Part shown: in pieces, positions 1 through 32,030 of the stretch | Position numbering within the stretch: position 1 is the stretch's first letter | How the letters are laid out: every line of letters starts with the position of its first letter | Program-made: the position numbers and the translations under genes | Virus record (IMG/VR): IMGVR_UViG_2778261510_000008 | Source: a virus | Taxonomy: Duplodnaviria; Heunggongvirae; Uroviricota; Caudoviricetes | Length of the DNA stretch: 32,030 bases | Strand: one strand, 5' to 3' | Notes under the pieces: generated by a model | The model's database searches: none | The model's input: the letters and a program-made list of their open reading frames with translations, nothing else | Told to the model about the DNA's origin: nothing

Positions 1-318
1 ATGAAAAAGATAGCTGCTATATCATTAATTAGTATTTTTATTATGTCTGGTTGTGCTGTGCATAATGATGAGACAAGTATCGGTAAATTTGGTCTTGCAT
101 ATAAAAGTAATATTCAGCGTAAACTCGATAACCAATACTACACCGAAGCCGAAGCTTCTTTAGCCAGGGGTAGAATATCTGGTGCAGAAAATATAGTAAA
201 AAATGATGCAACTCATTTCTGTGTTACTCAGGGCAAAAAAATGCAAATAGTTGAGCTGAAGACAGAAGGTGTAGGATTACATGGTGTCGCTCGTCTGACA
301 TTCAAATGTGGAGAGTGA
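1..318 (+). CDS. yegR: Small host lipoprotein (signal peptide with lipobox MSGC); yegR-like by position next to the cyaR/yegQ locus
   Basis: 105-aa ORF with N-terminal hydrophobic segment and L-x-G-C lipobox; lies outside the prophage left end; identity recalled from synteny, not searched. Confidence 0.5.
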   Translation: MKKIAAISLISIFIMSGCAVHNDETSIGKFGLAYKSNIQRKLDNQYYTEAEASLARGRISGAENIVKNDATHFCVTQGKKMQIVELKTEGVGLHGVARLTFKCGE

Positions 319-477
319 GAATATTTTTTGGTAAGCGTCAAATATGCGCGTTCTGGCTGTGCGTAGCCGGAACCTGTGGGAGCACGATGCCGATAAGTGA
401 AAGGCATCGTGCTATGAAGGAGGATTCTATCGATGTGGTCAATGGAAGACGGTTACCAGAGATAGGGCTTATGCATA

Positions 478-504
478 AAAAAATAAGCCCGTGTAAGGGA
501 GATT
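478..504. repeat. attL core: 27-bp direct repeat aaaaaataagcccgtgtaagggagatt shared with attR
   Basis: Identical 27-mer at 478..504 and 30498..30524 bracketing the phage gene set; matches the recalled P2 att core. Confidence 0.85.
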
Positions 505-583
505 TAGGGTGTCACCAGTAGGGGCTTTCAACGGTACAATGCGGGTTTGAGCGGCATAAATTACCACTGAAAGCCCTTAAACG

Positions 584-1597
584 TTACTCTACTGTGGACA
601 CTATGTGGACACTCTCGGCCTCAGTACCACCTCTTAGCGGATTAAGAGAAATGGCGTCCTGAAGGTACTCTGGCGCAAAATGAGCGTAAACCATAGTTTG
701 CTCAATCCGCGTGTGACCTAGTATCCGTTGTAGCGTGATAATACTTCCTCCATTAATCATGAAATGAGTGGCAAAGCTGTGCCTTAGTGCATGTGTGGCT
801 TGCCCCATTGGCAAATCCGGTTTTATTGCTTTCATTGTTCGTCTGAAGCGAGGGTAATCAGCATCAGGGAATAAAAAACCTCGTTTGTTATCCGCGATCA
901 TTTTGGCAACAGCCTCTGAGATCGGGACGGTGCGTGGTTTGTTTGTTTTCGTTTTAACAAACGTGACGCGGTTATGGATGATATTTTCTGCTTTCAAACG
1001 AGCTGCTTCTCCCCAACGTGCTCCAGTACTCAGGCAAAGAATCGCAATCTTTTTGTTGTCGCCGTCAAGAGCAGCAAGCAGTAAGGCAATTTCTTCCTGC
1101 GTGAGATAGCCTGTGTCTGGTTTTTCCTCCTTAAGCCTTTTTGTCCCTCTGATAGGGTGCTCACCAAAGAATAACTCCGCTTCAATCAGGGCTGTAAACA
1201 TGCCGCTAATACATGTTAAATCACGATTGATACTCGAAGGTTTAATACCCTGACTTCTTCGGGTGGCGCAGTACTGGCTGATAAGCGATTTCGTAATTTG
1301 AAATGCGCATGGGTCATTCGTTATTTTTGTGAAGATTTCAATTTTTCCAAGATTAGATTTCCCATGCTCTTCGTGTTTACCCTTTAAATCCCACCAGATC
1401 TGTGTCAGCTCCGACAGACGTCGCTTGTCTGTTGGTTTTGATAGCCATTCTTTATTGTGGTGGTTGTACAACGTGTATTTCTCGAAAGCGACAGCTTCGC
1501 TTTTCTTATCAAACTTCCTACGGATGCGTTTTCCATTACGTCCAGTAGGGCGGATGTCCACTTCATATCGACCATCATCGAGTTTTTTGATTGCCAT
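584..1597 (-). CDS. int: Tyrosine integrase, P2 Int-like
   Basis: 337-aa ORF next to att core; C-terminal H-x-x-R...Y catalytic region (HALRHSFATH ... TMVYAHF); SD ggaggg upstream of ATG. Confidence 0.9.
   Translation of the reverse strand: MAIKKLDDGRYEVDIRPTGRNGKRIRRKFDKKSEAVAFEKYTLYNHHNKEWLSKPTDKRRLSELTQIWWDLKGKHEEHGKSNLGKIEIFTKITNDPCAFQITKSLISQYCATRRSQGIKPSSINRDLTCISGMFTALIEAELFFGEHPIRGTKRLKEEKPDTGYLTQEEIALLLAALDGDNKKIAILCLSTGARWGEAARLKAENIIHNRVTFVKTKTNKPRTVPISEAVAKMIADNKRGFLFPDADYPRFRRTMKAIKPDLPMGQATHALRHSFATHFMINGGSIITLQRILGHTRIEQTMVYAHFAPEYLQDAISLNPLRGGTEAESVHIVSTVE
593..612. promoter_or_regulatory. Tandem direct repeats TGTGGACAC (593..601 and 604..612), candidate Int arm-type binding sites in the P' arm
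   Basis: Two perfect 9-mers with 11-bp period, inside the 3' end of int and ~90 bp from the att core; related TGTGG(T/A)C pair at 30449..30467 on the other arm. Confidence 0.5.
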
Positions 1598-1712
1598 CAG
1601 AAAACCCTCCGAGTGGTATGTTTTTTTGCGACTACTAATCGCTTTTTTCGTGGTGGCTGAAATTTAGCCACCAATAGTAGGCACTTGTGATGAATATATT
1701 CACGATGAATTG

Positions 1713-2012
1713 TTAACCAGTCTTTTGACCGGAGTGGGGCGACGTTGTTTCGTTTTGCCCAAAGTGTGCGAGAGCGGGCGCAATTTGCCCGGACTCAGGA
1801 GCGATCTGATTGGTCATGAACCATAAAGTGTATTTGGTGAATTGTGGGGTCTGCAGGATGTTCATCATGACATCTGTTGGAGGTGTTGAACGACCACTTT
1901 CATAGTAACTCAGCGTGCCATACGGAACCCCTGTTAAATCAGCAAGTTGTTGTCTGCTCAAATACTCTGATTTTCGCATTAAGACTATCTTCTCGCTTAT
2001 CGTGTTTGACAT
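1713..2012 (-). CDS. C: Immunity repressor, P2 C-like
   Basis: 99-aa ORF with HTH segment (LSRQQLADLTGVPYGTLSYYE), divergent from cox, same size and position as P2 C. Confidence 0.85.
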   Translation of the reverse strand: MSNTISEKIVLMRKSEYLSRQQLADLTGVPYGTLSYYESGRSTPPTDVMMNILQTPQFTKYTLWFMTNQIAPESGQIAPALAHFGQNETTSPHSGQKTG

Positions 2013-2112
2013 GGTGTTTAGATCTCAATAGTATTTAGTTTAGATGTAGATTGTTTAGTGCTTGGATGTGGGCACTAAAAGGCATTATAAGACATTAAAC
2101 GCAATTCATGAG
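2006..2112. promoter_or_regulatory. Lysogeny/lysis switch: candidate Pe (-35 TTGACA 2006..2011, -10 TAGTAT 2029..2034, + strand), operator direct repeats GTTTAGAT (2016..2023, 2038..2045; third GTTTAG at 2053), candidate Pc -10 TATAAT on - strand (2084..2089)
   Basis: Hexamers with 17-bp spacing; operator half-sites as direct repeats flanking the Pe -10, the arrangement known for P2 C repressor; face-to-face promoters give overlapping transcripts. Confidence 0.6.
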
Positions 2113-2126
2113 GGCTAGAGGACGAC

Positions 2127-2402
2127 ATGAGCAAGCAAGTAACACTCATGACTGATGCGATTCCTTATCAGGAGTTCGCAAAACTAATAGGAAAATCGAC
2201 AGGAGCGGTTCGTCGGATGATTGATAAAGGAAAGCTGCCTGTAATTGATATGACCGATCCACAATCAGCTTCAGGTCGTGCAGGTGAATATTGGGTATAC
2301 CTTCCGGCATGGAATAACGGACTAAAACTGGCTTATGAAAGCCGCCCTAAAGAGATTCGTGACGGCTGGTTGATGTGGTTAGGTCTCGGTGAACCACGTT
2401 AA
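2127..2402 (+). CDS. cox: Cox-like excisionase / Pc repressor
   Basis: 91-aa ORF, first gene of the early operon, divergent from C; size and position as P2 Cox. Confidence 0.8.
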   Translation: MSKQVTLMTDAIPYQEFAKLIGKSTGAVRRMIDKGKLPVIDMTDPQSASGRAGEYWVYLPAWNNGLKLAYESRPKEIRDGWLMWLGLGEPR

Positions 2403-2412
2403 GGAGAACCGT

Positions 2413-2583
2413 ATGAATGAGCCTCGTTGTATTGCTCAGTTACTGCGTAACGAAAGCCCCAGGGCGATTGACTTCACCATCACCCACGGTAAGGGGCGTA
2501 AGGGAATCATTATCCGCACCAAAAAACAGAGTCCGTTAAAAAAGGCTCTGACCTTTCTGAAAAGCCGGAGGGTATGGAAATGA
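2413..2583 (+). CDS. Small early-operon hypothetical protein (P2 orf78 position)
   Basis: ORF 2389..2583; ATG at 2413 preceded by AAGGAG at good spacing; basic small protein. Confidence 0.45.
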   Translation: MNEPRCIAQLLRNESPRAIDFTITHGKGRKGIIIRTKKQSPLKKALTFLKSRRVWK

Positions 2584-3080
2584 CAGTGATGACGCTCAAT
2601 CTCGTTGAAAAACAGCCAGCAGCTATGCGCCGGATAATTGGTAAGCATCTTGCCGTTCCTCGCTGGCAGGATACATGTGATTATTATAATCAGATGATGG
2701 AGCGCGAACGGTTAACGGTTTGCTTTCATGCGCAGTTAAAACAGCGTCACGCAACGATGCGTTTTGAAGAAATGAACGACATCGAACGTGAACGGCTGGT
2801 TTGTGCAATTGATGAATTGCGTGGGGCATTCTCAAAACGCCGTCAGGTTGGCGCAAGTGAGTATGCATATATTAGTTTTTTAACAGTCAGTCAGCGTCGT
2901 ACTTTATTTATGCATGCCGGATTGACTGAAAAAGAATTCAACCAGCCATACTGGCGAATTAATGAAGAATCATGTTACTGGCGTGATGCTTTATTCCGTG
3001 CATTACGTGAATTATTCAGTCTGTTTGAGTATGCACCGACAATTCTGACGTCGGTAAAACCAGAGCAATATCTGCATTAA
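2580..3080 (+). CDS. B: Replication protein B-like (helicase-loader role in P2)
   Basis: 166-aa ORF between cox and A; size, position and recalled N-terminus MTVMTLNLVEKQ as P2 B. Confidence 0.75.
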   Translation: MTVMTLNLVEKQPAAMRRIIGKHLAVPRWQDTCDYYNQMMERERLTVCFHAQLKQRHATMRFEEMNDIERERLVCAIDELRGAFSKRRQVGASEYAYISFLTVSQRRTLFMHAGLTEKEFNQPYWRINEESCYWRDALFRALRELFSLFEYAPTILTSVKPEQYLH

Positions 3081-3143
3081 GTAATTAACCAGAGTTTTTA
3101 ACGCACTTAATTGTGCGGGGCTTCTTTTTGCCTGGAGAAAGTC

Positions 3144-3368
3144 ATGCATACAGTTTCTGAAAATCAGTGCGGTAAATACGCATTACTGCTGCAACAGGCC
3201 AGAACCGAAGCACAGGCCGACGCAGCGACGCGCTTTTCTTCTCATCTTGACGCCATGATTCGCCACATCACAAAGGCGGAGTTATCCCGCGTGGAGATAG
3301 TCGAGCTGCTCAGTCAGGAGTCGGAAAAATTTCACAATATCGGATTGTCTCGCGGGGAGGTGCTTTGA
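3144..3368 (+). CDS. Small early hypothetical protein (P2 orf80 position); start ambiguous (3111 or 3144)
   Basis: ORF 3111..3368; ATG at 3144 has GGAG upstream. Confidence 0.45.
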
Positions 3369-3670
3369 TGTCCTGTTCTCGTTCAGTTGTATTACTGAAT
3401 AACGCCTTAAAAATCGCCGTTATGAAAAATGGCGATTTATCTCTTATTCAACTTGGTCTTGATAAAGAAAAACGCGAAATAACTGAGTCTGTTATCGCGA
3501 TTTATCAGAACGAATTAAATCTCCTGTCTGATGTGGTCAATTTACTTGTTAAACGCGCTGTATTTCACAAGCAAATCTCCTCCGTGGACGAACTGACGAA
3601 ATTAACGACAGAAATTGCCAGCTATTGCGCTGATGAATTTAAAAAACTTAACGACAAAAGGAGCTGGTAA
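3368..3670 (+). CDS. Small early hypothetical protein (P2 orf81 position)
   Basis: ORF overlapping neighbours by a few nt (coupled early operon); ATG at 3368 after ggggagg. Confidence 0.5.
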   Translation: MSCSRSVVLLNNALKIAVMKNGDLSLIQLGLDKEKREITESVIAIYQNELNLLSDVVNLLVKRAVFHKQISSVDELTKLTTEIASYCADEFKKLNDKRSW

Positions 3671-3894
3671 TGCCGGACAACGTAGATTTTATTCAGGAAC
3701 AACAGGCTGAATTACTGGAGCGCCAGATTAACGCGGCAAGGGTAAAGCATTGCGGTGTTTCTGCGCTGGTTTGCGAAGAGTGTGACGCGCCAATACCTGC
3801 TGCCCGTCGTGCGGCTTATCCGTCAGCCACGCGTTGTGTTTCCTGCCAGTCAGTCTTTGAAGCAAAAAACAAACATTACCGGAGAACGGCATGA
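3670..3894 (+). CDS. DksA/TraR-family C4 zinc-finger protein (P2 orf82 position)
   Basis: 74 aa with C-x-x-C ... C-x-x-C (CEECDAP ... CVSCQ) at the C-terminus, typical of TraR/DksA zinc fingers. Confidence 0.6.
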   Translation: MPDNVDFIQEQQAELLERQINAARVKHCGVSALVCEECDAPIPAARRAAYPSATRCVSCQSVFEAKNKHYRRTA

Positions 3895-4166
3895 GTATTC
3901 GTATTGAAATTGGCGAACGTTATGTCGTTACCAGTGACAGCTTTCAGTTTATTCTCCACGAGAAAAAGAGAGCGGAAAGCGGTAAAAACGCCGGTCAGGA
4001 ATGGCTGGCGGTGGTTGGTTATTACCCGAAATTAAGCCAGCTCGTTTCCGGCCTGATGCATCACGATATTCTGACCGGAAGCGCAAAGTCTTTTGCTGAT
4101 TTAAACGCGCAGGTTGAGCAACTCAGCAAGCGTTGTTCAGAGGCTTTTGGCTCATATGGCCGTTAA
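3891..4166 (+). CDS. Small early hypothetical protein (P2 orf83 position)
   Basis: 91-aa ORF immediately upstream of and overlapping A. Confidence 0.5.
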   Translation: MSIRIEIGERYVVTSDSFQFILHEKKRAESGKNAGQEWLAVVGYYPKLSQLVSGLMHHDILTGSAKSFADLNAQVEQLSKRCSEAFGSYGR

Positions 4167-6420
4167 AGCCTCCGGGCGTTTTGTCCCTCCGTCAGCATTT
4201 GCCGCAGGCACCGGTAAGACGTTTACCGGTGCTTATGCATGGAACGCGCCACGCGAGGCTGTCGGGCGCGAAAGACCCCTTACACGTGACGAGATGCGTC
4301 AGGTGCAAGGTGTTTTATCCACGATTAATCGCCTGCCTTACTTTTTGCGCTCGCTGTTTACTTCACGCTATGACTACATCCGGCGCAATAAAAGCCCGGT
4401 GCACGGGTTTTATTTCCTCACATCCACTTTTCAGCGTCGTTTATGGCCGCGCATTGAGCGCGTTAATCAGCGCCATGAAATGAACACCGACGCGTCGTTG
4501 CTGTTTCTGGCAGAGCGTGACCACTATGCGCGCCTGCCTGGAATGAATGACAAGGAGCTGAAAAAGTTTGCCGCCCGTATCTCATCGCAGCTTTTCATAA
4601 TGTATGAGGAACTCTGCGATGCCTGGGTGGATGCGCATGGCGAGAAAGAATCGCTGTTTACGGATGAGGCGCAGGCTCACCTGTATGGTCATGTTGCTGG
4701 CGCTGCACGTGCTTTCAATATTTCCCCGCTCTACTGGAAAAAATACCGTAAAGGGCAGATGACCACGAGGCAGGCATATTCTGCCATTGCCCGTCTGTTT
4801 AACGATGAATGGTGGACTCATCAGCTTAAAGGCCAGCGTATGCGCTGGCATGAGGCGTTACTGATTGCTGTCGGGGAGGTCAATAAAGACCGTTCTCCTT
4901 ATGCCAGTAAACATGCCATTCGTGATGTGCGTGCGCGCCGCCAGGCAAATCTGGAATTTCTTAAATCGTGTGACCTTGAAAACAGGGAAACCGGCGAGCG
5001 CATCGACCTTATCAGTAAGGTGATGGGCAGTATTTCTAATCCAGAAATTCGCCGGATGGAGCTGATGAACACCATCGCCGGTATTGAGCGTTACGCTGCC
5101 GCAGAGGGTGATGTGGGGATGTTTATCACGCTGACCGCGCCGTCAAAGTATCACCCAACACGTCAGGTCAGAAAAGGCGAAAGCAAAACCGTCCAGCTAA
5201 ATCACGGCTGGAATGATGAGGCATTTAATCCAAAGGATGCGCAGCGTTATCTCTGCCGTATCTGGAGCCTGATGCGCACGGCATTCAAGGATAATGATTT
5301 ACAGGCCTACGGTTTGCGTGTTGTTGAACCACACCACGACGGAACGCCGCACTGGCATATGATGCTTTTTTGTAATCCACGCCAGCGTAACCAGATTATT
5401 GAAATCATGCGTCGCTATGCGCTCAAAGAGGATGGCGACGAAAGAGGAGCCGCGAGAAACCGTTTTCAGGCAAAACACCTTAACCGGGGCGGTGCTGCGG
5501 GATATATCGCGAAATACATCTCAAAAAACATCGACGGCTATGCACTGGATGGTCAGCTCGATAATGATACCGGTAGGCCGCTGAAAGACACAGCTGCGGC
5601 TGTTACCGCATGGGCGTCAACGTGGCGCATTCCGCAATTTAAAACGGTTGGTCTGCCGACAATGGGGGCTTACCGTGAACTACGCAAATTGCCTCGTGGC
5701 GTCAGCATTGCTGATGAGTTTGACGAGCGCGTCGAGGCTGCACGCGCCGCTGCAGACAGTGGTGATTTTGCGTTGTATATCAGCGCGCAGGGCGGGGCAA
5801 ATGTCCCGCGCGATTGTCAGACTGTCAGGGTCGCCCGTAGCCCGTCGGATGACGTTAACGAGTACGAGGAAGAAGTCGAGAGAGTGGTCGGCATTTACGC
5901 GCCGCATCTCGGCGCGCGTCATATTCATATCACCAGAACGACGGACTGGCGCATTGTTCCGAAAGTGCCGGTCGTTGAGCCTTTGACTTTAAAAAGCGGC
6001 ATCGCCGCGCCTCGGAGTCCTGTCAATAACTGTGGAAAGCTCACCGGTGGTGATCCTTCGTTACCGGCTCCCACACCTTCTGAGCACGCCGCAGCAGTGC
6101 TAAATCTGGTTGATGACGGTGTTATCGAATGGAATGACCCGGAGGTCGTGAGGACGCTCAGGGGCGCATTAAAACACGGGCTGAGAACGCCAAGTCATCA
6201 GCAAAGAAACGGAAGCCCATTAAAACCGCATGAAATAGCGCCATCGGCCAGACTGACCCGGTCGGAACGAATGCAAATTACCCGTATCCGCGTTGACCTT
6301 GCTCAGAACGGTATCAGGCCTCAGCGATGGGAGCTTGAGGCGCTGGCGCGTGGCGCGACCGTAAATTACGACGGGAAAAAATTTAGGTATTTTATAGTTA
6401 ATGAGTGGCCTATTTTCTAG
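4156..6420 (+). CDS. A: Replication initiation protein A (rolling-circle nickase), P2 gpA-like
   Basis: ~754-aa ORF; ATG at 4156 (MAVKASGRF...) inside the longer TTG-initiated ORF 4114..6420; size and position as P2 A. Confidence 0.9.
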   Translation: MAVKASGRFVPPSAFAAGTGKTFTGAYAWNAPREAVGRERPLTRDEMRQVQGVLSTINRLPYFLRSLFTSRYDYIRRNKSPVHGFYFLTSTFQRRLWPRIERVNQRHEMNTDASLLFLAERDHYARLPGMNDKELKKFAARISSQLFIMYEELCDAWVDAHGEKESLFTDEAQAHLYGHVAGAARAFNISPLYWKKYRKGQMTTRQAYSAIARLFNDEWWTHQLKGQRMRWHEALLIAVGEVNKDRSPYASKHAIRDVRARRQANLEFLKSCDLENRETGERIDLISKVMGSISNPEIRRMELMNTIAGIERYAAAEGDVGMFITLTAPSKYHPTRQVRKGESKTVQLNHGWNDEAFNPKDAQRYLCRIWSLMRTAFKDNDLQAYGLRVVEPHHDGTPHWHMMLFCNPRQRNQIIEIMRRYALKEDGDERGAARNRFQAKHLNRGGAAGYIAKYISKNIDGYALDGQLDNDTGRPLKDTAAAVTAWASTWRIPQFKTVGLPTMGAYRELRKLPRGVSIADEFDERVEAARAAADSGDFALYISAQGGANVPRDCQTVRVARSPSDDVNEYEEEVERVVGIYAPHLGARHIHITRTTDWRIVPKVPVVEPLTLKSGIAAPRSPVNNCGKLTGGDPSLPAPTPSEHAAAVLNLVDDGVIEWNDPEVVRTLRGALKHGLRTPSHQQRNGSPLKPHEIAPSARLTRSERMQITRIRVDLAQNGIRPQRWELEALARGATVNYDGKKFRYFIVNEWPIF

Positions 6421-6464
6421 GCTACCATTAATGTCGGGTTTAGATAATGCAATAATTTATTGGC

Positions 6465-6500
6465 AAGGTCTTCAGATTTAACTAAAGACCTTGTGTTTTA
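6465..6500. terminator. Candidate bidirectional hairpin between convergent genes A and the island gene
   Basis: 8-bp inverted repeat aaggtctt / aagacctt (6465..6472, 6485..6492) followed by T-rich gtgttttaattgtttt. Confidence 0.4.
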
Positions 6501-6540
6501 ATTGTTTTCTAGTCTTTTATATGAGCGTAAGTCTATGGGG

Positions 6541-8412
6541 TTACTGTGGTGGAGTCCATATTTTTAATGCGATATTTTTATATGTTTCCCCGCGTGCTGT
6601 AATAGCATTGGCGTTGAATTCAACATATTCTTCAAGATTGATATCGTTATTTGCAGATAAGAATCTTACCAGCTCAGGGTTGTTTTGATAAAAGTTTGCG
6701 CATAATGTCTGGCAAAGAACGTTTTCACCGCTATATACTGTTTTCTTTTCTGAGTACAACTTATCATTTAATGATCTGTTTCTTGAACGGGGAAGCAATA
6801 TCAAACCACCAATCAAGTTTCTCTTCTGCTTGTATTCAGTGTCAGATGAAAAACCGAAGGCTGATGAAGGCATGGTTGTATCATCAATTACTTCGCGAAG
6901 AACATGTTCTATATCAAAAGTTTTCATACCTTTGTCGCGTTGCATATAAACATCAAACCCTACTTTGTTTGTTAGGTTTATCTCGTTTTCAATGTAAGAG
7001 GCGATACGAGCCAGAATATAAAGCATATCTGATCTGGTTTTATTCTCGTACGCCATTTCTGGTATTCTATTAAGTAATGTATAATGCTTGTCCCATTCGT
7101 TTTGGACATAGCTTAACAATGCTGGATAATCTTTCCCTCTAACATCTTTAGCTAAGCTGAATGCAATATCTTTTAAATTGTCATAAGTGTTTGCTTTCTT
7201 CGATACGATTCGACTGGTGAGAATTAGATCAATATACTTAGATATTATTTGGATTTTTTTCTTACGAACATCACGGGTATCTGATAAATCTACAGAAGAT
7301 AGAATTATCATGGTTTGAAAGTTGAATTTTCTAATTCCATTATAGAAAACGTCAGGGTAATCAGTAGTCAGATTTTTCTCAGCATTGGCAATTGTCAAGC
7401 ATAAATTTGCATACTCGGGTATATCTGTTTTTGCAAAGTTATAAAAATCATCGGAAGTAATCAGACCGATATCATGGGTTTTATCTTCAAACCACCGATG
7501 ATAAGAATCATTGATTTTATCAAAATCACCAGGTGCATCGCCTTTATTTTTACCTCTAATAGTGTTTGCCCATTTAGCGCGTAATAAATTCCTGATAAAT
7601 AGAGAATCTCCCTCTGGATCTTTGTCTCTAAGTTTAGACATGGTTTTTACCCATACCTGATGGCATTCTTGACTATCTTCGGGGCTAGTGATTTTTGACA
7701 GAATAAAACCTTTTAATAGTTCAATTGCACCGAGTCTCAAGCCACGGTCATTCATTGTGACAAATACTCTATGCGCTTCTGACTCGCTTGAGACGGATAT
7801 ATCTATTAAAAGAACTTTTTCCATTAAATAATCAATAAAGAAAGAAACTTTTTCTTTTATTGTTGGATCCAAAGCATCCTCAATGGATTTTATTGCCTCA
7901 ATTATTCTTTTATCGCTATCACTAAGATTAGTAATGCTATCTACATCATCTAGTGCGTCTGCAAGACATTTTGCGTTGTCAGTATATTTTGTGAATATTT
8001 CTTTTCTAACTTCGGAAAATTCAATATTGAAATCGCGTTCCCCATAAGAAACACTCCCAATAAAATTTTCTAAAGCCAAAGTGTCTGGAATGTGGTTATC
8101 CTTGATATATCTTTCAAAAAAAACAAGAAGAATAAATATAGACGTGATTCGTTGTTGTCCATCAATCAACGGGCGCTTACCGTTGGTTTCAACCGCCGTA
8201 ATGATAGAACCAAGAAAGTATGGAGGATAAGATGATACATCGCGTCTACCATGAGTAGACTCATAACTCAGTAAGAAAGCATTTTGAATGTCATTTAACA
8301 TTTCAAGAAAATGCCTGCTTTCCCATTTATAATCCCTCTGAAAATATGGTAGTGAGTACTTGCTTTGAAAGCAGGTTTTTAAACTTAGAGTCGATGGGGT
8401 TATATACGCCAT
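6541..8412 (-). CDS. DUF262 (ParB-like, DGQQR motif) + DUF1524-like (His-Me finger) protein; candidate GmrSD-like type IV restriction / anti-phage defence protein in the P2 tin/old hotspot
   Basis: Long ORF 6541..8466; N-terminal motifs YFQRDYKW and LIDGQQRITS; C-terminal FDIEHVL ... NLIGGLILLPRSRNRSLNDK; AT-rich codon usage unlike the phage backbone; ATG at 8412 has AAGGA SD, ATG at 8466 has none. Confidence 0.6.
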   Translation of the reverse strand: MAYITPSTLSLKTCFQSKYSLPYFQRDYKWESRHFLEMLNDIQNAFLLSYESTHGRRDVSSYPPYFLGSIITAVETNGKRPLIDGQQRITSIFILLVFFERYIKDNHIPDTLALENFIGSVSYGERDFNIEFSEVRKEIFTKYTDNAKCLADALDDVDSITNLSDSDKRIIEAIKSIEDALDPTIKEKVSFFIDYLMEKVLLIDISVSSESEAHRVFVTMNDRGLRLGAIELLKGFILSKITSPEDSQECHQVWVKTMSKLRDKDPEGDSLFIRNLLRAKWANTIRGKNKGDAPGDFDKINDSYHRWFEDKTHDIGLITSDDFYNFAKTDIPEYANLCLTIANAEKNLTTDYPDVFYNGIRKFNFQTMIILSSVDLSDTRDVRKKKIQIISKYIDLILTSRIVSKKANTYDNLKDIAFSLAKDVRGKDYPALLSYVQNEWDKHYTLLNRIPEMAYENKTRSDMLYILARIASYIENEINLTNKVGFDVYMQRDKGMKTFDIEHVLREVIDDTTMPSSAFGFSSDTEYKQKRNLIGGLILLPRSRNRSLNDKLYSEKKTVYSGENVLCQTLCANFYQNNPELVRFLSANNDINLEEYVEFNANAITARGETYKNIALKIWTPPQ

Positions 8413-8571
8413 TAATACATCCTTTTGTCTGTAAAGAGCTTCTGTGAGAAGCGCATTATACTGCATTAAGCTGCATTAGTTTTCTACATGTTAATTGATG
8501 TCTACAAAGTAGATTTGACAAGTTTTTGAGGTGGGCGTGCACTTGCATTCAAACCGACCCATGAAGCGGGC

Positions 8572-8590
8572 GGGCGAGGCGGGGAAAGCA
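8572..8590. other. cos site: 19-nt sequence GGCGAGGCGGGGAAAGCAC matching the recalled P2 cohesive end
   Basis: Exact 19-mer located just past Q, where P2 cos lies; surrounded by GC/GT-rich non-coding DNA. Confidence 0.7.
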
Positions 8591-8733
8591 CTGCGCGCTG
8601 GCGGTGGTGCTGATTTTATTTTTTTAGCGTCTCAGCGCGTCGTGATGGCGTTTAGATTGTGCGCCGGGGCGTTAGTGTGTCTGCGGGGTGTTTTGTGCGG
8701 TGGTGAGCGTGTGAGGGCGTGATGACGGGGTGT

Positions 8734-8755
8734 AAAAAAGCCGCCCGCAGGCGGC
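8734..8755 (-). terminator. Rho-independent terminator downstream of Q (minus strand)
   Basis: GCCGCC-cgca-GGCGGC hairpin followed on the minus strand by a 6-T run (A-run 8734..8739 on plus). Confidence 0.6.
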
Positions 8756-8760
8756 GATGT

Positions 8761-9795
8761 TCAGCCGTTGTCAGTGTCCAGTGAGTAGTTTTTAAAGCGG
8801 ATGACCTCCTGACCGAGCCAGCCGTTTATCTCACGGATCCTGTCCTGTAACGGGATAAGCTCATTGCGGACAAAGACCTTTGCCACTTTCTCAATATCAC
8901 CCAGCGACCCGACGTTCTCCGGCTTGCCGCCCATCAACTGAAAGGGGATGCGGTGCGCGTCCAGCAGGTCTGCGGCACTGGCTTTTTTGATATTAAAAAA
9001 ATCGTCCTTCGTCGCCACTTCACTGAGCGGGATAATTTTAATGCCGTCGGCTTTTCCCTGTGGGGCATAGAGAAACAGGTTTTTAAAGTTGTTGCGGCCT
9101 TTCGACTTCACCATGTTTTCGCGAAGCATTTCGATATCGTTGCGATCCTGCACGGCATCAGTGACGTACATGATGTATCCGGCATGTGCGCCGTTTTCGT
9201 AATACTTGCGGCGGAACAGCGTGGCCGACTCATTCAGCCAGGCAGAGTTAAGGGCGCTGAGATATTCCGGCAGGCCGTACAGCTCCTGATTAATATCCGG
9301 CTCCAGCAGGTGAAACACGGAGCCGGGCGTGAAAGGTGTCGGCTCGTTGAAGGACGGCACCCACCAGTAAACATCCTCCTCCACCCCACGGCGGGTATAT
9401 TTTGCCGGTGAGGTTTCCAGTCTGATGACCTTACCGGTAGTGCTGTAACGCTTTTCCAGAAACGCATTACCGAACACCAGAAAATCCAGCACAAAGCGGC
9501 TGAAATCCTGCTGAGAAAGCCACGGATGCGGGATAAATGTCGAGGCCAGAATATTGCGTTTGACGTAAATTGGTGAGCTGTGATGCACGGCAGCACGCAG
9601 GCTTTTTGCCAGACCAGTAAAGCTGACCGGTGGCTCATACCATCTGCCGTTACTGATGCACTCGACGTAATCCAGAATGTCACGGCGGTCGAGTACCGGC
9701 ACTGGCTCACCAAAGGTGAATGCCTCCATTTTCGGGGCGCTGGCGGTCATTTTTTTTGCCGCAGGTTGCTGTGTTTTCCCTTTTTTCTTGCTCAT
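8761..9795 (-). CDS. Q: Portal protein, P2 gpQ-like
   Basis: 344-aa ORF, ATGA overlap with P stop, adjacent to cos; size and order as P2 Q. Confidence 0.9.
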   Translation of the reverse strand: MSKKKGKTQQPAAKKMTASAPKMEAFTFGEPVPVLDRRDILDYVECISNGRWYEPPVSFTGLAKSLRAAVHHSSPIYVKRNILASTFIPHPWLSQQDFSRFVLDFLVFGNAFLEKRYSTTGKVIRLETSPAKYTRRGVEEDVYWWVPSFNEPTPFTPGSVFHLLEPDINQELYGLPEYLSALNSAWLNESATLFRRKYYENGAHAGYIMYVTDAVQDRNDIEMLRENMVKSKGRNNFKNLFLYAPQGKADGIKIIPLSEVATKDDFFNIKKASAADLLDAHRIPFQLMGGKPENVGSLGDIEKVAKVFVRNELIPLQDRIREINGWLGQEVIRFKNYSLDTDNG

Positions 9796-11567
9796 CAGTA
9801 AAACTCCAGAATGGTGGATGTCAGCGGGGTGCTGATACCGGCGGTGAGTGGCTCATTTAACAGGGCGTGCATGGTCGCCCAGGCGAGGTCGGCGTGGCTG
9901 GCTTCCTCGCTGCGGCTAGCCTCATACGTGGCGCTGCGTCCGCTGCTGGTCATGGTCTTGCGGATAGCCATAAACGAGCTGGTGATGTCGGTGGCGCTGA
10001 CGTCATATTCCAGACAGCCACGGCGGATAACGTCTTTGGCCTTGAGCACCATTGCGGTTTTCATTTCCGGCGTGTAGCGGATATCGCGCGCGGCAGGATA
10101 GAACGAGCGCACGAGCTGGAACACGCCGACACCGAGGCCGGTGGCATCAATACCGATGTATTCTACGTTGTATTTTTCGGTGAGTTTGCGGATGGATTCA
10201 GCCTGAGTGGCAAAGTCCATGCCTTTCCACTGGTGACGCTCAAGTATTCTGAATTTGCCACCGGCCACCACCGGCGGTGCCAGCACCACGCATCCGGCGC
10301 TGTCGCCACGGTGTGACGGGTCGTAACCAATCCATACCGGGCGGGAGCCGAACGGATTGGCGGCAAACGGCGCATAGTCTTCCCATTCTTCCAGCGTGTC
10401 GACCATGCAGCGTTGCAGCTCCTCAAACGGGAACACCGACGCCTTGTCGTCAACAAATTCACACATGAACAGGTTTTTAAAATCGTCGGCGCTGTTTTCG
10501 CGTTTGAGCTGCTCAATGTCGAACAGCGTGCAGCCGCCTTTCAGGGCATCCTCAATGGTGACAATCTGCCGCCACTGGCCGTCCGCACAGAGAAGCCCAC
10601 CGGCAAGGGCGTTATGACTGACGTCGATTTCCACGCGTTCGGCGGCGCTGGCGCGTCCCCGGTTGAACAGTTCACCCGACCAGAACGGGTAGGCGTCGTG
10701 CGCCAGCGTGGACGGGGTGGAGAAATAGGTCGAACGCAGGTGACTCTGTGAGGCCATACCTGATGCCACCTTACGCAGTACCTGAAAATTCGGGATCCAG
10801 AAAATCTCGTCGACGTACAGGTCGCCGTTATGGCTCTGTGCGGTGTTGGAGTTGGTGCCGAGAAAAATCAGTTTTGCGCCGTTATTGCCCAGGACAATCG
10901 GGTCACCGGTCAGGTCAACGTCAACCAGACGGGCAAAGGCGATGATGTATTCGCGGAACACATACGCCTGCGTTTTACTGGCCGACAGAAAAATCTGGTT
11001 ATGGCCGGTTTTCAGGGCGCGCAGCAGCGCCTCGCGGGAAAAATAAAACGTCGCGCCAATCTGGCGGGATTTCAGGATATCGCGGATGCGGTGCTCAAGC
11101 CCGGCGCGATACCAGTGCAACTGATAGTCGAAAGACTGCTCAAAGAAAATCTGCTCCAGCTTTTCGATGGCCTCGTCACTGAAAAAATTCTTTTTCGGTT
11201 TGCGCCGCCCGCCTTTGTTGCGGTTAGCGACGTTCGGATTAAGGTCTGCCTCGTTGCCGGTCTGACTGTAACGGTTTACCCGTGCCAGTCGTTCAATCTG
11301 GCGTCCCAGCAGGTCAATTTCCTTGAAGTCACCGCCGGTTTTCTGCGGTTTGATGATGAGCTGGGTCAGCCGCGCTTCCAGACTCATTTCGACACGGCTG
11401 ATGGGGGCAACACTGTCCCAGCCGTCGCGCTGTTTCCAGCTCTGCACCGTCGGGCGTTTCATCTGCAACATGGCGGCAATCTGCGGCACGGAAAACCCCT
11501 GCCAGTACAGCAGCGCCGCCTGACGACGCGGGTCGTGTAAAAGAGTGGTGTCTGTGGTGATGGTCAT
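9795..11567 (-). CDS. P: Terminase large (ATPase) subunit, P2 gpP-like
   Basis: 590 aa from ATG at 11567 (MTITTDTT...); divergent from O as in P2. Confidence 0.9.
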   Translation of the reverse strand: MTITTDTTLLHDPRRQAALLYWQGFSVPQIAAMLQMKRPTVQSWKQRDGWDSVAPISRVEMSLEARLTQLIIKPQKTGGDFKEIDLLGRQIERLARVNRYSQTGNEADLNPNVANRNKGGRRKPKKNFFSDEAIEKLEQIFFEQSFDYQLHWYRAGLEHRIRDILKSRQIGATFYFSREALLRALKTGHNQIFLSASKTQAYVFREYIIAFARLVDVDLTGDPIVLGNNGAKLIFLGTNSNTAQSHNGDLYVDEIFWIPNFQVLRKVASGMASQSHLRSTYFSTPSTLAHDAYPFWSGELFNRGRASAAERVEIDVSHNALAGGLLCADGQWRQIVTIEDALKGGCTLFDIEQLKRENSADDFKNLFMCEFVDDKASVFPFEELQRCMVDTLEEWEDYAPFAANPFGSRPVWIGYDPSHRGDSAGCVVLAPPVVAGGKFRILERHQWKGMDFATQAESIRKLTEKYNVEYIGIDATGLGVGVFQLVRSFYPAARDIRYTPEMKTAMVLKAKDVIRRGCLEYDVSATDITSSFMAIRKTMTSSGRSATYEASRSEEASHADLAWATMHALLNEPLTAGISTPLTSTILEFY

Positions 11568-11740
11568 GAATACCTCGCCGTGATGAATACACGGCAAGGC
11601 TACTGAGTCGCGCCCCGCGATTCGCTAAGGTGCTGTTGTGTCAGTGATAAGCCATCCGGGACTGATGGCGGAGGATGCGCATCGTCGGGAAACTGATGCC
11701 GACATGTGACTCCTCTAATCACTATTCAGGACTCCTGACA

Positions 11741-12595
11741 ATGGCAAAAAAAGTCTCAAAATTCTTTCGTATCGGCGTTGAGGGTGACACCTGTGACGGG
11801 CGTGTCATCAGTGCGCAGGATATTCAGGAAATGGCCGAAACCTTTGACCCGCGAGTCTATGGTTGCCGCATTAACCTGGAACATCTGCGCGGCGTCCTGC
11901 CTGACGGTATTTTTAAGCGTTATGGCGATGTGGTCGAACTGAAGGCCGAAAAGATTGACGATGATTCGGCGCTGAAAGGCAAATGGGCGCTGTTTGCGAA
12001 AATCACCCCGACCGATGACCTTATCGCGATGAACAAGGCCGCGCAGAAGGTCTATACCTCAATGGAAATTCAGCCGAACTTTGCCAATACAGGCAAATGT
12101 TATCTGGTGGGTCTGGCCGTCACCGATGACCCGGCAAGCCTCGGCACGGAATACCTGGAATTCTGCCGCACGGCAAAACACAACCCCCTGAACCGCTTCA
12201 AATTAAGCCCTGAAAACCTGATTTCAGTGGCAACGCCCGTTGAGCTGGAATTTGAAGACCTGCCTGAAACCGTGTTCACCGCCCTGACCGAAAAGGTGAA
12301 GTCCATTTTTGGCCGCAAACAGGCCAGCGATGACGCCCGTCTGAATGACGTGCATGAAGCGGTGACCGCTGTTGCTGAACATGTGCAGGAAAAACTGAGC
12401 GCCACTGAGCAGCGCCTCGCTGAGATGGAAACCGCTTTTTCCGCACTTAAGCAGGATGTGACTGACAGGGCGGATGAAACCAGTCAGGCATTCACCCGCC
12501 TGAAAAACAGTCTCGACCACACCGAAAGTCTGACCCAGCAGCGCCGCAGCAAAGCCACCGGCGGTGGCGGTGACGCCCTGATGACGAACTGCTGA
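11741..12595 (+). CDS. O: Capsid scaffolding protein, P2 gpO-like
   Basis: ~284 aa from ATG at 11741 (MAKKVSKFF...) inside ORF 11675..12595; first gene of O-N-M-L operon. Confidence 0.85.
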   Translation: MAKKVSKFFRIGVEGDTCDGRVISAQDIQEMAETFDPRVYGCRINLEHLRGVLPDGIFKRYGDVVELKAEKIDDDSALKGKWALFAKITPTDDLIAMNKAAQKVYTSMEIQPNFANTGKCYLVGLAVTDDPASLGTEYLEFCRTAKHNPLNRFKLSPENLISVATPVELEFEDLPETVFTALTEKVKSIFGRKQASDDARLNDVHEAVTAVAEHVQEKLSATEQRLAEMETAFSALKQDVTDRADETSQAFTRLKNSLDHTESLTQQRRSKATGGGGDALMTNC

Positions 12596-12653
12596 CCGGC
12601 GTCAGTCAGTCCGGGAAAACCTTCACGATTAACCCTTAATTTCAGGAAAAACT

Positions 12654-13727
12654 ATGCGCCAGGAAACCCGCTTTAAATTTAATGCCTACCTGTCCCGTGT
12701 TGCCGAACTGAACGGCATCGACGCCGGTGATGTGTCGAAAAAATTCACCGTTGAACCGTCGGTCACCCAGACCCTGATGAACACCATGCAGGAGTCCTCT
12801 GACTTTCTGACCCGCATCAACATTGTGCCGGTCAGCGAAATGAAAGGGGAAAAAATTGGTATTGGTGTCACCGGCTCCATCGCCAGCACCACCGACACCG
12901 CCGGTGGCACCGAGCGTCAGCCGAAGGACTTCTCGAAGCTGGCGTCAAACAAGTACGAATGCGACCAGATTAACTTCGATTTTTATATCCGCTACAAAAC
13001 GCTGGACCTGTGGGCGCGTTATCAGGATTTCCAGCTCCGTGTCCGTAATGCCATTATCAAACGCCAGTCCCTTGATTTCATCATGGCCGGTTTTAACGGC
13101 GTGAAGCGTGCCGAAACCTCTGACCGCAGCAGCAATCCGATGCTGCAGGATGTGGCGGTCGGCTGGCTGCAGAAATACCGCAATGAAGCCCCGGCGCGCG
13201 TGATGAGCAAGGTCACTGACGAGGAAGGGCACACCACCTCTGAGGTCATCCGCGTGGGTAAGGGCGGTGATTATGCCAGCCTTGATGCACTGGTGATGGA
13301 TGCGACCAACAACCTGATTGAGCCGTGGTATCAGGAAGACCCTGACCTTGTGGTGATTGTGGGACGTCAGCTACTGGCGGACAAGTATTTTCCCATCGTC
13401 AACAAGGAGCAGGACAACAGCGAAATGCTGGCCGCTGACGTCATCATCAGCCAGAAACGCATCGGCAACCTGCCGGCGGTACGCGTCCCGTACTTCCCGG
13501 CGGATGCGATGCTCATCACGAAGCTGGAAAACCTGTCCATCTACTACATGGATGACAGCCATCGCCGCGTGATTGAGGAAAACCCGAAACTCGACCGCGT
13601 GGAGAACTACGAGTCAATGAACATTGATTACGTGGTGGAGGACTACGCCGCCGGTTGTCTGGTGGAAAAAATTAAGGTCGGTGATTTCTCCACACCGGCT
13701 AAAGCGACCGCAGAGCCGGGAGCGTAA
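12654..13727 (+). CDS. N: Major capsid protein, P2 gpN-like
   Basis: 357-aa ORF, size and position as P2 N. Confidence 0.9.
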   Translation: MRQETRFKFNAYLSRVAELNGIDAGDVSKKFTVEPSVTQTLMNTMQESSDFLTRINIVPVSEMKGEKIGIGVTGSIASTTDTAGGTERQPKDFSKLASNKYECDQINFDFYIRYKTLDLWARYQDFQLRVRNAIIKRQSLDFIMAGFNGVKRAETSDRSSNPMLQDVAVGWLQKYRNEAPARVMSKVTDEEGHTTSEVIRVGKGGDYASLDALVMDATNNLIEPWYQEDPDLVVIVGRQLLADKYFPIVNKEQDNSEMLAADVIISQKRIGNLPAVRVPYFPADAMLITKLENLSIYYMDDSHRRVIEENPKLDRVENYESMNIDYVVEDYAAGCLVEKIKVGDFSTPAKATAEPGA

Positions 13728-13730
13728 CCG

Positions 13731-14474
13731 ATGACGAGTCCCGCACAGCGCCACATGATGCGGGTCTCGGCAGCGATGACCGCGCAGCGGGAAGCCGCCC
13801 CGCTGCGACATGCAACTGTCTATGAGCAGATGCTGGTCAAGCTGTCCGCAGACCAGCGCACACTGAAAGCGATTTATTCAAAAGAGCTGAAGGCCGCGAA
13901 AAAACGCGAACTGCTGCCGTTCTGGTTGCCGTGGGTGAACGGCGTGCTGGAGCAGGGCAAAGGTGCACAGGATGACATTCTGATGACGGTCATGCTGTGG
14001 CGTCTGGATACCGGCGATATTGCCGGTGCGCTGGAGATTGCCCGTTATGCCCTGAAGTACGGTCTGACCATGCCGGGTAAACACCGCCGCCCCCCGCCGT
14101 ACATGTTCACCGAGGAGGTGGCGCTCGCGGCCATGCGCGCTCACGCTGCCGGTGAATCCGTGGATACCCGCCTGCTGACGGACACCCTCGAACTGACCGC
14201 CACGGCTGACATGCCTGATGAGGTGCGCGCAAAGCTGCACAAAATCACCGGTCTGTTTCTGCGTGACGGTGGTGATGCCGCAGGGGCGCTGGCTCACCTG
14301 CAACGTGCGACACAGCTCGACTGTCAGGCTGGCGTCAAAAAAGAGATTGAACGACTGGAGCGGGAGCTGAAACCGAAGCCGGAGCCGCAGCCAAAAGCGG
14401 CCACCCGCGCCCCGCGTAAGACCCGGAGCGTGACACCGGCAAAACGTGGACGCCCGAAAAAGAAAGCCAGTTAA
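13731..14474 (+). CDS. M: Terminase small/endonuclease subunit, P2 gpM-like
   Basis: 247-aa ORF with basic lysine-rich C-terminus, following N. Confidence 0.85.
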   Translation: MTSPAQRHMMRVSAAMTAQREAAPLRHATVYEQMLVKLSADQRTLKAIYSKELKAAKKRELLPFWLPWVNGVLEQGKGAQDDILMTVMLWRLDTGDIAGALEIARYALKYGLTMPGKHRRPPPYMFTEEVALAAMRAHAAGESVDTRLLTDTLELTATADMPDEVRAKLHKITGLFLRDGGDAAGALAHLQRATQLDCQAGVKKEIERLERELKPKPEPQPKAATRAPRKTRSVTPAKRGRPKKKAS

Positions 14475-14573
14475 CAACCGAATGCGCCCCGCGCCAGGGC
14501 GGCACGCCGGTCAGTGAGGGTGAATCACCTGACACTGCACCGGCGTCCACCGCCCGACTTTTCAGAGGTAGTC

Positions 14574-15083
14574 ATGATGACGCTGATTATTCCGCGAAAG
14601 GAGGCTCCCGTGTCCGGTGAGGGTACGGTGGTCATCCCGCAACCGGCAGGCGACGAGCCGGTGATTAAAAACACGTTCTTTTTTCCCGATATCGATCCGA
14701 AGCGCGTCCGGGAACGTATGCGCCTTGAGCAGACCGTCGCCTCCGCCCGTCTGCGTGAGGCCATCAAGTCAGGCATGGCGGAGACGAATGCGGAGCTGTA
14801 CGAGTACCGCGAACAGAAAATTGCCGCCGGTTTTACGCGTCTGGCGGACGTCCCGGCGGACGACATCGACGGTGAAAGCATCAAAGTTTTTTACTACGAG
14901 CGCGCCGTGTGTGCGATGGCGACCGCGTCGCTTTATGAGCGTTATCGCGGCGTGGATGCCAGTGCGAAAGGCGACAAGAAGGCTGACAGCATTGACAGCA
15001 CCATTGATGAACTGTGGCGGGATATGCGCTGGGCGGTGGCGCGTATCCAGGACAAGCCACGCTGCATCGTGAGTCAAATCTGA
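14574..15083 (+). CDS. L: Capsid completion protein, P2 gpL-like
   Basis: 169 aa from ATG at 14574 (MMTLIIPRK...) with GAGG SD; the track ORF starts at an upstream GTG. Confidence 0.85.
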   Translation: MMTLIIPRKEAPVSGEGTVVIPQPAGDEPVIKNTFFFPDIDPKRVRERMRLEQTVASARLREAIKSGMAETNAELYEYREQKIAAGFTRLADVPADDIDGESIKVFYYERAVCAMATASLYERYRGVDASAKGDKKADSIDSTIDELWRDMRWAVARIQDKPRCIVSQI

Positions 15084-15286
15084 TGAAGACCTTTGCGCTA
15101 CAGGGCGACACGCTCGACGCCATTTGTGTCCGGTATTACGGGCGCACTGAGGGCGTGGTTGAGACCGTGCTCGCCGCAAATCCGGGACTGGCTGAACTGG
15201 GTGCGGTGCTGCCACACGGCACCGCCGTCGAACTGCCCGACGTTCAGACCGCGCCCGTGGCTGAAACTGTCAATCTGTGGGAGTAA
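15083..15286 (+). CDS. X: Small tail protein, P2 gpX-like
   Basis: 67 aa from ATG at 15083 (ATGA overlap with L stop); MKTFALQGDTLDAI... Confidence 0.8.
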   Translation: MKTFALQGDTLDAICVRYYGRTEGVVETVLAANPGLAELGAVLPHGTAVELPDVQTAPVAETVNLWE

Positions 15287-15289
15287 CGC

Positions 15290-15571
15290 ATGACAGCAGA
15301 AGAAAAAAGCGTCCTGTCGCTTTTCATGATTGGGGTGCTGATTGTTGTCGGCAAGGTGCTTGCCGGTGGTGAACCCATCACCCCGCGTCTGTTTATCGGG
15401 CGCATGTTGCTCGGTGGTTTTGTCTCGATGGTTGCCGGTGTTGTTCTGGTGCAGTTTCCTGACCTGTCACTGCCTGCGGTGTGCGGCATCGGCTCCATGC
15501 TGGGTATCGCCGGTTATCAGGTGATTGAGATTGCCATTCAGCGCCGCTTTAAGGGCAGGGGGAAACCGTAA
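15290..15571 (+). CDS. Y: Holin, P2 gpY-like
   Basis: 93 aa with hydrophobic transmembrane stretches, immediately before the endolysin. Confidence 0.85.
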   Translation: MTAEEKSVLSLFMIGVLIVVGKVLAGGEPITPRLFIGRMLLGGFVSMVAGVVLVQFPDLSLPAVCGIGSMLGIAGYQVIEIAIQRRFKGRGKP

Positions 15572-16068
15572 TGCCGGTAATTAACACGCATCAGAATATC
15601 GCCGCCTTTCTCGACATGCTGGCCGTGTCCGAAGGGACGGCGAACCATCCGCTGACGAAAAACCGGGGCTATGACGTGATAGTCACCGGACTGGATGGAA
15701 AGCCGGAAATCTTCACCGACTACAGTGACCACCCGTTCGCACATGGTCGACCGGCGAAGGTGTTTAACCGTCGCGGTGAAAAATCCACGGCCTCCGGTCG
15801 CTATCAGCAGCTTTACCTGTTCTGGCCGCATTACCGCAAACAGCTTGCCCTGCCGGATTTCAGTCCGTTGTCACAGGACAGACTCGCCATTCAGTTGATC
15901 CGCGAACGCGGTGCGCTGGATGACATCCGGGCGGGACGCATTGAGCGCGCCATTTCACGCTGTCGCAATATCTGGGCGTCCCTGCCGGGTGCCGGTTACG
16001 GTCAGCGTGAGCATTCACTGGAAAAACTGGTCACCGTCTGGCGTACCGCCGGCGGCGTACCGGCTTAA
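15571..16068 (+). CDS. K: Endolysin (lysozyme), P2 gpK-like
   Basis: 165-aa ORF in the lysis cassette, size and position as P2 K. Confidence 0.85.
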   Translation: MPVINTHQNIAAFLDMLAVSEGTANHPLTKNRGYDVIVTGLDGKPEIFTDYSDHPFAHGRPAKVFNRRGEKSTASGRYQQLYLFWPHYRKQLALPDFSPLSQDRLAIQLIRERGALDDIRAGRIERAISRCRNIWASLPGAGYGQREHSLEKLVTVWRTAGGVPA

Positions 16069-16082
16069 ACGGAGTAAATACC

Positions 16083-16508
16083 ATGAAGAAATTATCCCTT
16101 TCACTGATGCTGAACGTGTCGCTGGCGCTGATGCTGGCACTGTCCCTGATTTACCCGCAGAGCGTGGCCGTCAATTTTGTCGCCGCCTGGGCGATTCTGG
16201 TGACGGTTATCTGTGTGGTTGCCGGTGGTGTCGGCGTGTATGCCACTGAGTATGTGCTGGAACGCTACGGGCGGGAGCTGCCGCCGGAATCGCTGGCCGT
16301 GAAGATTGTCACGGCGCTGTTATTGCAGCCGGTGCCGTGGCGCAGGCGGTCAGTGGCTCTGGTAGTGATGGTGGCGACGTTTATCTCGCTGGTCGCTGCC
16401 GGGTGGATTTTTACTGCGCTGATTTACCTCGTGGCGTCGCTGTTCTTCCGGCTGATACGTACGGCCTGCCGTCAGCGTTTTGAGGGGCGGGAACCATGTC
16501 AAAACTGA
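16083..16508 (+). CDS. lysA: Lysis timing membrane protein LysA-like
   Basis: 141 aa, multiple hydrophobic helices, position after K. Confidence 0.8.
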   Translation: MKKLSLSLMLNVSLALMLALSLIYPQSVAVNFVAAWAILVTVICVVAGGVGVYATEYVLERYGRELPPESLAVKIVTALLLQPVPWRRRSVALVVMVATFISLVAAGWIFTALIYLVASLFFRLIRTACRQRFEGREPCQN

Positions 16509-16921
16509 TGATTGTGCTGGTTGTGTTGTTATCACTGGCGGTGGCGGGGCTGTTTCTGGCGAAGCATGAAAACGCCAGCCTGCGCGCCTCGCTGGACAGG
16601 GCAAACAATGTCGCCAGCGGGCAGCAGATGACCATCACCATGCTGAAAAAACAGTTTCATGTTGCGCTCACCAGGGCAGATAAAAACGAGCTGGCGCAGG
16701 TTGCACTGCGTCAGGAACTGGAAAACGCCGCGAAGCGTGAAGCACAGCGCGAGAAAACCATCACGAGGTTACTGAATGAAAACGAAGATTTTCGCCGCTG
16801 GTACGGCGCTGACCTGCCTGATGCTGTGCGCCGGTTGCACCAGCGCCCGGCCTGCACTGACGCCAGTGATTGTCCACAACGCCTGCCCGAAAGTGAGCCT
16901 TTGCCCGATGCCGGGCAGTGA
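16496..16921 (+). CDS. lysB: Inner-membrane spanin (Rz-like) LysB
   Basis: 141 aa, N-terminal TM segment then charged coiled-coil-like region. Confidence 0.8.
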   Translation: MSKLMIVLVVLLSLAVAGLFLAKHENASLRASLDRANNVASGQQMTITMLKKQFHVALTRADKNELAQVALRQELENAAKREAQREKTITRLLNENEDFRRWYGADLPDAVRRLHQRPACTDASDCPQRLPESEPLPDAGQ

Positions 16922-17066
16922 CCCGGAGACGAACGGTGATTTAAGTGCCGATATCCGGCAGCTTGAGAACGCGCTGGCACGCTGTGCCAGCCAGGTAAAA
17001 ATGATTAAACACTGTCAGGACGAAAACGATGCTCAAACCCGACAGCCTTCGCAGGGCGCTGACTGA
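16776..17066 (+). CDS. lysC: Outer-membrane lipoprotein spanin (Rz1-like) LysC, starting inside lysB in another frame
   Basis: 96 aa with signal peptide and lipobox LCAGC; overlaps lysB 16776..16921. Confidence 0.75.
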   Translation: MKTKIFAAGTALTCLMLCAGCTSARPALTPVIVHNACPKVSLCPMPGSDPETNGDLSADIRQLENALARCASQVKMIKHCQDENDAQTRQPSQGAD

Positions 17067-17496
17067 TGCCGTCACGGTGCTGAAAACCAGTCCCGAGATG
17101 CTGCGGATATTCGTGGATAACGGGAGTATTGCCTCCACACTGGCGACGTCGCTGTCATTTGAAAAGCGTTACACGCTCAATGTCATTGTGACCGACTTTA
17201 CCGGTGATTTTGACCTGCTCATCGTGCCGGTGCTGGCGTGGCTGCGGGAAAATCAGCCCGACATCATGACCACTGACGAAGGCCAGAAAAAGGGCTTCAC
17301 GTTTTATGCAGACATCAACAATGACAGCAGCTTTGATATCAGCATCAGCCTGATGCTGACCGAGCGCACGCTGGTCAGTGAGGTGGACGGCGCGCTGCAT
17401 GTGAAGAATATCCCGGAACCCACGCCGCCGGAGCCGGTCACCCGCCCGATGGAGCTTTATATCAATGGCGAACTGGTGAGCAAGTGGGATGAATGA
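17029..17496 (+). CDS. R: Tail completion protein, P2 gpR-like
   Basis: 155-aa ORF, order and size. Confidence 0.85.
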   Translation: MLKPDSLRRALTDAVTVLKTSPEMLRIFVDNGSIASTLATSLSFEKRYTLNVIVTDFTGDFDLLIVPVLAWLRENQPDIMTTDEGQKKGFTFYADINNDSSFDISISLMLTERTLVSEVDGALHVKNIPEPTPPEPVTRPMELYINGELVSKWDE

Positions 17497-17941
17497 GTTT
17501 AAGCGTTTTGAAGACCGGCTGACCGGACTGATTGAGTCGCTGTCACCGTCAGGGCGTCGGCGACTGAGTGCCGAACTGGCGAAACGTCTGCGGCAGAGTC
17601 AGCAGCGTCGGGTGATGGCACAGAAAGCCCCGGACGGCACACCCTACGCGCCACGCCAGCAGCAGAGCGCCAGAAAAAAGACCGGTCGTGTTAAGCGAAA
17701 AATGTTTGCGAAACTTATCACCAGTCGTTTTTTGCATATCCGCGCCAGCCCTGAACAGGCATCAATGGAGTTTTACGGCGGGAAGTCACCGAAAATCGCC
17801 AGTGTGCATCAGTTTGGTCTGTCGGAAGAAAACCGGAAAGACGGTAAGAAAATTGATTATCCGGCGCGTCCTCTGCTCGGCTTTACCGGTGAGGATGTGC
17901 AGATGATTGAAGAGATTATCCTGGCTCACCTCGACCGTTAG
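17489..17941 (+). CDS. S: Tail completion protein, P2 gpS-like
   Basis: 150-aa ORF, order and size. Confidence 0.85.
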   Translation: MNEFKRFEDRLTGLIESLSPSGRRRLSAELAKRLRQSQQRRVMAQKAPDGTPYAPRQQQSARKKTGRVKRKMFAKLITSRFLHIRASPEQASMEFYGGKSPKIASVHQFGLSEENRKDGKKIDYPARPLLGFTGEDVQMIEEIILAHLDR

Positions 17942-18007
17942 TTGTGCCATTCCCGACACCTCATCGTCACATTGCCGCCGGTATCACCCGGCGGCATCCT
18001 TCCCGTT

Positions 18008-18643
18008 ATGAACACTCTCGCAAATATCCAGGAACTCGCGCGCGCACTGCGCAACATGATTCGCACCGGCCTTGTCGTCGAAACCAACCTTAAAGCCGGT
18101 CGCTGCCGTGTGCAGACCGGCGGCATGTGCACCGACTGGCTTCAGTGGCTGACCTGTCGTGCCGGGCGTTCGCGCACATGGTGGGCACCTTCCGTGGGGG
18201 AGCAGGTGCTGATTCTGGCCGTGGGCGGTGAACTTGACACGGCGTTTGTTCTGCCGGGGATTTATTCCGGCGATAACCCCGCGCCGTCTGCGTCGGCGGA
18301 TGCCCTGCATATCCGTTTCCCTGACGGGGCGGTGATTGAGTATGAACCTGAAACCAGTGCACTGACGGTAAGCGGAATTAAAACGGCCAGCGTGACGGCT
18401 TCTGATTCTGTTACTGCCACGGTGCCGGTGGTCATGGTGAAAGCATCAACCCGCGTCACCCTGGACACACCGGAGGTGGTCTGCACCAACAGGCTGATTA
18501 CCGGCACGCTGGAAGTGCAGAAGGGCGGGACGATGCGCGGCAACATTGAACACACCGGCGGTGAACTCTCATCAAACGGTAAGGTACTGCACACCCATAA
18601 ACACCCCGGCGACAGCGGCGGCACAACCGGGAGTCCTCTATGA
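18008..18643 (+). CDS. V: Baseplate spike, P2 gpV-like
   Basis: 211 aa from ATG at 18008 (MNTLANIQ...) within ORF 17942..18643. Confidence 0.85.
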   Translation: MNTLANIQELARALRNMIRTGLVVETNLKAGRCRVQTGGMCTDWLQWLTCRAGRSRTWWAPSVGEQVLILAVGGELDTAFVLPGIYSGDNPAPSASADALHIRFPDGAVIEYEPETSALTVSGIKTASVTASDSVTATVPVVMVKASTRVTLDTPEVVCTNRLITGTLEVQKGGTMRGNIEHTGGELSSNGKVLHTHKHPGDSGGTTGSPL

Positions 18644-18987
18644 CAGCGCGTTATCTCGGAATGAATCGCAGTGATGGCCTGACGGTCACTGACCTCGAGC
18701 ATATCAGCCAGAGTATCGGCGATATCCTGCGCACACCAGTCGGCTCACGGGTGATGCGTCGTGATTACGGCTCGTTGCTGGCGTCAATGATTGACCAGCC
18801 GCAGACCCCGGCGCTTGAGTTGCAGATTAAGGTCGCCTGTTACATGGCGGTGCTGAAATGGGAACCCCGCGTCACCCTGTCATCCGTCACCACTGAGCGC
18901 AGTTTTGACGGGCGAATGACGGTCACGTTAACCGGCCAGCACAACGACACCGGCCAGCCACTTTCGTTAACCATCCCTGTGAGTTGA
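18640..18987 (+). CDS. W: Baseplate wedge protein, P2 gpW-like
   Basis: 115-aa ORF, order and size. Confidence 0.85.
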   Translation: MTARYLGMNRSDGLTVTDLEHISQSIGDILRTPVGSRVMRRDYGSLLASMIDQPQTPALELQIKVACYMAVLKWEPRVTLSSVTTERSFDGRMTVTLTGQHNDTGQPLSLTIPVS

Positions 18988-18991
18988 AACC

Positions 18992-19900
18992 ATGCCGATT
19001 ATCGACCTGAACCAGCTACCCGCACCGGATGTGGTCGAGGAGCTGGACTTTGAAACCATTCTTGCCGAACGCAAGGCGACACTGATTTCCCTTTACCCGG
19101 AAGACCAGCAGGAGGCGGTCGCCCGTACCCTGACGCTGGAATCCGAGCCTCTCGTCAAACTGCTGGAAGAAAACGCTTATCGTGAGCTTATCTGGCGTCA
19201 GCGTGTGAATGAGGCCGCACGGGCGGTGATGCTGGCCTGTGCCGCCGGTAATGACCTTGATGTGATTGGTGCCAATTACAACACCACGCGCCTGATTATC
19301 ACCCCGGCAGATGATTCGACTATCCCGCCAACACCGGCAGTGATGGAGTCTGACACCGATTATCGTCTGCGTATTCAGCAGGCGTTTGAGGGCTTAAGCG
19401 TCGCCGGGTCGGTGGGAGCCTATCAGTATCATGGTCGCAGTGCTGACGGGCGTGTCGCGGATATTTCTGTCACCAGTCCGTCTCCGGCCTGCGTCACCAT
19501 CTCTGTGCTGTCACGTGAAAATAACGGCGTCGCATCCGAAGACCTGCTGGCTGTGGTGCGTAACGCCCTTAATGGCGAGGACGTCAGGCCGGTGGCCGAC
19601 CGCGTGACCGTGCAGTCTGCCGCCATCGTTGAATACCAGATAAACGCCACGCTTTACCTTTACCCTGGTCCCGAAAGCGAACCCATACGCGCTGCCGCCG
19701 TGAAAAAACTGGAAGCGTACATCACGGCACAGCACCGGCTGGGGCGTGACATCCGTCTGTCTGCCATTTATGCCGCTTTGCATGTGGAAGGCGTGCAGCG
19801 TGTTGAACTGGCTTCACCACTGGCCGACATCGTGCTCAACAGTACGCAGGCGTCTTTCTGTACCGAATACCGCGTCGTGACCGGAGGCTCGGATGAGTGA
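18992..19900 (+). CDS. J: Baseplate protein, P2 gpJ-like
   Basis: 302-aa ORF, order and size. Confidence 0.85.
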   Translation: MPIIDLNQLPAPDVVEELDFETILAERKATLISLYPEDQQEAVARTLTLESEPLVKLLEENAYRELIWRQRVNEAARAVMLACAAGNDLDVIGANYNTTRLIITPADDSTIPPTPAVMESDTDYRLRIQQAFEGLSVAGSVGAYQYHGRSADGRVADISVTSPSPACVTISVLSRENNGVASEDLLAVVRNALNGEDVRPVADRVTVQSAAIVEYQINATLYLYPGPESEPIRAAAVKKLEAYITAQHRLGRDIRLSAIYAALHVEGVQRVELASPLADIVLNSTQASFCTEYRVVTGGSDE

Positions 19901-20504
19901 TTCGCGACTGCTGCCGACCGGCTCATCACCGCTTGAAGTCGCTGCTGCAAAAGCCTGTGCGGAAATTGAAAAAACGCCGGTCAGTATTCGTGAGCTGTGG
20001 AACCCGGACACCTGCCCGGCAAATCTGCTGCCGTGGCTGGCGTGGTCATTTTCGGTTGACCGCTGGGATGATAAGTGGCCGGAAGCGACAAAACGCGCTG
20101 TTATCCGCGATGCGTATTTCATTCACTGCCATAAGGGCACTATAGGCGCAATCCGGCGTGTGGTGGAGCCGCTCGGCTATCTGATTGAGGTGAGGGAGTG
20201 GTGGCAACTCAATGAGGAGCCGGGGACGTTCCGTATCGTTGTTGGCGTGCTTGAGCAGGGTATTACCGAGGAAATGTATCAGGAGCTGGAGCGCCTCGTT
20301 GCTGATGCAAAACCGGCAAGCCGCCATCTGACGGGACTGGCTATCAGTTTAAGTACAACCGGCAACATTTTTGCCGGTGCGGGATGCTATCACGGCGACG
20401 CCCTGACAGTTTATCCCTACACCCCGGAGGCCATTATTGTCGGAGGGGATTATTTCCCGGCCTCGGCCATTCATTTAATTGATAACCTGAGAGTAAACGC
20501 ATGA
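19893..20504 (+). CDS. I: Baseplate protein, P2 gpI-like
   Basis: 203-aa ORF between J and H. Confidence 0.8.
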   Translation: MSDSRLLPTGSSPLEVAAAKACAEIEKTPVSIRELWNPDTCPANLLPWLAWSFSVDRWDDKWPEATKRAVIRDAYFIHCHKGTIGAIRRVVEPLGYLIEVREWWQLNEEPGTFRIVVGVLEQGITEEMYQELERLVADAKPASRHLTGLAISLSTTGNIFAGAGCYHGDALTVYPYTPEAIIVGGDYFPASAIHLIDNLRVNA

Positions 20505-21784
20505 CAGTGAAATACTACGCCATTCTGACTAATCAGGGCGCAGCACGGCTGGCTAACGCGACGATGCTTGGCAGTAAGCTGAATCTGACGCAAATGGCCG
20601 TTGGTGATGCGAATGGTGTCTTGCCGACACCAGACCCGGCACAGACAAAACTGATTAACCAGAAACGCATCGCGCCGCTGAATCTTCTGAGTGTTGACCC
20701 GAACAACCAGAGCCAGATTATTGCGGAGCAAATTATCCCTGAGAACGAGGGTGGATTCTGGATCCGTGAGATTGGGCTTTATGATGATGAAGGCGTACTC
20801 ATTGCGGTGGCGAACTGCCCGGAAACGTACAAACCGCAGTTACAGGAAGGCAGCGGTCGTACCCAGACTATCCGCATGATTCTGGTTGTCACGAATACCG
20901 AAGCTATTACGCTGAAAATCGACCCGTCGGTGGTACTGGCGACCCGTAAATACGTGGATGATGAAGTCCTGGAATTAAGGCTGTATGTGGATGACCAGAT
21001 GAGAAACCACATTGCCGCACAGGATCCTCATACCCAGTATGCACAGAAACATAATCCGACATTTACCGGAGAACCAAAAGCGCCGACTCCTGATGCAGGA
21101 AATAACACCACGCGGATTGCGACCACTGCGTTTGTACAGGCTGCTATTACCGCTCTGATTAATGGTGCGCCTGCCACGCTGGACACACTGAAAGAAATTG
21201 CCGCAGCCATTAACAATGACCCGAAATTCAGCACCACCATTAACAATGCGCTGGCAGGTAAACAACCGCTGGACAATACGCTGACTCATTTGAGTGGAAA
21301 GGATGTTGCCGGTCTTCTCGCATACCTTGGTTTGGGAGAAGGTGCTCCAACTATTGGCGTTCCGTTCTTCTGGCCCTCCGCTGCAATGCCAAATACTGTA
21401 ATCGACAGCTGGTCCGGTATGGTGTTTTTGAAGTTCAACGGGGCGAAATTTTCTGCCTCTGATTACCCTGTGCTGGCGAAAGTGTTTCCTTCGCTGGTAT
21501 TACCTGAAGCCCGCGGTGATTTCATTCGTATCTGGGATGACGGGCGAGGTGCAGATGGTGGTCGCGAATTATTAAGCTGGCAGGAAGCTACAAACTTTTC
21601 TCAGTTTGCCGGGAATATAGGCGGAGGTGCGGGACACGCAATTAACTTTCATGATGGCATCGCCGGAAATCAGCCAGGATTTTCACGATTTAATTTCACC
21701 AGTAACTCTGTGGGTGATGGTGTGAATTTTGTTGCTGTCAGACCGCGAAATATTGCATTTAACTTTCTGGTGAGGGCTAAATAA
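20501..21784 (+). CDS. H: Tail fibre protein: P2 gpH-like constant N-terminal part fused to a variable C-terminal part lying inside the invertible segment
   Basis: 427 aa; N-terminus MTVKYYAILTNQGAARLANA... as recalled for P2 H; crossover site lies within the coding sequence at 21315..21340. Confidence 0.85.
   Translation: MTVKYYAILTNQGAARLANATMLGSKLNLTQMAVGDANGVLPTPDPAQTKLINQKRIAPLNLLSVDPNNQSQIIAEQIIPENEGGFWIREIGLYDDEGVLIAVANCPETYKPQLQEGSGRTQTIRMILVVTNTEAITLKIDPSVVLATRKYVDDEVLELRLYVDDQMRNHIAAQDPHTQYAQKHNPTFTGEPKAPTPDAGNNTTRIATTAFVQAAITALINGAPATLDTLKEIAAAINNDPKFSTTINNALAGKQPLDNTLTHLSGKDVAGLLAYLGLGEGAPTIGVPFFWPSAAMPNTVIDSWSGMVFLKFNGAKFSASDYPVLAKVFPSLVLPEARGDFIRIWDDGRGADGGRELLSWQEATNFSQFAGNIGGGAGHAINFHDGIAGNQPGFSRFNFTSNSVGDGVNFVAVRPRNIAFNFLVRAK
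21315..21340. repeat. Left recombination site (gix/cix/hix-like 26 bp) inside the tail fibre gene
   Basis: ttctcgcataccttggtttgggagaa is an imperfect inverted copy of 23061..23086; homology continues into ggtgct on both sides and preserves the reading frame. Confidence 0.65.
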
Positions 21785-22377
21785 TGAAACCTGTTTTTGA
21801 TGAAAATGGGCTGGCTACAGTGCCGGGCGATATGCGTTGTTTTTATTATGATGCTGAAACATCTGAGTATACGGGCTGGTCTGATGAATATATTAATAAT
21901 GGCGTAAGTATGCCCGCCTGTTCCACTGGTATTGACCCGGGCGAAAACATTCCGGGGAAAGTGGCAGTATTTACGGGTAAGGGATGGAGCCATGAAGAAG
22001 ACCATCGCAATGAGACTGTTTACTCAACAGAAAATGGCGCAGCTGTTACAGTGGATTATATCGGTGCCATCAAAAACGGTTATGTCACGCTTTCACCGTT
22101 AACGACATATGATAAATGGGATGGTGAGAAATGGGTGACAGATACTGAGGCACAGCATAACGCCGCAGTAGAAGCAGCAGAAGCACAGCGCCAGTCACTG
22201 ATTGATGCAGCAATGGCTTCCATTAGTCTGATTCAGCTGAAATTACAGGCCGGACGGAAACTGACTCAGGCAGAAACAACCCGACTTAACGCCGTGCTGG
22301 ATTACATTGACGCGGTGACGGCAACAGATACCAGCACCGCGCCGGATGTCATCTGGCCTGAACTGCCGGAGGCGTAG
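21784..22377 (+). CDS. Tail fibre assembly chaperone (gpG/U-like), current orientation
   Basis: 197-aa ORF right after H; C-terminal TSTAPD-x-x-WP motif shared with the convergent ORF. Confidence 0.75.
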
Positions 22378-22777
22378 GCCATTCAATATCGGGTGCTGTT
22401 GAAGTATCAACACGCATCAGCAGCACACGGTATTTCTTCCATTCGGTGAGAGTTGAAGTTTCTTCATCAGTTGCGATATCAGCATCAACAGCATCCTGAC
22501 GCCAGGATATTTCACTGTCAGCTTTTTCCCGTAATTGGGATTTTTTAACTTCAGCAATAGCTATTAATTCCTTTTTGGTCGGCTGAGGAATATCTATCAG
22601 TGCTGGTTTTCCATTCAGTGTTCCAATCTGTTTTCCTGGTGGAATATCCATAAATAACTTTTTATGTTCTTCCTCACTGACTATTACACCATCATCAGGC
22701 CACAGACCTGATGCCTCAAATTTTTCTTTCTCCGATATGGGGAAAAAGCCATTTGCTTTAGCGCTCCATACGTACAT
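22349..22777 (-). CDS. Alternative tail fibre assembly chaperone (U'-like), convergent
   Basis: 142-aa ORF ending in [15 protein letters not shown], like the + strand chaperone; sits inside the invertible segment. Confidence 0.7.
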
Positions 22778-22778
22778 A

Positions 22779-23086
22779 TCAATACCCCACCGCTATAATG
22801 TCCACATTAAATCCCCCGGGACCTGCCTGCCAGATGCTGGCCCCTGTTAATGATTTTGTTTGATGAACAACCGCCACATTTGCTGGCGATAGTGTTTCAG
22901 TTGTTACAGTACCGATATCATTCCAGTTAATTGAGATGGAATAGTTCGTTGTTGTAAACGACCGGGGGAAAGTTATGTGTCTTGCATTGGTGCCAACAGG
23001 AAATCCAAGATAAACACGCTGAATTATCATTCCTCCAGGTAACATAACCCAGTTAGCACCTTCTCCAAAACCAACGTTTATGAAAA
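22779..23086 (-). CDS. Silent alternative tail fibre C-terminal cassette (Sv'-like); expressed only after inversion fuses it to the H constant part
   Basis: Reading frame open from the right crossover site; encodes [14 protein letters not shown]... whose first residues parallel GLGEGA in H; no own start or promoter. Confidence 0.6.
23061..23086. repeat. Right recombination site (gix/cix/hix-like 26 bp)
   Basis: ttctccaaaaccaacgtttatgaaaa; its reverse complement ttttcataaacgttggttttggagaa aligns with 21315..21340. Confidence 0.65.
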
Positions 23087-23140
23087 TGCAGAAATAACGA
23101 GCAAATGGCATCATTCCTGCTTTTGTCAGAGGGATCCACT

Positions 23141-23734
23141 ATGCTTATTGGCTATGTACGCGTGTCAACAAATGACCAGAACACGGAATTGCAGCGTAAC
23201 GCGCTGGAGTGCGCGGGATGTGAGCGGATTTTTGAGGACAAAATCAGCGGCACGAAGTCCGACAGGCCGGGACTGAAAAAACTGCTCAGGACATTATCGG
23301 AGGGGGATACACTGGTAGTCTGGAAGCTGGACCGGCTGGGGCGTAGTATGCGGCATCTGGTCATTCTGGTTGAGGAGTTGCGCGAACGCGGCATTAATTT
23401 TCGCAGCCTGACGGATGCTATTGATACCAGCACGCCGATGGGGCGTTTTTTCTTTCATGTGATGGGTGCCCTGGCTGAAATGGAACGAGAACTCATTGTC
23501 GAGCGGACTCGGGCCGGGCTGGAAGCGGCCAGAGCCAAAGGTCGTATTGGTGGCAGACGACCGAAACTCACCGCGAGTGAGTGGGAGCAGGCCGGGCGTT
23601 TGCTGGCTGCAGGGGAGTCACGTCAACGCGTGGCACTGATTTTTGATATTGGTCTGTCCACGCTCTATAAAAAATTTCCCTCATCAGCGACAAAGAATAA
23701 ATTGTGTCATCCCTTAGCCAACCGGGACAAATAG
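23141..23734 (+). CDS. Serine DNA invertase, Gin/Cin/Hin/Pin family
   Basis: 197 aa from ATG at 23141; N-terminal catalytic motif GYVRVSTNDQ, resolvase fold residues, C-terminal HTH; next to the inverted-repeat sites. Confidence 0.85.
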   Translation: MLIGYVRVSTNDQNTELQRNALECAGCERIFEDKISGTKSDRPGLKKLLRTLSEGDTLVVWKLDRLGRSMRHLVILVEELRERGINFRSLTDAIDTSTPMGRFFFHVMGALAEMERELIVERTRAGLEAARAKGRIGGRRPKLTASEWEQAGRLLAAGESRQRVALIFDIGLSTLYKKFPSSATKNKLCHPLANRDK

Positions 23735-23793
23735 CCTGACATCTCCGGCACAACTGAAAATATCACTCACCCATTAACCACGGAGTTAAACGG

Positions 23794-24984
23794 ATGAGTG
23801 ACTATCATCACGGCGTGCAGGTGCTGGAGATTAACGACGGCACCCGCGTCATTTCCACCGTATCCACCGCCATTGTCGGCATGGTCTGCACGGCCAGCGA
23901 TGCGGATGCGGAAATCTTCCCCCTCAATAAACCGGTGCTGATTACCAATGTGCAGAGCGCAATTGCAAAGGCCGGTAAAAAAGGCACGCTGGCGGCGTCG
24001 TTGCAGGCCATCGCTGACCAGTCAAAACCGGTCACCGTAGTCGTGCGTGTGGAAGACGGCACCGGCGACGACGAAGAAACGAAACTCGCGCAGACTGTTT
24101 CCAATATCATCGGTACCACCGACGAAAACGGTCAGTACACCGGACTGAAAGCCCTGCTGGCGGCGGAGTCGGTAACCGGTGTTAAACCGCGTATTCTCGG
24201 TGTGCCGGGACTGGACACCAAAGAGGTGGCTGTTGCACTGGCATCAGTCTGTCAGAAGCTGCGCGCTTTCGGGTATATCAGCGCATGGGGCTGTAAAACC
24301 ATTTCCGAGGTGAAAGCCTACCGCCAGAATTTCAGCCAGCGTGAGCTGATGGTCATCTGGCCGGATTTCCTCGCATGGGATACGGTCACCAGTACCACCT
24401 CCACCGCGTATGCCACCGCCCGTGCGCTGGGTCTGCGCGCTAAAATCGACCAGGAGCAGGGCTGGCATAAAACGCTGTCCAACGTCGGGGTGAACGGTGT
24501 TACCGGCATCAGCGCATCTGTATTCTGGGATTTGCAGGAGTCCGGCACCGATGCTGACCTGCTGAACGAGGCAGGCGTCACAACGCTGATTCGCCGCGAC
24601 GGTTTCCGCTTCTGGGGTAACCGTACCTGCTCTGATGACCCGCTGTTCCTCTTTGAAAACTACACCCGCACCGCGCAGGTGCTGGCCGACACGATGGCTG
24701 AGGCGCACATGTGGGCGGTGGACAAGCCCATCACCGCAACGCTGATTCGCGACATCGTTGACGGCATCAATGCCAAATTCCGTGAGCTGAAAACAAATGG
24801 CTATATCGTGGATGCGACCTGCTGGTTCAGCGAAGAATCCAACGATGCGGAAACCCTCAAGGCCGGAAAACTGTATATCGACTACGACTATACCCCGGTG
24901 CCTCCTCTTGAAAACCTGACCCTGCGCCAGCGTATTACCGATAAATACCTGGCGAATCTGGTCACCTCGGTTAACAGCAATTAA
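23794..24984 (+). CDS. FI: Tail sheath protein, P2 gpFI-like
   Basis: 396-aa ORF, size and order. Confidence 0.9.
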   Translation: MSDYHHGVQVLEINDGTRVISTVSTAIVGMVCTASDADAEIFPLNKPVLITNVQSAIAKAGKKGTLAASLQAIADQSKPVTVVVRVEDGTGDDEETKLAQTVSNIIGTTDENGQYTGLKALLAAESVTGVKPRILGVPGLDTKEVAVALASVCQKLRAFGYISAWGCKTISEVKAYRQNFSQRELMVIWPDFLAWDTVTSTTSTAYATARALGLRAKIDQEQGWHKTLSNVGVNGVTGISASVFWDLQESGTDADLLNEAGVTTLIRRDGFRFWGNRTCSDDPLFLFENYTRTAQVLADTMAEAHMWAVDKPITATLIRDIVDGINAKFRELKTNGYIVDATCWFSEESNDAETLKAGKLYIDYDYTPVPPLENLTLRQRITDKYLANLVTSVNSN

Positions 24985-24996
24985 GGAGCCTGACCG

Positions 24997-25515
24997 ATGG
25001 CAATGCCGCGCAAACTCAAGTTAATGAACGTCTTTCTGAACGGCTACAGCTATCAGGGCGTTGCAAAGTCCGTCACGCTGCCAAAACTGACCCGTAAGCT
25101 CGAAAACTATCGCGGTGCGGGGATGAACGGCAGCGCACCGGTAGACCTCGGCCTTGATGACGATGCGCTGTCAATGGAGTGGTCGCTCGGGGGCTTCCCG
25201 GATTCGGTTATCTGGGAGCTTTACGCCGCAACCGGTGTGGATGCCGTGCCGATTCGTTTTGCAGGCTCTTACCAGCGCGACGATACCGGCGAAACGGTGG
25301 CCGTCGAAGTGGTCATGCGTGGACGTCAGAAAGAAATCGACACCGGCGAGGGTAAACAGGGAGAAGACACTGAGTCGAAAATCTCCGTGGTCTGCACCTA
25401 TTTCCGGCTGACGATGGACGGTAAGGAGCTGGTCGAAATCGACACCATCAACATGATTGAGAAGGTGAACGGCGTCGACCGGCTGGAGCAACACCGCCGC
25501 AATATCGGCCTGTGA
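24997..25515 (+). CDS. FII: Tail tube protein, P2 gpFII-like
   Basis: 172-aa ORF following sheath. Confidence 0.9.
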   Translation: MAMPRKLKLMNVFLNGYSYQGVAKSVTLPKLTRKLENYRGAGMNGSAPVDLGLDDDALSMEWSLGGFPDSVIWELYAATGVDAVPIRFAGSYQRDDTGETVAVEVVMRGRQKEIDTGEGKQGEDTESKISVVCTYFRLTMDGKELVEIDTINMIEKVNGVDRLEQHRRNIGL

Positions 25516-25571
25516 TTTTCATCCGGTCAGCCAGGCTGACCGGTTAACCCTGATTCAGAAGTGAGAAAACC

Positions 25572-25999
25572 ATGAACAAAGAAAATGTCATTACCCTGGA
25601 CAATCCGGTCAAGCGTGGTGAGCAGGTCATCGAACAGGTCACGCTGATGAAACCCAGTGCCGGGACGCTGCGCGGTGTCAGTCTGGCTGCGGTCGCAAAC
25701 TCCGAAGTTGATGCACTAATTAAGGTGTTGCCGCGCATGACGGCACCGATGCTGACCGAGCAGGAAGTTGCCGCACTGGAACTGCCTGACCTTGTGGCGC
25801 TGGCCGGTAAGGTGGTCGGTTTTTTGTCGCCGAACTCGGTGCAGTAACGTTCCCGAAAAATCTCTCGGTCGATGACCTGATGGCGGATGTGGCAGTGATA
25901 TTTCACTGGCCGCCATCAGAACTGTATCCCATGAGCCTGACCGAACTCATCACATGGCGCGAAAAGGCGCTCCGGCGAAGCGGAAACACGAATGAGTAA
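25572..25999 (+). CDS. E: Tail assembly chaperone E (25572..25847) and its -1 frameshift product E+E' (slip at TTTTTTG 25820..25826, ending 25999)
   Basis: 91-aa E ORF; the -1 frame is open from the T6G heptamer to a TAA at 25997..25999, overlapping the start of T; the same arrangement as P2 E/E'. Confidence 0.8.
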
Positions 26000-28439
26000 C
26001 AATGTAAAATTACAGGTATTGCTCAGGGCTGTTGACCAGGCATCCCGCCCGTTTAAATCCATCCGCACAGCGAGCAAATCGCTGTCGGGGGATATCCGGG
26101 AAACACAAAAATCACTGCGCGAGCTGAACGGTCAGGCATCCCGTATTGAGGGATTTCGCAAGACCAGTGCACAGCTCGCCGTGACTGGTCATGCACTTGA
26201 AAAGGCACGGCAGGAGGCCGAAGCCCTTGCCACGCAGTTTAAAAATACCGAACGTCCGACCCGTGCTCAGGCGAAAGTGCTGGAATCCGCAAAGCGTGCG
26301 GCGGAGGACTTACAGGCGAAATATAACCGCCTGACAGATTCCGTTAAACGCCAGCAGCGGGAACTGGCCGCTGTGGGAATTAATACCCGCAATCTTGCAC
26401 ATGATGAGCAGGGACTGAAAAACCGTATCAGTGAAACCACCGCACAGCTTAACCGGCAGCGTGACGCGCTGGCGCGTGTCAGTGCGCAACAGGCAAAACT
26501 TAATGCAGTAAAACAGCGTTATCAGGCCGGAAAGGAACTGGCCGGAAATATGGCCTCAGTGGGCGCTGCCGGTGTGGGGATTGCTGCTGCGGGAACGATG
26601 GCTGGAGTTAAGTTGCTGATGCCCGGTTATGAGTTTGCGCAGAAAAACTCAGAATTGCAGGCCGTGCTCGGTGTGGCAAAAGACTCCGCCGAAATGACCG
26701 CACTCCGCAAACAGGCGCGCCAGCTCGGCGACAATACCGCAGCCTCGGCAGATGATGCAGCCGGTGCGCAGATTATTATTGCGAAAGCCGGTGGGGATGT
26801 TGATGCCATTCAGGCGGCAACGCCGGTCACGCTGAATATGGCGCTGGCGAACCGTCGCACGATGGAAGAAAACGCCGCCCTGCTGATGGGGATGAAATCC
26901 GCCTTTCAGCTTTCAAACGATAAGGTCGCTCATATCGGGGATGTTCTCTCCATGACGATGAACAAAACCGCCGCCGATTTTGATGGCATGAGCGATGCGC
27001 TGACCTATGCCGCACCTGTGGCAAAAAATGCTGGTGTCAGCATTGAAGAAACCGCCGCAATGGTCGGGGCGCTGCATGATGCAAAAATTACCGGTTCAAT
27101 GGCGGGGACGGGAAGCCGTGCCGTGTTAAGCCGCCTGCAGGCACCGACGGGAAAAGCATGGGATGCACTGAAAGAGCTTGGCGTGAAAACCTCAGACAGT
27201 AAGGGAAACACCCGACCAGTATTTACCATTCTGAAAGAAATGCAGGCCAGCTTTGAGAAAAACCGGCTCGGTACTGCCCAGCAGGCTGAATACATGAAAA
27301 CCATTTTCGGGGAGGAGGCCAGTTCAGCCGCCGCCGTGCTGATGACTGCCGCCTCAACCGGAAAGCTGGACAAACTGACCGCTGCGTTTAAAGCCTCAGA
27401 CGGAAAGACCGCAGAGCTGGTAAATATCATGCAGGACAACCTCGGCGGTGACTTTAAGGAGTTTCAGTCCGCTTATGAGGCGGTGGGGACTGACCTGTTT
27501 GACCAGCAGGAAGGCGCACTGCGTAAGCTCACGCAGACGGCCACAAAGTATGTGTTAAAACTCGACGGCTGGATCCAGAAAAACAAATCACTGGCGTCAA
27601 CCATCGGCCTTATTGTCGGTGGTGCACTGGCGCTTACTGGCATCATCGGTGCAATTGGTCTTGTAGCCTGGCCGGTTATCACCGGCATTAATGCCATCAT
27701 CGCGGCAGCAGGCGCAATGGGGGCAGTCTTCACGACGGTTGGCAGTGCTGTTATGACCGCCATCGGGGCGATTAGCTGGCCGGTTGTGGCCGTGGTGGCC
27801 ACCATTGTCGCCGGGGCGTTGCTTATCCGTAAATACTGGGAGCCTGTCAGCGCATTCTTTGGCGGTGTGGTTGAAGGGCTGAAAGCAGCATTTGCGCCAG
27901 TGGGGGAACTGTTCACGCCACTTAAGCCGGTGTTTGACTGGCTGGGTGAAAAGTTACAGGCCGCGTGGCAGTGGTTTAAAAACCTGATTGCCCCGGTCAA
28001 AGCTACCCAGGACACCCTGAACCGTTGCCGTGACACGGGCGTCATGTTCGGGCAGGCACTGGCTGACGCGCTGATGCTGCCGCTTAATGCGTTCAACAAA
28101 CTGCGCAGTGGTATTGACTGGGTACTGGAAAAACTCGGTGTTATCAACAAAGAGTCAGACACACTTGACCAGACCGCCGCCAGAACTCAAGCCGCCACGT
28201 ATGGCAGCGGTGGTTATATTCCGGCGACCAGCTCTTATGCAGGTTATCAGGCTTATCAGCCGGTCACGGCACCGGCTGGCCGCTCTTATGTGGACCAGAG
28301 TAAAAACGAATATCACATCAGCCTGACGGGTGGTACTGCACCGGGGACACAGCTTGACCGCCAGTTACAGGATGCGCTCGAAAAATACGAGCGGGATAAA
28401 CGTGCGCGCGCCCGTGCCAGCATGATGCATGACGGTTAA
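25992..28439 (+). CDS. T: Tail tape measure protein, P2 gpT-like
   Basis: 815-aa ORF, coiled-coil N-terminal half, glycine/alanine-rich hydrophobic central segment. Confidence 0.9.
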   Translation: MSNNVKLQVLLRAVDQASRPFKSIRTASKSLSGDIRETQKSLRELNGQASRIEGFRKTSAQLAVTGHALEKARQEAEALATQFKNTERPTRAQAKVLESAKRAAEDLQAKYNRLTDSVKRQQRELAAVGINTRNLAHDEQGLKNRISETTAQLNRQRDALARVSAQQAKLNAVKQRYQAGKELAGNMASVGAAGVGIAAAGTMAGVKLLMPGYEFAQKNSELQAVLGVAKDSAEMTALRKQARQLGDNTAASADDAAGAQIIIAKAGGDVDAIQAATPVTLNMALANRRTMEENAALLMGMKSAFQLSNDKVAHIGDVLSMTMNKTAADFDGMSDALTYAAPVAKNAGVSIEETAAMVGALHDAKITGSMAGTGSRAVLSRLQAPTGKAWDALKELGVKTSDSKGNTRPVFTILKEMQASFEKNRLGTAQQAEYMKTIFGEEASSAAAVLMTAASTGKLDKLTAAFKASDGKTAELVNIMQDNLGGDFKEFQSAYEAVGTDLFDQQEGALRKLTQTATKYVLKLDGWIQKNKSLASTIGLIVGGALALTGIIGAIGLVAWPVITGINAIIAAAGAMGAVFTTVGSAVMTAIGAISWPVVAVVATIVAGALLIRKYWEPVSAFFGGVVEGLKAAFAPVGELFTPLKPVFDWLGEKLQAAWQWFKNLIAPVKATQDTLNRCRDTGVMFGQALADALMLPLNAFNKLRSGIDWVLEKLGVINKESDTLDQTAARTQAATYGSGGYIPATSSYAGYQAYQPVTAPAGRSYVDQSKNEYHISLTGGTAPGTQLDRQLQDALEKYERDKRARARASMMHDG

Positions 28440-28453
28440 GGAGGTGACGAAAA

Positions 28454-28933
28454 ATGATGCTCGCGTTAGGTATGTTTGTTTTTATGCGCCAGACGCTGCC
28501 ACACCAGACCATGCAGCGTGAATCAGATTATCGCTGGCCGTCAAATTCCCGTATCGGTAAACGGGATGCCTACCAGTTTCTCGGCGTTGGTGAGGAAAAC
28601 ATGACGCTTGCCGGTGTGCTTTATCCCGAACTGACCGGCGGCAAGCTGACGATGACCACGCTCAGACTGATGGCAGAGGAAGGCCGGGCGTGGCCGTTGC
28701 TGGATGGCACAGGCATGATTTACGGCATGTATGTCATCAGCAAGGTGAGTGAAACAGGGAGTATTTTCTTTGCAGACGGCACACCCCGGAAAATTGATTT
28801 TACGCTGTCGCTCACCCGCGTTGATGAATCACTGGCCGCGCTTTATGGCGATATCGGTAAACAGGCGGAGTCGCTCATCGGTAAGGCCGGCAGTATGGCG
28901 ACCAGATTCACAGGTATGACGGGGGCGGGATAA
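28454..28933 (+). CDS. U: Tail protein, P2 gpU-like
   Basis: 159-aa ORF, order and size. Confidence 0.85.
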   Translation: MMLALGMFVFMRQTLPHQTMQRESDYRWPSNSRIGKRDAYQFLGVGEENMTLAGVLYPELTGGKLTMTTLRLMAEEGRAWPLLDGTGMIYGMYVISKVSETGSIFFADGTPRKIDFTLSLTRVDESLAALYGDIGKQAESLIGKAGSMATRFTGMTGAG

Positions 28934-30096
28934 TGCTGGATGCGCTGACATTTGATGCAGGCAGCACGCTGACGCCGGATTACATGCTGATGCTCGACAG
29001 CAGGGATATTACCGGCAATATCAGCGACCGTCTGATGAGTATGACCCTGACGGATAACCGGGGCTTTGAGGCTGACCAGCTTGATATTGAACTGAACGAT
29101 GCCGACGGGCAGGTCGGGCTGCCGGTTCGTGGCGCTGTCCTGACGGTGTATATCGGCTGGAAAGGTTTTGCCCTGGTATGCAAAGGGAAATTTACCGTTG
29201 ATGAGGTTGAACACCGGGGCGCGCCGGATGTGGTCACCATCCGCGCCCGGAGTGCAGATTTTCGCGGGACGCTCAATTCCCGCCGGGAAGGCTCCTGGCA
29301 TGACACCACACTCGGTGCGATTGTTGAGGCGATAGCCTCCCGTAACAAGCTGGAGGCCAGTGTCGCTCCGTCACTGGCCGGAATAAAAATTCCACACATC
29401 GACCAGTCGCAGGAGTCTGATGCGAAATTCCTGACCCGTCTTGCTGAACGCAACGGCGGTGAGGTGTCGGTAAAAATGGGAAAACTGTTGTTTCTTAAGG
29501 CGGGGCAGGGGGTGACGGCCAGCGGTAAAAAAATCCCGCAGATTACCATCACCCGCAGCGACGGCGACCGTCATCATTTTGCGATTGCTGACCGTGGAGC
29601 TTACACCGGCGTAACGGCAAAGTGGTTACACACCAAAGACCCGAAGCCGCAAAAGCAGAAGGTAAAACTGAAACGCAAAAAGAAAGAAAAACACCTGCGC
29701 GCACTGGAGCACCCGAAAGCGAAACCGGTCACGCAGAAGAAAGCGCCAAAAGTACCGGAAGCGCGCGAAGGTGAATACATGGCCGGTGAAGCTGACAACG
29801 TTTTTGCCCTGACTACGGTATATGCCACGAAAGCACAGGCCATGCGCGCCGCTCAGGCGAAGTGGGATAAACTGCAACGGGGCGTTGCGGAGTTCTCCAT
29901 CAGCCTTGCCACTGGTCGTGCTGATATTTACACGGAAACACCGGTCAGAGTGTCAGGCTTTAAGCGCGTCATAGACGAGCAGGACTGGACAATCACTAAG
30001 GTGACACATTTTCTGAATAATAGCGGCTTCACGACGTCCTTAGAGCTTGAGGTCAGGCTTTCTGATGTGGAGTACGAAACAGAAGATGATGAGTGA
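28933..30096 (+). CDS. D: Late tail protein, P2 gpD-like
   Basis: 387-aa ORF, order and size. Confidence 0.85.
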   Translation: MLDALTFDAGSTLTPDYMLMLDSRDITGNISDRLMSMTLTDNRGFEADQLDIELNDADGQVGLPVRGAVLTVYIGWKGFALVCKGKFTVDEVEHRGAPDVVTIRARSADFRGTLNSRREGSWHDTTLGAIVEAIASRNKLEASVAPSLAGIKIPHIDQSQESDAKFLTRLAERNGGEVSVKMGKLLFLKAGQGVTASGKKIPQITITRSDGDRHHFAIADRGAYTGVTAKWLHTKDPKPQKQKVKLKRKKKEKHLRALEHPKAKPVTQKKAPKVPEAREGEYMAGEADNVFALTTVYATKAQAMRAAQAKWDKLQRGVAEFSISLATGRADIYTETPVRVSGFKRVIDEQDWTITKVTHFLNNSGFTTSLELEVRLSDVEYETEDDE

Positions 30097-30177
30097 TGTT
30101 TTTATTTTATCTGTTTGTTTTATAAGGATAAATTAACTAAAATGGCACCATCAACAAAACCGGAAGAGGTGCTCGCG

Positions 30178-30396
30178 ATGTTTCATTGTCCTTTATGCCA
30201 GCATGCCGCACATGCGCGTACAAGCCGCTATATCACTGACACGACAAAAGAGCGTTATCACCAGTGTCAGAACGTGAATTGCAGCGCCACGTTCATCACT
30301 TATGAGTCGGTACAGCGATACATCGTGAAGCCGGGAGAAGTCCACGCCGTAAGACCGCACCCGTTGCCGTCAGGGCAGCAAATTATGTGGATGTAA
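30178..30396 (+). CDS. ogr: Late gene transcription activator Ogr (zinc finger)
   Basis: 72 aa from ATG at 30178 (MFHCPLCQH...); cysteine pairs CPLC and CQNVNC; last phage gene before attR. Confidence 0.85.
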   Translation: MFHCPLCQHAAHARTSRYITDTTKERYHQCQNVNCSATFITYESVQRYIVKPGEVHAVRPHPLPSGQQIMWM

Positions 30397-30417
30397 TTAC
30401 AAACAGGAAGCCCCTCA

Positions 30418-30443
30418 GTCGAGGGGCTTTTTTGTCGATGTGG
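30418..30443 (+). terminator. Rho-independent terminator after ogr
   Basis: aagcccctc-agtc-gaggggctt hairpin followed by a T-run. Confidence 0.75.
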
Positions 30444-30497
30444 TCAATGTGTGGACGTGACCAGAAATAAATCCTTTTATTTCATTGTATTACGCGT

Positions 30498-30524
30498 AAA
30501 AAATAAGCCCGTGTAAGGGAGATT
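30498..30524. repeat. attR core, 27-bp direct repeat of attL
   Basis: Identical to 478..504; overlaps the 3' terminator end of cyaR. Confidence 0.85.
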
Positions 30525-30584
30525 ACACAGGCTAAGGAGGTGGTTCCTGGTACAGCTAGCATTTTATGGGTTATGTTTTTCAGC
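30498..30584 (-). ncRNA. cyaR: CyaR (RyeE) Hfq-dependent sRNA; its 3' end is the P2 integration target
   Basis: Minus-strand sequence GCTGAAAAACATAACCCATAAAATGCTAGCTGTACCAGGAACCACCTCCTTAGCC... ending in a hairpin plus U-run matches recalled CyaR; candidate -10 (30592..30597) and CRP-like site TGTGA-N6-TCTAA (30619..30634) upstream. Confidence 0.75.
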
Positions 30585-30668
30585 GAAACGGATGATAACC
30601 TTAATAAATGCAGCTGTATGTGATCGGTTTCTAAGAATTTTCCATCCGGGAAAAATAATCGAAATTAA

Positions 30669-32030
30669 TCACTTACCGTGGGGATTACGCGTGGTTTCCC
30701 CGGAGAAATTACGCATCAGCAGCGCGTAATTGAGCTCAAGATCCTGCGGGACCGGGAGCCACACAGTATAACCATCGCCTGGTGCTATCGGCATAGCTTC
30801 GCCTTTGGCGTTTTCCATGTGCTCAAGGGTAAAATTAATGTTGCCTTGCGGCGTCATCAGCTCAAGGCTGTCGCCAACGGAGAATTTATTTTTCACCGCT
30901 ACCGCCGCGAGGTCCCCCTTGCGCTCACCGGTAAACTCACCAACAAACTGCTGGCGGTCAGAAACTGAATAACCGTATTCGTAGTTCTGATAATCGTCGT
31001 GAGTATGACGACGCAGGAAACCTTCGGTATAGCCACGATGCGCCAGACCTTCCAGAGTTTCCAGCAGGCTGGTATCGAACGGTTTTCCCGCAGCGGCGTC
31101 ATCGATAGCTTTGCGGTAAACCTGTGCGGTGCGTGCACAATAGTAGAAAGATTTGGTACGACCTTCGATTTTCAGCGAATGCACGCCCATTTTGGTCAGG
31201 CGTTCTACATGGGCGATGGCGCGCAGATCTTTCGAGTTCATGATGTAAGTGCCGTGCTCATCTTCAAACGCGGTCATATACTCGCCCGGACGCTGGGCCT
31301 CTTCGATCATAAACACTTTGTCGGTTGGTGCGCCGATACCCAGCGTCGGCTCAACATTTTGCACCGGAATCGGCTCGTACTTGTGTACGATGTTGCCAAC
31401 ATCATCTTCTTTCCCTTCCTGGACGTTGTACTCCCAGCGGCAGGCGTTGGTGCAGGTGCCCTGGTTCGGGTCGCGCTTGTTGATATAGCCAGAGAGCAGG
31501 CAGCGACCGGAGTAGGCCATGCACAGCGCGCCGTGAACGAAGATCTCGATCTCCATATCCGGCACCTGATTGCGGATCTCTTCAATCTCTTCCAGCGACA
31601 GCTCGCGAGAGAGGATCACGCGGGTCAGGCCCATTTGCTGCCAGAATTTCACCGTCGCCCAGTTCACGGCGTTAGCCTGCACCGAAAGGTGGATCGGCAT
31701 TTCAGGGAAGTGCTCACGCACCAGCATAATCAGCCCTGGATCGGACATAATCAGCGCATCCGGCCCCATTTCCACCACCGGTTTCAGGTCACGGATAAAG
31801 GTTTTCAGCTTGGCGTTGTGCGGTGCAATGTTGACCACGACATAAAACTTTTTCCCCAGCGCGTGGGCTTCATTGATGCCGAGCTGAAGATTTTCGTGGT
31901 TGAATTCGTTGTTGCGCACACGCAGGGAATAACGCGGCTGGCCCGCATAAACAGCATCTGCGCCATAAGCGAAAGCGTAACGCATATTTTTCAGCGTTCC
32001 CGCCGGGGAAAGGAGTTCCGGTTTAAACAT
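30669..32030 (-). CDS. yegQ: Peptidase U32-family protein YegQ (complete; start codon at the window edge)
   Basis: 453-aa ORF MFKPELLSPAGTLKNMRYAFAYGADAVYAG... recalled as E. coli YegQ; lies beyond cyaR outside the prophage. Confidence 0.75.
   Translation of the reverse strand: MFKPELLSPAGTLKNMRYAFAYGADAVYAGQPRYSLRVRNNEFNHENLQLGINEAHALGKKFYVVVNIAPHNAKLKTFIRDLKPVVEMGPDALIMSDPGLIMLVREHFPEMPIHLSVQANAVNWATVKFWQQMGLTRVILSRELSLEEIEEIRNQVPDMEIEIFVHGALCMAYSGRCLLSGYINKRDPNQGTCTNACRWEYNVQEGKEDDVGNIVHKYEPIPVQNVEPTLGIGAPTDKVFMIEEAQRPGEYMTAFEDEHGTYIMNSKDLRAIAHVERLTKMGVHSLKIEGRTKSFYYCARTAQVYRKAIDDAAAGKPFDTSLLETLEGLAHRGYTEGFLRRHTHDDYQNYEYGYSVSDRQQFVGEFTGERKGDLAAVAVKNKFSVGDSLELMTPQGNINFTLEHMENAKGEAMPIAPGDGYTVWLPVPQDLELNYALLMRNFSGETTRNPHGK

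Follow-up and report, generated by a model that had tools for sequence, protein, structure and literature searches.

Host DNA beside the P2-type attachment site in the cyaR terminator is probably a decayed arm of an earlier P2-like prophage

Why does the host DNA to the left of a P2-like prophage resemble the right arm of the phage? This question is raised by a 32,030 nt stretch of DNA (the window; IMG/VR record IMGVR_UViG_2778261510_000008), whose ends coincide with the start codon of yegR on the left and the start codon of yegQ on the right. The original prediction offered two answers. Either the bacterial attachment site naturally shares arm homology with attP, or the flank represents what erosion has left of the right end of an earlier P2-family element, which would imply repeated use of the site.

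The resident prophage of ~30 kb lies between two copies of a 27-nt core, AAAAAATAAGCCCGTGTAAGGGAGATT, which has the same sequence as the P2 attP core. The attL copy is located at 478-504 and the attR copy at 30498-30524, both on the + strand. The attR copy corresponds to the 3’ half of the terminator of cyaR (RyeE), an sRNA gene on the - strand (30501-30586; Rfam RF00112, 100.7 bits, E = 4e-21), which is followed by the right-hand host gene yegQ (30669-32030, - strand). To the right of attL, the P’ arm of the prophage (505-611, + strand) was recognised from the P2 annotation. It comprises the Cox-site region and two arm-type repeats TGTGGACA at 593-600 and 604-611, and the int ORF lies 3’ of it on the - strand. 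The right end consists of ogr (30178-30396, identified by tblastn with OgrK and the P2 annotation), the intrinsic terminator of ogr and the F operon (30408-30433, hairpin and T run, -19.2 kcal/mol) and an intact P arm (30435-30497), all on the + strand. This P arm is 95-100% identical to the annotated P2 attP region. Its Int arm footprint (30435-30462) contains TGTGGTCA and TGTGGACG, whereupon the IHF site follows.

The window contains exactly two copies of the 15-mer TCGATGTGGTCAATG, at 430-444 and 30435-30449, both on the + strand. The sharing of this 15-mer by flank and phage arm had been noticed before, with the second copy placed 10 nt too high (30445-30459). There is no third copy even if 2 mismatches are allowed. 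At ≤2 mismatches 0.05 chance matches are expected in the window, and two were reached in 0/100 shuffles. Both copies lie left of a core, at a distance of 33 nt in the flank versus 48 nt in the phage arm. Moreover, the bases after the 15-mer are loosely similar, as had been suggested. Without gaps the similarity covers 40 nt at 75% (425-464 and 30430-30469); with two 1-nt gaps it spans 36 nt, and beyond ~36-40 nt it is weak up to the 27-nt core. With the cores left out, 319-477 and the phage arm align best locally over 430-464 and 30435-30469, at a score of 38 (shuffle maximum 26, 0/2000), and the segment right of the 15-mer is significant alone (16/2000 shuffles).

The P2 GenBank record AF063097 gives the 15-mer a meaning. 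It represents the first 15 of the 28 nt of the Int ‘P arm’ footprint TCGATGTGGTCAATGTGTGGACGTGACC, which is annotated, together with the subsequent IHF site, in the interval from the ogr terminator to the core. Of two direct arm-type repeats, the first lies within the 15-mer. In the flank this repeat, TGTGGTCA at 434-441, is intact, is the same as in P2 and fits the arm-type consensus tgTGGaCa (PMC3448106). The second repeat (445-452, + strand) is degraded and reads GAAGACGG versus TGTGGACG, with 2/8 matches in a gapless comparison and 5/7 with a 1-nt shift. The IHF region (453-477, + strand) is degraded as well: the AAATAAATCC-TTTTATTTCA module is reduced to ACCAGAGATAGGGCTTAT..GCAT and is ~15 nt shorter than its phage counterpart. 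A 17-mer, TATCGATGTGGTCAATG, is common to the flank and other prophage arms. Most E. coli lineages carry GGTGACCAG at the site where the window has GGTTACCAG, and GGTGACCAG is nearer to the phage sequence GTGACCAG. The same segment contains a strong Shine-Dalgarno-like AAGGAGG (416-422) located 10 nt 5’ of an ATG at 433. The resulting ORF of 10 codons (MWSMEDGYQR, stop at 463-465) overlaps the fossil arm repeat and is probably without meaning.

Two hairpins, neither of them assigned to a strand, separate yegR from the arm-like segment. Hairpin 1 (350-373) has the stems GTTCTGGCT and AGCCGGAAC, an energy of -16.3 kcal/mol and z = -2.5. It is absent from the original prediction and is kept in E. 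coli and in a locus of a divergent Escherichia (L111). Hairpin 2 (381-413), a G+C-rich stem-loop, indeed shows the perfect 11-bp stem described for it (381-391/403-413), with a loop of 11 nt, -21.1 kcal/mol and z = -4.9. According to the alignment it is conserved in E. coli, the stem being retained and the loop variable. The few stem changes are not clearly compensatory, and the hairpin is missing from L111.

Hairpin 2 had been called terminator-like and likened in position to the ogr terminator of the phage arm, a correspondence that is not supported. No T/U tract follows its stem on either strand (the next bases are ATGAAGGAGG on the + strand and CCCACAGG on the - strand), a promoter/terminator scan of 1-700 returned 0 terminators, and an Rfam search of the same region at E ≤ 1 found no family. 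Sequence similarity is lacking, too: the flank left of the 15-mer, hairpins included, aligns to the 3’ end of ogr and its terminator with a local score of 14 (shuffle mean 14.5, 1335/2000 shuffles as good). Hairpin 2 ends 16 nt before the 15-mer; the T run of the phage terminator ends 1 nt before its own. The sequence after yegR homologues in other species forms hairpins unrelated to those of the window. The hairpins are no counterpart of the ogr terminator.

The region 319-477 is present in 5366/5426 complete E. coli genomes, with the K-12 copy being 100% identical. A synthetic empty-site query (flank, core and cyaR) is found contiguously, as one piece, in most genomes. Strain Y5 matches it at 100% with the order yegS-yegR-yegQ and no prophage. 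A flank unchanged in prophage-free strains and resembling a phage arm in nothing but the 15-mer had been named as the finding that would speak against a phage relation. The flank is indeed unchanged in such strains, but its similarity to the phage arm exceeds the 15-mer, and a partner junction is found beside yegS (see below).

A pristine yegS-cyaR junction was found in 0/5426 E. coli genomes; the inserted arrangement is fixed in the species. In 1273 genomes a P2-type P arm is joined to cyaR. The younger K-12-type remnant junction is seen in 356 of those, and ~900 more are without it. By subtraction from the empty-site count, ~4200 genomes are empty. The repeated use of the site implied by the original prediction is evident from these counts. 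In K-12 itself the flank is succeeded by a partial core of 19 nt; then come a truncated D, ogrK and a complete P arm, which adjoins the core and cyaR. We take this element with ogrK and the truncated D (yegZ) to be the known, textbook cryptic P2 remnant. Since it lies right of the flank, it is no explanation of the flank sequence. The core, as part of the cyaR terminator stem, is polymorphic, with GCCCGTG in the window and K-12 and GCCTGCG in L134, ATCC 11775, APEC O1 and others. The latter form is two positions off the P2 core, so that these strains offer an imperfect core to P2.

Other species show the site without the inserted DNA. Species-representative genomes were scanned with a cyaR 21-mer, yielding at least 120 loci. 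The 120 loci listed were classed by yegS distance and alignment score, which replaced a cruder regex classification. The yegS start is located ≤260 nt from cyaR in 61 of the 120 loci listed, including Escherichia sp. E1V33 and Citrobacter. Within these 61 loci no P-arm similarity was found (scores ≤18, versus 38 for the E. coli flank with the same scoring). Intact or decayed P2-type P arms abut the cyaR terminator in ~20 of the 120 loci listed. In many other Enterobacteriaceae and one Escherichia lineage yegS is directly next to the cyaR terminator, i.e. the att core, and in E. coli ~0.8 kb of AT-rich DNA with yegR intervenes. The divergent Escherichia locus L111 is arranged like that of E. 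coli: yegS, the ancestral arm, another 18/27 core and yegR. Its P arm is missing the first repeat and has a much better kept IHF part, GTAACCAGAAACAAATCTTTTAATTCAATTGGTTACGTAT. E. albertii retains the second repeat and the IHF part. The 3-way alignment with these two arms, the pairwise alignments and the P2 GenBank annotation of the Int P arm and the IHF site form the basis for assigning 425-477 as a P arm.

The other end of the inserted DNA lies outside the window, beside yegS, and was read from six E. coli genomes other than the window strain, among them K-12. In these six the ancestral yegS-side arm right after yegS aligns with that of E1V33 at a score of 114 (shuffle maximum 31). It stops exactly at the expected core start. 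Next comes AAAAAGTCAGTTCAAGTATGGAGGATT, which matches the core at 18/27 positions, and then P’-arm-like sequence. Comparing K-12 (L001, 1865-1979) with the window (478-592) in a position-anchored manner, 71/106 positions are identical (score 12, shuffle mean -20.6, sd 4.7, 0/5000); the P’ part alone reaches 1/5000 shuffles. Without anchoring, the K-12 attL-side region aligns weakly to the phage in a local comparison (126/2000), and the similarity is convincing only when position-anchored.

The inserted segment comprises ~0.8 kb with a G+C content of 38.9%, as compared to 49.7% for yegS and 54.1% for yegQ, and carries in this order yegR, the two hairpins and the decayed P arm. Fragments of int, ogr or D were not found in it, the best tblastn hit of the resident Int against the relic having E = 0.14. 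When a phage collection was searched by blastn, using either 319-477 or the entire relic, and by tblastn, using YegR, nothing but ON470606 and AY639599 was retrieved, both of which are records including host flank. ON470606.1 (vB_EcoM-720R8) holds yegR and the relic within its ‘phage’ record, and AY639599.1 (‘Phage TP’) corresponds to the K-12-type yegR-ogr-yegQ region.

The gene yegR (1-318, + strand, 36.5% GC) is a small lipoprotein-like orphan gene of 105 aa, and YegR of K-12 is 100% identical. A search of a local copy of Pfam with YegR gave no match. YegR matches the PHROG family phrog_21109, and we suspect that this family stems from host flank in phage and prophage records. Homologues of yegR with 46-83% identity occur at unrelated loci in other enterobacteria, often with a second small lipoprotein gene after them. 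Among the contexts of these distant homologues none is at cyaR and none in a P2-like prophage. Since the homologues elsewhere are not phage-associated, the cassette may have entered independently of a phage. It might have ridden in with the element or have been added to the relic later. E. coli ZJ3920 (L136) and L111 carry an extra 170-200 nt between the yegR stop and hairpin 1. In ZJ3920 ~120 nt after yegR belong to a second lipoprotein gene, with N-terminal similarity of 40% over 37 aa (E = 3e-6). As the extra 170-200 nt are missing from the window, the window type bears a further deletion.

Taken together, it is very likely that 425-477 represents the decayed P arm of an attR left by an ancient P2-like prophage, which had integrated in the cyaR terminator of an E. 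coli ancestor. We propose the following course. After integration of the P2-like prophage, internal deletions and mutation would have shrunk it to ~0.8 kb of AT-rich DNA. Read in window orientation, the relic would consist of a decayed core and a decayed P’ arm beside yegS, the yegR cassette, the two hairpins, the decayed P arm and the intact core. A single P2-like element would be behind both ends. The attR core would have been kept intact because it is the cyaR terminator. With the relic fixed in E. coli, its surviving core would be the attB of present P2-type phages at cyaR, which we take to be locI, the classical site of P2 in its traditional host E. coli C, and the prophage of the window would be a later integration into the old scar. 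Both answers given to the initial question then hold in effect: attB has arm homology to attP because attB is the eroded attR of an earlier P2-family element. Against a relic count the lack of any remaining phage gene, the position of the decayed attL beyond the window, the weakness of the unanchored attL-side alignment, the poor preservation of the second repeat and the IHF site, the non-phage setting of the yegR homologues, and the perfect survival of 15-17 nt.

The latter point is somewhat unexpected under neutral decay, given that ~33% divergence surrounds the 15-17 nt. The intact repeat might hence have been kept since it is still bound by the N-terminal domain of P2-type integrases, in which case attB would be partly ‘complex’ and would favour integration there or modulate excision from attL. 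In line with this, the 15-mer and the 17-mer are perfect while the adjacent second repeat and the IHF region are degraded, and the 15-mer with its repeat is invariant in six good-quality E. coli lineages. However, only ~8% of alignment columns are variable among the E. coli sequences, and we estimate from the alignment that an invariant 15-mer would arise among the sampled E. coli by chance ~30% of the time. Moreover, host DNA is not obviously selected to aid a phage, L111 does without the repeat, and a single repeat lacking its partner and the IHF site, located 15 nt nearer to the core, would be unlikely to assemble an intasome. We thus regard such a retained function as quite improbable. That a P2-type integrase still binds the repeat in the B arm, and that the preferred P2 site is a recycled attR with residual arm function and not a simple attB, likewise seems unlikely to us. 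If true, the residual arm function would have a share in site preference or in the balance of integration and excision. The site would then be blocked by a complete P arm such as that of the K-12 remnant; P2 is not known to use the cyaR site in K-12. The fossil arm is most likely neutral and presumably without present function.

The transfer might also have taken the reverse direction, with the host sequence being original and an ancestor of P2 acquiring its P arm by aberrant excision. The sequence common to host and phage, in the same orientation beside the core, is symmetric as to direction. The distribution among phages is not. The P2-type module (terminator, TCGATGTGG.. repeat pair, AAATAAATCC-TTTTATTTCA) adjoins ogr in Wphi, fiAA91-ss and R18C, all of which have a different core, and the same terminator/repeat-pair/IHF module lies beside ogr in more distant P2-like phages of Klebsiella, Enterobacter and Yersinia. 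As the module is present in phages with other cores, the motif is a phage feature and was not copied from the cyaR host locus. In addition, the repeat also matches the P’ arm repeats, and relatives with the ancestral yegS-cyaR junction are without it. The reverse direction is therefore strongly disfavoured.

With an identical 15-mer in a prophage 30 kb away, one may further think of a recent scar, left in the window strain by the resident prophage or its immediate predecessor through gene conversion or imprecise excision; this is refuted by the flank being 100% identical in K-12 and the prophage-free strain Y5 and present in nearly all E. coli genomes (numbers above), leaving it a negligible probability. 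A chance resemblance, for which only the shortness of the match speaks, is practically excluded by the expectation of 0.05 matches, 0/2000 shuffles, the collinearity with the core and the independent partner junction.

A decayed P2-type attR accounts for the phage-like look of host DNA beside a textbook phage attachment site and assigns the uncharacterised E. coli gene yegR to relic DNA of horizontal origin. The terminator of a single sRNA gene then bears P2-family elements of three generations, namely the ancient relic, the remnant of K-12 type and live prophages. For practical purposes, the flank misleads prophage-boundary callers and phage databases, as the two ‘phage’ records carrying host flank illustrate.

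The cyaR terminator has been occupied in other species as well. In Escherichia albertii NBRC 107761 (L062, locus coordinates ~5000-7560) a decayed P2-type P arm, consisting of the second repeat and the IHF part, abuts the cyaR terminator. ORFs of 258 and 269 aa, located ~0.9 kb from this arm, are presumably cdtA- and cdtB-like. Genes for cytolethal distending toxin thus appear to reside in a P2-type relic at the cyaR hot spot of E. albertii. In Salmonella enterica subsp. diarizonae (L058, locus coordinates ~610-3575) an island of 2.9 kb with 37.9% G+C lies between yegS and cyaR. It contains a 358-aa ORF which we assume to encode an SseK/NleB-like effector. On its cyaR side decayed P-arm-like sequence (TTAATGTGGTCAATATTTAGATGTGG...) is observed; on the yegS side of this island no decayed core was seen. 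These two cases, each with cargo beside a decayed P arm (cdtAB in E. albertii, the SseK-like gene in S. diarizonae), suggest that P2-like phages repeatedly delivered cargo at cyaR and then decayed. For Typhimurium, cyaR is listed between yegQ and STM2137 (PMC2515195). Several Enterobacter loci (e.g. L016, L052, L082, L084) exhibit a different insertion of ~0.5 kb between yegS and cyaR, with the yegS start 671 nt from the cyaR pattern. Coding-looking sequence extends up to the core in these loci, a non-P2-looking occupant of the spot.

Barreiro & Haggard-Ljungquist are said to have described the cryptic P2 remnant of K-12 and sequenced locI (J Bacteriol 1992). Our literature search, with this 1992 locI paper outside its range, found no mention of arm homology in this attB flank or of the flank and yegR as an older P2-type relic. 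The remnant of K-12 and the old relic have in common a P2-family right end at the cyaR terminator, a P arm abutting the 27-nt core and an internal deletion that keeps attR. In contrast to the old relic, the K-12 remnant is young and near-identical to P2, still has ogr, a portion of D and the complete P arm, shows a 19-nt partial core as its left junction, occurs in 356/5426 genomes and sits right of the old relic. The latter has lost all phage genes, is ~33% diverged at its ends and is found in essentially all E. coli. Compared to the P arm of P2 attP, the flank is identical over 15 nt in the first repeat region and has the same orientation and side of the core. It differs from P2 in having a degraded second repeat, little left of the IHF inverted repeat and a distance to the core of 33 nt, not 48 nt.

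The 3’ ends of tRNA, tmRNA and sRNA genes are established integration hot spots, where islands are found layered or in tandem and prophages have left scars. Prophage scars at small-RNA genes are already known as a kind. The relic described here is a piece of genome history, a classic integration site being a recycled prophage scar, and not a new mechanism. As in other layered islands, new elements keep entering at the 3’ end of a small RNA gene, and old ones decay while the RNA gene terminator, here the core, is preserved. Unlike in layered islands generally, the old scar supplies the flank of an attB in current use, and three generations are readable at one site.

Follow-up and report, generated by a model that had tools for sequence, protein, structure and literature searches.

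The preferred chromosomal site of phage P2 in E. coli is locI, a 27-bp attB at the 3' end of cyaR. Phages were already known to target this gene, ryeE/cyaR (PMC3603311); in MG1655 it is followed by the 'cryptic prophage PR-X' and ogrK. The gpA–gpQ slot, next to cos, is a published defence hotspot with variable cargo (PMC9122126). P2 at cyaR/locI, the K-12 remnant, the cos-side defence hotspot and invertase-switched fibres are all already documented. We analysed a stretch of 32,030 nt, referred to as the window, and compared it with these systems. Judged from its sequence, the segment 478–30524 is very probably (roughly 0.92) a complete P2 prophage (genus Peduovirus) with P2 immunity, located at the preferred attB in the terminator end of cyaR.

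Attachment cores and the cyaR junction

The 27-bp sequence AAAAAATAAGCCCGTGTAAGGGAGATT was present as an exact direct repeat at 478–504 and 30498–30524, confirming the att core duplication reported in the first-pass annotation; these were the only two copies in the window. Their spacing, 30,020 bp, is also the length of the prophage. The repeat matched the annotated attP core of P2 (P2 24356–24382) at 27 of 27 positions. The two ends contain the following features.

1..318, plus strand: yegR, host-side flank, a lipoprotein-like ORF of 105 aa, annotated as yegR in matching genomes
478..504: attL core, 27 bp, the same as the P2 attP core
505..620: P' arm with the Cox-binding region and Int arm sites, TGTGGACA repeats at 592–611; colinear with P2 24383–24496
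30405..30497: ogr/F-operon terminator, P-arm Int sites (30435–30462) and IHF site; colinear with P2 24265–24357
30498..30524: attR core, doubling as the 3' terminus of cyaR with its loop, 3' stem half and U-tract, as judged by the core repeat and Rfam
30501..30586, minus strand: cyaR (RyeE) sRNA gene, Rfam RF00112, 100.7 bits, E 3.1e-19
30669..32030, minus strand: yegQ (trhP), host flank, from the flank annotation

An attP rebuilt from both junctions showed 6 mismatches in 211 nt relative to P2, and its TGTGG arm repeats were free of mismatches except for one A/G change. The same comparison indicated that the sites used in excision (arm-type Int sites, IHF site and Cox boxes) were all there.

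The element lies between yegR and cyaR/yegQ. Comparison with an empty cyaR–yegR locus, suggested in the first-pass annotation, defined attB: the sequence of strain NT1F31 equals window 1–504 followed directly by 30498–32030, that is, both flanks and a single core. Relative to this strain, attL and attR are exact reciprocal attP × attB recombinants, and the occupied and empty sites differ by exactly the element plus one core. Among the 5,426 complete E. coli genomes, at least 812, or about 15%, showed the yegR–core–int junction, with the match continuing beyond the core to the P' arm and int, and thus carry an integrase at the cyaR junction. The repeat and its junctions could in principle reflect an assembly artefact or a chance duplication instead of site-specific integration. 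The probability of this is negligible, and nothing was found in its favour; by our own estimate, an exact 27-mer pair within 32 kb is expected about 3e-8 times by chance, and the occurrence of the junction in 812 independent complete genomes, together with the exact empty-site comparison, effectively refutes it. Considered with established P2 biology, the junctions suggest recombination by Int, with the help of IHF, between the attP core and its identical counterpart in attB. The products would be attL, running from the host flank through the core and P' arm to int, and attR, running from ogr through the P arm and core to cyaR.

The Rfam model matched cyaR over its full length (model positions 1–85 of 85), with the score well above the gathering score of 47. 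The last 24 nt of CyaR come from the right core copy, which holds the terminator loop, the 3' half of the stem and the U-tract. This placement agrees with the earlier claim that the right copy forms the terminator end of CyaR. The accompanying claim that cyaR is rebuilt from phage sequence upon integration holds in principle; however, the sequence is unchanged by integration, because the entire terminator falls within the 27-bp identity segment. From the core through the gene, cyaR was the same in NT1F31.

The first-pass annotation also stated that K-12 keeps only an ogr/D remnant at this locus. MG1655 and a K-12-type strain indeed show just D'–ogrK; in the latter, yegR is followed by 18 nt of the attL core joined to a piece of D, then by ogrK, a complete attR core and cyaR. 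The K-12 remnant (PR-X: yegZ/D' plus ogrK) has the same site and orientation as the prophage, and its attR side (P arm, core, cyaR) is essentially identical to that of the window, including core-adjacent bases that are unlike reference P2. It has lost the sequence from inside the attL core (18 nt kept) to within gene D, whereas the prophage is whole. A clearly degraded prophage copy occupies the same site in strain NMBU-W12E19, and at least 188 complete genomes carry at least 80% of window 1–25000.

Gene content and variable modules

P2 (NC_001895) is 33.6 kb and the prophage 30.0 kb in length; 30,020 bp is within the range of sequenced P2-type phages (28.9–34.8 kb). The backbone aligned to P2 at 95.1–97.8% nucleotide identity in four colinear blocks covering about 24.4 kb of the 30.0 kb. 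Together these blocks take in all essential genes, and the P2 gene order is kept. Core, C, Cox, Ogr, operators, ori, cos and the E/E' frameshift are identical to those of P2. The first-pass annotation was thus right in placing a P2-like prophage in the 3' end of cyaR.

We searched the window with 42 P2 proteins by tblastn. All 27 essential genes were open, without stops or gaps, and aligned end to end save gpA, and the retained non-essential P2 genes likewise aligned end to end without stops or gaps. The gpA match comprised residues 1–754 of 761; the last 7 residues lie in a variable junction, and the C-terminal end differs from P2. At the amino acid level, C, Cox, Ogr, P, K, Y, X, FII and E were 100% identical to P2, and lysA, lysC and gpI were 93%, 93% and 82% identical. 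The claimed intactness of the essential genes thus held up in this check, which revealed no frameshifts, stops or gaps. The genes and sites between the two arms are listed below; the immunity switch is described in the next section.

584..1597, minus strand: int, tyrosine integrase, 337 aa, 99.4% to P2 Int
2413..6420, plus strand: early operon (orf78, B, orf80–83, A), full length, 96–100% aa identity
4156–6420, plus strand: A, replication nickase, contains ori; ori nick region the same as in P2
6541..8466, minus strand: GmrSD-like (DUF262/DUF1524) protein, 641 aa, cargo of the gpA–gpQ hotspot (Pfam, PADLOC)
8573..8591: cos, 19-nt cohesive end GGCGAGGCGGGGAAAGCAC, exact match to P2 cosL/cosR
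8761..11567, minus strand: Q (portal) and P (large terminase), 98.5% and 100% aa identity, full length
11741..17941, plus strand: O operon (O, N, M, L, X, Y (holin), K (endolysin), lysA, lysB, lysC, R, S), full length, 93–100% aa identity, no stops
17942..18007, plus strand: compact S–V spacer; the late promoter of the V operon lies here, its TGT-N12-ACC dyad about 57 nt ahead of V; orf30 absent
18008..20504, plus strand: baseplate genes V, W, J and I; I is 203 aa with a variant C-terminus
20501..22377, plus strand: tail fibre H (427 aa) and fibre chaperone G (197 aa), Pfam Phage_tail_fib and Caudo_TAP
21315..23086: invertible segment with 26-bp hix/gix-like inverted sites at 21315–21340 and 23061–23086; 32-nt arms, 81% complementary
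22349..23073, minus strand: silent alternative set, G' (142 aa, 22349–22777) and a promoterless alternative H tip (22779 to about 23073), from Pfam
23141..23734, plus strand: serine DNA invertase of Gin/Cin/Pin/Hin type, 197 aa from MLIGYVRVS, in the P2 fun(Z) slot (Pfam, PHROG)
23794..30096, plus strand: F operon (FI, FII, E, E+E' by −1 frameshift, T, U, D), full length, 98–100% aa identity
30178..30396, plus strand: ogr, late-gene activator, 72 aa, 100% to P2

Regulatory signals followed the same pattern: the slippery site and the E+E' product are the same as in P2, and Ogr-dependent late-promoter dyads, TGT-N12-(A/C)C(A/C), were found at the P/O, V and F promoters. About 15–20% of the element differs from the reference P2 sequence through a defence-gene swap, loss of orf30 and an invertible tail-fibre module, and these differences are confined to known variable slots. 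The GmrSD-like gene stands where P2 has orf91/tin/old. P2 orf30 is absent, and the resulting compact S–V junction is common to 53 phage records, including Wphi, 10W, 11W, HQ103 and pro483. The C-terminus of gpI is a variant relative to P2, and the C-terminus of H, G and fun(Z) of P2 give way to the invertible fibre cassette and its invertase, with functional analogues of H and G in their place according to Pfam.

The cargo protein matched GmrSD_N (4.4e-31, 109 bits) and GmrSD_C (1.5e-7, 31.8 bits), both above the Pfam cut-offs and within one protein; its best PADLOC family was HEC-06 (9.7e-38). No NCBIfam name was found for it. Both domains and a DGQQR motif at aa 102 are shared with DUF262–DUF1524 nucleases of the GmrSD/BrxU/SspE type (type IV restriction), although its similarity to solved structures is only weak (9jfl, E 4.9e-10, N-domain). 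The GC content of the gene is 35%, versus 52% for the whole prophage. These features point to a putative type IV restriction enzyme that may defend the lysogen against phages with modified DNA.

The tail fibre H is constant to about aa 277 and then carries a 150-aa variable tip; only its N-terminal part resembles P2 H. In the silent set, Pfam matched Caudo_TAP (1e-33) and Gp53-like_C (4.3e-6). The invertase gene adjoins the invertible segment, one crossover site of which lies inside the fibre gene, and its product matched Pfam Resolvase (1e-52), a C-terminal HTH_7 (1e-12) and PHROG 125 'DNA invertase' (7.6e-102). When the segment was inverted in silico, an in-frame H of 373 aa (277 common aa plus a 96-aa tip) was obtained, followed by G'. 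The flipped junction occurs naturally, at 100% identity over 500 nt in other genomes; at 80% or more coverage, the flipped form was found in 17 genomes and the orientation of the window in 20 E. coli genomes. Among phage records, coverage of the cassette reaches 67% at most. The Mu G, P1 C and e14 P segments have the same layout of a serine invertase, 26-bp inverted sites in the fibre gene and two tips, each with a chaperone, and the P2-type phages pro483, S164, 'P2' of O157:H43 T22 and 500465-2 also have invertase-controlled fibres; the particular fibre tips of all of these differ from those of the prophage. We infer a Gin/Cin-type cassette that would switch two tail-fibre tips with their chaperones and so alternate host range.

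At the sequence level, the prophage would have all it needs to replicate (A, B, ori), package its DNA (cos, P, M, Q), build heads and tails, lyse the cell, activate its late genes (ogr with four late promoters) and excise (int, cox). Because of this full complement of genes and sites, it is probably viable. Missense changes in lysA, lysC or gpI, or changes in promoters, could disable it, and a cryptic prophage might then hide behind open ORFs, with infectious particles blocked by a missense mutation, a regulatory defect or a mosaic whose modules are incompatible. The exact module combination occurs in no complete genome or phage record of the collections (best genome match, 94% coverage), which would fit a cryptic state, as would the divergent C-terminal end of gpA and the 82–93% identity of gpI, lysA and lysC to P2. 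The modules taken singly, however, occur elsewhere: the S–V junction is present on its own in other sequenced phage genomes, invertase-type cassettes in pro483, S164 and P2-T22, and variable cargo at gpA–gpQ elsewhere. Moreover, the regulatory sites are conserved, and frameshifts, stops and IS elements are absent, unlike in the degraded NMBU-W12E19 copy. We therefore consider a cryptic state unlikely and a viable P2 prophage the better reading.

Immunity type and response to DNA damage

1713..2402: immunity switch, with the C repressor (1713–2012, minus strand), Pe/Pc with O1 and O2, and cox (2127–2402, plus strand); P2-identical

The 122-nt switch region (Pe/Pc/O1/O2) was identical to that of P2, as were C (99 aa) and Cox (both 100%). 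The immunity type is that of P2 by this sequence identity, and the prophage is predicted to be homoimmune with P2. The P2 C repressor would keep it silent.

The first-pass annotation regarded the prophage as probably inducible, given its intact genes, and proposed mitomycin C induction as a check. Intactness does not imply inducibility here: P2 is on record as not inducible by UV or mitomycin C, and its C repressor is not RecA-cleavable (PMC1904268; PMC2669165). Phage 186 and the 186-type P2 relatives share the virion and late-gene architecture of the prophage but use a CI/Apl/CII switch and a LexA-controlled tum, and mitomycin C induces such tum-bearing relatives, the E. coli HS prophage being one (PMC11195241). 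Some P2-like prophages with non-cleavable repressors, such as Sp13 of O157 Sakai, likewise respond to mitomycin C, by other routes (PMC2669165). These precedents, together with the intact genes, leave some room for an intact prophage induced by DNA damage in the manner of lambda or phage 186. We found no LexA box (CTGT-N8-ACAG) anywhere in the window, and family scans of the variable-slot and small early ORFs detected no 186-type gene, tum or epsilon-like anti-repressor; the extra-gene slots hold the GmrSD-like gene and the invertase. With repressor, Cox and operators of P2 type and not of 186 type, induction by DNA damage is very improbable, and the earlier expectation is not upheld. Mitomycin C or UV should not induce the prophage because the P2 C repressor is not cleaved in the SOS response; non-inducibility is strongly expected. 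Release would be expected only spontaneously at low frequency, or after derepression by the anti-repressor of a P4-type satellite.

The yegR segment and what the locus means

Escherichia sp. E1V33 and 77 of the 114 Enterobacterales species that were informative lack yegR at this locus, and their yegS begins about 100 nt beyond the cyaR terminator. The E. coli yegR segment is inserted exactly at the core end. Its borders are a P-arm relic towards cyaR and, towards yegS, a P'-arm relic together with a degenerate second core (18/27) that lies flush with the ancestral flank. The first relic is in the window.

425..464: relic similar to the Int-binding region in the P arm of P2, lying in the host flank next to attL; 30/40 identity to 30430–30469, with an exact 15-mer

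Its local alignment score was 46, versus 19.1 ± 3.7 for shuffled sequences, and was reached by 2 of 2000 shuffles; the relic is also present in empty-site strains. The yegR family (PF27694) is almost confined to E. coli and Shigella. We lean slightly towards the view that the 'empty' P2 site of E. coli may itself be the attR of a much older, almost wholly decayed P2-type element, whose remains of about 800 bp include yegR. This older-integration reading may be new.

As it stands, the finding provides the correct annotation of the strain. The lysogen would be immune to P2, could serve as a helper for P4-type satellites and probably gains a putative type IV restriction-like defence, and a mitomycin C response is not to be expected of it; a phage released from it would have two alternative host ranges. 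If the older integration is real, the cyaR terminator now used in E. coli would be a copy from the older element, with the original surviving as the decaying copy beside yegS, and P2, the K-12 remnant and the present prophage would be later arrivals at a recycled site. The locus would then illustrate, on a small scale, how phage-borne copies can replace an sRNA terminator and how an attachment site can be reused serially.

Integration at the cyaR terminator and the P2 backbone

The first-pass annotation had described a P2-like prophage inserted in the 3' end of cyaR at 478-30524, and its coordinates and description were borne out by the att repeats and by an Rfam search. A 27-bp sequence, AAAAAATAAGCCCGTGTAAGGGAGATT, was found at the left end of the element, and an exact second copy was found at the right end. 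CyaR/RyeE was the sole Rfam family above threshold in the window; the match spanned the full model and scored 100.7 bits (gathering score, 47).

Features of the integration site
1-318, plus strand: yegR, followed by a 160-nt spacer
478-504: left copy of the core (attL)
30498-30524: right copy of the core (attR)
30501-30586, minus strand: CyaR
30669-32030: yegQ (trhP), after cyaR

Given the position of the CyaR match, the right repeat holds the CyaR loop, the 3' half of the terminator stem and the U-tract. Because the entire terminator including the U-tract lies inside the 27-bp identity, cyaR is identical in the lysogen and the non-lysogen. An empty cyaR-yegR locus, the comparison proposed earlier, was available in the empty-site strain NT1F31, in which the sequence of 1-504 runs directly into that of 30498-32030; this site therefore consists of the left flank, one core and the right flank. 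The phage side of attL corresponded to the P' side of P2 attP and that of attR to the P side, and the reconstituted attP differed from that of P2 at 6 of 211 positions. Such junctions are the signature of Int-mediated recombination between attP and attB. The site at the end of cyaR, locI of P2, is commonly occupied among E. coli genomes: a match that extended beyond the core to the P' arm and int beside yegR was present in 812 of 5,426 complete genomes, and at least 188 of the 5,426 carried at least 80% of window 1-25000. In PMC3603311, ryeE is cited as 'previously known to be targeted by phages'.

The core-to-core interval matched phage P2 and its close relatives with about 97% identity over about 78% of the query. 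Alignment to the P2 reference (NC_001895) gave four colinear blocks of 95.1-97.8% identity, in agreement with the P2-like identity first assigned.

Blocks colinear with P2
478-6410 (P2 24356-30288, 97.8%): attP core, int, C, cox, B, orf78-83 and A
8573-17943 (P2 1-9369, 97.5%): cos, Q, P, O to S
18008-20329 (P2 10308-12629, 95.1%): V, W, J and I
23714-30524 (P2 17572-24382, 97.1%): FI to D, ogr and attP

The essential genes had also been called intact, and a tblastn search with 42 P2 proteins showed each to be full length and free of stops and gaps. Identity to the P2 counterpart was 100% for C, Cox, Ogr, P, K, Y, X, FII and E, and for the -1 frameshift product E+E'; gpA aligned over 754 of 761 residues, because the gene end falls in a variable junction. 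The 19-nt cos was exact (8573-8591), the Pe/Pc/O1/O2 switch region and the ori nick region were identical to those of P2, and the late-promoter dyads were present. The prophage is 30,020 bp long, which falls inside the 28.9-34.8 kb spanned by sequenced P2-type phages. A 63-aa ORF (8531-8722, plus strand) spanning cos matched a PHROG without assigned function (phrog_17350, E 5e-38); since the cohesive-end cut falls within it, it may reflect an annotation habit rather than a gene.

Variable slots and the route to induction

Three differences from reference P2 were identified by sequence comparison, all in known variable slots.

Features of the variable slots
6541-8466, minus strand: GmrSD-like gene (641 aa) replacing P2 orf91/tin/old
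17942-18007: S-V spacer of 65 nt, carrying the V late promoter
21315-23734: invertible tail-fibre cassette
21315-21340 and 23061-23086: 26-bp hix/gix-like sites, in inverted orientation

The 641-aa protein encoded between gpA and cos contained GmrSD_N and GmrSD_C domains (DUF262/DUF1524) and a DGQQR motif, and its best PADLOC family was HEC-06. NCBIfam held no name for it, and a PDB search returned a sole, weak match, to DUF262. Its gene has a GC content of 35% and was found in the same gpA-gpQ slot in 8-9 other genomes among 5,426. The slot has been described as a defence hotspot, in which 18,150 loci showed 1,650 arrangements (PMC9122126). We infer that the cargo is a putative type IV restriction-like defence gene, which would be functionally comparable to tin.

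Reference P2 has orf30, whereas the window lacks both orf30 and the S-operon terminator region. In the S-V spacer, a TGT-N12-ACC dyad is retained 57 nt upstream of V (56 in P2). The same compact junction was found in 53 phage records, including Wphi, 10W, 11W, HQ103 and pro483, so the orf30-less spacer is a normal form and, in sequenced genomes of P2-type phages, the common one.

In place of the C-terminal part of H, G and fun(Z) of reference P2, the window carries the invertible cassette, with an H of 427 aa and a G of 197 aa. The opposite strand encodes another chaperone, of 142 aa, and a fibre tip that lacks a promoter, and a serine invertase gene comes after this alternative fibre set. When the segment was inverted in silico, H stayed in frame, keeping the 277 residues of its N-terminal part and gaining another tip, of 96 residues, and the alternative chaperone came to lie directly after the new tip. 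The predicted flipped junction was found in natural genomes (100% identity over 500 nt), and the window's own orientation was found in 20 other genomes. Such invertases also occur in the sequenced P2-type phages pro483, S164, P2-T22 and 500465-2. The exact module mosaic of the window was present in no complete genome of the collection. The prophage is a well-known phage at a well-known site, and its cargo and fibre modules are likewise of known kinds.

The expectation that the prophage is probably inducible, with mitomycin C as the test, did not hold up. P2-type repressors are uncleaved in the SOS response (PMC1904268; PMC2669165), and the inducible members of the P2 family are 186-type, acting via the LexA-controlled tum gene (PMC11195241). 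In the window, the C protein and its operators were 100% identical to those of P2, no LexA box (CTGT-N8-ACAG) was found anywhere, and no tum-like gene was found in the slots scanned (variable-slot and small early ORFs, with family scans); the 186-type route was therefore dropped. With this combination, mitomycin induction is not expected; release would rather be spontaneous at a low level, or would follow once a P4-type anti-repressor lifted repression. A live phage needs an intact sequence, but intactness is uninformative on inducibility.

Remnant and degraded copies in other strains

K-12 had been said to keep only an ogr/D remnant at this locus, and MG1655 and the K-12-type strain LTE950 both confirmed it. 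In MG1655, cyaR is followed by 'cryptic prophage PR-X' and then ogrK; in LTE950, yegR comes before an attL core cut down to its first 18 nt and joined to a D fragment, after which come ogrK, a full attR and then cyaR.

Left boundary of the K-12 remnant
LTE950 locus (L003), 2978-2995: inside the attL core, joined to an internal gene D fragment

Because the 18 core nucleotides are fused directly to the gene D fragment, the deletion that made the remnant began within attL. Barreiro and Haggard-Ljungquist reportedly described this remnant in 1992.

Strain NMBU-W12E19 carries a heavily degraded P2-type prophage at the same junction and is identical to the window over 1-2117. In its copy, A, Q and tail genes are truncated, ISKpn26 has inserted, and the hotspot is occupied by a SIR2-family gene. 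Positions 1-700 match at 100%, but this degradation led us to reject it as the window prophage. The copy shows a decay stage between the window's intact prophage and the K-12 remnant.

An E. coli-specific insertion, possibly an old scar, between cyaR and yegS

On the host side of attL, 425-464 resembled the P-arm Int-binding region at 30430-30469 (30/40 identity, with an exact 15-mer), and this stretch is also present in empty-site strains. We scanned cyaR in one genome per species (120 loci, 114 informative). In 77 of the 114, yegR is missing and yegS, on the same strand, starts a median of 99 nt past the cyaR terminator; Escherichia sp. E1V33 is among the species without yegR between the two genes. 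E. coli has an insertion of about 800 nt, containing yegR, exactly after the cyaR terminator U-tract.

Second end of the E. coli insertion
Outside the window, left of position 1 (NT1F31 locus, L002, between yegS and yegR): degenerate core and P' relic

The P-arm relic at the cyaR end scored 46 (shuffles 19.1±3.7; reached by 2 of 2000), and the P'-arm relic at the yegS end scored 37 (20.8±4.1; 6 of 2000). The degenerate core, AATCCTCCATACTTGAACTGACTTTTT, is flush with the ancestral flank and shares 18 of 27 positions with the core in an ungapped comparison (fixed-position binomial P, 2.7e-5); only 1 of 1,548 insertion positions reaches 18. A longer decayed cyaR copy beside yegS was also considered and rejected: the gapped whole-cyaR alignment was marginal, with its score reached by 66 of 2000 shuffles, and only the 27-nt core part at the fixed position was significant. 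The arm and core matches suggest, at slightly better than even odds, that the insertion is arranged as attR ... attL around what was once a P2-type element, now almost erased, the 'empty' E. coli site being itself an old scar. Among the papers searched, none described yegR as the scar of a phage.

YegR occurs almost exclusively in E. coli and Shigella. As phage cargo in P2 prophages elsewhere, yegR found no support, the rare distant homologues lying outside prophages; of the two most divergent, one is in an IS-rich region and one in an unrelated chromosomal island. Matches in the phage collection were only host-flank carry-over in E. coli-derived records. Gene content gives no support either way for the scar reading.

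In the other informative loci, yegS was displaced (23 of 114) or was absent within 1.5-7.7 kb (14 of 114).

Loci bearing on the cyaR-yegS gap
L094, L107, L119 and about 35 other species loci

P2-type ogr/D/U/T genes lie directly after cyaR in Citrobacter youngae and Enterobacteriaceae bacterium G50, and the cyaR terminator stem differs between genera by compensatory changes. In Escherichia albertii NBRC 107761 (L110), the terminator is followed by 47 nt of a P2-type P arm, IS-like debris and then an operon that encodes, among others, a CdtB-like protein (cytolethal distending toxin); here another, distinct P2-type relic occupies the cyaR site. The cyaR-yegS gap is a recurrent insertion site across Enterobacterales.

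Follow-up and report, generated by a model that had tools for sequence, protein, structure and literature searches.

Arm-type and core-type DNA are bridged by heterobivalent tyrosine integrases, of which that of phage lambda is the textbook case: its arm sites (P1, P2 and P'1-P'3) are connected with the core via IHF-induced bends, while an excisionase sets the directionality of recombination. P2-type phages differ from lambda in having an unrelated arm word, four sites rather than five, Cox in place of Xis/Fis and another arrangement of accessory sites. The Int arm sites in P2 attP have reportedly been footprinted, in work said to be that of Yu and Haggard-Ljungquist (J Bacteriol 1993). In P2-type phages, direct repeats with the consensus tgTGGaCa flank the core on both sides, and arm sites have been split into a tgTGGaCa group and a tgccGCCActt group (PMC3448106). 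They are recognised by the Int N-terminal domain, in which the discriminating residues are likely Y/W, D/E and R/Y (PMC3448106), while Cox promotes excision and blocks integration (PMC3936717). Here, we describe the corresponding repeats in a 32,030-nucleotide stretch of viral DNA (IMG/VR record IMGVR_UViG_2778261510_000008), referred to below as the window.

Paired direct repeats at the junctions of a P2 prophage

Judged by sequence comparison, the window is a complete P2 prophage at the E. coli yegR/cyaR site (locH). Its positions 478-1700 and 30100-30524 align to P2 (AF063097) with 99.3% and 96.9% identity, respectively, and the host genes yegR (1-318, + strand) and yegQ (30669-32030, − strand) occupy its left and right ends. 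The CyaR/RyeE sRNA gene, cyaR, was located at 30501-30586 on the − strand (Rfam RF00112, 100.7 bits, E = 3.1e-19). The 3' end of this gene, its terminator, is the attachment core and is overlapped by the attR core copy. The 27-bp core AAAAAATAAGCCCGTGTAAGGGAGATT is found at 478-504 (attL copy, + strand), where it corresponds to the P2 attP core feature (24356-24383), and, by alignment to P2, at 30498-30524 (attR copy, + strand). The run of A residues with which the core starts comprises 7 A at attL (477-483) and 6 A at attR (30498-30503); this one-base difference between the junctions falls at the edge of the 27-bp core or immediately outside it. Table 2 of PMC3032704 lists cyaR as an insertion site of P2-type prophages and of the K-12 ogr-D' remnant; in the literature searched for locH or cyaR in connection with P2, this insertion-site table was the only mention found. 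The P' arm region described below is present at at least 95% identity in 763 of 5426 complete E. coli genomes (~14%), indicating that the element is commonplace.

Within the gene for the 337-aa tyrosine integrase (int, 584-1597, − strand), which ends in ...ESVHIVSTVE*, two perfect direct copies of TGTGGACAC are located at 593-601 and 604-612 (593-612, + strand) with a start-to-start distance of 11 bp, and both words are identical to those of P2. The exact repeat spans 10 nt, TGTGGACACT (593-602 and 604-613), and this pair is the sole direct repeat of at least 8 nt with a spacing of at most 14 in the 32-kb window. Given the coordinates and the end of int, the repeats cover codons 329-335, in agreement with an earlier note on this DNA that had described two perfect copies with an 11-bp period in the last int codons. 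The sole difference of the P' arm from P2 is spacer base 603, which is A here and G in P2 and gives Int residue I332 here versus T332 in P2.

A second pair, formed by TGTGGTCA at 30439-30446 and TGTGGACG at 30450-30457 (30439-30457, + strand), lies in non-coding DNA on the other side of the prophage. It has the same 11-bp period and orientation as the first pair, and its words are also identical to P2. Upstream of it are ogr (30178-30396, + strand) and, directly adjoining, the ogr rho-independent terminator (30407-30430). The earlier note had read the strings of this pair correctly but had placed them at 30449..30467, which is 10 nt too far right, whereas the arm-to-core distances of about 90 and 40 bp that it gave agree with the measured 88 bp (504 to 593) and 40 bp (30457 to 30498).

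To place these repeats on the known attachment site, the protein_bind features of P2 (AF063097 / NC_001895) were transferred to the window by gap-free alignment. On the basis of the GenBank annotation and this alignment, the 'Int, P arm' feature (P2 24293-24320) corresponds to window 30435-30462 and the IHF feature (24324-24357) to 30466-30499, while the Cox feature (24399-24472) corresponds to 521-594 and the 'Int, P' arm' feature (24470-24496), which is overlapped by the int CDS in the P2 record, to 592-618 (all on the + strand). The window repeats at 593-612 and 30439-30457 fall inside the two annotated Int arm features, and the arm words (TGTGGACA twice, TGTGGTCA and TGTGGACG) match the consensus tgTGGaCa. 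Identical words within annotated features indicate the known P2 Int arm site pair, split by integration into attL (B-O-P') and attR (P-O-B'). Our main reading, to which we give a probability of roughly 95% from sequence evidence, is that 593-612 represents the P' arm and 30439-30457 the P arm, both being arm-type sites of the P2 integrase that are now divided between attL and attR; no finding spoke against this identification. Thus, the proposal in the earlier note that arm-type Int sites lie on both sides of a P2-like core was right but not new, as these sites are already known and annotated in the reference genome.

Homology places the accessory sites as they are in P2, IHF lying between P arm and core and Cox between core and P' arm sites. 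The Cox region shows 100% identity to P2. In the IHF region the left part is conserved, while five substitutions relative to P2 (30485, 30487 and 30492-30494; 5 of 13 positions) are found near the core, and these might give the P arm complex a slightly different geometry from that of P2. The part nearest the core, 30485-30494, reads tttcattgtattacgcgt here and tttcaatttattgtacgt in P2; the version in the window is common to other prophages at locH (loci L021 and L022), and its start, tttcattg, also occurs in a host sequence of Escherichia sp. MOD1-EC7003 described below. Compared with P2 attP, the window therefore has the same arm words, period, orientation, core distances and core, and it differs by the spacer base, by these five substitutions and by being in the integrated state at cyaR/locH.

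The first repeat adjoins the Cox footprint annotated in P2 (window 521-594), and Cox boxes and C repressor operators likewise consist of direct repeats whose period is close to a helical turn; this raises the question of whether the repeats serve one of these phage regulators and not Int. However, the Cox-box consensus TTAAA(G/C)NC(A/C) is unlike TGTGGACA, and so is the direct repeat GTTTAGAT of the switch region, which we take to be the C operator. Moreover, the P2 record gives both 24470-24496 and 24293-24320 to Int, and the word goes with the type of integrase, P2 or 186, being common to phages with similar Int N-termini. Sites for Cox or C are thus a very unlikely account of the repeats.

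Pairing, spacing and conservation of the arm words

Short G/T-rich words could recur near the junctions by chance. In keeping with this, single TGTGGACAC-like 9-mers with one mismatch allowed were found 7 times in the window, where 7.07 were expected. By contrast, the spaced pattern TGTGGNCNNNNTGTGGNC was matched at just two places in the window, one on each side of the core and each a perfect match on the + strand, while shuffles gave an expectation of 0.21 in the window even with one mismatch allowed. With single words at chance level, it is the pairing and the placement that exceed chance, not the word itself. The C/cox switch region also holds a near-match, TGTGGGCAC (2067-2075), next to the GTTTAGAT direct repeats. 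It was rejected as an arm site, since it stands alone, no second copy lying 11 bp away, and such hits occur at the chance rate.

Six of six reference P2-type phages carry the pairs, although among the compared phages Int is only ~50% identical and the cores are unrelated; the paired words are kept with the 11-bp period. The P arm and P' arm read TGTGGACGctaTGTGGACA and TGTGGACActaTGTGGACA in fiAA91-ss and L-413C, TGTGGTCAatgTGTGGACG and TATGGACGcatTATGGACA in D8, and TGTAGTCAaaaTGTAGACG and TGTAGACAagaTGTAGACA in SEN5, respectively. In 705R2 the P' arm reads GATGGACAgttTATGGACA and no P arm was seen, the record being cut at the prophage end, and Yersinia phage vB_YpM_476B also has a pair. L-413C and fiAA91-ss (W-phi-type), D8 and SEN5 resemble the window in that each arm holds two direct repeats 11 bp apart, those of the P' arm being located at the int 3' end and those of the P arm past the ogr terminator, but they differ from it by unrelated cores and host targets, and the pair may sit just outside int. 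The P' pair of vB_YpM_476B, TGTGGACAcaaTGTGGACA, is located at reverse-complement 91-109 of its locus (L010), where the int stop is at 686. The pair is ~580 bp away from int and the gap holds an extra annotated ORF, so that in this phage the arm sites and int have been separated by inserted cargo.

As negative controls, the two 186-type phages (186 and PSP3) were searched for TGTGGACA-type pairs, and none were found (0 of 2). The 186 record (NC_001317) annotates another arm consensus, YAYCGCCAYTY. Phage 186 is similar to the P2 type in that direct repeats of the arm type flank its core on either side, accompanied by IHF sites and an array for the excisionase (Apl), but it differs in using another word, 3 + 2 sites, and the Int recognition residues W/E/Y versus Y/D/R. 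Assignment of the window repeats to the 186-type arm sites (YAYCGCCAYTY or tgccGCCActt) was rejected, since they are of the TGTGGACA type and have no match to those words.

The comparison was then widened to 56 distinct P2-type Int loci from IMG/VR viral contigs, with 379,636 nt from the same loci as a control. An 11-bp-period pair was found at the int 3' end in 53 of the 56 distinct P2-type Ints, while 0 pairs were found in the control, a contrast which, together with the restriction of the paired pattern to the two arms of the window, makes chance recurrence an extremely improbable explanation. Of the three loci lacking a pair, one has an Int truncated where the contig ends, another lies on a contig that goes no further than the int stop codon, and the third encodes a 362-aa Int. 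Together with the reference phages, this sample bears out the conservation in related phages by which the earlier note had proposed to check its idea.

Given that the repeat in the window lies wholly inside int codons 329-335, it could alternatively be a by-product of coding, namely a peptide duplication (V-H-I / V-S-T) at the Int C-terminus with no role at the DNA level. The sampled loci argue against this. Whereas the pair lies inside int in the case of 335-337-aa Ints, it is located 0-2 nt past the stop, outside any coding sequence, in the case of 327-aa Ints, and it is also non-coding in fiAA91-ss and L-413C. Across the loci the spacer varies (CTG, CTA, CGA, TTG, CAG, CAT, TTA, TAA, GCG and GTT) while the 8-mers are fixed, and in the window the varying spacer base alters a residue, I332 versus T in P2, without any change in the words. 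Furthermore, the second pair of the word sits in non-coding DNA beside ogr. A free 3-nt spacer, fixed 8-mers and a place that is kept inside or outside int indicate a constraint on DNA and not on protein, and we regard the by-product explanation as having next to no chance of being correct. The reading as Int arm-type sites is consistent with such a constraint.

SEN5 (L008) departs from the other phages in the word itself. All four of its arm words (TGTAGTCA, TGTAGACG and TGTAGACA twice; reverse-complement ~505-525 and 703-721) carry a change of G4 to A, and the N-terminal domain of its Int carries a change of R16 to W (VDVWP versus VDIRP). From the sequences, the site change and R16W are consistent with co-evolution of the site and its reader, and the two changes together may represent a natural specificity-swap experiment.

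Integrase domains and the proposed working of the sites

The first 70 aa of the window Int are identical to those of P2 Int. Pfam assigned residues 57-156 of the window Int to Int_N (core-binding region) and 164-308 to Phage_integrase (catalytic). Since the Pfam domains start at 57, the first ~56 residues are left as the small, separate domain for arm binding. Alignment of the Int N-termini gave GRYEVDIRP in the P2 type versus GGWICELYP in 186, matching the discriminating residues of PMC3448106, at which PSP3 Int likewise differs from the P2 type.

By analogy with the described systems, the heterobivalent Int would use its small N-terminal domain on the direct TGTGGACA-like arm repeats, while its core-binding and catalytic domains would act on inverted core-type sites within the 27-bp core. 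With the words 11 bp apart, which is about one helical turn, two Int N-domains per pair would be positioned on the same side of the helix. A bend made by IHF, sitting between the P arm sites and the core, would bring the arm-bound Int within reach of the core. Cox would occupy the DNA from the core towards the P' arm sites, where it would shape attL for excision and inhibit integration. During excision, the attL (B-O-P') and attR (P-O-B') halves would be brought together again. This mechanism is established for P2/lambda-type integrases, and sequence identity suggests that Int binds these sites in the present strain as well.

A P arm-like fossil in the host flank

Host DNA next to the attL core also contains a P arm-like and IHF site-like stretch, at 431-476 (+ strand, beginning with tcgaTGTGGTCAatgGAAGACGgttaccagagata), which we refer to as the fossil. 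It includes an intact TGTGGTCA at 434-441 and a degenerate second copy, GGAAGACG, at 445-452. The degenerate pair that the earlier note had seen in the left flank is therefore real, but it is not part of the recombination site of the prophage: it belongs to host yegR-cyaR intergenic DNA that is also present at prophage-free sites. The yegR-to-core sequence was found in 5418 of 5426 complete E. coli genomes, and in 5001 of these at least 80% of the 620-nt query was matched. Most of the sampled matches stop at the last base of the core (504), and no integrase follows. Strain NT1F31, one of the genomes inspected, has yegR, the core/cyaR region and yegQ, and no prophage. The fossil is found in prophage-free sites of both E. 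coli and Shigella (loci including L003 and L023).

Aligned with the P arm/IHF region of the phage, the fossil has 38 identical columns, a score reached by 0 of 2000 shuffles. The unoccupied site of Escherichia sp. MOD1-EC7003 (L025, 590-660) holds a full-length version with an IHF-like ataaatccttctgtttcattg, in which 46 of 66 columns are identical to the phage P arm/IHF region (again 0 of 2000 shuffles). On these alignments, homology of the fossil to the phage P arm/IHF region is well supported. Kluyvera and Enterobacter sites with an identical core carry unrelated sequence at the position of the fossil, in a scan that required an exact 31-mer and thus took in those species in which the cyaR terminator has not diverged (as it has, for example, in Salmonella, E. 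albertii and E. fergusonii).

A phage origin was also considered for the remainder of the left flank (319-477) and rejected, as a distant blastn search against phages gave only records with the same chromosomal junction and noise. Just upstream of the fossil, the host flank contains a perfect 11-bp inverted repeat at 381-413 (agcacgatgcc ... ggcatcgtgct, with an 11-nt loop). Its position is like that of the ogr terminator hairpin upstream of the real P arm, and it is not followed by a T-run.

The E. coli S17-1 locus (a K-12 derivative; L004, 2930-3640) shows the fossil in a nested arrangement: the fossil P arm is followed by the first 18 nt of the core, then by a D' fragment and ogrK, and lastly by an intact P arm (TGTGGTCAatgTGTGGACG), the full core and cyaR. 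This order indicates that a later P2-like prophage inserted next to the fossil and subsequently suffered a deletion running from the attL core into gene D. As judged from its layout, the S17-1 locus is a record of two generations of P2-like scars.

The simplest reading of the Escherichia locH site is that of a remnant of an old attR. We are doubtful about the fuller proposal, which appears unlikely as a whole: that the fossil is an ancient attR scar (P arm, IHF site and core of a decayed P2-like prophage) which became fixed in Escherichia and which, with its TGTGGTCA word 36 bp from the core, would render locH functionally attR-like if bound by Int.

Taken together, these results show that arm-type integrase sites are recoverable by a reader from sequence alone, and they fix the attL/attR anatomy of the prophage at its target, cyaR, as P' arm, Cox region, core, IHF site and P arm. 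Should Int still bind the fossil word, locH might, speculatively, be a weak attR-like partner and not a simple attB. Each new attL formed at locH would then be a pseudo-attP in which the core joins the fossil P arm to the P' arm, and the fossil could affect site preference, integration efficiency or excision at locH.

Follow-up and report, generated by a model that had tools for sequence, protein, structure and literature searches.

A rare AT-rich cargo gene in the A-to-cos hotspot of a P2-like prophage encodes a predicted GmrSD-family protein, a probable modification-dependent restriction enzyme

A documented hotspot of P2-like phages lies between the replication gene A and cos, and in reference P2 it is occupied by old and tin (Rousset et al., 2022; PMC9122126). 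Partition systems were reported at this hotspot in about a quarter of P2-like phages, and five of the eight additional hotspot systems cloned in the same study gave no defence phenotype (PMC9122126). In the accessible portions of its supplement, cargos with DUF262 and DUF1524 domains at the gpA-gpQ hotspot are catalogued in Table S5, where the accession WP_001695619 was not found among the entries, and the term DUF262 was not found in Table S2, which contains the systems tested for defence (PMC9122126).

Several described enzymes share this domain pair. GmrSD and BrxU carry out NTP-dependent cleavage of DNA containing modified cytosine. Variants of GmrSD form a main front against T-even phages, and a separate injected inhibitor exists for each of the known variants. 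DndI is held back by phosphorothioate (PT) on self DNA and nicks unmodified DNA. HEC-06 (Hma-embedded candidate 6) is a solo GmrSD-like defence nuclease that works alone, requires its DGQQR and EH residues and was reported to block T4 (Payne et al., 2024, bioRxiv 10.1101/2024.01.29.577857). A Bacteroides homologue of HEC-06 is modification-dependent and gave protection against T-even phages relative to the unmodified T4-GT7.

The DNA analysed here (the window) is a stretch of 32,030 nt from a virus of the Caudoviricetes (IMG/VR record IMGVR_UViG_2778261510_000008). Its A-to-cos interval is bounded on the left by the conserved gene A, encoding the replication endonuclease (4156-6420, forward strand), and on the right by the conserved portal gene Q (8761-9795, reverse strand), with the 19-nt cohesive-end sequence of cos (GGCGAGGCGGGGAAAGCAC, 8573-8591) as the landmark of the right-hand boundary. 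Linear phage records start or stop at cos (H27 begins at query position 2574 and H29 ends at 2592). Alignment of the interval with other P2-like phages revealed conserved flanks and differing inserts. Homology to the phages vB_YpM_22 and vB_YpM_50 ended at 6409/6410 and that to pro483 at 6289, and homology to all three restarted at 8536-8545. These breaks and the G+C profile delimit a variable segment of about 2.13 kb with 35% G+C (6410-8544), which includes the final ~10 nt of gene A and leaves a gap of ~30 nt between the end of the cargo and cos. Other P2-like phages carry unrelated cargos at the same slot, namely Fic/VbhT, DUF3850 and DUF4238. The sequence-only reading had placed the variable P2 hotspot between A and cos, in agreement with the published description (Rousset et al., 2022) and with these breakpoints.

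The same reading had described the interval as AT-rich by eye, and computation bore this out. The G+C content of 6421-8571 was 35.2%, against 53.4% in the remainder of the window, 53.2% in A and 52.7% in Q. This was the lowest value among all 2,151-nt windows (mean 52.5%, standard deviation 5.5%), and outside the island only positions 1-500 gave a 500-nt window below 42% G+C. Codon usage followed the same pattern, with a GC3 of 0.298 in the cargo gene vs 0.544 in A and 0.643 in Q, so that the composition is strongly unlike that of the backbone. The low GC and GC3, together with the swapped inserts between conserved flanks, mark the island as cargo exchanged horizontally at the known gpA-cos/gpQ diversity hotspot, which is the origin that had been supposed for it.

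The interval contains one large ORF on the reverse strand (6541-8466, 641 aa), again as had been noticed from the sequence, and its sole gene is GmrSD-like, so that tin and old are both missing here. Homology to Old (ATPase plus TOPRIM) or Tin was not detected: the domain search gave only GmrSD_N and GmrSD_C, and the PADLOC match lists for the cargo protein contained neither an Old-type nor a Tin profile. An Rfam scan of 6200-8900 gave no RNA family at E <= 1. Three smaller ORFs were considered as parts of the cargo and judged unlikely. Two are antisense to the gene (6491-6688, which has no PHROG match, and 6651-7073), and the third (8531-8722) spans cos, matches a PHROG of unknown function and sits in the flank conserved across P2-like phages.

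The cargo gene itself was assigned to 6541-8412 on the reverse strand and encodes 623 aa, in which a helical linker joins a predicted DUF262 NTPase domain to a predicted DUF1524 His-Me nuclease domain. The outer start at 8466, giving the 641-aa ORF and used in one RefSeq record, was rejected because homologues are 621-624 aa long, the ATG at 8412 is preceded by AAGGA at a spacing of 7 nt, and a TATAAT hexamer is located downstream of the outer ATG. The presumed Shine-Dalgarno sequence AAGGA (8420-8424) and the TATAAT, a perfect -10 hexamer with a weak -35 (8455-8460), were read directly from the reverse strand. A scan with the promoter consensus detected no site upstream of the cargo gene, and its sites were fewer than those in a shuffled sequence; it missed the TATAAT because of the poor -35. 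It is this hexamer that suggests a promoter of the gene's own. Between the convergent genes A and cargo, an inverted repeat with the core AAGGTCTT / AAGACCTT and a subsequent T-rich run (6451-6506, forward strand) form the probable terminator of the early transcript. The RefSeq protein WP_001695619.1 in L001 corresponds to the same 623-aa CDS with one base difference (7891), and P0001 is 100% identical. Comparison with a Klebsiella orthologue yielded a pN/pS of 0.11, given in place of dS because synonymous sites were saturated (pS 0.81). The cargo is thus a functional gene under purifying selection.

Searches with the encoded protein gave Pfam matches to GmrSD_N (PF03235; 109 bits against a gathering cut-off of 33.2, E 4.4e-31, residues 35-255 of the 641-aa ORF) and to GmrSD_C (PF07510; 31.8 bits against a cut-off of 23, profile positions 10-133 of 138), the latter match being modest (E 1.5e-7). 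The NCBIfam search with the protein gave no match. The catalytic motifs checked in the two domains were all invariant in 40 homologues. In DUF262 these are the QR motif (motif i, Q25-R26, 8335-8340), the DGQQR NTPase motif (D84-R88, 8149-8163), which is essential in HEC-06, DndI and TgvAB, and the FxxxN motif (motif iii, F217VTMN221, 7750-7764). In the nuclease domain they are the acidic residue and catalytic histidine E502-H503 (6904-6909) and the helix asparagine N545 of the HNH motif (6778-6780), all on the reverse strand. E502/H503 correspond, by motif position and not by alignment, to E471/H472 in the EHICP motif of HEC-06, both of which are essential for defence there; N545 aligns with N541 of DndI, whose mutation abolished nicking and defence. 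In an AlphaFold2 model (pLDDT 87) the region formed two beta strands (499-503 and 537-541) and a helix (542-548). H503 closes the first strand and N545 lies in the helix, which corresponds to the H...N...H/N arrangement of a His-Me finger on its beta-beta-alpha fold. N532 and N564 are also present in this region, the GN usual before beta-2 is replaced by GG, and the loop of the beta-hairpin carries an insertion of 33 residues. Domain matches, motifs and model together assign the cargo protein to the GmrSD family of single-chain DUF262 plus DUF1524 proteins sensu Machnicka et al. (2015).

Comparison of the model with the PDB by Foldseek gave ten matches at E <= 0.001, all of them DndI, BrxU or SspE (3e-12 to 7e-4), and the next match had an E of 0.22. 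Global TM-scores were low (0.27-0.42), which may reflect different relative positions of the domains, and identity with the nearest characterised proteins was 12-15% in the structural alignments. The closest solved structure, by sequence as well as by fold, was DndI (9JFL; sequence E 5e-10, profile 1.8e-14, fold E 2.9e-12), in which DGQQR occupies nearly the same position (D83-R87). BrxU (7P9K) was the second-best fold match and had no detectable sequence match in the PDB search; structures and profiles of SspE (6JIV, 7DRI) matched as well. The logic of DndI is opposite to that of modified-DNA cleavage, which counts against reading the cargo protein as a modification-dependent enzyme.

These matches raise the question whether the cargo protein is a PT-sensing effector of the DndI/SspE type, nicking DNA that lacks the PT marks of the host and kept from self DNA through NTP hydrolysis that PT stimulates. 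Such an effector would imply a dndBCDE or sspABCD module elsewhere in the host. The residue Y25, through which DndI senses PT, does align with an invariant aromatic residue (F24) of the cargo protein, but an aromatic residue before QR is a general feature of the DUF262 motif and has no discriminating value. The genes for DndI and SspE lie beside the modification operons that these effectors need, whereas dnd or ssp genes were found neither within 8 kb of the gene in eight homologue contexts, several of which are temperate phages moving between hosts, nor across the 32-kb window. A solo cutter of unmarked DNA would attack both the host and its own phage. Moreover, HEC-06 profiles matched far better than SspE profiles (PADLOC best match E 8.5e-38, about 1e-37, vs 4e-12). 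We therefore regard PT sensing as very unlikely.

The match to HEC-06 was shared by all 40 family members examined (E down to ~2e-39), and the PADLOC type IV profile matched weakly and at the N terminus only (2.5e-6). The HEC-06 alignment covers residues ~11-280 of 623, i.e. DUF262 and the start of the linker (profile positions 14-275 of 558), and the HEC-06 profiles gave no significant C-terminal alignment, leaving the nuclease half uncovered. The cargo protein thus appears to be related to HEC-06 and is not a member by full-length match. The sequence-only reading had considered the island the likeliest seat of a defence function in the window, and the matches to defence-system profiles, from Pfam (GmrSD_N and GmrSD_C) and from PADLOC (HEC-06), speak in favour of this proposal.

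A defence nuclease with this fold might also have a trigger unrelated to DNA modification (a phage protein, a DNA structure or replication intermediates, for example) and might then act by abortive infection. The specificity of the sensor is not readable from sequence, the helical linker and the hairpin insertion have no counterpart in characterised members, and DUF262 proteins occur also in the mechanistically different systems Menshen, Dazbog and PD-T4-2. Against this, every characterised single-chain protein with DUF262 and DUF1524 reads the modification state of DNA (GmrSD, BrxU, HEC-06, TgvB, SspE and DndI), and a trigger of another kind is, on balance, unlikely.

The cargo is rare. It was present in nine of 5,426 complete E. 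coli genomes, a set in which 1,641 genomes held the cos-Q flank, at 1,893 loci in all, and in none of 80 P2-like phage records, though both flanks matched there at 90-97%; it is accordingly no core gene of P2-like phages, as its description as laterally acquired cargo had implied. A tblastn search of 50,697 phage records gave no close homologue, the best match having 23% identity and lying on an unannotated faecal contig. The same cargo, with two mismatches in 2.1 kb, was found in a P2-like prophage with a different integrase and integration site, whose right flank diverges by 2.1%. In strain PEC41 an IS5 insertion lies at 8476-8479. The subfamily of 621-624 aa is widespread in Proteobacteria and was markedly AT-richer than the host in every case. 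In the eight contexts examined the gene was solo and had no conserved neighbour. These contexts were P2-like prophages of two hosts (E. coli and Klebsiella), a lambdoid prophage in Morganella, a prophage in Aeromonas, an island in Pseudomonas that also holds a reverse transcriptase and AbiTii, a mobile element in Burkholderia adjoining a type III RM system, and islets in Lysobacter and Dickeya. Neither the island nor the eight contexts contained a conserved modification partner or cognate methyltransferase, in line with a type IV enzyme.

This distribution also bears on a role outside defence, in which a ParB-like/HNH protein would serve phage partition, replication or packaging, or the gene would be selfish, decaying cargo. 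DUF262 has the ParB/Srx fold, and both the partition systems at this hotspot and the hotspot systems without a defence phenotype (PMC9122126) would fit such a role, as would the IS elements that disrupt or flank two of the nine E. coli copies and could mean that the gene is costly or dispensable. However, a partner parA or parS-like features were not found, and the phage life cycle can do without the gene, which is missing from >99% of P2-type loci and from each of the 80 matching phage records. The invariant catalytic motifs and the low pN/pS show that it is not decaying, and its contexts include prophages of unrelated types as well as non-phage islands with RM, Abi and reverse-transcriptase genes nearby. 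A non-defence role is therefore most improbable, and we give it the least credence of the readings considered.

The explanation that we consider probable is that the island is horizontally exchanged hotspot cargo encoding a stand-alone, modification-dependent (type IV) restriction enzyme of the GmrSD family, which excludes competitors of the prophage. By analogy with its characterised relatives, the protein would be weakly expressed in the prophage from a promoter of its own. The N-terminal DUF262 domain, of ParB/Srx fold, would bind and hydrolyse NTP through the QR, DGQQR and FxxxN motifs and act as a sensor or switch on incoming DNA with a modification that neither the host nor P2 has, the likeliest candidates being the hydroxymethyl- or glucosyl-hydroxymethyl-cytosine of T-even-type phages. 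Sensing would unlock cleavage of the modified DNA by the C-terminal DUF1524 His-Me finger (E502/H503, N545), and the lysogen would thereby be protected and prophage competitors excluded.

It is conceivable, though doubtful, that the 621-624-aa subfamily represents a distinct GmrSD-like branch with a specificity new to the family, either for a non-cytosine hypermodification, which may be a deazaguanine, a Mom-type adenine or a modified thymidine, or for a trigger that is not a modification. Such an enzyme would escape the T4 inhibitors Ip1-3 and might act on rival P2-like phages or P4 satellites. Since each known GmrSD variant has its own inhibitor, a branch borne by temperate phages is a plausible place to look for a new specificity or inhibitor pair. 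The locus extends the list of cargos known from the P2 hotspot by one that is well delimited and apparently intact, and it points to a conserved and widespread GmrSD-like branch that profile matching assigns only partly, because the HEC-06 profile covers just half of the protein. No concept is changed thereby: defence genes in prophage hotspots and DUF262/DUF1524 proteins at such sites are both established.

Compared with the old/tin locus of P2, the cargo gene occupies the same genomic slot and would have the same kind of role, that of an accessory exclusion or defence gene on a prophage, and its product is unrelated to Old and Tin. With HEC-06 it shares the single polypeptide, the DUF262 and DUF1524 domains, the DGQQR motif and the E-H nuclease dyad. 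The dyad lies in DIEHVL in the cargo protein and in EHICP in HEC-06, no common subfamily is recognisable in the linker and nuclease halves, the lengths differ (623 aa vs 558-569 for the HEC-06 profiles), and HEC-06 is found embedded in Hma systems whereas the cargo gene is solo prophage cargo. GmrSD (EcoCT596 / Eco94GmrSD) and BrxU have the same Pfam pair and the same three-part architecture; their nuclease motif contains DH (in DHIYP) where the cargo protein has EH, and BrxU, unlike the solo cargo gene, lies within BREX loci. By analogy with these two enzymes, the cargo protein is proposed to follow the same logic, an NTP-dependent cleavage of modified DNA.

The sequence-only reading had described an AT-rich island with a single reverse-strand gene at 6421-8571, between gene A and cos, and computation agrees. 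Along the sequence, sliding-window G+C falls from 0.54-0.57 within gene A to 0.33-0.37 across approximately 6400-8400 and returns to 0.50-0.58 from approximately 8500. With 35.2% G+C versus 53.4% for the remaining window, the interval departs from the backbone composition and is the lowest among all 2,151-nt windows (mean 52.5%, sd 5.5%); besides windows overlapping the island, the sole 500-nt window below 42% G+C is 1-500. Third-codon-position G+C is 0.298 in the cargo gene versus 0.544 in gene A and 0.643 in gene Q. Gene A, encoding the P2-type replication endonuclease, ends with its stop at 6420 on the left, the 19-nt P2 cohesive-end sequence GGCGAGGCGGGGAAAGCAC (cos) occupies 8573-8591, and beyond it lies the portal gene Q (8761-9795). 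The interval contains one long ORF (6541-8466, reverse strand); its remaining ORFs are short antisense or cos-spanning frames. A 63-aa ORF (8531-8722, plus strand) spans cos, whose cutting would split it. Its place is in the flank that is conserved across P2-like phages; the ORF hits PHROG 17350 (E 5e-38), a family of unknown function, and some RefSeq genomes list it as a hypothetical protein.

Two starts were considered for the cargo gene. The inner ATG at 8412 is used by RefSeq in most carriers and by essentially all homologues (621-624 aa), and AAGGA is read 7 nt upstream of it. No ribosome-binding site was found in the sequence upstream of the outer ATG at 8466, and a perfect TATAAT (8460-8455, reverse strand), a putative -10 element, lies downstream of that ATG and hence inside the longer frame. 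The outer start was therefore rejected and the coding sequence was taken as 6541-8412 (623 aa). An inverted repeat at 6451-6506, with a T-rich plus-strand run behind it, separates the convergent A and cargo genes and is a likely terminator; an Rfam search of the region returned no known RNA. Three 10-nt-periodic near-repeats (ACTAATGCAG, CTTAATGCAG and TATAATGCGC; 8480-8451, reverse strand) overlap the putative promoter, the palindrome TCTACTTTGTAGA lies farther upstream, at 8503-8515 of the coding (reverse) strand, and an imperfect 12-nt inverted repeat (8432-8458) is located in the predicted 5' leader. These elements, within 8432-8515, are possible regulatory sites.

The flanks of the island matched 80 phage records, most at 90-99% identity and nearly all named P2-type (Peduovirus) phages of Escherichia, Yersinia and Salmonella, whose coverage of a 3-kb query with the island at its centre was 29% at most. 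Pairwise BLAST with three phages placed the left breakpoint at 6409/6410, approximately 10 nt short of the A stop codon, which leaves the final codons of A within the variable part, and the right breakpoint at 8536-8545, approximately 30 nt before cos. In these phages the same slot holds a Fic/VbhT gene with a small ORF, a DUF3850 gene with a hypothetical gene, or a DUF4238 gene. The slot proposed as a variable hotspot thus carries unrelated genes in related phages, and it has been published as the gpA-gpQ diversity hotspot, which contains old and tin in the reference P2 and shows 1,650 gene arrangements across 18,150 loci (Rousset et al., 2022; PMC9122126). Table S5 of that study includes "DUF262/DUF1524" proteins at the hotspot.

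The island was found in 9 of 5,426 complete E. coli genomes, at identities of at least 99.6% and chromosomal every time. As 1,641 of these genomes carry the neighbouring cos-Q flank, at 1,893 places in all, the cargo fills approximately 0.5% of such loci and, matched in none of the 80 flank-matching records, is not a core gene of P2-like phages. A tblastn search of 50,697 phage records revealed no isolated phage genome carrying it. In L001, an E. coli carrier, the prophage lies between pflA and pflB and has an integrase module different from that of the window prophage. The two islands differ at 2 of approximately 2,130 positions versus 2.1% in the right flank, the mosaic pattern expected of cargo exchanged via flanking homology. 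Read from the outer parts of the window (1-2412 and 30669-32030), its prophage ends beside a peptidase-U32 gene, and a Klebsiella prophage with an orthologous cargo (L012) adjoins a YegS-like gene. These neighbours probably resemble the adjacent K-12 genes yegQ and yegS, which would suggest an integration region common to the two prophages.

IS elements were found at the locus in two carriers. In PEC41, an IS5 copy with a TTAG target duplication occupies 8476-8479, which puts it in the -35 region, 16 nt upstream from the putative -10 TATAAT. IS5 activates some H-NS-silenced operons, and this insertion could silence or activate the AT-rich cargo gene. In PK13 the cargo gene breaks off at window position 7650, where IS903B truncates it, and the remnant is annotated as "HNH endonuclease family protein"; to the right of the element, cos and the late genes are replaced by host polysaccharide-export genes and the remaining prophage is lost. 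The PK13 copy is a decayed prophage. Six complete E. coli chromosome records (NZ_AP045764.1, NZ_AP045771.1, NZ_CP133453.1, NZ_CM188245.1, NZ_CP116981.1 and NZ_CP074028.1) have the island at exactly 2266-4416. In the two records whose annotation was read, the annotated gene A begins at base 1 (ATG at window position 4156), with locus L017 cut at record position 66. Presumably the assemblies were rotated to the phage replication gene instead of dnaA, a start-fixing artefact which splits the prophage across the record origin. Elsewhere in the window, a tail-fibre assembly gene (21784-22377, plus strand), an inverted second assembly gene (22349-22777, minus strand), an inverted alternative fibre C-terminus (22779-23114, minus strand) and a Hin/Cin-type serine invertase (23105-23734, plus strand) form an apparent invertible tail-fibre module. 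The module has tail-fibre genes on one side and the sheath gene on the other, at what is probably the second (Z/fun) hotspot of P2, and is absent from the related L001 prophage.

The cargo protein matched the Pfam profiles GmrSD_N (PF03235, E 4e-31) and GmrSD_C (PF07510, E 1.5e-7), each above the gathering score. The search with defence profiles that the first reading had called for gave HEC-06 as the best PADLOC match (E 1e-37), together with models labelled "Orf5"; SspE and type IV REase profiles matched more weakly, at the N-terminus. HEC-06 was matched by 40 of 40 members of the family alignment, the match being limited to residues ~11-280 (profile positions 14-275 of 558). Modelling with AlphaFold2 from 40 homologues (mean pLDDT 87) predicted an alpha/beta N-terminal domain to ~240, then a long linker of helices (~244-480) and, at the C-terminus, a region with a beta-beta-alpha unit (strands 499-503 and 537-541, helix 542-548). 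In a Foldseek search of the PDB, all ten matches with E values up to 0.001 were DndI (9JFL, E 2.9e-12), BrxU (7P9K/7P9M) and SspE (6JIV, 7DRI), the next match having an E of 0.22; by sequence, DndI was detectable among solved structures, SspE marginally, and no others. Alignment of 40 sequences with 51-85% identity to the query revealed the invariant DUF262 motifs Q25R26, D84GQQR88 and F217xxxN221 as well as the invariant nuclease positions E502-H503 and N545. N545 aligns with N541 of DndI, mutation of which abolishes nicking and defence, and the E502-H503 dyad has the same motif position as E471/H472 in HEC-06, each needed for defence. The protein departs from canonical DUF1524 in having GG instead of the usual GN before strand beta-2 and a 33-residue insertion in the hairpin.

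Database searching returned 940 homologues at E ≤ 1e-5. The best 120 of these were nearly all full length and came from Enterobacterales, Aeromonas, Pseudomonas, Burkholderia, Lysobacter, acetic-acid bacteria and metagenomes. Gene contexts were read for eight homologues: the A-cos hotspot of P2-like prophages in E. coli and Klebsiella (85% aa identity), a lambdoid prophage of Morganella between dnaB and the ninB/Q region, an Aeromonas prophage, directly downstream of an H-NS-like gene and with tail-fibre genes on the other side, a Pseudomonas island with a reverse transcriptase, AbiTii and a Dam-type methylase, a Burkholderia mobile element adjoining a type III RM system, a small Lysobacter islet, and a small Dickeya islet adjoining a Fic/Phd pair. 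Neither a conserved neighbour nor dnd or ssp genes were found in these eight contexts; the protein is therefore a stand-alone unit moving between mobile elements. Comparison with the Klebsiella orthologue (pN 0.093, pS 0.81, saturated; pN/pS 0.11) indicates strong purifying selection. In seven of seven other hosts (loci L002, L004, L006, L012, L014, L015 and L016, gene at about 8001-9870) the homologue has a G+C content 11-22 points below its flanks, for example 45.5% versus 67% in Lysobacter and 43% versus 54.5% in Pseudomonas. This suggests that AT-richness is a family trait, perhaps linked to xenogeneic silencing, and not peculiar to the insertion in the window.

In characterised single-chain DUF262+DUF1524 proteins, an NTPase/sensor domain is coupled with a His-Me nuclease, and all of these proteins read the modification state of DNA. 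GmrSD cuts glucosyl-hmC DNA, BrxU cuts 5mC, 5hmC and glc-5hmC DNA, and HEC-06 acts alone and blocks T4; a Bacteroides HEC-06 homologue gives protection from T-even phages in comparison with unmodified T4-GT7, and TgvB requires its partner TgvA. SspE and DndI nick unmarked DNA and are restrained by phosphorothioate on self DNA. As its main rival reading, the cargo protein could be such a phosphorothioate-sensing effector, in line with DndI as the closest solved structure; this is very unlikely, since no modification module lies beside the gene in any of the eight contexts and a temperate phage cannot count on one in each new host. Because the gene is solo and prophage-borne, its motifs are intact and its best score is against HEC-06, the protein is probably a stand-alone, modification-dependent (type IV) restriction enzyme that would protect the lysogen, most plausibly against T-even-type phages. 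Host and P2 DNA would be spared, both being without the target modification. That the GmrSD-fold nuclease answers to another kind of trigger is unlikely, and a non-defence role for the cargo gene is most improbable.

By this analogy the protein would work like HEC-06, GmrSD and BrxU, and it shows every tested feature of the broad GmrSD (DUF262/DUF1524) family, with 12-15% identity to members with solved structures in structural alignments. It differs from HEC-06 in lacking a full-length profile match and from DndI and SspE in lacking their genetic linkage, and it is unrelated to Old and Tin; the earlier observation that neither tin nor old is present holds. The interpretation as laterally acquired cargo with a likely defence function was right, whereas its surprise was overstated: the hotspot, defence genes as its content and DUF262/DUF1524 proteins within it are already published (PMC9122126). 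The novelty is modest, and consists of a delimited instance of a widespread, uncharacterised GmrSD-like branch.

What the first reader, a model, noticed from the sequence alone, without database searches (positions are those of the whole stretch)
6541..8466. Single-gene DUF262 + DUF1524-like protein: candidate modification-dependent nuclease or novel defence effector
The protein has the N-terminal DUF262/ParB-like signature (YFQRDYKW, then LIDGQQRITS) and a C-terminal region resembling the DUF1524 His-Me finger (FDIEHVL ... NLIGGLILLPRSRNRSLNDK). That is the GmrSD-type architecture of type IV restriction enzymes. No methyltransferase or partner gene is adjacent, consistent with a stand-alone system. 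The ~300-residue middle region has no motif I recognise and could be a divergent specificity or sensor module, so the protein may not belong to a characterised subfamily.
Basis: partly seen in the sequence, partly recalled or inferred. Interest (0 to 1): 0.85.

Follow-up and report, generated by a model that had tools for sequence, protein, structure and literature searches.

The report
Prophage-borne GmrSD-like antiphage nuclease gene
This is a real single gene for a GmrSD-family nuclease, carried as swappable cargo in the known defence hotspot of a P2-like prophage; it is an untested rare subtype of a well-known kind of antiphage enzyme, not a new kind of system.

Summary
The ORF and its motifs are real. 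Pfam finds GmrSD_N/DUF262 (E 4e-31) and GmrSD_C/DUF1524 (E 1.5e-7), both above the curated cut-offs. DGQQR and the E-H…N…N His-Me residues are invariant in 53 homologs.

The true start is probably M19, giving 623 aa at 6541-8412. The ATG at 8466 lacks a Shine-Dalgarno and overlaps a TATAAT box.

The window is a whole P2-like prophage, and the gene is the only cargo (about 6411-8530, 35% GC against about 55%) between gpA and cos/portal gpQ. That slot is the published P2 defence hotspot where P2 carries old and tin.

The "unknown" middle region is not a new module. A confident AlphaFold model (pLDDT 87.7) matches only DndI, SspE and BrxU in the PDB, and SspE's C-terminal domain aligns over 333 residues.

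The best defence-profile hit is HEC-06, a validated and apparently modification-dependent defence, but only at sister-clade scores. An allele is listed in Silas et al. 2025 as the singleton GmrSD cluster CLS_113, which was not tested.

Most likely function: a stand-alone, NTP-gated nuclease that protects the lysogen from superinfecting phages, probably those with modified DNA. I rate it a new member of a known kind, of modest interest.

The parts
6541..8412 (-). Probable true CDS, 623 aa: GmrSD-like protein made of a DUF262 NTPase, a helical domain and a DUF1524 His-Me nuclease
   Evidence: ORF list. Homolog lengths of mostly 619-639 aa with 97% query coverage. RefSeq WP_001695619.1 and WP_059329802.1 are 623 aa. 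Shine-Dalgarno AAGGA upstream of 8412. Homology to lambdoid copies ends at 8424-8426.
8413..8466 (-). Eighteen-codon extension of the mechanical ORF; more likely the 5' leader and promoter (perfect TATAAT at 8455-8460) than coding sequence
   Evidence: Sequence read. Not conserved in the Morganella or Cronobacter copies. One RefSeq record does annotate the 641-aa form, so this is not settled.
7702..8364 (-). GmrSD_N / DUF262 (ParB-like NTPase) domain
   Evidence: Pfam PF03235, E 4.4e-31, 109 bits.
8149..8163 (-). DGQQR nucleotide-hydrolysis motif (residues 84-88 of the 623-aa form)
   Evidence: String match. D84, G85, Q86, Q87 and R88 are invariant in 53 homologs. The equivalent Q79A and R80A mutations abolish HEC-06 defence (bioRxiv 10.1101/2024.01.29.577857).
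7069..7701 (-). All-helical middle domain (about residues 238-448) not covered by Pfam; the family-typical helical domain
6586..7068 (-). GmrSD_C / DUF1524 His-Me finger nuclease domain
   Evidence: Pfam PF07510, E 1.5e-7, 31.8 bits against a cut-off of 23. The model shows a beta-beta-alpha element: strands 499-503 and 537-541, helix 542-548.
6904..6909 (-). E502-H503 catalytic dyad (FDIEH)
   Evidence: Invariant in 53 homologs. The equivalent E471A and H472A mutations abolish HEC-06 defence.
6769..6798 (-). LLPRSRNRSL segment carrying the invariant N545 (putative metal-binding Asn of the His-Me finger)
   Evidence: Invariant L539, L540, R542, S543, N545, R546, S547 and L548. It aligns with the DndI and SspE nuclease motif.
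6451..6506 (.). Inverted repeat between the convergent gpA and cargo genes; a likely bidirectional terminator
   Evidence: Inverted repeat I2; sequence read. Function is inferred.
6411..8530 (.). Variable cargo segment of the P2 hotspot
   Evidence: P2-backbone homology ends at 6410 and resumes at 8525-8538 when compared with P2-family genomes carrying other cargo. GC trough. The flanks occur in 2154 of 5426 E. coli genomes, the cargo in 8.
8573..8591 (+). P2-type cos cohesive-end sequence GGCGAGGCGGGGAAAGCAC
   Evidence: Exact single match, none in 100 shuffles. Its identity as the P2 cos end is from my own knowledge. That cos lies between gpA and gpQ next to the hotspot is stated in PMC9122126.
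4114..6420 (+). P2 gpA replication endonuclease (left hotspot anchor)
   Evidence: RefSeq annotation of the 99.6%-identical locus.
8761..9795 (-). P2 gpQ portal protein (right hotspot anchor)
   Evidence: RefSeq annotation.

Best explanation
The gene encodes a single-polypeptide GmrSD-like antiphage nuclease. It is carried as a self-contained cargo gene in the cos-proximal gpA-gpQ defence hotspot of a P2-like prophage, replacing P2's old and tin genes. Shown: the protein has an N-terminal DUF262 ParB-like NTPase with DGQQR, a conserved helical domain, and a C-terminal DUF1524 His-Me nuclease with E502-H503, N532 and N545. It has no partner gene. It moves as a single-gene cassette between phage hotspots. 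Inferred: it is expressed from its own promoter in the lysogen, probably works as a dimer like BrxU, SspE and DndI, and uses nucleotide binding and hydrolysis to gate the nuclease. It would then nick or cut the DNA of superinfecting phages while sparing host and P2 DNA. The most likely non-self mark is a phage DNA hypermodification, such as the hmC or glucosyl-hmC of T-even phages, which would make it a type IV (modification-dependent) restriction enzyme.
Against: No experiment exists for this subtype; it is the singleton CLS_113 and was untested in Silas et al. 2025. Similarity to HEC-06 profiles is only 100-150 bits, against 200-680 bits within its own family. By fold and by sequence the nearest solved relatives are the phosphorothioate-reading nickases DndI and SspE rather than the type IV enzyme BrxU. 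The match to PADLOC's mREase_IV model is marginal: 24 bits, N-terminus only. The promoter is only a perfect -10 box with a poor -35, and the consensus scan did not report it. Two of ten E. coli copies are disrupted by IS elements.
Confidence: 0.65

Rival explanations
1. It is a GmrSD-like defence nuclease whose trigger is not a cytosine hypermodification. It might read another phage feature, such as a different base or backbone modification, a DNA structure or a phage protein. It might alternatively act as an abortive-infection nuclease that also damages host DNA once activated.
For: It forms a distinct clade that scores only at sister-clade level against HEC-06, and barely against the classical GmrSD and BrxU models. 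The GmrSD family is extremely diverse, and only 8 of 15 tested enterobacterial systems acted on T-even phages (PMC12373910). Payne et al. report that the HEC-06 and BrxU phage ranges differ. [quoted passage not shown]
Against: Every stand-alone (partner-less) family member covered in the papers read here that had a defined substrate targets modified DNA. A constitutively expressed prophage gene must spare unmodified host and P2 DNA.
Confidence: 0.2
2. It is an SspE/DndI-type nickase that depends on host phosphorothioate (PT) DNA modification to tell self from non-self.
For: The closest solved structures by fold and by sequence are DndI (9JFL) and SspE. P22 and Q25 match the PT-patch residues P23 and Q26 of DndI.
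Against: No dnd or ssp genes occur in the prophage or within 6-10 kb of seven homologs. The gene travels alone on phages between genera, where no PT partner can be guaranteed. The PT-reader tyrosine (DndI Y25, SspE Y30) is replaced by a Phe that is invariant in this family. DndI without PT is toxic, which is incompatible with a stand-alone cargo gene.
Confidence: 0.07
3. It is not a host-protecting defence gene. It could be a selfish or decaying cargo gene, or a nuclease used by the phage against competing mobile elements such as P4-type satellites or plasmids.
For: It is rare, present in 8 of 2154 P2-hotspot-bearing E. coli genomes. Two further copies are disrupted by IS5 and IS903B. Rousset et al. 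note that some hotspot cargo has non-defence functions.
Against: The full-length ORF and all catalytic residues are conserved from E. coli to Pseudomonas and Lysobacter. It is repeatedly placed in defence hotspots and islands. Homologous families are proven defences.
Confidence: 0.08

Closest known systems
HEC-06 (PADLOC; Payne et al. 2024, bioRxiv 10.1101/2024.01.29.577857)
   Same: Single-protein DUF262 + helical linker + DUF1524 architecture. Both have DGQQR and an E-H nuclease dyad, which are essential in HEC-06. HEC-06 is the best-scoring defence profile for this protein, at 1e-37. It is an antiphage defence that blocks T4, and a distant HEC-06 homolog is modification-dependent.
   Different: The score is only 128 bits, mostly over the N-terminal 270 residues, and no family relative exceeds 151 bits, so this is a sister clade and not a member. 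HEC-06 was found embedded in Hma systems, whereas this gene is prophage-hotspot cargo. The nuclease motif reads EHVL here and EHICP in HEC-06.
DndI (PDB 9JFL) and SspE (6JIV, 7DRS, 7DRI), the phosphorothioate-sensing DUF262-DUF1524 nickases
   Different: Identity is about 13%. There is no dnd or ssp partner. The PT-reader Tyr is an invariant Phe here. The gene travels alone on phages.
GmrSD (E. coli CT596 / Eco94) and BrxU, the type IV restriction enzymes for hmC and glucosyl-hmC DNA
   Same: Same two Pfam domains, which are named after GmrSD. Single-chain enzymes that work without a partner gene (BrxU is encoded within a BREX locus but acts alone).
P2 old and tin, and the other cargo of the P2 gpA-gpQ hotspot (Rousset et al. 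2022, PMC9122126)
   Same: Same genomic slot, next to cos. The cargo is AT-rich and self-contained. Its presumed role is to protect the lysogen from other phages; that tin also excludes T-even phages is from my own knowledge.
   Different: The proteins and mechanisms are unrelated. A DUF262 protein is not among the systems discussed or tested in that paper's main text.

Membership tests
GmrSD-like superfamily (DUF262 + DUF1524 single-chain nucleases) | N-terminal GmrSD_N/DUF262 domain | tested here: met
   PF03235, 109 bits against a cut-off of 33.2, E 4.4e-31.
GmrSD-like superfamily (DUF262 + DUF1524 single-chain nucleases) | DGQQR nucleotide-hydrolysis motif | tested here: met
   Residues 84-88; invariant in 53 homologs.
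GmrSD-like superfamily (DUF262 + DUF1524 single-chain nucleases) | C-terminal GmrSD_C/DUF1524 His-Me finger with a (D/E)H dyad and conserved Asn residues | tested here: met
   PF07510, 31.8 bits against a cut-off of 23. E502, H503 and N545 are invariant and N532 nearly so. A beta-beta-alpha element is present in the model.
GmrSD-like superfamily (DUF262 + DUF1524 single-chain nucleases) | Overall fold, including the helical domain between the two Pfam domains | tested here: met
   The only significant PDB fold matches are DndI, SspE and BrxU.
GmrSD-like superfamily (DUF262 + DUF1524 single-chain nucleases) | NTPase and nuclease activities; antiphage phenotype | not testable with these tools
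   Needs cloning, plaque assays and biochemistry.
Classical GmrSD (CT596/Eco94 clade; glucosyl-hmC-specific, inhibited by T4 Ip1) | Close sequence relationship to the CT596/Eco94 enzymes | tested here: not met
   PADLOC mREase_IV matches at only 24 bits over residues 26-114; that this model represents classical GmrSD is my assumption. The protein is in a different cluster (CLS_113 against CLS_006) in Silas et al..
BrxU (HEC-05) | BrxU-type sequence with the RLFDS motif; embedded in a BREX, Hma or type I RM locus | tested here: not met
   HEC-05 scores 20.8 bits over 15 residues. RLFDS is absent. The neighbours are the P2 gpA and gpQ genes.
HEC-06 | Full-length, high-scoring match to the HEC-06 profiles | tested here: inconclusive
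   HEC-06 is the best family, but at 128 bits with the best-scoring stretch covering profile positions 14-275 of 558 (a second, unlisted stretch also matched). Relatives reach at most 151 bits, some of them full length. This reads as a sister clade.
SspE / DndI (PT-sensing) | Genetic linkage to sspABCD or dndBCDE PT-modification genes | tested here: not met
   None in the 32-kb window or in seven homolog contexts.
SspE / DndI (PT-sensing) | PT-reader tyrosine (SspE Y30, DndI Y25) | tested here: not met
   The aligned residue is F24, invariant in the family. The hydrophobic character is retained, so this is weak evidence.
P2 gpA-gpQ hotspot cargo (Rousset 2022) | Variable segment between gpA and cos/gpQ of a P2-like prophage | tested here: met
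   PMC9122126.

The most novel reading that the evidence does not exclude
This clade folds most like the phosphorothioate-reading nickases DndI and SspE, yet it travels alone on phages without any modification partner. It may therefore use a recognition logic not yet described for the family. It could read a phage DNA mark other than hmC or glucosyl-hmC, or use the NTPase switch to distinguish invading from resident DNA without any modification. It might also be the unknown target of one of the orphan T-even internal proteins.
Probability: 0.15. Interest if true: 0.55.

Novelty: new member of a known kind. Interest (0 to 1): 0.3.

Why it matters
If active, this gene adds one more specificity variant to the GmrSD family, which Silas et al. 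[quoted passage not shown] It is also a clean example of a single-gene defence cassette moving between the P2 hotspot, the lambdoid replication-nin slot and chromosomal islands. In practice, lysogens carrying it may resist therapeutic T4-like phages. It does not open a new class of mechanism.

Tried and rejected
- **NCBIfam:** no hit.
- **PHROGs:** only an unknown-function family, phrog_21165.
- **Promoter scan:** the consensus scan found nothing upstream of the gene. By eye I found a perfect TATAAT with a poor -35, and a weak TTGTCA-17-TCAATT.
- **Second defence locus:** I suspected the low-GC dip at 22-23 kb was the P2 Z/fun slot. It is a tail-fibre invertible segment with an invertase.
- **Antisense 140-aa ORF (6651-7073, +):** rejected as a gene because it is not conserved in homologs.
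- **Flanking repeats:** none convincing around the cargo.
- **RNA genes:** no Rfam family in the cargo and no tRNA in the window.
- **PADLOC 'Orf5':** I could not establish what these models stand for. The term is absent from the DndI and HEC papers.
- **WP_001695619:** not found in the Silas supplement; a second allele, WP_059329802, was found.
- **Rousset 2022 and the 2026 P2/P4 preprint:** their main texts do not mention DUF262 or GmrSD.

Full report
**Observation.** The minus-strand ORF at 6541..8466 (641 codons) exists and carries the quoted motifs. It lies in a sharp GC trough: gene GC is 0.35 and GC3 is 0.30, against 0.53-0.57 for the flanking gpA, Q and P genes. Pfam matches GmrSD_N/DUF262 (PF03235, residues 35-255, E 4.4e-31, 109 bits against a cut-off of 33.2). 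It also matches GmrSD_C/DUF1524 (PF07510, residues 467-627, E 1.5e-7, 31.8 bits against 23).

**Start codon.** The start is probably M19 (ATG at 8412), giving 623 aa.
- An AAGGA Shine-Dalgarno sits 7 nt upstream of 8412. The ATG at 8466 has none and overlaps a perfect TATAAT at 8455-8460.
- Nearly all full-length homologs listed are 619-639 aa and cover 97% of the 641-aa query.
- Nucleotide homology to the Morganella and Cronobacter copies stops at 8424-8426.
- RefSeq aa in two records and 641 aa in one.

**Context.** The window is an entire P2-like prophage. It runs from the integrase (584-1597), C-type repressor and Cox through the structural genes to Ogr (30115-30396). A host CyaR sRNA and a U32 peptidase gene lie at the right border. 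The gene lies between the replication endonuclease gpA (4114-6420, +) and the portal gene gpQ (8761-9795, -). The 19-nt P2 cohesive-end sequence is at 8573-8591 (its identity as cos is from my own knowledge).

Backbone homology to P2-family genomes with other cargo ends at 6410 and resumes at 8525-8538. The variable cargo is therefore about 6411-8530 and contains only this gene. Among 5426 complete E. coli genomes, 2154 match the query (its conserved flanks are the ends of gpA and the gpQ side), yet only 8 carry this cargo intact. One further copy is interrupted by IS5 and one is truncated by IS903B.

This slot is the cos-proximal gpA-gpQ hotspot described by Rousset et al. 2022. P2 itself carries old and tin there, and 1,650 gene arrangements were counted (PMC9122126).

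**The protein.** An alignment of 53 homologs (51-85% identity) shows several invariant features:
- the YFQR-Y-W box;
- D84-G85-Q86-Q87-R88;
- the FVTMNDRGLRL segment;
- E502-H503;
- the LLPRSRNRSL segment with N545;
- many residues in the region between the two Pfam domains.

AlphaFold2 on that alignment gives a confident model (mean pLDDT 87.7). It has a mixed alpha/beta N-terminal domain, a long all-helical region (about 240-480, pLDDT mostly 85-98), and a beta-beta-alpha element at 499-548.

The 7DRI construct lacks the DUF262 domain, and the Pfam DUF1524 region here is only about 160 residues. An alignment of 333 residues must therefore include most of the middle helices. A PADLOC Orf5 profile also aligns colinearly over residues 36-637. 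About 300 clusters at 50% identity align as a single full-length stretch at E <= 1e-30. The middle region is thus the helical domain common to the family, not an unrecognised new module.

**Placement within the family.**
- PADLOC's best hits are HEC-06 (1e-37, 128 bits), then Orf5, SspE, a marginal mREase_IV (24 bits) and HEC-05/BrxU (21 bits).
- Ten relatives spread across the family also hit HEC-06 best, but never above 151 bits. Within-family scores are 200-680 bits. I read this as a sister clade of HEC-06.
- By sequence, the closest solved protein is DndI (E 2.7e-14 with the family profile).
- BrxU's RLFDS motif is absent.
- The tyrosine that reads phosphorothioate in DndI (Y25) and SspE (Y30) aligns with F24, which is invariant here.

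**What is known about relatives.**
- HEC-06 protects E. coli, and it loses protection when DGQQR (Q79A, R80A) or the EH dyad (E471A, H472A) is mutated (bioRxiv 10.1101/2024.01.29.577857).
- HEC-06 blocks T4. A 22%-identical homolog restricts T-even phages but not the cytosine-unmodified T4-GT7 (PMC12366544).
- DndI and SspE are NTPase-gated nickases that read host phosphorothioate marks (PMC11662687).
- Silas et al. 2025 clustered enterobacterial GmrSD-family proteins, examined CLS_001-020 and tested 15 systems, of which 8 restricted T-even phages (PMC12373910).
- The E. coli KSC9 allele of this protein (WP_059329802, 99.3% nucleotide identity) appears in their Supplementary Dataset 6 as CLS_113, a singleton outside the tested set. 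The subtype is therefore catalogued but untested.

**Mobility and partners.** The same single gene was found in these settings:

| Host or source | Identity to this protein | Setting |
|---|---|---|
| Serratia | 74% | P2 gpQ-gpA slot |
| IMG/VR viral contigs (5 of 17 loci) | 74-100% | P2 gpQ-gpA slot |
| Morganella | 76% | lambdoid prophage, between replication genes and the nin/Q region |
| Cronobacter | 78% | lambdoid prophage, same position |
| Aeromonas | 60% | end of a prophage |
| Pseudomonas | 55% | island with a reverse transcriptase, an HTH gene, AbiTii and a Dam methylase |
| Lysobacter | 55% | chromosomal, beside a divergent HTH gene |

None of these contexts has dnd, ssp, BREX or a cognate methyltransferase. 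In IMG/VR locus L018 the gene is 99% identical while the portal (79%), terminase (88%) and integrase (52%) are much more diverged. That indicates recent cassette exchange between distinct P2-like backbones, in line with the rapid swapping described for P2 and P4 hotspots (bioRxiv 10.64898/2026.02.27.708500).

**Mechanism.**
- Shown: the domain architecture, the catalytic motifs, the fold, the stand-alone status, the hotspot location and the phage-to-phage mobility.
- Inferred: expression from its own promoter in the lysogen, dimerisation, and NTP-gated nuclease action on incoming phage DNA.
- Also inferred: the non-self signal is a phage DNA hypermodification. A partner-less nuclease that a prophage expresses constitutively must spare unmodified host and P2 DNA, and the functionally tested stand-alone relatives (GmrSD, BrxU, HEC-06 and a distant HEC-06 homolog) act on T-even or modified-DNA phages. 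I give the full statement a confidence of about 0.65.

The rival explanations are a different trigger or abortive-infection logic (0.2), PT dependence like SspE and DndI (0.07), and a non-defence or decaying gene (0.08).

**Verdict.** However, the architecture, fold, motifs and genomic slot are all of known kinds, and the middle region is not novel. I rate this a new member of a known kind with interest 0.3. The most novel reading not excluded is a new recognition logic in a clade that resembles the PT readers but lacks a partner (probability about 0.15).

Noticed in passing
window 22349-23734: Tail-fibre assembly gene (Caudo_TAP, 22349-22777, -), an alternative fibre C-terminus (22779-23114, -) and a Hin/Gin-type resolvase/invertase (23105-23734, +) lie downstream of the tail-fibre genes. 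This looks like an invertible host-range switching segment, which P2 itself lacks as far as I recall. It explains the second low-GC dip.
   Followed up: partly
window 30501-30586 (-): Host CyaR/RyeE sRNA (Rfam 100.7 bits) lies between the prophage ogr gene and a U32 peptidase gene. The prophage right border is therefore at the cyaR-adjacent attachment site.
   Followed up: partly
RefSeq records NZ_AP045764 and NZ_CP074028 (loci L012, L013); by matching hit coordinates also NZ_AP045771, NZ_CP116981, NZ_CP133453, NZ_CM188245 and NZ_CP062211: In the two records inspected the chromosome sequence begins exactly at base 1 of the P2 gpA 'replication endonuclease' gene, and five more records have their hit at the same position (2145). 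Start-fixing software apparently mistook gpA for a replication initiator, so the prophage is split across the record origin.
   Followed up: no
proteins P0135, P0231 and P0270 (distant family members, 724-905 aa): Some relatives of 27-30% identity carry C-terminal extensions that match PADLOC candidate models PDC-S11, PDC-S14 and DUF3780, and the tail of an orphan methyltransferase model. This suggests fused accessory domains in part of the family.
   Followed up: no
L004 9383-9748; L007 9553-9795: A small HTH gene sits immediately upstream of, or divergent from, the homolog in Pseudomonas alloputida and Lysobacter. It may be a regulator. No such gene is present in the P2 cassette.
   Followed up: no
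L004 and L007 gene copies: The family stays AT-rich (43-45% GC) even in the Pseudomonas and Lysobacter copies, whose hosts are GC-rich as far as I recall. An H-NS-like gene sits next to the Aeromonas copy (L008 9499-9945).
   Followed up: no
NZ_CM168023 (hit H5); NZ_CP074028 (L013 2386-4475): Two E. coli copies are inactivated. One has an IS5 insertion. The other is truncated by IS903B, with loss of the rest of the prophage, and the remnant is annotated 'HNH endonuclease family protein'.
   Followed up: partly
window 8531-8722 (+): A 63-codon GTG ORF lies over the GC-rich cos region. A 61-aa 'hypothetical protein' (WP_153071063.1) is annotated at about the same place in one RefSeq record. It is probably not a gene.
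   Followed up: no
L018 (IMGVR_UViG_2724679272_000004): This P2-like phage carries a 99%-identical copy of the gene, but its portal is only 79%, its terminase 88% and its integrase 52% identical to those of the window. This is a clear case of hotspot cargo exchange between different P2-like backbones.
   Followed up: partly

Follow-up and report, generated by a model that had tools for sequence, protein, structure and literature searches.

Ribosome-binding sequences and homologue starts strongly support translation from an ATG at position 8412 for the one gene carried between replication gene A and cos in a P2-like prophage of Escherichia coli. The 641-codon open reading frame in which this ATG lies would over-call the start by 18 codons, and the product would comprise 623 residues (1872 nt with the stop codon). 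The window, by which we mean the whole 32,030-nt stretch of DNA that was analysed, is a P2-like (Peduovirus) E. coli prophage, and the gene, hereafter the island gene, encodes a single-chain enzyme of the GmrSD family (DUF262 + DUF1524). Taking the account as a whole, we consider it probable that this GmrSD cargo starts at 8412 and is transcribed from a weak sigma-70 promoter of the −10 type, with TATAAT as its −10 element. The features on which this account draws are collected in Table 1.

Table 1. Positions of the island gene, its start region and the flanking phage elements in the window.
Feature	Coordinates	Strand	Remarks
Replication gene A (gpA)	stop at 6420	+	converges with island gene
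Hairpin, 12-bp stem	6464..6493	unassigned; T run on + only	between island-gene stop (6541) and gpA stop (6420)
GmrSD-family (DUF262 + DUF1524) island gene	6541..8412	−	623 codons + stop; Pfam, PADLOC, PGAP, fold
Start codon ATG, strongly supported (M19 of long ORF)	8410..8412	−	106/120 homologues begin here; 64/64 loci
Apparently spurious 18-codon 5' extension; predicted non-coding 5'UTR and promoter region	8413..8466	−	no Shine-Dalgarno; unshared by homologues
Shine-Dalgarno AAGGA	8420..8424	−	7 nt (8419..8413) before ATG 8412; duplex −6.3 kcal/mol
Third, degenerate box ATGCG, cos +135	8452..8456	−	overlaps TATAAT; ATGCA in three other E. coli copies
Candidate −10 TATAAT	8455..8460	−	6/6 match; predicted transcript start ~8446-8449
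ATGCA box, cos +125	8462..8466	−	ATG = first ATG of long ORF; +125 (±1) in 83/105 unique flanks
ATGCA box, cos +115	8472..8476	−	phage backbone element; +115 (±1) in 92/105 unique flanks
ATGCA box, cos +43	8544..8548	−	inside conserved 55-bp cos core; 100/105 unique flanks
P2 cohesive-end sequence GGCGAGGCGGGGAAAGCAC (cos)	8573..8591	+	identical to P2 cosR/cosL
Terminator-like hairpin + T run after Q, equivalent to P2 tQ	8740..8755	−	P2 annotation at same place
Portal gene Q	8761..9795	−	same-strand neighbour upstream of island gene

The minus-strand frame 6541..8466 (641 codons) opens with ATG CAG TAT AAT GCG and reaches its internal ATG at codon 19. The original prediction preferred this internal ATG because AAGGA precedes it at a spacing of 7 nt while the first ATG has no Shine-Dalgarno sequence, and both parts of that statement are confirmed. 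Pairing with the 16S rRNA 3' end is predicted at −6.3 kcal/mol for ATG 8412 (from 8424..8420) and +0.2 kcal/mol for ATG 8466, and no such pairing was found at any other ATG, GTG or TTG between 8380 and 8530. A mini-ORF (ATG TAT TAA, 8412..8420, minus strand) opens inside the Shine-Dalgarno sequence, and its stop overlaps the start of the island gene as TAATG; it has no Shine-Dalgarno sequence of its own, is not kept in relatives and is probably due to chance.

The choice of start had been predicted to fall if homologues conserved the 18 residues upstream of M19; in the alignment those residues are unconserved and conservation begins exactly at M19. The comparison used the 120 best homologues (51-100% identity), which span Enterobacterales, Aeromonas, Pseudomonas, Burkholderiales, Acetobacteraceae and others. 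The N-terminus MA[YF][IVL] is present in 106 of these proteins, with a modal length of 621-624 residues. The 18-residue extension is absent from all 12 longer or differently started homologues inspected, the longer ones carrying mutually unrelated extensions before an internal MAY. In the alignment with the solved relative 9JFL, residue 19 is paired with residue 18 of the 623-residue form.

The same picture emerges from the genes themselves. A contig search with the single protein returned no confirmed relative and one with a 20-sequence alignment returned 80 loci, from which we counted the 64 whose tblastn match starts at residue 1 of the 623-residue form. These loci cover Proteobacteria, Firmicutes and archaea (the latter two at about 30% identity), and in every one the codon aligned with residue 1 is a start codon (63 ATG, 1 GTG). 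Upstream of it the frame stays open for a median of 7.5 codons, an in-frame upstream ATG exists in only seven loci, and a GGAGG-type Shine-Dalgarno sequence is evident in most. Relatives from six other lineages retain AAGGA, AAGGG or AAGGAA 7-9 nt upstream. The upstream frame is closed immediately in Dickeya, where a TAA abuts the ATG, and after nine codons in Cronobacter.

The island gene lies between gpA and Q and adjoins the P2-identical cos; the terminase gene P follows Q, also on the minus strand, and the G+C content drops from about 0.55 to about 0.35 across 6450..8550. Rousset et al. 2022 (PMC9122126) describe the gpA–cos–Q interval as a defence hotspot, as do Vassallo et al. 2022 (PMC9519451), and the accessible part of the supplementary tables of the former places DUF262/DUF1524 proteins among the cargos of the P2 hotspot. 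That part of the tables does not contain WP_001695619, and no discussion of start codons or ATGCA boxes was found in the accessible part of that paper. The content of the interval varies between conserved flanks: in other genomes the same site holds a BbrUII/HgiDII restriction-modification pair or Panacea/DUF2975 genes, and in P2 it holds old and tin. Partial matches to the query occur in 2151 of 5426 complete E. coli genomes and the entire island gene in eight; the partial matches listed all cover the cos–Q flank only, from about 8515 rightwards.

Several other features of the prophage and its host records came to light. The hairpin between the stops of gpA and the island gene is probably a terminator for their converging transcripts; it is likely the early-operon terminator, perhaps working in both directions. 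A 63-codon ORF on the plus strand (8531..8722) crosses cos and is annotated as hypothetical protein WP_153071063.1 in strain 23CRST007; it is almost certainly spurious. Several complete E. coli chromosomes are rotated, their numbering beginning where the prophage gpA 'replication endonuclease' gene begins (NZ_AP045764.1, NZ_AP045771.1, NZ_CP116981.1, NZ_CP133453.1, NZ_CM188245.1, NZ_CP074028.1 and apparently NZ_CP101222.1), with the island gene always at 2386...; presumably an assembly-rotation tool treated gpA as a replication initiator. The tail-fibre genes are followed downstream by a second gene for tail-fibre assembly (Caudo_TAP, 22349..22777) and an inverted second tail-fibre C-terminus (Gp53-like_C, 22779..23114), adjoined by a serine recombinase (Resolvase+HTH_7, 23105..23734). 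Together, 22349..23734 looks like an invertible host-range switch of the Mu Gin / P1 Cin type at the position of P2 Z/fun.

Membership of the island protein in the GmrSD family is evident at the levels of both sequence and fold. Pfam GmrSD_N (DUF262, PF03235; a ParB-like NTPase domain) matches residues 35-255 of the 641-residue form at 4.4e-31 (109 bits, cut-off 33.2) and GmrSD_C (DUF1524, PF07510) matches at 1.5e-07 (31.8 bits, cut-off 23), while the PADLOC HEC-06 models match the N-terminal half only, at 9.7e-38. Across 20 aligned homologues the nucleotide-hydrolysis motif DGQQR (D84 G85 Q86 Q87 R88) is invariant, as is D500 I501 E502 H503, which contains the (D/E)H motif of DUF1524; in HEC-06, mutating DGQQR or the C-terminal EH motif abolishes defence (bioRxiv 10.1101/2024.01.29.577857). 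An AlphaFold model built on the 20-homologue alignment has a pLDDT of 81.8, and a Foldseek search with it against solved structures returned DndI (9JFL, 7.7e-11), BrxU (7P9K, 8.4e-06) and the SspE CTD (7DRI, 1.4e-03), with TM-scores that are low (0.26-0.42) because the domains are differently arranged. The domain matches, motifs and fold matches therefore identify a single-chain GmrSD-family enzyme. Residues 1-28 of the 623-residue protein (8329..8412) are among the most conserved of the family and yet have a pLDDT of about 30; to judge from BrxU and SspE, they may fold only in an intertwined dimer.

No dnd or ssp genes are adjacent to the island gene, so its most likely role, judged from gene content, would be modification-dependent, Type IV-like restriction of modified phage DNA. 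A tblastn search of deposited phage genomes gave only three distant matches (23-26% identity), and thus no sequenced phage in that collection carries the island gene.

The DNA between cos and the island gene contains backbone elements of the phage. From 120 IMG/VR contigs in which the P2 cos is exact we obtained 105 unique flanks, and we scored ATGCA boxes by their distance from cos; in addition to the counts in Table 1, ATGCA is found at +134 to +138 in about 76 of the 105. The boxes are phased about 10 bp apart at +115, +125 and about +135, with another at +43, and by information content the flanks are conserved again outside the 55-bp core, in a second block from +113 to +131. They occur in P2-like contigs (with Q) and in P4-like contigs (without Q). 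When P2, the window, the Klebsiella relative and E. coli prophages whose cargo is unrelated are aligned from cos to cargo, ATGCA stands at identical cos offsets (+43, +115, +125, +135/137) and the DNA between +55 and +105 is unrelated. The offsets, with +135/137 wherever there is a third box, are common to P2 and to loci whose cargo is old/tin, GmrSD or BbrUII restriction-modification; the locus with Panacea cargo has boxes at +43, +125 and +137, and in the BbrUII locus L098 an 11-bp insertion shifts them.

Two observations concern the boxes in other elements. In P4-like elements the flank on their side of cos is conserved from one P4-like contig to another and looks more like backbone than variable cargo. 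In E. coli PEC41 (NZ_CM168023.1) an IS5 has inserted at CTAA just upstream of the +115 box, equivalent to 8476..8479 and 17 nt upstream of TATAAT, so that the −35 region is replaced and about 1.2 kb separates the cos core from the boxes; the GmrSD gene is intact.

A 55-bp conserved cos is common to P2 and P4, and longer flanks improve cosmid transduction (PMC9594776). It is conceivable, though we regard it as doubtful, that the boxes extend the P2 packaging signal as a second, cosB-like element to which terminase binds, with cargo promoters built into or against it. If it were true, terminase binding late in infection could shut off a prophage defence gene, and the boxes would also mark a fixed recombination boundary of the hotspot.

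Three lines of evidence make it likely, and we hold this with some confidence, that the island gene has its own promoter between cos and ATG 8412. First, the annotation of P2 places the starts of the old-tin mRNA 44-46 nt before the old ATG (cos +167/169), which is on the same side of cos and at a comparable distance. Second, directly after Q there is a G+C-rich hairpin, GCCGCCTGCGGGCGGC, followed by a T run; P2 is annotated at this place as 'tQ; putative rho-independent terminator for P operon', and late P-Q transcripts should therefore stop before cos. Third, the upstream neighbours of the gene diverge in other contexts, being those of a chromosomal site in Dickeya and of lambdoid prophages in Cronobacter and Morganella, so that there the gene must bring its own promoter.

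The best candidate for the −10 element of such a promoter is the TATAAT on the minus strand, 42 nt from its last base to ATG 8412. When the 160 nt upstream were dinucleotide-shuffled 5000 times, a perfect TATAAT fell on the coding strand 25-86 nt before the ATG in 1.5% of cases and a 5-of-6 match in 24%, so that the hexamer by itself is unusual only to a modest degree. The 200 nt ahead of the ATG hold no other hexamer that has A at position 2, T at position 6 and at least 5/6 matches. A sigma-70 scan called no promoter at TATAAT because no −35 with at least 4/6 matches lies 16-18 nt upstream: the best at 17 nt is AAAACT (2/6), and TAGAAA (4/6) is 20 nt away. A TGn extension was not found either, the bases before the hexamer being CAG; of the sigma-70 elements sought, then, the −10 is present and a −35 or TGn extension is not. 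Alternative −35 sequences picked out by eye (TTGTCA 8521..8516, TAGACA 8504..8499 and TTAACA 8494..8489) were rejected, their paired −10s lacking A at position 2. The predicted 5'UTR is no more structured than shuffled sequence (z = +0.95), and Rfam models identified no RNA element over 6300..8900.

Relatives give a mixed view of this hexamer. CAGTATAAT is kept in Klebsiella, and −10-like sequences occur in Morganella (CAGTATAAC) and Dickeya (CATTATAAC), the hexamers of these relatives lying 45-69 nt ahead of the ATG; CAGTATAA[TC] is kept in both the Klebsiella and the Morganella relative. A second, mutually homologous subgroup of P2-like cargos has CGATAGAAT or CGCTAAAAT, with CGATAGAAT at −45 to −51. 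No −10-like hexamer was found 45-69 nt upstream in Cronobacter, Enterobacter or the L225/L226 lineage. Upstream homology measured against shuffles is weak for the non-P2 relatives (z = 3.0 for Morganella, 1.9 for Dickeya and 1.4 for Cronobacter), and we accordingly hold conservation of the −10 outside P2 contexts less firmly. Since TATAAT stands between backbone boxes, its conservation in the P2-like Klebsiella relative may reflect the boxes and not promoter function.

In Dickeya dianthicola there is, 140-190 nt upstream of the gene, a possible decayed cos-like stretch (CCACCTCGCCTGTACACTT... compared with CCCGCCTCGCCTGCGCGCTT...). This copy is chromosomal, beside a Fic/Phd pair and housekeeping genes, and the cassette may have come from a P2-like phage, although the alignment is weak (z = 1.9).

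On balance we lean towards TATAAT 8460..8455 as the −10 of the island gene. The main competitor, which we judge unlikely although it carries real weight, accepts a promoter within 8413..8530 and regards TATAAT as a by-product of the AT-rich spacer of the boxes, transcription beginning elsewhere or depending on an unidentified activator. The lack of a −35, an extended −10 or a scan call speaks for this, as does the frequency with which shuffling yields 5-of-6 hexamers; the mapped P2 starts are not between boxes but about 30 nt past the third one, and in the second subgroup of relatives the −10-like hexamer is about 35 nt downstream of the boxes. Yet TATAAT is the only qualifying hexamer upstream of the gene, and the shuffles rarely produce a perfect one. 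Of the original prediction, then, the presence and the spacing of the hexamer stand and a promoter of the gene's own is likely; the equation of TATAAT with the −10 is the more tentative part, the hexamer having no −35 and lying inside a box element.

In the account we prefer, a weak sigma-70 promoter consisting of little more than a −10 would most probably initiate transcription about 35 nt ahead of ATG 8412, and this −10 would be the TATAAT wedged between the second and third boxes. The tQ terminator would shield the gene from the late P-Q transcript, and the gene would be expressed, presumably constitutively, from the prophage, as are old and tin of P2. Translation would begin at ATG 8412, with AAGGA 7 nt upstream, and give 623 residues, the 18 codons back to 8466 being non-coding.

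Alternatively, the gene might have no dedicated promoter and depend on the late P-Q transcript reading through cos, so that it would be expressed only in lytic growth. Q and P do lie directly upstream on the same strand, and the tQ hairpin is only a predicted terminator. We nevertheless find read-through very unlikely: the hairpin and its T run stand directly after Q, the hotspot genes old and tin of P2 are transcribed from mapped starts of their own, in three other contexts the upstream neighbours of the same gene are divergent, and a lysogen would gain no protection from a defence gene that is switched on only late in the lytic cycle.

Still less probable, in our view, is that the real product is the 641-residue protein from ATG 8466. 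The frame is open from that codon, and PGAP gives 641 residues (WP_497754409.1) in two of the eight E. coli genomes, those of strains 23CRST007 and 23CRST012; in a large protein collection the 641-residue form is called on 78 contigs. The majority annotation is already the shorter one, with the predicted 623-residue product called by PGAP (WP_001695619.1) in six of the eight genomes and the exact 623-residue protein present on 224 contigs of the collection. The eight copies vary only by A/G at 8467 and G/A at 8452, which is uninformative because neither change breaks the long frame. The longer start has no Shine-Dalgarno sequence, and the inspected homologues do not share its extension. The Klebsiella relative has an in-frame ATGCAGTATAAT upstream as well (the same ATGCAGTATAATGC, by chance also in frame), but only MQYNA, encoded by box and hexamer, is common to the two extensions, after which sequence and length differ (25 vs 18 codons).

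What decides against the longer form, in addition, is the origin of its ATG. Since the boxes stand at fixed cos offsets whatever the cargo, ATG 8466 is explained as a backbone element: it is the ATG of the +125 box, a cos-flanking box, and the frame merely happens to stay open from there. The original prediction had not recognised this codon as belonging to a conserved box. ATG 8466 also lies upstream of the likely −10, and with a transcript starting at about 8446-8449 it would not be in the mRNA. The N-terminal sequence diagnostic of the 641-residue form is MQYNALLTEALYR and that of the 623-residue form is MAYITPS.

We give almost no credence to an Ogr-activated promoter of the P2 late type (good −10, no −35, TGT-N12-ACA dyad upstream), for although there is a TGT-N12-ACA at 8506..8489 and a good −10 without −35 resembles P2 late promoters, the dyad is mispositioned (centre at about −50 from the predicted start vs −55/−56 in P2), is not enriched (4 in the window vs 8.1 expected) and is absent from the Klebsiella and Morganella relatives.

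The assignment of the start at 8412 implies that 641-residue entries such as WP_497754409.1 are over-extended, the cause being the backbone ATG in the cos-flanking repeat, and starts of other hotspot cargos may be over-called in the same way. This refinement is correct but ordinary and matters little beyond annotation hygiene. For practical work, cloning with the native promoter should include DNA at least up to cos, and a protein construct should begin at M19 (MAYITPS...). The fixed-offset ATGCA boxes are the only mildly new item, and they could help define the P2/P4 packaging signal and the exact boundary of the hotspot.

Finally, both the protein and its setting can be compared with known systems. 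The Type IV enzymes of the GmrSD family (Eco94GmrSD, BrxU, HEC-06, SspE and DndI) have the same layout as the island protein, DUF262 with DGQQR followed by a helical linker and a His-Me/HNH-like DUF1524 domain, and like it are encoded by one gene on a mobile element. Identity between the island protein and the solved members is only 12-16%. The best structural match, DndI, is the phosphorothioate-sensing partner of DndBCDE, and those partners have no counterpart beside the island gene.

With respect to setting, the closest parallel is the old-tin region of P2 (AF063097). Both cargos fill the same slot between gpA and cos, are transcribed from cos towards gpA and are lysogenic-conversion or defence cargo whose ATG lies 179-213 nt from the cos sequence; in both, ATGCA boxes stand at identical offsets and there is a terminator (tQ) across cos. 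The proteins are unrelated, P2 carrying the OLD nuclease and Tin and the window one GmrSD enzyme. The promoters would differ as well. In P2 the old-tin starts are at cos +167/169 and the −35 of Pold, TTGAAT, overlaps the third box, whereas in the window the sole good −10 lies between boxes 2 and 3, with a predicted start near cos +143.

Follow-up and report, generated by a model that had tools for sequence, protein, structure and literature searches.

Does the tail-fibre region of this prophage carry an inversion switch of the kind known from Mu and P1, and is that switch likely to work? The window, the whole 32,030-nucleotide stretch of DNA that was analysed, holds a complete P2-type prophage with Int, C, Cox, A, Ogr and the full late gene order, and its closest phages belong to Peduovirus. 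Tail-fibre segments served by Din invertases have been textbook material since Mu, P1 and e14. We conclude, with a probability of roughly 0.88, that the locus, part of the tail-fibre operon in a complete P2-like (Peduoviridae) E. coli prophage, is a functional inversion switch of the Din family (Gin/Cin/Pin/Hin), predicted to give two virion types and with them host-range bet-hedging. The switch itself is real. It is probably active, and we infer that this holds in the source genome.

The evidence begins with the crossover sites. A repeat search of the window returned an inverted-repeat pair with 32-nt arms (21315-21346 and 23055-23086) that are 81% complementary. The left crossover site, TTCTCGCATACC-TT-GGTTTGGGAGAA, occupies 21315-21340 with its TT core at 21327-21328 and lies within the H reading frame (..LAYLGLGEG..). 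The right site occupies 23061-23086 with its core at 23073-23074, and its reverse complement reads TTTTCATAAACG-TT-GGTTTTGGAGAA. As the initial annotation had described, the two 26-bp sequences are in inverted orientation; they are identical at 20 of 26 positions and have the same central dinucleotide, TT. They are also the sole matches in the 32-kb window to the Din consensus TTCTCNNAAACCNNGGTTTNNGAGAA at three mismatches or fewer, against 0.01 ± 0.10 matches expected from shuffled sequence. The right site is the less symmetric one, being self-complementary at 16 of 26 positions, and its position 12 has G in place of C. A comparison with gix and cix had been proposed as a check, and both sites could be aligned column by column with authentic Mu gix, P1 cixL and cixR, and the Fels-2 sites. 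This alignment was based on the Mu and P1 sequence records. The crossover in P1 is annotated between positions 13 and 14, and the same point was used for the simulated inversion described below. Because the window contains just two sites, even with up to five substitutions allowed, this is a simple two-state switch and not a multi-inversion shufflon as in Min of p15B or the second EPEC P2 locus.

The segment bounded by these sites spans 21328-23073 and is 1746 bp long. The constant N-terminal part of the tail-fibre gene H (20501-21327, plus strand) lies outside it and encodes a P2 gpH-type protein with a Phage_tail_fib N-terminal domain (residues 1-150, PF12571, E=2.5e-62; phrog_327, tail protein). 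This N-terminal region is ~42% identical to P2 H at the amino acid level. In the window orientation the H open reading frame runs on into the segment (20501-21784, 427 aa) and ends in variable tip 1 (21328-21784, plus strand), a tip of tail-collar type that is assigned to phrog_523 and phrog_6459 (tail collar) and matches Pfam Collar only below threshold (E=0.007). The H stop codon overlaps the start of chaperone 1 (ATGA), the 197-aa tail fibre assembly protein for tip 1 (21784-22377, plus strand; Caudo_TAP, E=3.3e-28; phrog_105, E=2.6e-84). On the minus strand, chaperone 2 (22349-22777, 142 aa; Caudo_TAP, E=1e-33; phrog_188), the assembly protein for tip 2, matches the Mu tail fibre assembly protein U (PDB 5YVQ_B, E=1.2e-6). 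The two chaperone genes are convergent, with 3' ends that overlap by 29 nt. Variable tip 2 (22779-23073, minus strand) has a Gp53-like C-terminal domain (Gp53-like_C, PF21882, E=2.8e-6 to 4.3e-6); its frame is open up to the right site, and it is silent as a fibre in the window orientation. Sequence searches of the PDB with chaperone 1 and the two fibre tips found nothing that matched at the level of the tips. The content first read from this segment therefore stands: the variable 3' part of H and a Caudo_TAP gene on the plus strand, and a second Caudo_TAP gene and a fibre C-terminus on the minus strand.

When inversion was simulated at the core, H stayed in frame and changed from 427 to 373 aa, with residues 1-276 common to both forms. 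In the flipped state chaperone 2 begins 1 nt after the 373-aa H, and each orientation puts a different Caudo_TAP gene directly after H. The 373-aa form is annotated as an intact 'phage tail protein' in prophage locus L002. With a Din invertase, inverted sites, in-frame alternative tips and a chaperone for each tip, the locus has the Mu G-segment / P1 C-segment architecture that the initial annotation assigned to it.

The alternative fibre C-terminus had also been described as promoterless, which holds in part. A sigma-70 promoter scan of the segment interior and the surroundings of the invertase gene returned nothing usable; however, the tip 2 frame has a start beyond the segment, a minus-strand ATG at 23114, which gives an open reading frame of 111 aa in the native state and 165 aa in the flipped state. 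The sequence AGGA precedes this ATG with essentially no spacing. Reading frames of this type are annotated 'gp53-like domain-containing protein' in relatives, and one exists in both states, raising the possibility that the inversion serves mainly the host and not the host range of virions. Inversion, possibly by other resident Din invertases such as PinE or PinQ acting in trans, would then alter a tip-only product that changes the lysogen surface and blocks other phages, as is reported for StfE2 of e14. Besides the StfE2 precedent (PMC12529663), an inner repeat identical to that of e14 fits such a role, as does a locus (L011) in which the same segment lies without tail genes between two pinE copies, beside Avs2. 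We nevertheless consider it unlikely. The complete P2-type late operon, the intact constant region of H and chaperone genes placed for translational coupling all point to a function in the virion. In addition, the start codon follows AGGA with almost no gap, the scan found no promoter for it, and the precedent is one study, which concerned another tip.

We searched 5,426 complete E. coli genomes by megablast with the native and the simulated flipped forms, and 3,425 genomes matched. The native form was matched in single pieces at 100% coverage and 95-98.8% identity (matches H26-H31), and the simulated flipped form was matched equally well, at 96.5-98.8% (matches H51-H55). The same inverted-site structure recurs across dozens of independent complete genomes. 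Two prophage loci, L001 in the native and L002 in the flipped state, have identical protein accessions for the invertase, both chaperones, J and V. Compared with L002, the window has colinear flanks, and positions 21324-23074 lie on the opposite strand at 99.4% identity. The L002 sites are the predicted hybrid half-sites, and from them the exchange can be located between 26-mer positions 12 and 20. The same segment is also oriented oppositely in apparently related isolates at one chromosomal position. Inversion is thus visible at the population level, as near-identical P2-like prophages in both states with the predicted hybrid half-sites, and this takes in part the place of the read evidence that the initial annotation had proposed as a check. 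Some records were hit by the query in either form; a tool artefact was considered as the cause and rejected, as these loci actually have pinE on both sides of the segment.

The gene just beyond the right site, annotated initially as a serine invertase from its GYVRVSTNDQ motif, is indeed one. It occupies 23141-23734 on the plus strand and encodes a 197-aa Din-family serine DNA invertase with Resolvase (PF00239, E=8.5e-53) and HTH_7 (PF02796, E=1e-12) domains, assigned to phrog_125 (DNA invertase, E=2.8e-101). Its amino acid identity is 78% with P1 Cin, 77% with Mu Gin, 85% with both e14 PinE and the Fels-2 enzyme, and 98% with that of L001. The start codon homologous to those of its relatives is at 23141 (MLIGY...), rather than the upstream ATG at 23105. 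The leader (23087-23140, plus strand) contains a conserved AAATGGCAT..CTTTT motif, and the distance from the centre of the right site to the start codon, 67.5 bp, is the same in Mu, Fels-2, K-12 e14, L004 and L001. Within the 5' end of the gene, 23159-23230 is a putative Fis-dependent recombinational enhancer, assigned purely by homology to the annotation of P1 cin nt 19-90. This stretch is 78% identical to P1, compared with 68% for the rest of the gene, a difference that is confounded by coding constraint. The proximal enhancer equivalent is GC-rich and falls within the coding sequence.

Two features of the invertase gene would suit a relic, in which the sequence is intact, flipping does not occur in this prophage because the invertase is unexpressed or weakened by a C-terminal fusion, and the orientations in the database reflect old events inherited vertically. 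The promoter scan found no match to the sigma-70 consensus in the leader, and the gene runs at its 3' end into P2 backbone sequence of the pF region, a fusion that adds a tail of ~13 residues. We regard such a frozen state as very improbable. The inactivating mutations that the initial annotation had named as grounds for doubt are absent: no frameshift or stop was found, the gene is full length, and it keeps every column that is invariant across seven aligned invertases, including Ser9 in GYVRVSTNDQ. C-terminal tails differ naturally among Din invertases, and Gin is also longer. Furthermore, a single invertase allele, WP_000905108.1, is found in prophages of both orientations, the 99.4% identical segments described above occur in opposite states together with an identical invertase, orientation differs between isolates that seem related and share the chromosomal position of the segment, and flipping inside a single colony is known from related P2-like and e14 loci, in the percent range for e14 and EPEC. 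As for a chance inverted repeat or an assembly artefact devoid of recombination function, the identity of the two cores is modest (20/26), but the excess of consensus matches over expectation, the positional homology of the sites to gix, cix and pix, the adjacent Din invertase at exactly conserved spacing and the recurrence of the structure in dozens of independent complete genomes make it negligible.

The arrangement is already known: it has been described for Fels-2 and for EPEC P2-like prophages, and surveys of the P2 Z/fun hotspot record it as a frequent occupant. Fels-2, a P2-like phage of Salmonella LT2 (NC_010463), has the same order: I, H, G-like, G-like (minus strand), H-like C-terminus (minus strand), invertase and FI. 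Its Din sites are at equivalent places, and its H-side half-site, TTCTCACATACC, resembles TTCTCGCATACC of the window. It differs in the core, which is TC instead of TT, in host genus, and in H and the fibre tips, which are only ~67-69% identical in DNA or unrelated. The Fels-2 invertase, Fin, is reportedly the subject of Kutsukake et al. 2006. For the P2-like locus of EPEC E2348/69 (NC_011601.1 2977580-2979467), sequencing reads and PCR have demonstrated inversion (Goldberg et al., 2014, PMC4272514). Its Din-site centres coincide with the published inversion ends. The layout is the same (tip, tfa, tfa on the minus strand, gp53-like tip on the minus strand, recombinase, FI), and the inner half-site GGTTTGGGAGAA and the TT core are identical to those of the window. 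On the other hand, the EPEC invertase is 80% identical, the segment is mostly different, with just a 316-bp chaperone stretch at 91%, and the prophage is truncated upstream of the segment.

Similar comparisons can be made with prophages of other backbones. The e14 P-segment repeat, TTGGTTTGGGAGAAGG, at which inversion rises with production of PinE or PinQ (PMC12529663), is identical to window 21327-21342, a 16-mer at the left inner half-site. In E. coli K-12, e14 has the same design (stfP, tfaP, tfaE on the minus strand, stfE on the minus strand, pinE) but differs in segment content, where just one ~300-bp stretch, from a tfa gene, matches at 94%, and in its backbone, a defective lambdoid/Mu-like tail module, not P2. 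The pinE labels suggested K-12 e14 as a close relative, an assignment we rejected: its segment is largely different, its pin is at 80% identity, and the segments that match closely belong to e14/Mu-like and other prophages in different strains. In e14/Mu-like prophages of other strains, the very same segment occurs at 98-100% identity. The Mu G segment with Gin and the P1 C segment with Cin share the constant fibre N-terminus outside, two C-termini and U/U' chaperones inside, 26-bp sites and an adjacent invertase gene. They are longer, at 3.06 kb in Mu and 4.26 kb in P1 versus 1.75 kb here, and their tips are unrelated. P1 differs further in that cin is found on the opposite side, where its 3' end overlaps cixL.

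Comparison with P2 defines what the cassette replaced. The flanks are 93.6% (J-I) and 97.3% (pF-FI-FII) identical to P2. Nucleotide homology is lost within gene I, at 20329, and begins again in the pF promoter, at 23714. The region of resumption (23714-23793, plus strand), which contains the pF late promoter and activator site upstream of FI, overlaps the last invertase codons. By blastn, window 23714-25142 corresponds to P2 17572-19000 at 97.3%; the P2 activator site is annotated at 17555-17583. The replaced interval, P2 12630-17571, comprises the end of I, H, G and fun(Z). The cassette was initially taken to replace G and Z/fun. Both are swapped, but so are the end of I and H, and G-type chaperones are kept, in two copies.

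The segment may also have a history of its own. It is 98-100% identical in P2-like prophages, Mu/e14-like prophages and a third type of myovirus prophage. The left boundary of the shared segment falls inside the left half-site, and the adjacent invertase genes are only ~85% identical. A tentative and rather doubtful idea is that the DNA between the sites forms an autonomous exchange module, passed among unrelated contractile-tail prophages by way of the crossover sites. The 23114-side reading frame might in addition yield phage-excluding, orientation-dependent tip-only proteins in the lysogen, and cassette swapping by the invertase among prophages resident in one host could explain the orphan segment of L011. 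The sharp modular boundaries and the orphan locus with two pinE copies are of modest interest for fibre-module exchange.

The Din-family switch in the tail-fibre operon would operate as follows. The serine invertase (23141-23734) would pair the two 26-bp sites, cut at the central TT and exchange strands, helped, by analogy, by Fis bound to an enhancer at the 5' end of its gene, and the 1746-bp segment 21328-23073 would flip. Transcription of H would start outside the segment. One orientation is predicted to produce H(1-276) joined to the tail-collar-type tip, with chaperone 1, and the other H(1-276) joined to the Gp53-like tip, with chaperone 2. Because each orientation makes a different H tip and chaperone, a lysogen population would release two virion types with different receptor-binding tips, a form of host-range bet-hedging. 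The phase-variable host range proposed in the initial annotation is consistent with the origin of the tips in different domain families, collar-type and Gp53-like_C, on the assumption that the two recognise different receptors. Given the switch, an annotation of the prophage should list two alternative receptor-binding tips, and treat the apparently orphan fibre fragment and second chaperone as functional parts, not pseudogenes.

Judged from its sequence, the window is an entire P2-type prophage. It contains Int, C, Cox, A, the late operons and Ogr, with a host U32 peptidase gene at the border. A GmrSD-family gene (6541–8466, minus strand, 641 aa), which is type IV restriction-like (PADLOC HEC-06/Orf5), occupies the P2 old/tin defence hotspot, flanked by the replication gene A and the portal gene Q. 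DNA homology to P2 ends at 20329 in I (93.6%) and restarts at 23714 in pF-FI (97.3%); the replaced P2 interval thus spans the last part of I together with H, G and fun(Z). The initial annotation had described an invertible segment that replaces G and Z/fun. Both genes do fall within the interval, but the replacement is wider, taking in the end of I and H, and the G-type function is kept in two copies.

A repeat search of the window ranked first an inverted-repeat pair (I1) with 32-nt arms at 21315–21346 and 23055–23086, 81% complementary. The 26-bp cores are located at 21315–21340 on the left, TTCTCGCATACC-TT-GGTTTGGGAGAA, and at 23061–23086 on the right, which reads TTTTCATAAACG-TT-GGTTTTGGAGAA on the other strand. 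The proposed pair of inverted 26-bp sites is confirmed: the cores lie in inverted orientation, are identical at 20 of 26 positions and share the central dinucleotide TT. The consensus for sites of the Din (Gin/Cin/Pin/Hin) invertases, TTCTCNNAAACCNNGGTTTNNGAGAA, with at most three mismatches, matches the 32 kb only twice, at these sites, against 0.01 ± 0.10 matches expected from shuffles. Loosening the consensus to five substitutions yielded no extra crossover sites in the window, indicating a two-site, two-state system. A shufflon is ruled out, as the window has just two sites. For comparison, the reference systems Mu, P1, Fels-2 and K-12 e14 were taken from annotated records. As for the suggested check against known consensus sequences, the window sites match authentic gix, cixL and cixR, as well as the Fels-2 sites, column by column. 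The curated P1 crossover falls between positions 13|14 of the site.

The tail-fibre gene H (20501–21784, plus strand, 427 aa) encodes a P2 gpH-type N-terminal fibre domain (PF12571, E=2.5e-62) and a C-terminus of tail-collar type, which matched phrog_523 and phrog_6459 and gave only a subthreshold hit to Pfam Collar. Chaperone 1, a Caudo_TAP gene (21784–22377, plus strand), has a start that overlaps the H stop. Convergent with it is a second Caudo_TAP gene, chaperone 2 (22349–22777, minus strand), which matches Mu U (PDB 5YVQ_B); beside this lies a Gp53-like_C fibre tip (22779–23073, minus strand) whose frame is open up to the right site. The segment therefore holds what had been claimed for it, the variable 3′ part of H with a chaperone on one strand and a second chaperone with an alternative tip on the other. 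When 21328–23073 was flipped in silico, cutting at both TT cores, H stayed in frame, changing from 427 to 373 aa, and chaperone 2 began one nucleotide past the new H stop. Because the frame is kept and chaperone 2 adjoins H, either orientation forms a full cassette of fibre and chaperone genes that is expressed from outside the segment.

Just outside the right site, as initially described, is a serine invertase gene (start 23141, 197 aa, Resolvase and HTH_7 domains). In the alignment all family-invariant columns are kept, including Ser9, and the protein is 77% identical to Gin, 78% to Cin and 85% to both PinE and the Fels-2 invertase. The right junction between cassette and P2 backbone (23713/23714) falls inside the last codons, which accounts for a 13-residue C-terminal extension; the stop codon (23732–23734) lies in sequence with homology to the activator site of the P2 late promoter pF. 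C-terminal tails differ across the family, and the extended allele is common to L001 and L002, near-identical P2-like prophage loci in public E. coli genomes. The centre of the invertase-proximal site is exactly 67.5 bp from the start codon in the window, Mu, Fels-2, K-12 e14, L001 and L004, a Mu/e14-like prophage. The leader (23087–23140), which has equivalents in L003, L004, L008 and L010, contains a conserved motif, AAATGGCAT(C/G)AT...CTTTT. A stretch matching the annotated P1 enhancer (nt 19–90 of cin) is also present, 78% identical to P1 versus 68% for the remainder of the gene; only by analogy do we infer that it may act as an enhancer.

On the minus strand, an ORF (22779–23114) runs into the segment from the invertase side, starting with an ATG at 23114 that lies beyond the right site. 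Its predicted product is a tip-only protein whose length depends on orientation, 111 aa in the native one and 165 aa in the inverted one; it has a formal analogue in e14 stfE/StfE2, and the e14 product is reported to block T2 adsorption. No promoter was found for this ORF, its Shine-Dalgarno spacing is poor and its expression is unsupported.

The sites, the in-frame alternative tips, the paired chaperones and the Din invertase support the Mu G / P1 C architecture recognized in the initial annotation, and we consider it very probable (about 0.88) that the switch is a Din-family inversion system of this type. The design is already known. Fels-2 has the same gene order (I, H, G, G′ and H′ on the minus strand, invertase, FI), and the deposited P2-like phages 500465-2, pro483, S164 and 'P2' from O157:H43 have an annotated invertase and two chaperone genes. 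Read mapping has revealed inversion in e14, a Mu prophage and two EPEC P2-like loci, with PCR confirmation for e14 and shufflon cases (Goldberg et al., 2014; PMC4272514). The simple EPEC P2 locus (NC_011601.1, 2977580–2979467) is laid out as in the window, and its Din-site centres coincide with the published inversion ends (PMC4272514); its inner half-site and core are identical to those of the window, and the invertase is 80% identical. The e14 repeat, TTGGTTTGGGAGAAGG (Kirigo et al., 2025; PMC12529663), is identical to window 21327–21342, and production of PinE or PinQ raises inversion at this repeat (Kirigo et al., 2025). A 2024 preprint describes the P2 Z/fun hotspot as often containing a DNA invertase, with neighbouring genes inverted.

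Public genomes served as a population sample: 5,426 complete E. coli genomes were searched by megablast with the native 2.6-kb form (20900–23500) and with a simulated flipped form. The native query gave single-piece matches at 100% coverage (H26–H31, 95–98.8% identity), and the flipped query gave equally good ones (H51–H55, 96.5–98.8%). Among the best 25 matches per query, 12 records in each begin no more than 6 nt from the query 5′ end and so take in the P2-type constant region of H. The native L001 and the flipped L002 belong to one P2-like prophage type, with identical accessions for the invertase, both chaperones, J and V. Compared with the window, L002 has colinear flanks at 97.4% identity and 21324–23074 on the opposite strand at 99.4%. 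Its sites show the predicted hybrid make-up, a left outer half joined to a right inner half and vice versa, placing the exchange within positions 12–20 of the 26-mer. These comparisons are strong evidence that a switch of this design flips in nature, as a statement about public genomes and not proof for the source strain. Strain E308 (NZ_CP030281.1) carries two P2-like prophages with the cassette in opposite orientations (matches H27 and H56).

The segment also occurs in L011 (NZ_LR883050.1, 2916–5869), between two inverted pinE genes of 519 and 555 nt; there it lacks tail genes and the constant part of the fibre, and its neighbours are a GIY-YIG gene and Avs2. Several NZ_CM1805xx isolates have the same double-pinE structure. 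The L011 locus may have arisen when two Din cassettes recombined. RefSeq labels for chimeric fibres are wrong: the intact H of L001 (3602–4885) appears as two 'pseudogene' pieces, and the collar-tipped fibre is called 'integrase' in L004 (6723–7469) and L011 (4791–5252).

The idea that fibre modules are exchanged horizontally has a long history. The segment (window 21315–23126) is 98–100% identical in L004 (7000–8811) and in L005 (7000–8771), a third type of myovirus prophage, whereas the DNA flanking the left site on its outer side is unrelated and identity between the adjacent invertase genes reaches only about 85%. The stretch of near-identity begins at 21323–21328, inside the left half-site, and ends about 40 bp past the right site, at ~23126. 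These boundaries fit core exchange at one end of the segment combined with homologous recombination at the opposite end.

Follow-up and report, generated by a model that had tools for sequence, protein, structure and literature searches.

The minus-strand reading frame at 22779-23114 and the neighbouring tail fibre gene H are very probably the silent and the active halves of a Pin/Gin-type invertible tail-fibre segment in a P2-like prophage. Two crossover sites enclose two fibre tips, each with its own assembly gene, a serine invertase gene lies beside them, inversion in silico leaves the fibre gene open, and complete E. coli genomes carry the same locus in both orientations. Nowhere does the sequence contradict this explanation.

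The prophage and its fibre genes

The window, by which we mean the whole 32,030-nt stretch of DNA that was analysed, holds, on its gene content, a complete P2-like (Peduovirus-type) E. coli prophage. Gene names were taken from the map of open reading frames (ORFs) and from the annotations of a closely related prophage in E. coli E2, whose fibre-invertase region is 98.6% identical to that of the window. The ORF map gives the P2 order V W J I H G ... FI FII E T U D ogr around the fibre, while integrase, C and cox sit at the prophage end opposite the fibre-to-ogr block (ORF map and E2 annotation). On the same map the integrase gene (584-1597, minus strand) marks the left prophage boundary and ogr (30115-30396, with an Ogr_Delta Pfam match) the right one, and the host gene trhP lies at the right end of the window. 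Away from the fibre, in the P2 hotspot flanked by replication gene A and portal gene Q, a minus-strand ORF of 641 aa (6541-8466) carries GmrSD_N and GmrSD_C domains and also matches the PADLOC HEC-06/Orf5 models. Its domain content points to a type IV restriction-like defence gene, a putative moron; the E2 prophage has a frameshifted reverse transcriptase in its place.

The fibre locus sits between baseplate gene I and sheath gene FI. Gene H (20501-21784, plus strand, 427 aa) is made up of a constant part, residues 1-276 (20501-21328), with the Pfam PF12571 Phage_tail_fib N-terminal domain (E 2.5e-62), and an expressed variable tip, Hv, residues 277-427 (21329-21784, plus strand, 151 aa). The start of the fibre-assembly gene G (21784-22377, plus strand, 197 aa; Pfam Caudo_TAP, E 3.3e-28), cognate to Hv, overlaps the H stop codon (TAATG). 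Opposed to this pair on the minus strand are the silent variable tip, Hv' (22779-23072, 97 aa plus stop), which has a Pfam PF21882 gp53-like C-terminal domain, and its cognate silent fibre-assembly gene tfa' (22349-22777, 142 aa; Caudo_TAP, E 1e-33), whose product also matches Mu U (PDB 5yvq_B, E 1.2e-6). Hv' is part of the 111-aa minus-strand ORF at 22779-23114, which ends ...IIAVGY* and opens with a fixed leader of 14 codons (23073-23114). Both tip cassettes and both fibre-assembly genes are intact ORFs, and each tip is followed by its own Caudo_TAP gene, the two pairs being convergent. The 3' ends of G and tfa' overlap by 29 nt (22349-22377), and their C-termini hardly differ from those of TfaE and TfaP in e14, where the two genes overlap in like manner; the conserved overlap may be a recombination joint for cassette shuffling.

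A search for sigma-70-like promoters on either strand of 21000-23900 returned none, with 3.7 expected in shuffles, which agrees with the description of the alternative cassette as silent in the initial annotation of this DNA. Read from the sequence, an AGGA motif stands 0-3 nt upstream of the two ATGs of the 111-aa ORF, a poor spacing. The sequence fits a cassette without a promoter of its own, which would depend on the late operon after inversion.

Crossover sites and inversion in silico

Two 26-bp crossover sites, recognised by inverted repeat and by site pattern, bound the invertible segment. On the plus strand the left site (21315-21340) reads TTCTCGCATACC TT GGTTTGGGAGAA, its central TT at 21327-21328 falling within the Leu276 codon of H, and the right site (23061-23086) reads TTCTCCAAAACC AA CGTTTATGAAAA, with the central AA at 23073-23074. 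The 1744 bp between them (21329-23072) contain the two variable tips, each with its fibre-assembly gene. The longest inverted repeat in 20500-23800 measures 32 nt at 81% complementarity, with arms at 21315-21346 and 23055-23086, and a degenerate Din-type site pattern matched the 32-kb window exactly twice, at the two crossover sites, and 100 shuffles not once. The same pattern revealed no further crossover site anywhere in the 32-kb window, such as an EPEC-like multi-cassette shufflon would have. The sites are inverted relative to each other, each with 12-bp imperfect dyad half-sites, resembling gix, around a 2-bp core that is TT at both sites when read from the outer to the inner arm. Serine invertases make a 2-nt staggered cut followed by a 180-degree rotation and need the same core at both sites. 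The outer arms differ between the two sites, and from the central TT onward 19 of 20 nt agree.

We inverted the segment in silico by taking the reverse complement of 21329-23072. The initial annotation had proposed that the cassette at 22779-23114 would fuse in frame to H on inversion, a proposal that a frameshift or a stop codon at the junction would contradict; the inverted sequence, once built and translated, has neither. H stays in frame as a 373-aa protein, H', ending ...IIAVGY*, in which residues 277-373 are Hv' in place of residues 277-427 of H. A natural counterpart exists: H' differs from RefSeq WP_173002280.1 (373 aa, from E. coli NMBU-W12E19, where the segment is flipped) by the single change D165E. 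After inversion tfa' begins 1 nt past the H' stop (TGA T ATG), so that H' and tfa' would be translationally coupled as H and G are now. The lengths originally put at about 150 and about 90 residues for the two tips are 151 and 97 aa, and the peptides quoted for the two sites are present in H and in the minus-strand ORF.

One detail of that proposal has to be revised. The translation of H at residues 271-285 reads ...LLAYLGLGEGAPTIG... / ...GLLAYLGLGEGAPTI..., and the GEGA codons are indeed shared by both reading frames, as had been claimed, but they do not span the crossover. They are formed by the inner half-site and a 6-nt extension of it and travel with the segment. Comparison with flipped records shows that a G/T difference in the inner arm (GGTTTG vs GGTTTT) accompanies the segment, the outer arms remaining fixed, so that exchange is confined to TTGGTTT (21327-21333), the central TT included. 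Judged from this comparison, the exchange point lies within 21327-21333, in the Leu276 codon, 1-2 codons upstream of GEGA.

It follows that the 111-aa ORF is not a unit. Only 22779-23072 of it lies inside the segment. The leader, on the minus strand, overlies the outer half-site and the stretch that precedes the invertase gene, and inversion in silico fuses it to Hv (frame 2). Since the leader lies outside the segment and is joined to the other tip after inversion, the first codons of the ORF are a mechanical extension rather than part of the cassette.

The invertase

The gene that adjoins the segment, just beyond the right site (23141-23734, plus strand, 197 aa), encodes a serine DNA invertase that by its sequence belongs to the Hin/Gin/Cin/Pin group. 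The product gives 178.8 bits against Pfam Resolvase, carries a C-terminal HTH_7 domain and retains the catalytic Ser9, in MLIGYVRVSTNDQ. It is identical to Mu Gin (PDB 3uj3) at 145 of 182 residues (80%) and to e14 PinE at 86.7%. Codon-level identity of 23141-23734 to pinE (L007 5686-6240) drops from 0.61-0.84 to 0.23-0.36 of conserved residues after codon 120, which points to a recombination breakpoint within the gene.

Inversion by Gin, Hin and Cin requires a Fis-dependent enhancer that lies within the gene for the enzyme itself, in its 5' part. Aligned with Mu, the DNA from the right crossover site to nucleotide 280 of the invertase gene has a mean column identity of 82%, with the conservation at the coding level, and coding constraints explain the resemblance to the 5' region of Mu gin. 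Codons 1-40 of the invertase, taken in 20-codon bins, have no excess of synonymous-site conservation over the rest of the gene, and matches to the Fis motif, which is highly degenerate, are not enriched in the 32-kb window (51, against 69 expected in shuffles). By analogy with its relatives, inversion here presumably needs Fis and an enhancer.

Both orientations occur in E. coli

Megablast searches with the region as it stands in the window and with the same region inverted in silico each found five complete E. coli genomes that cover 100% of the query in one piece; the full-length matches in both orientations are 96.7-98.6% identical. We then compared records in opposite states base by base, in three pieces anchored on the crossover sites and with complete genomes only; the flanks are nearly identical, with 0-14 mismatches per about 2.3 kb. 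E2, which has the orientation of the window, and NMBU-W12E19, which is flipped, carry segments of 1744 bp that are perfect reverse complements of each other (0 mismatches), with 2 mismatches in one flank and 14 in the other; the segment of the window differs from either at 10 of its 1744 positions. A second pair, E. coli W and strain B-766, carries a related prophage with a different silent tip, and here too a segment of 1837 bp is an exact reverse complement without mismatch, with 0 and 7 mismatches in the flanks. The left flank is identical in flipped-state records, and the constant part of H stays put in both orientations.

Short inverted repeats can mislead assemblers, and the two database orientations could in principle come from assembly errors, or from RecA-dependent recombination between short repeats, rather than from site-specific inversion. 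We find this scarcely credible. Every record in the comparison is a complete genome, and the breakpoints all map to a single 7-nt interval in the middle of a Din-type site that adjoins a gene for a Gin/Pin homologue. The identity shared from the central TT (19 of 20 nt) is too short, as identities of about 20 nt generally are, for efficient RecA exchange. Inversion verified by PCR has also been published for P2-like prophages (PMC4272514). Site-specific inversion is the reading we retain, and the zero divergence inside the segment between opposite states implies that the flips are recent.

How common each state is was gauged with junction-specific queries of 300 nt against 5426 complete E. coli genomes. 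The silent-state junction, with the tip beside the invertase, occurs in 83 of them, and the expressed-state junction, which joins this tip to this H shaft, in 17, a lower bound since the query demands this shaft and the same tip is also found on other shafts. Overall, this tip is present in about 2% of the complete E. coli genomes.

These figures bear on whether the locus still switches. It could be a frozen relic, with the invertible architecture preserved and no switching now, for instance through an unexpressed invertase or poor sites, and with the cassette permanently silent. The excess of silent over expressed junctions (83 to 17) would be in line with that, though the second query also requires this shaft, as would imperfect sites with unlike outer arms and a 32-nt repeat only 81% complementary, and the want of any sigma-70-like promoter upstream of the invertase gene. 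Imperfect half-sites are, however, the normal condition of gix and of the e14 sites. The invertase ORF is intact, with Ser9 in place and 80-87% identity to the active Gin and PinE, neither cassette nor chaperone gene has decayed, and prophages with the same sites exist in both states with no divergence within the segment. A relic is therefore very unlikely, and we infer that inversion is active in this strain.

Two fibre proteins (P0026 and P0029) carry the same 97-aa tip at the same YLGFGEGA junction on shafts whose N-termini are unrelated to P2 H, which implies that the crossover site also serves as a module boundary for horizontal tip exchange. E. coli E308 (NZ_CP030281.1) has two related P2-like prophages with the cassette pair, one in each orientation (hits H2 and H32); by analogy with PinQ, reported to act on e14 in trans, one invertase could presumably act on both loci. 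RefSeq calls H in records with the orientation of the window two pseudogene pieces ('missing C-terminus' and 'missing N-terminus'), as at L001 3002-4285 (E2) and L003 1502-2785 (W), equivalent to 20501-21784 here, and lists the silent tip as a stand-alone 'gp53-like domain-containing protein'. The H ORF of E2 is intact at 427 aa despite its annotation, and these labels are an artefact of the orientation of the segment.

Two tips of different fold

That the tips differ in sequence as well as in length had been claimed at the outset and holds: beyond the junction blastp detects no similarity between Hv and Hv'. Hv' matches Pfam PF21882 Gp53-like_C over profile positions 2-84 of 84, at 27.6-28.2 bits against a cut-off of 24.9. 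Its AlphaFold2 model, a monomer built on a 14-sequence alignment, is an all-beta domain with a mean pLDDT of 83, and among PDB structures it is most like the foot of R1/R2 pyocin fibres (6cxb, 6cl5, 6ct8) and AP22 gp53 (4mtm), at TM 0.67-0.70, with 6cxb, 6cl5 and 4mtm at 0.68-0.70. On profile and predicted model, then, the silent tip is a gp53-like domain of the R-pyocin-foot type.

The fold is common, yet the sequence family of Hv' is narrow, as the searches for relatives make plain. An indexed protein search returned E. coli proteins only, with identities to the tip of 92% or more in nearly every case, and an exhaustive HMMER search of 1.84 billion representatives yielded 23 proteins, of which the more distant keep the junction motif YLG[FYL].[ES]G. 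With tblastn no match at E<=1e-3 was obtained among 50,697 phage records, and there is consequently no characterised phage from which its receptor might be deduced.

Hv is of another kind. Phages 500465-2, mEp043 and mEp213 have fibre tips that match it at 93-98% identity, while HK97 Stf and the variable part of e14 stfE do so at about 41%. Hv contains weak T4 gp37-like collar and C-terminal NIAFN motifs (E 0.0066), and the Pfam Collar profile stays below its cut-off. The two tips belong to different fold classes and each has a private chaperone, which makes it likely that they bind different receptors.

Could the 111-aa ORF act in the lysogen?

The ORF at 22779-23114 might also be expressed as it stands and serve the lysogen, for instance by keeping other phages from adsorbing, which would be compatible with inversion. 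The suggestion comes from e14, where StfE2 consists of the stfE leader MPFACYFFIFINVG joined by inversion to the gp53-like StfP tip (PMC12529663). According to this 2025 paper, StfE2 is recombinase-activated and reduces adsorption of phage T2 when it is produced (PMC12529663). The ORF in the window has the same build, a homologous leader followed by a gp53-like tip, and RefSeq annotates it as a protein in its own right. Against its expression stand the absence of any promoter-like site on either strand of 21000-23900 and the bad spacing of AGGA from the two ATGs. The outer half-site and the upstream region of the invertase gene account for the conservation of the leader, the tip is just 24% identical to StfP, and the evidence for StfE2 comes mostly from plasmid expression and docking. 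On balance we consider a present role of the ORF in the lysogen unlikely. Distinctly unlikely is the fuller version by analogy with e14, in which inversion would toggle the phage's host range and also, through the 111-aa ORF, a defence that protects the host by masking receptors, and the cassette would then not be silent. The reading that we favour is of a silent fibre half that awaits inversion.

Discussion

Our working model is as follows. The invertase (23141-23734) would pair the two 26-bp sites and cut each at its central dinucleotide, the TT of the Leu276 codon of H matching the minus-strand TT at 23073-23074. The enzyme would then rotate and rejoin the ends, with the result that 21329-23072 flips. 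In the present orientation the late operon would read H(1-276) with the 151-aa Hv, then G; after inversion it would read H(1-276) with the 97-aa Hv' and its gp53/R-pyocin-type foot, then tfa'. Each tip would travel with its own assembly chaperone, and because the two move together one lysogen would give virions with two receptor-binding tips. Two virion types from one lysogen would amount to bet-hedging on host range.

There is ample precedent. In the P2-like prophages of EPEC E2348/69, likened to the window on phage type and kind of locus, inversion has been demonstrated by sequencing (paired-end mapping) and by PCR, and clonal cultures contained the two variants side by side (Goldberg et al. 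2014, PMC4272514). At one EPEC locus there are three repeats and four variants (PMC4272514), whereas the window has two sites only. A 2024 survey likewise reports that this P2 hotspot has invertases, with adjacent genes inverted.

The closest match in layout is the e14 P segment of K-12, stfP-tfaP-tfaE-stfE-pinE, which has the gene order and orientation logic of the window. Its repeat core, TTGGTTTGGGAGAAGG (PMC12529663), is identical to 21327-21342. The leader and right outer flank of the window are homologous to the e14 sequence beside pinE, where stfE begins MPFACYFFIFINVG. G is 63% identical to TfaE, and each locus has one gp53-like tip. They differ in that e14 is a defective lambdoid element, whereas the window holds an entire P2-like myovirus prophage whose fibre shaft is of the P2 H type. 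The gp53-like tip aligns with that of StfP at 24% identity and tfa' with TfaP at 33%, the segment measures 1744 bp against 1797 bp in e14, and in K-12 it lies in the opposite orientation.

The Mu G segment (S/U, S'/U' and gin, in the order S-U-U'-S'-gin) also shares the layout. In both, the constant fibre N-terminus lies outside, two variable C-termini with their chaperone genes lie opposed inside, and the invertase gene follows directly beyond the right site. The G segment is larger, at about 3 kb against 1744 bp, and so are its tips. The gix half-sites, TTATCCAAAACC and TTCCTGTAAACC, differ from those of the window, as does the central dinucleotide (TC/GA in Mu, TT/AA here), and the Mu fibre shaft is unrelated to the H shaft. 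As for the foot of R-pyocins and AP22 gp53 (6cxb, 6cl5, 6ct8, 4mtm), identity to the monomer model of Hv' is 21-24% at the TM scores of 0.67-0.70, and in those particles the domain likewise forms the C-terminal end of a contractile-tail fibre. Taken together, these comparisons make the locus an unremarkable and intact case of the long-known class of invertase-switched tail fibres that includes Mu G, P1 C, e14 P and the P2-like prophages, and the only new element in it is an uncharacterised gp53-like silent tip.

The finding has little consequence beyond annotation, and its value is that of a clean and intact example of host-range switching driven by an invertase. Wider interest would arise only if the ORF of leader plus tip blocks adsorption in the manner of e14 StfE2. 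For annotation the consequence is direct, as pipelines mislabel the locus, turning an intact H into two pseudogene pieces and the silent tip into a stand-alone gene. Host-range prediction for such prophages must weigh both tips, including Hv', which is without counterpart among the 50,697 deposited phage genomes.

Follow-up and report, generated by a model that had tools for sequence, protein, structure and literature searches.

Frameshifting in the tail genes of phage lambda has reportedly been studied by Levin, Hendrix and Casjens (1993) and by Xu, Hendrix and Duda (2004, 2013, 2014), and the E/E' frameshift of phage P2 is said to have been established experimentally by Christie, Temple, Bartlett and Goodwin (2002, J Bacteriol 184:6522). 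In the chaperone model for lambda G/GT, the tape measure protein is the partner of the short form and the tube protein that of the extension carried by the longer form, and neither form is present in virions (PMC5009743). The class of tail-chaperone frameshifts is defined by synteny and architecture rather than by sequence, and the P2 site has been placed in this conserved lambda G/GT class, with frameshift efficiencies in P2 and related phages 2- to 3-fold above that of lambda (PMC5009743). For P2 itself, PMC3091744 (with reference to Christie et al. 2002 and Xu et al. 2004) gives a -1 frameshift at TTTTTTG that yields a 91-aa E and a 142-aa E+E'. Among the P2-like phages of Burkholderia, KS5, KS14 and KL3 conserve both the TTTTTTG and the E/E+E' pair at 49-59% protein identity (PMC3091744).

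The window, by which is meant the whole stretch of DNA that was analysed (32,030 nucleotides; IMG/VR record IMGVR_UViG_2778261510_000008), is a complete P2-like (Peduovirus) prophage of Escherichia coli, flanked by a host U32 peptidase gene. Based on the Pfam families of the neighboring genes, its late operon runs in the order FI-FII-E-E'-T-U-D-ogr, which matches the order in the P2 record, with E directly downstream of FII and with U, D and ogr, each assigned to a matching Pfam family, downstream of T. The features around the frameshift site are the following:

23794-24984, + strand: FI (tail sheath), assigned to the matching Pfam family.
24997..25515, + strand: FII (tail tube protein), Pfam PF04985 Phage_tube (E=2.3e-60), in the position of gpFII in the P2 record.
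25572..25847, + strand: gene E, an ORF from ATG to TAA encoding the 91-aa gpE tail assembly chaperone (PF10109).
25820..25826, + strand: slippery heptamer T_TTT_TTG, identified by its phase, its conservation and the frameshift site annotated at the homologous position of P2.
25826..25999, + strand: E' segment in the -1 frame, 57 codons and a stop, identified by translation, PF06528 and dN/dS.
25992..28439, + strand: T (tape measure protein, 815 aa), Pfam PF10145 PhageMin_Tail (E=1.8e-45).

FII and T enclose two overlapping ORFs, of which the second is in the -1 frame and has no start signal of its own. The first-pass annotation had placed a T-TTT-TTG heptamer at 25820..25826, near the 3' end of E, and both its position and its phase are exact: the zero frame reads GGT TTT TTG at this point and the first T is the third base of GGT, resulting in the X_XXY_YYZ phase that a tandem -1 slip requires. 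The TTTTTTG sits 6 codons ahead of the E stop (TAA, 25845-25847). Upstream, the -1 frame is shut by a TAA at 25808-25810 and is open from 25811, such that both frames are open together only at 25811-25847, a zone in which the heptamer is the sole slippery site. Downstream, the -1 frame does remain open to a stop, as had been claimed, and it contains 57 sense codons, the previously given length of 58 being reached only by counting the stop. This stop (TAA, 25997-25999) and the ATG of T (25992) share an overlap of 8 nt, in agreement with what had been noted for the end of the -1 frame and the start of T. Joining 25572..25826 to 25826..25999 produces a modelled fusion, gpE+E', of 142 aa (85 + 57), for which the predicted tryptic junction peptide is VVGFLVAELGAVTFPK.

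Both parts of the fusion have recognizable families. gpE matches PF10109 Phage_TAC_7 (tail assembly chaperones E/41/14; 47.8 bits against a cutoff of 25, residues 7-85) and the peptide of the -1 frame matches PF06528 Phage_P2_GpE (78.7 bits against a cutoff of 23; E=2e-22), while a sequence search of the PDB returned no relative of E or E+E'. The gene names E/E', the slip site and the tail chaperone role assigned in the first reading are all correct according to the P2 record and these Pfam matches.

The DNA around the site is 97.7% identical to phage P2 (AF063097) over 701 bp, and 82 phage records match. Across E/E' there are 11 nucleotide differences from P2 in 428 bp, all of which are silent in the translated frame. 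In E, nine of the differences fall at third codon positions and one is a synonymous first-position change in a Leu codon; the E stop is TAA here and TGA in P2, the same change being a silent third-position change in E', and one further difference is silent in E'. Both gpE and gpE+E' are 100% identical to the P2 proteins, the pair named TAP_BPP2 / TAPFS_BPP2 in UniProt. By exact-sequence look-up, the modelled 142-aa fusion was found deposited as AAD03292.1 / NP_046780.1 / UniProt O64312 ('Tail assembly protein E''), and this letter-for-letter agreement with P2 gpE+E' bears out the earlier estimate of a 91-aa E and a fusion of roughly 142 aa. The P2 record AF063097 carries a two-piece joined CDS with the comment 'shares amino terminus with gpE; -1 frameshift; essential tail protein' and also marks a 'site of -1 translational frameshift' at the position immediately following the heptamer. 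The anatomy and the identity to P2 are direct observations on this window, while the occurrence of frameshifting in P2 and the essentiality of both products are taken from the literature. The feature is the already known P2 E/E+E' frameshift site with the same proteins, a correct but ordinary identification, and comparison of sequences indicates that E/E' in this P2-like prophage are almost certainly expressed by programmed -1 ribosomal frameshifting.

Using the fusion protein as the query, a scan of one genome per species returned 76 loci, 72 of which were analysable (71 distinct flanking sequences and the window itself). This set is biased to the same architecture, as the query was the fusion and, of six seed peptides, one (LAGKVVGF) extends over the beginning of the slip site; the seed-peptide bias does not force a T6 run or the use of particular synonymous codons. 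In 71 of the 72 loci, exactly six T precede a G (an A in Yersinia, Rahnella and Lelliottia), in the X_XXY_YYZ phase and near the end of the E homologue, and past the heptamer the -1 frame of these 71 loci is open for 54-74 codons. Beyond the Enterobacterales, the set includes Cupriavidus, Ralstonia, Sphingobium, Sphingomonas and Tolumonas, and the signal is kept in these five genera down to 36-50% protein identity, so that it crosses proteobacterial classes. The dual-open zone is merely 34-37 nt long, with the heptamer inside, in 33 of the 72 loci, and in nearly all loci the E' stop is overlapped by the start of a long downstream ORF, with an overlap of 8 nt in 47 of 72. In the distant loci the zero frame of E runs 12-22 codons beyond the slip site, compared to 6 here.

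Conservation at the slip site extends to positions that are free to vary in E. Amongst 58 enterobacterial sequences the codons at the site are GGT (57/57), TTT (58/58) and TTG or TTA (58/58), whereas elsewhere in E of the same sequences Gly codons vary freely and Leu positions are mostly CTG. These frozen synonymous sites point to selection acting on the nucleotides of the heptamer themselves, and the comparative set is a clear illustration of such nucleotide-level selection on a slippery heptamer across proteobacterial classes.

A single locus, from Enterobacter sp. EA-1 (CP025776.1; L056, 1720-1730), does not possess the heptamer and has T5 in place of T6. With T5, E and E' would be joined in frame, and the reading frame is broken once more near the 5' end of E. 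The likeliest explanation is a homopolymer error in the assembly or else decay of the prophage, and the locus is not read as a counter-example.

A homopolymeric T run could also yield the fusion through transcriptional slippage, in which RNA polymerase would add one U on the T6; the extra U would give a product of the same length differing only at the junction residue, and the lack of a conserved downstream stimulatory RNA structure (see below) is compatible with such a route. However, transcriptional slippage is productive in bacteria at runs of about 9 A or T (PMC5009743), while each of the 71 loci has a T run of exactly 6. Further, the base after the run is limited to G or A, which specifies UUG or UUA Leu codons whose tRNAs are able to re-pair on UUU; this restriction and the constant X_XXY_YYZ phase are expected of a ribosomal site and are irrelevant to polymerase slippage. 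The site is, in addition, annotated and cited as translational. Transcriptional slippage is thus very unlikely as the origin of the fusion, and slippage of the ribosome is the preferred reading.

Read in the E' frame, the DNA had a median dN/dS of 0.175, whereas reading it in the two alternative frames gave 1.49 and 3.44. The 11 codons that separate the E stop from an internal ATG (E' codons 8-18) show the contrast as well, with a dN/dS of 0.31 versus 1.6 and 2.6 in the other frames. These ratios are observed values, and they argue that E' is under purifying selection along its length, including the stretch upstream of the internal ATG.

This internal ATG, present in the -1 frame at 25880, is the basis for a different model of E', in which it is an independent small gene of 39 aa expressed with no frameshift. 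RefSeq/PGAP annotation of E. coli genomes has such a gene, and its sequence occurs on about 1000 contigs. Against it, no Shine-Dalgarno sequence occurs in the 18 nt ahead of the ATG (CTCTCGGTCGATGACCTG), purifying selection is apparent upstream of the ATG (the ratios of 0.31 versus 1.6 and 2.6), the -1 frame is open from the heptamer on in 71/71 loci, and the internal Met is replaced by Ile in 8 of the 72 loci. An independent gene would also have no need for a heptamer frozen at its synonymous sites, and the fusion is described both in the P2 record and in the literature. An independent E' is, on this evidence, even less probable than polymerase slippage, and E' is better read as the -1 frame extension of gpE.

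The way in which E' is annotated is of practical consequence. The first-pass annotation had stated that a standard ORF caller misses the E' part; no + strand ORF of at least 40 aa is listed in the E' frame, in line with that statement, but PGAP does annotate a 39-aa piece, a separate 'GpE family phage tail protein' that begins at the internal ATG (25880). In E. coli SCU-482, the segment homologous to 25880-25999 (L078, 4481-4600) is given by RefSeq/PGAP as a stand-alone 39-aa gene. The exact 39-aa sequence has been deposited on those roughly 1000 contigs, and a closely similar sequence was found in 1,583 of 5,426 complete E. coli genomes; amongst the best 12 of the 1,583 matching genomes, PGAP has the separate 39-aa E' and no ribosomal-slippage fusion. 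The E' sequence is not invisible to annotation, yet it is routinely mis-modelled, and the 39-aa annotation is a systematic error for an essential tail protein, such that users of automatic annotation alone miss the essential 142-aa product. As P2 E/E+E' has been a textbook recoding case since 2002, the value of the locus as a discovery is small and its practical value lies in annotation.

A count over the 33 genes of the window (8,882 codons) gave 32 X_XXY_YYZ heptamers in phase. Apart from the one in E, they have -1 extensions of 0 to 41 codons (most 0-19), and none of these 31 is near the end of its gene; the E heptamer alone both lies no more than 10 codons from the stop and has a long -1 extension that ends on the start of the next gene. 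Taken alone, this evidence from the window is suggestive of a frameshift in E, and the comparative data make the frameshift conclusive at the level of sequence. That a slippery-looking heptamer merely lies by chance beside a fortuitously open non-coding stretch and gives no second product has a negligible probability and is refuted, for while in-phase heptamers are common at this frequency and a 57-codon open run is not vanishingly rare at such composition, E' matches PF06528 at E=2e-22, has a dN/dS of 0.175 in its own frame only, and retains the heptamer and architecture across proteobacterial classes.

Two slippery heptamers in phase were also noted in a 150-aa gene (17489-17941, + strand) located upstream of the baseplate and tail-fibre genes: A_AAA_AAG at codon 62, with a -1 extension of just 4 codons, and T_TTT_TTG at codon 80, where the extension is 6 codons. 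Because a frameshift at either position would truncate the product, the two heptamers are probably incidental.

Sequences on either side of the slip site in E were considered as potential modulators of the frameshift, including two elements that stand out in the window:

25808..25816, + strand: Shine-Dalgarno-like sequence TAAGGTGGT, a candidate modulator with 8/9 matches to the Shine-Dalgarno consensus UAAGGAGGU, read from the sequence.
25877-25886 / 25910-25919: perfect 10-bp stem CTGATGGCGG / CCGCCATCAG, inside E' and over its most conserved peptide, LMADVAVIFHWPPSE.

The core of the Shine-Dalgarno-like sequence (AAGGTGG, 25809-25815) lies 4 nt upstream of the heptamer, and its codons are nearly frozen in the 58 enterobacterial homologues (Lys at -3 is AAG in 50/52 and Val at -2 is GTG in 55/58), while the other Lys and Val codons of E vary freely in those 58 sequences. 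No second reading frame explains this constraint, because the -1 frame is untranslated upstream of the slip. In the distant homologues the motif is just partly retained. Shine-Dalgarno stimulators of -1 shifts have spacings of 9-14 nt (PMC5009743), and the spacing of 4 nt rules out the motif as a classical -1 stimulator; it is close to the 3 nt used for +1 shifts (PMC5009743). It is conceivable, if rather unlikely, that AAGGTGG is a conserved cis element tuning the E : E+E' ratio, a suggestion drawn from the pattern of codon conservation. Such an element could make the ribosome pause, or put it under tension, across this uncommonly short distance, possibly with the effect of holding back the -1 slip rather than promoting it. 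If true, the element would add a 5' modulator to a site that is now regarded as stimulator-free.

Downstream of the slip site, RNAalifold on the 72 homologues identified no conserved RNA structure (-1.85 kcal/mol, no covarying pair), in agreement with the reported lack of a downstream hairpin at the P2 and Burkholderia phage sites (PMC3091744). As a single sequence, 25827-25926 folds more stably than its shuffles (z = -3.2). A 4-bp hairpin 2 nt past the heptamer was rejected as a stimulator, being 78% paired, located in the dual-coding stretch and too close to the slip site. The 10-bp stem, which was derived from the window sequence itself, is 87% paired across the 72 homologues with a few two-sided changes and was not recovered by RNAalifold in that alignment. 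It too was rejected as a stimulator, as it starts 50 nt past the slip site and is confounded with coding constraint, and it may simply reflect constraint on the protein. In four loci (Scandinavium, Pseudescherichia) the stem has one GC-to-CG swap that accompanies a Pro-to-Gly replacement.

Under the frameshifting model, ribosomes would begin at the ATG of E (25572) and most would stop at the TAA at 25845-25847, releasing the 91-aa gpE. A minority would slip back one base on U_UUU_UUG with tRNA-Phe in the P site (on UUU) and tRNA-Leu in the A site (on UUG); the two tRNAs would re-pair on UUU_UUU, reading would resume at GUC (25826), and 57 residues would be added in the -1 frame, giving a 142-aa gpE+E' whose stop falls at the start of T, the tape measure gene. 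Which proteins E and E' bind is inferred by analogy to lambda gpG/gpGT: the E domain common to both products is expected to coat the tape measure protein, and the tail tube protein would be recruited by the E' domain. By the same analogy, the efficiency of the slip would set a fixed E : E+E' ratio that governs tail assembly, with neither protein being present in the virion.

Away from the frameshift site, the prophage has two accessory regions that set it apart from P2. A 641-aa protein (6541-8466, - strand) possesses GmrSD_N and GmrSD_C domains of the type IV restriction endonuclease family, and its best PADLOC matches are the HEC-06 and Orf5 models. The gene occupies the site of tin/old in P2, with replication gene A on one side and the portal gene on the other, and, because of this position, it is likely to represent anti-phage defence cargo; a megablast search of 50,697 phage records returned no match to 6541-8466. 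The second region, at 21315-23734, is an invertible tail-fibre segment in the place of the P2 Z/fun region. Its 32-nt inverted repeat (21315-21346 / 23055-23086) has one arm inside the tail fibre gene H (20501-21784) and the other just before the invertase gene, and the associated genes are as follows:

21784-22377: G, between the inverted repeats.
22349-22777, strand opposite to G: alternative tail-fibre assembly gene, between the inverted repeats.
22779-23114, strand opposite to G: alternative fibre C-terminus, between the inverted repeats.
23105-23734: serine recombinase / DNA invertase (Resolvase and HTH_7 domains).

Similar modules are found in phage 500465-2 and other P2-like phages.

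Compared to the described systems, the locus shares its architecture with lambda G/G-T, in which a small gene, flanked by the genes for the major tail (tube) protein and the tape measure, is also extended by a -1 slip into a fusion. The lambda heptamer, G_GGA_AAG, is found at codon 133 of 140, and its distance to the stop of G is 7 codons (6 codons in E); the lambda T/H overlap is the same 8-nt overlap with the tape measure start as that of E'/T. The two pairs are also expected to serve the same role, as chaperones kept at a fixed ratio and missing from the virion (PMC5009743). The arrangement that had been put forward as conserved in tailed phages upstream of the tape measure gene is upheld both by this likeness to lambda G/GT and by the placement of the P2 site in the G/GT class (PMC5009743). 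The two systems differ in the heptamer (G_GGA_AAG versus T_TTT_TTG), in the length of the extension (144 codons versus 57) and in the phages themselves, lambda being a siphovirus and P2 a contractile-tailed myovirus; at the protein level, blastp of E+E' returned no match to lambda GT at E<=100. E. coli dnaX also depends on a tandem -1 slip on an X_XXY_YYZ heptamer (A_AAA_AAG) with a Shine-Dalgarno-like sequence upstream. In dnaX, however, the Shine-Dalgarno sequence is 10 nt upstream and is combined with a 3' stem-loop to give frameshifting of about 50%, whereas here the similar sequence is 4 nt upstream and no 3' structure is conserved, and the dnaX frameshift product is truncated while E+E' is extended.

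Closer to the prophage, the Burkholderia phages display the same pattern as the Cupriavidus, Ralstonia and Sphingobium loci of the present set. The pairs of Burkholderia phages and other Peduoviridae are distant homologues, while the copy in the window is the P2 allele itself. The prophage differs from P2 in having a DNA invertase and an invertible tail-fibre segment where P2 has Z/fun and a GmrSD-like gene where P2 has tin/old, accessory differences that do not touch the frameshift region. Within that region, the prophage and P2 agree in the FII-E-E'-T gene order, in the codon at which TTTTTTG occurs, and in the 8 nt by which the E' stop and the T start overlap.
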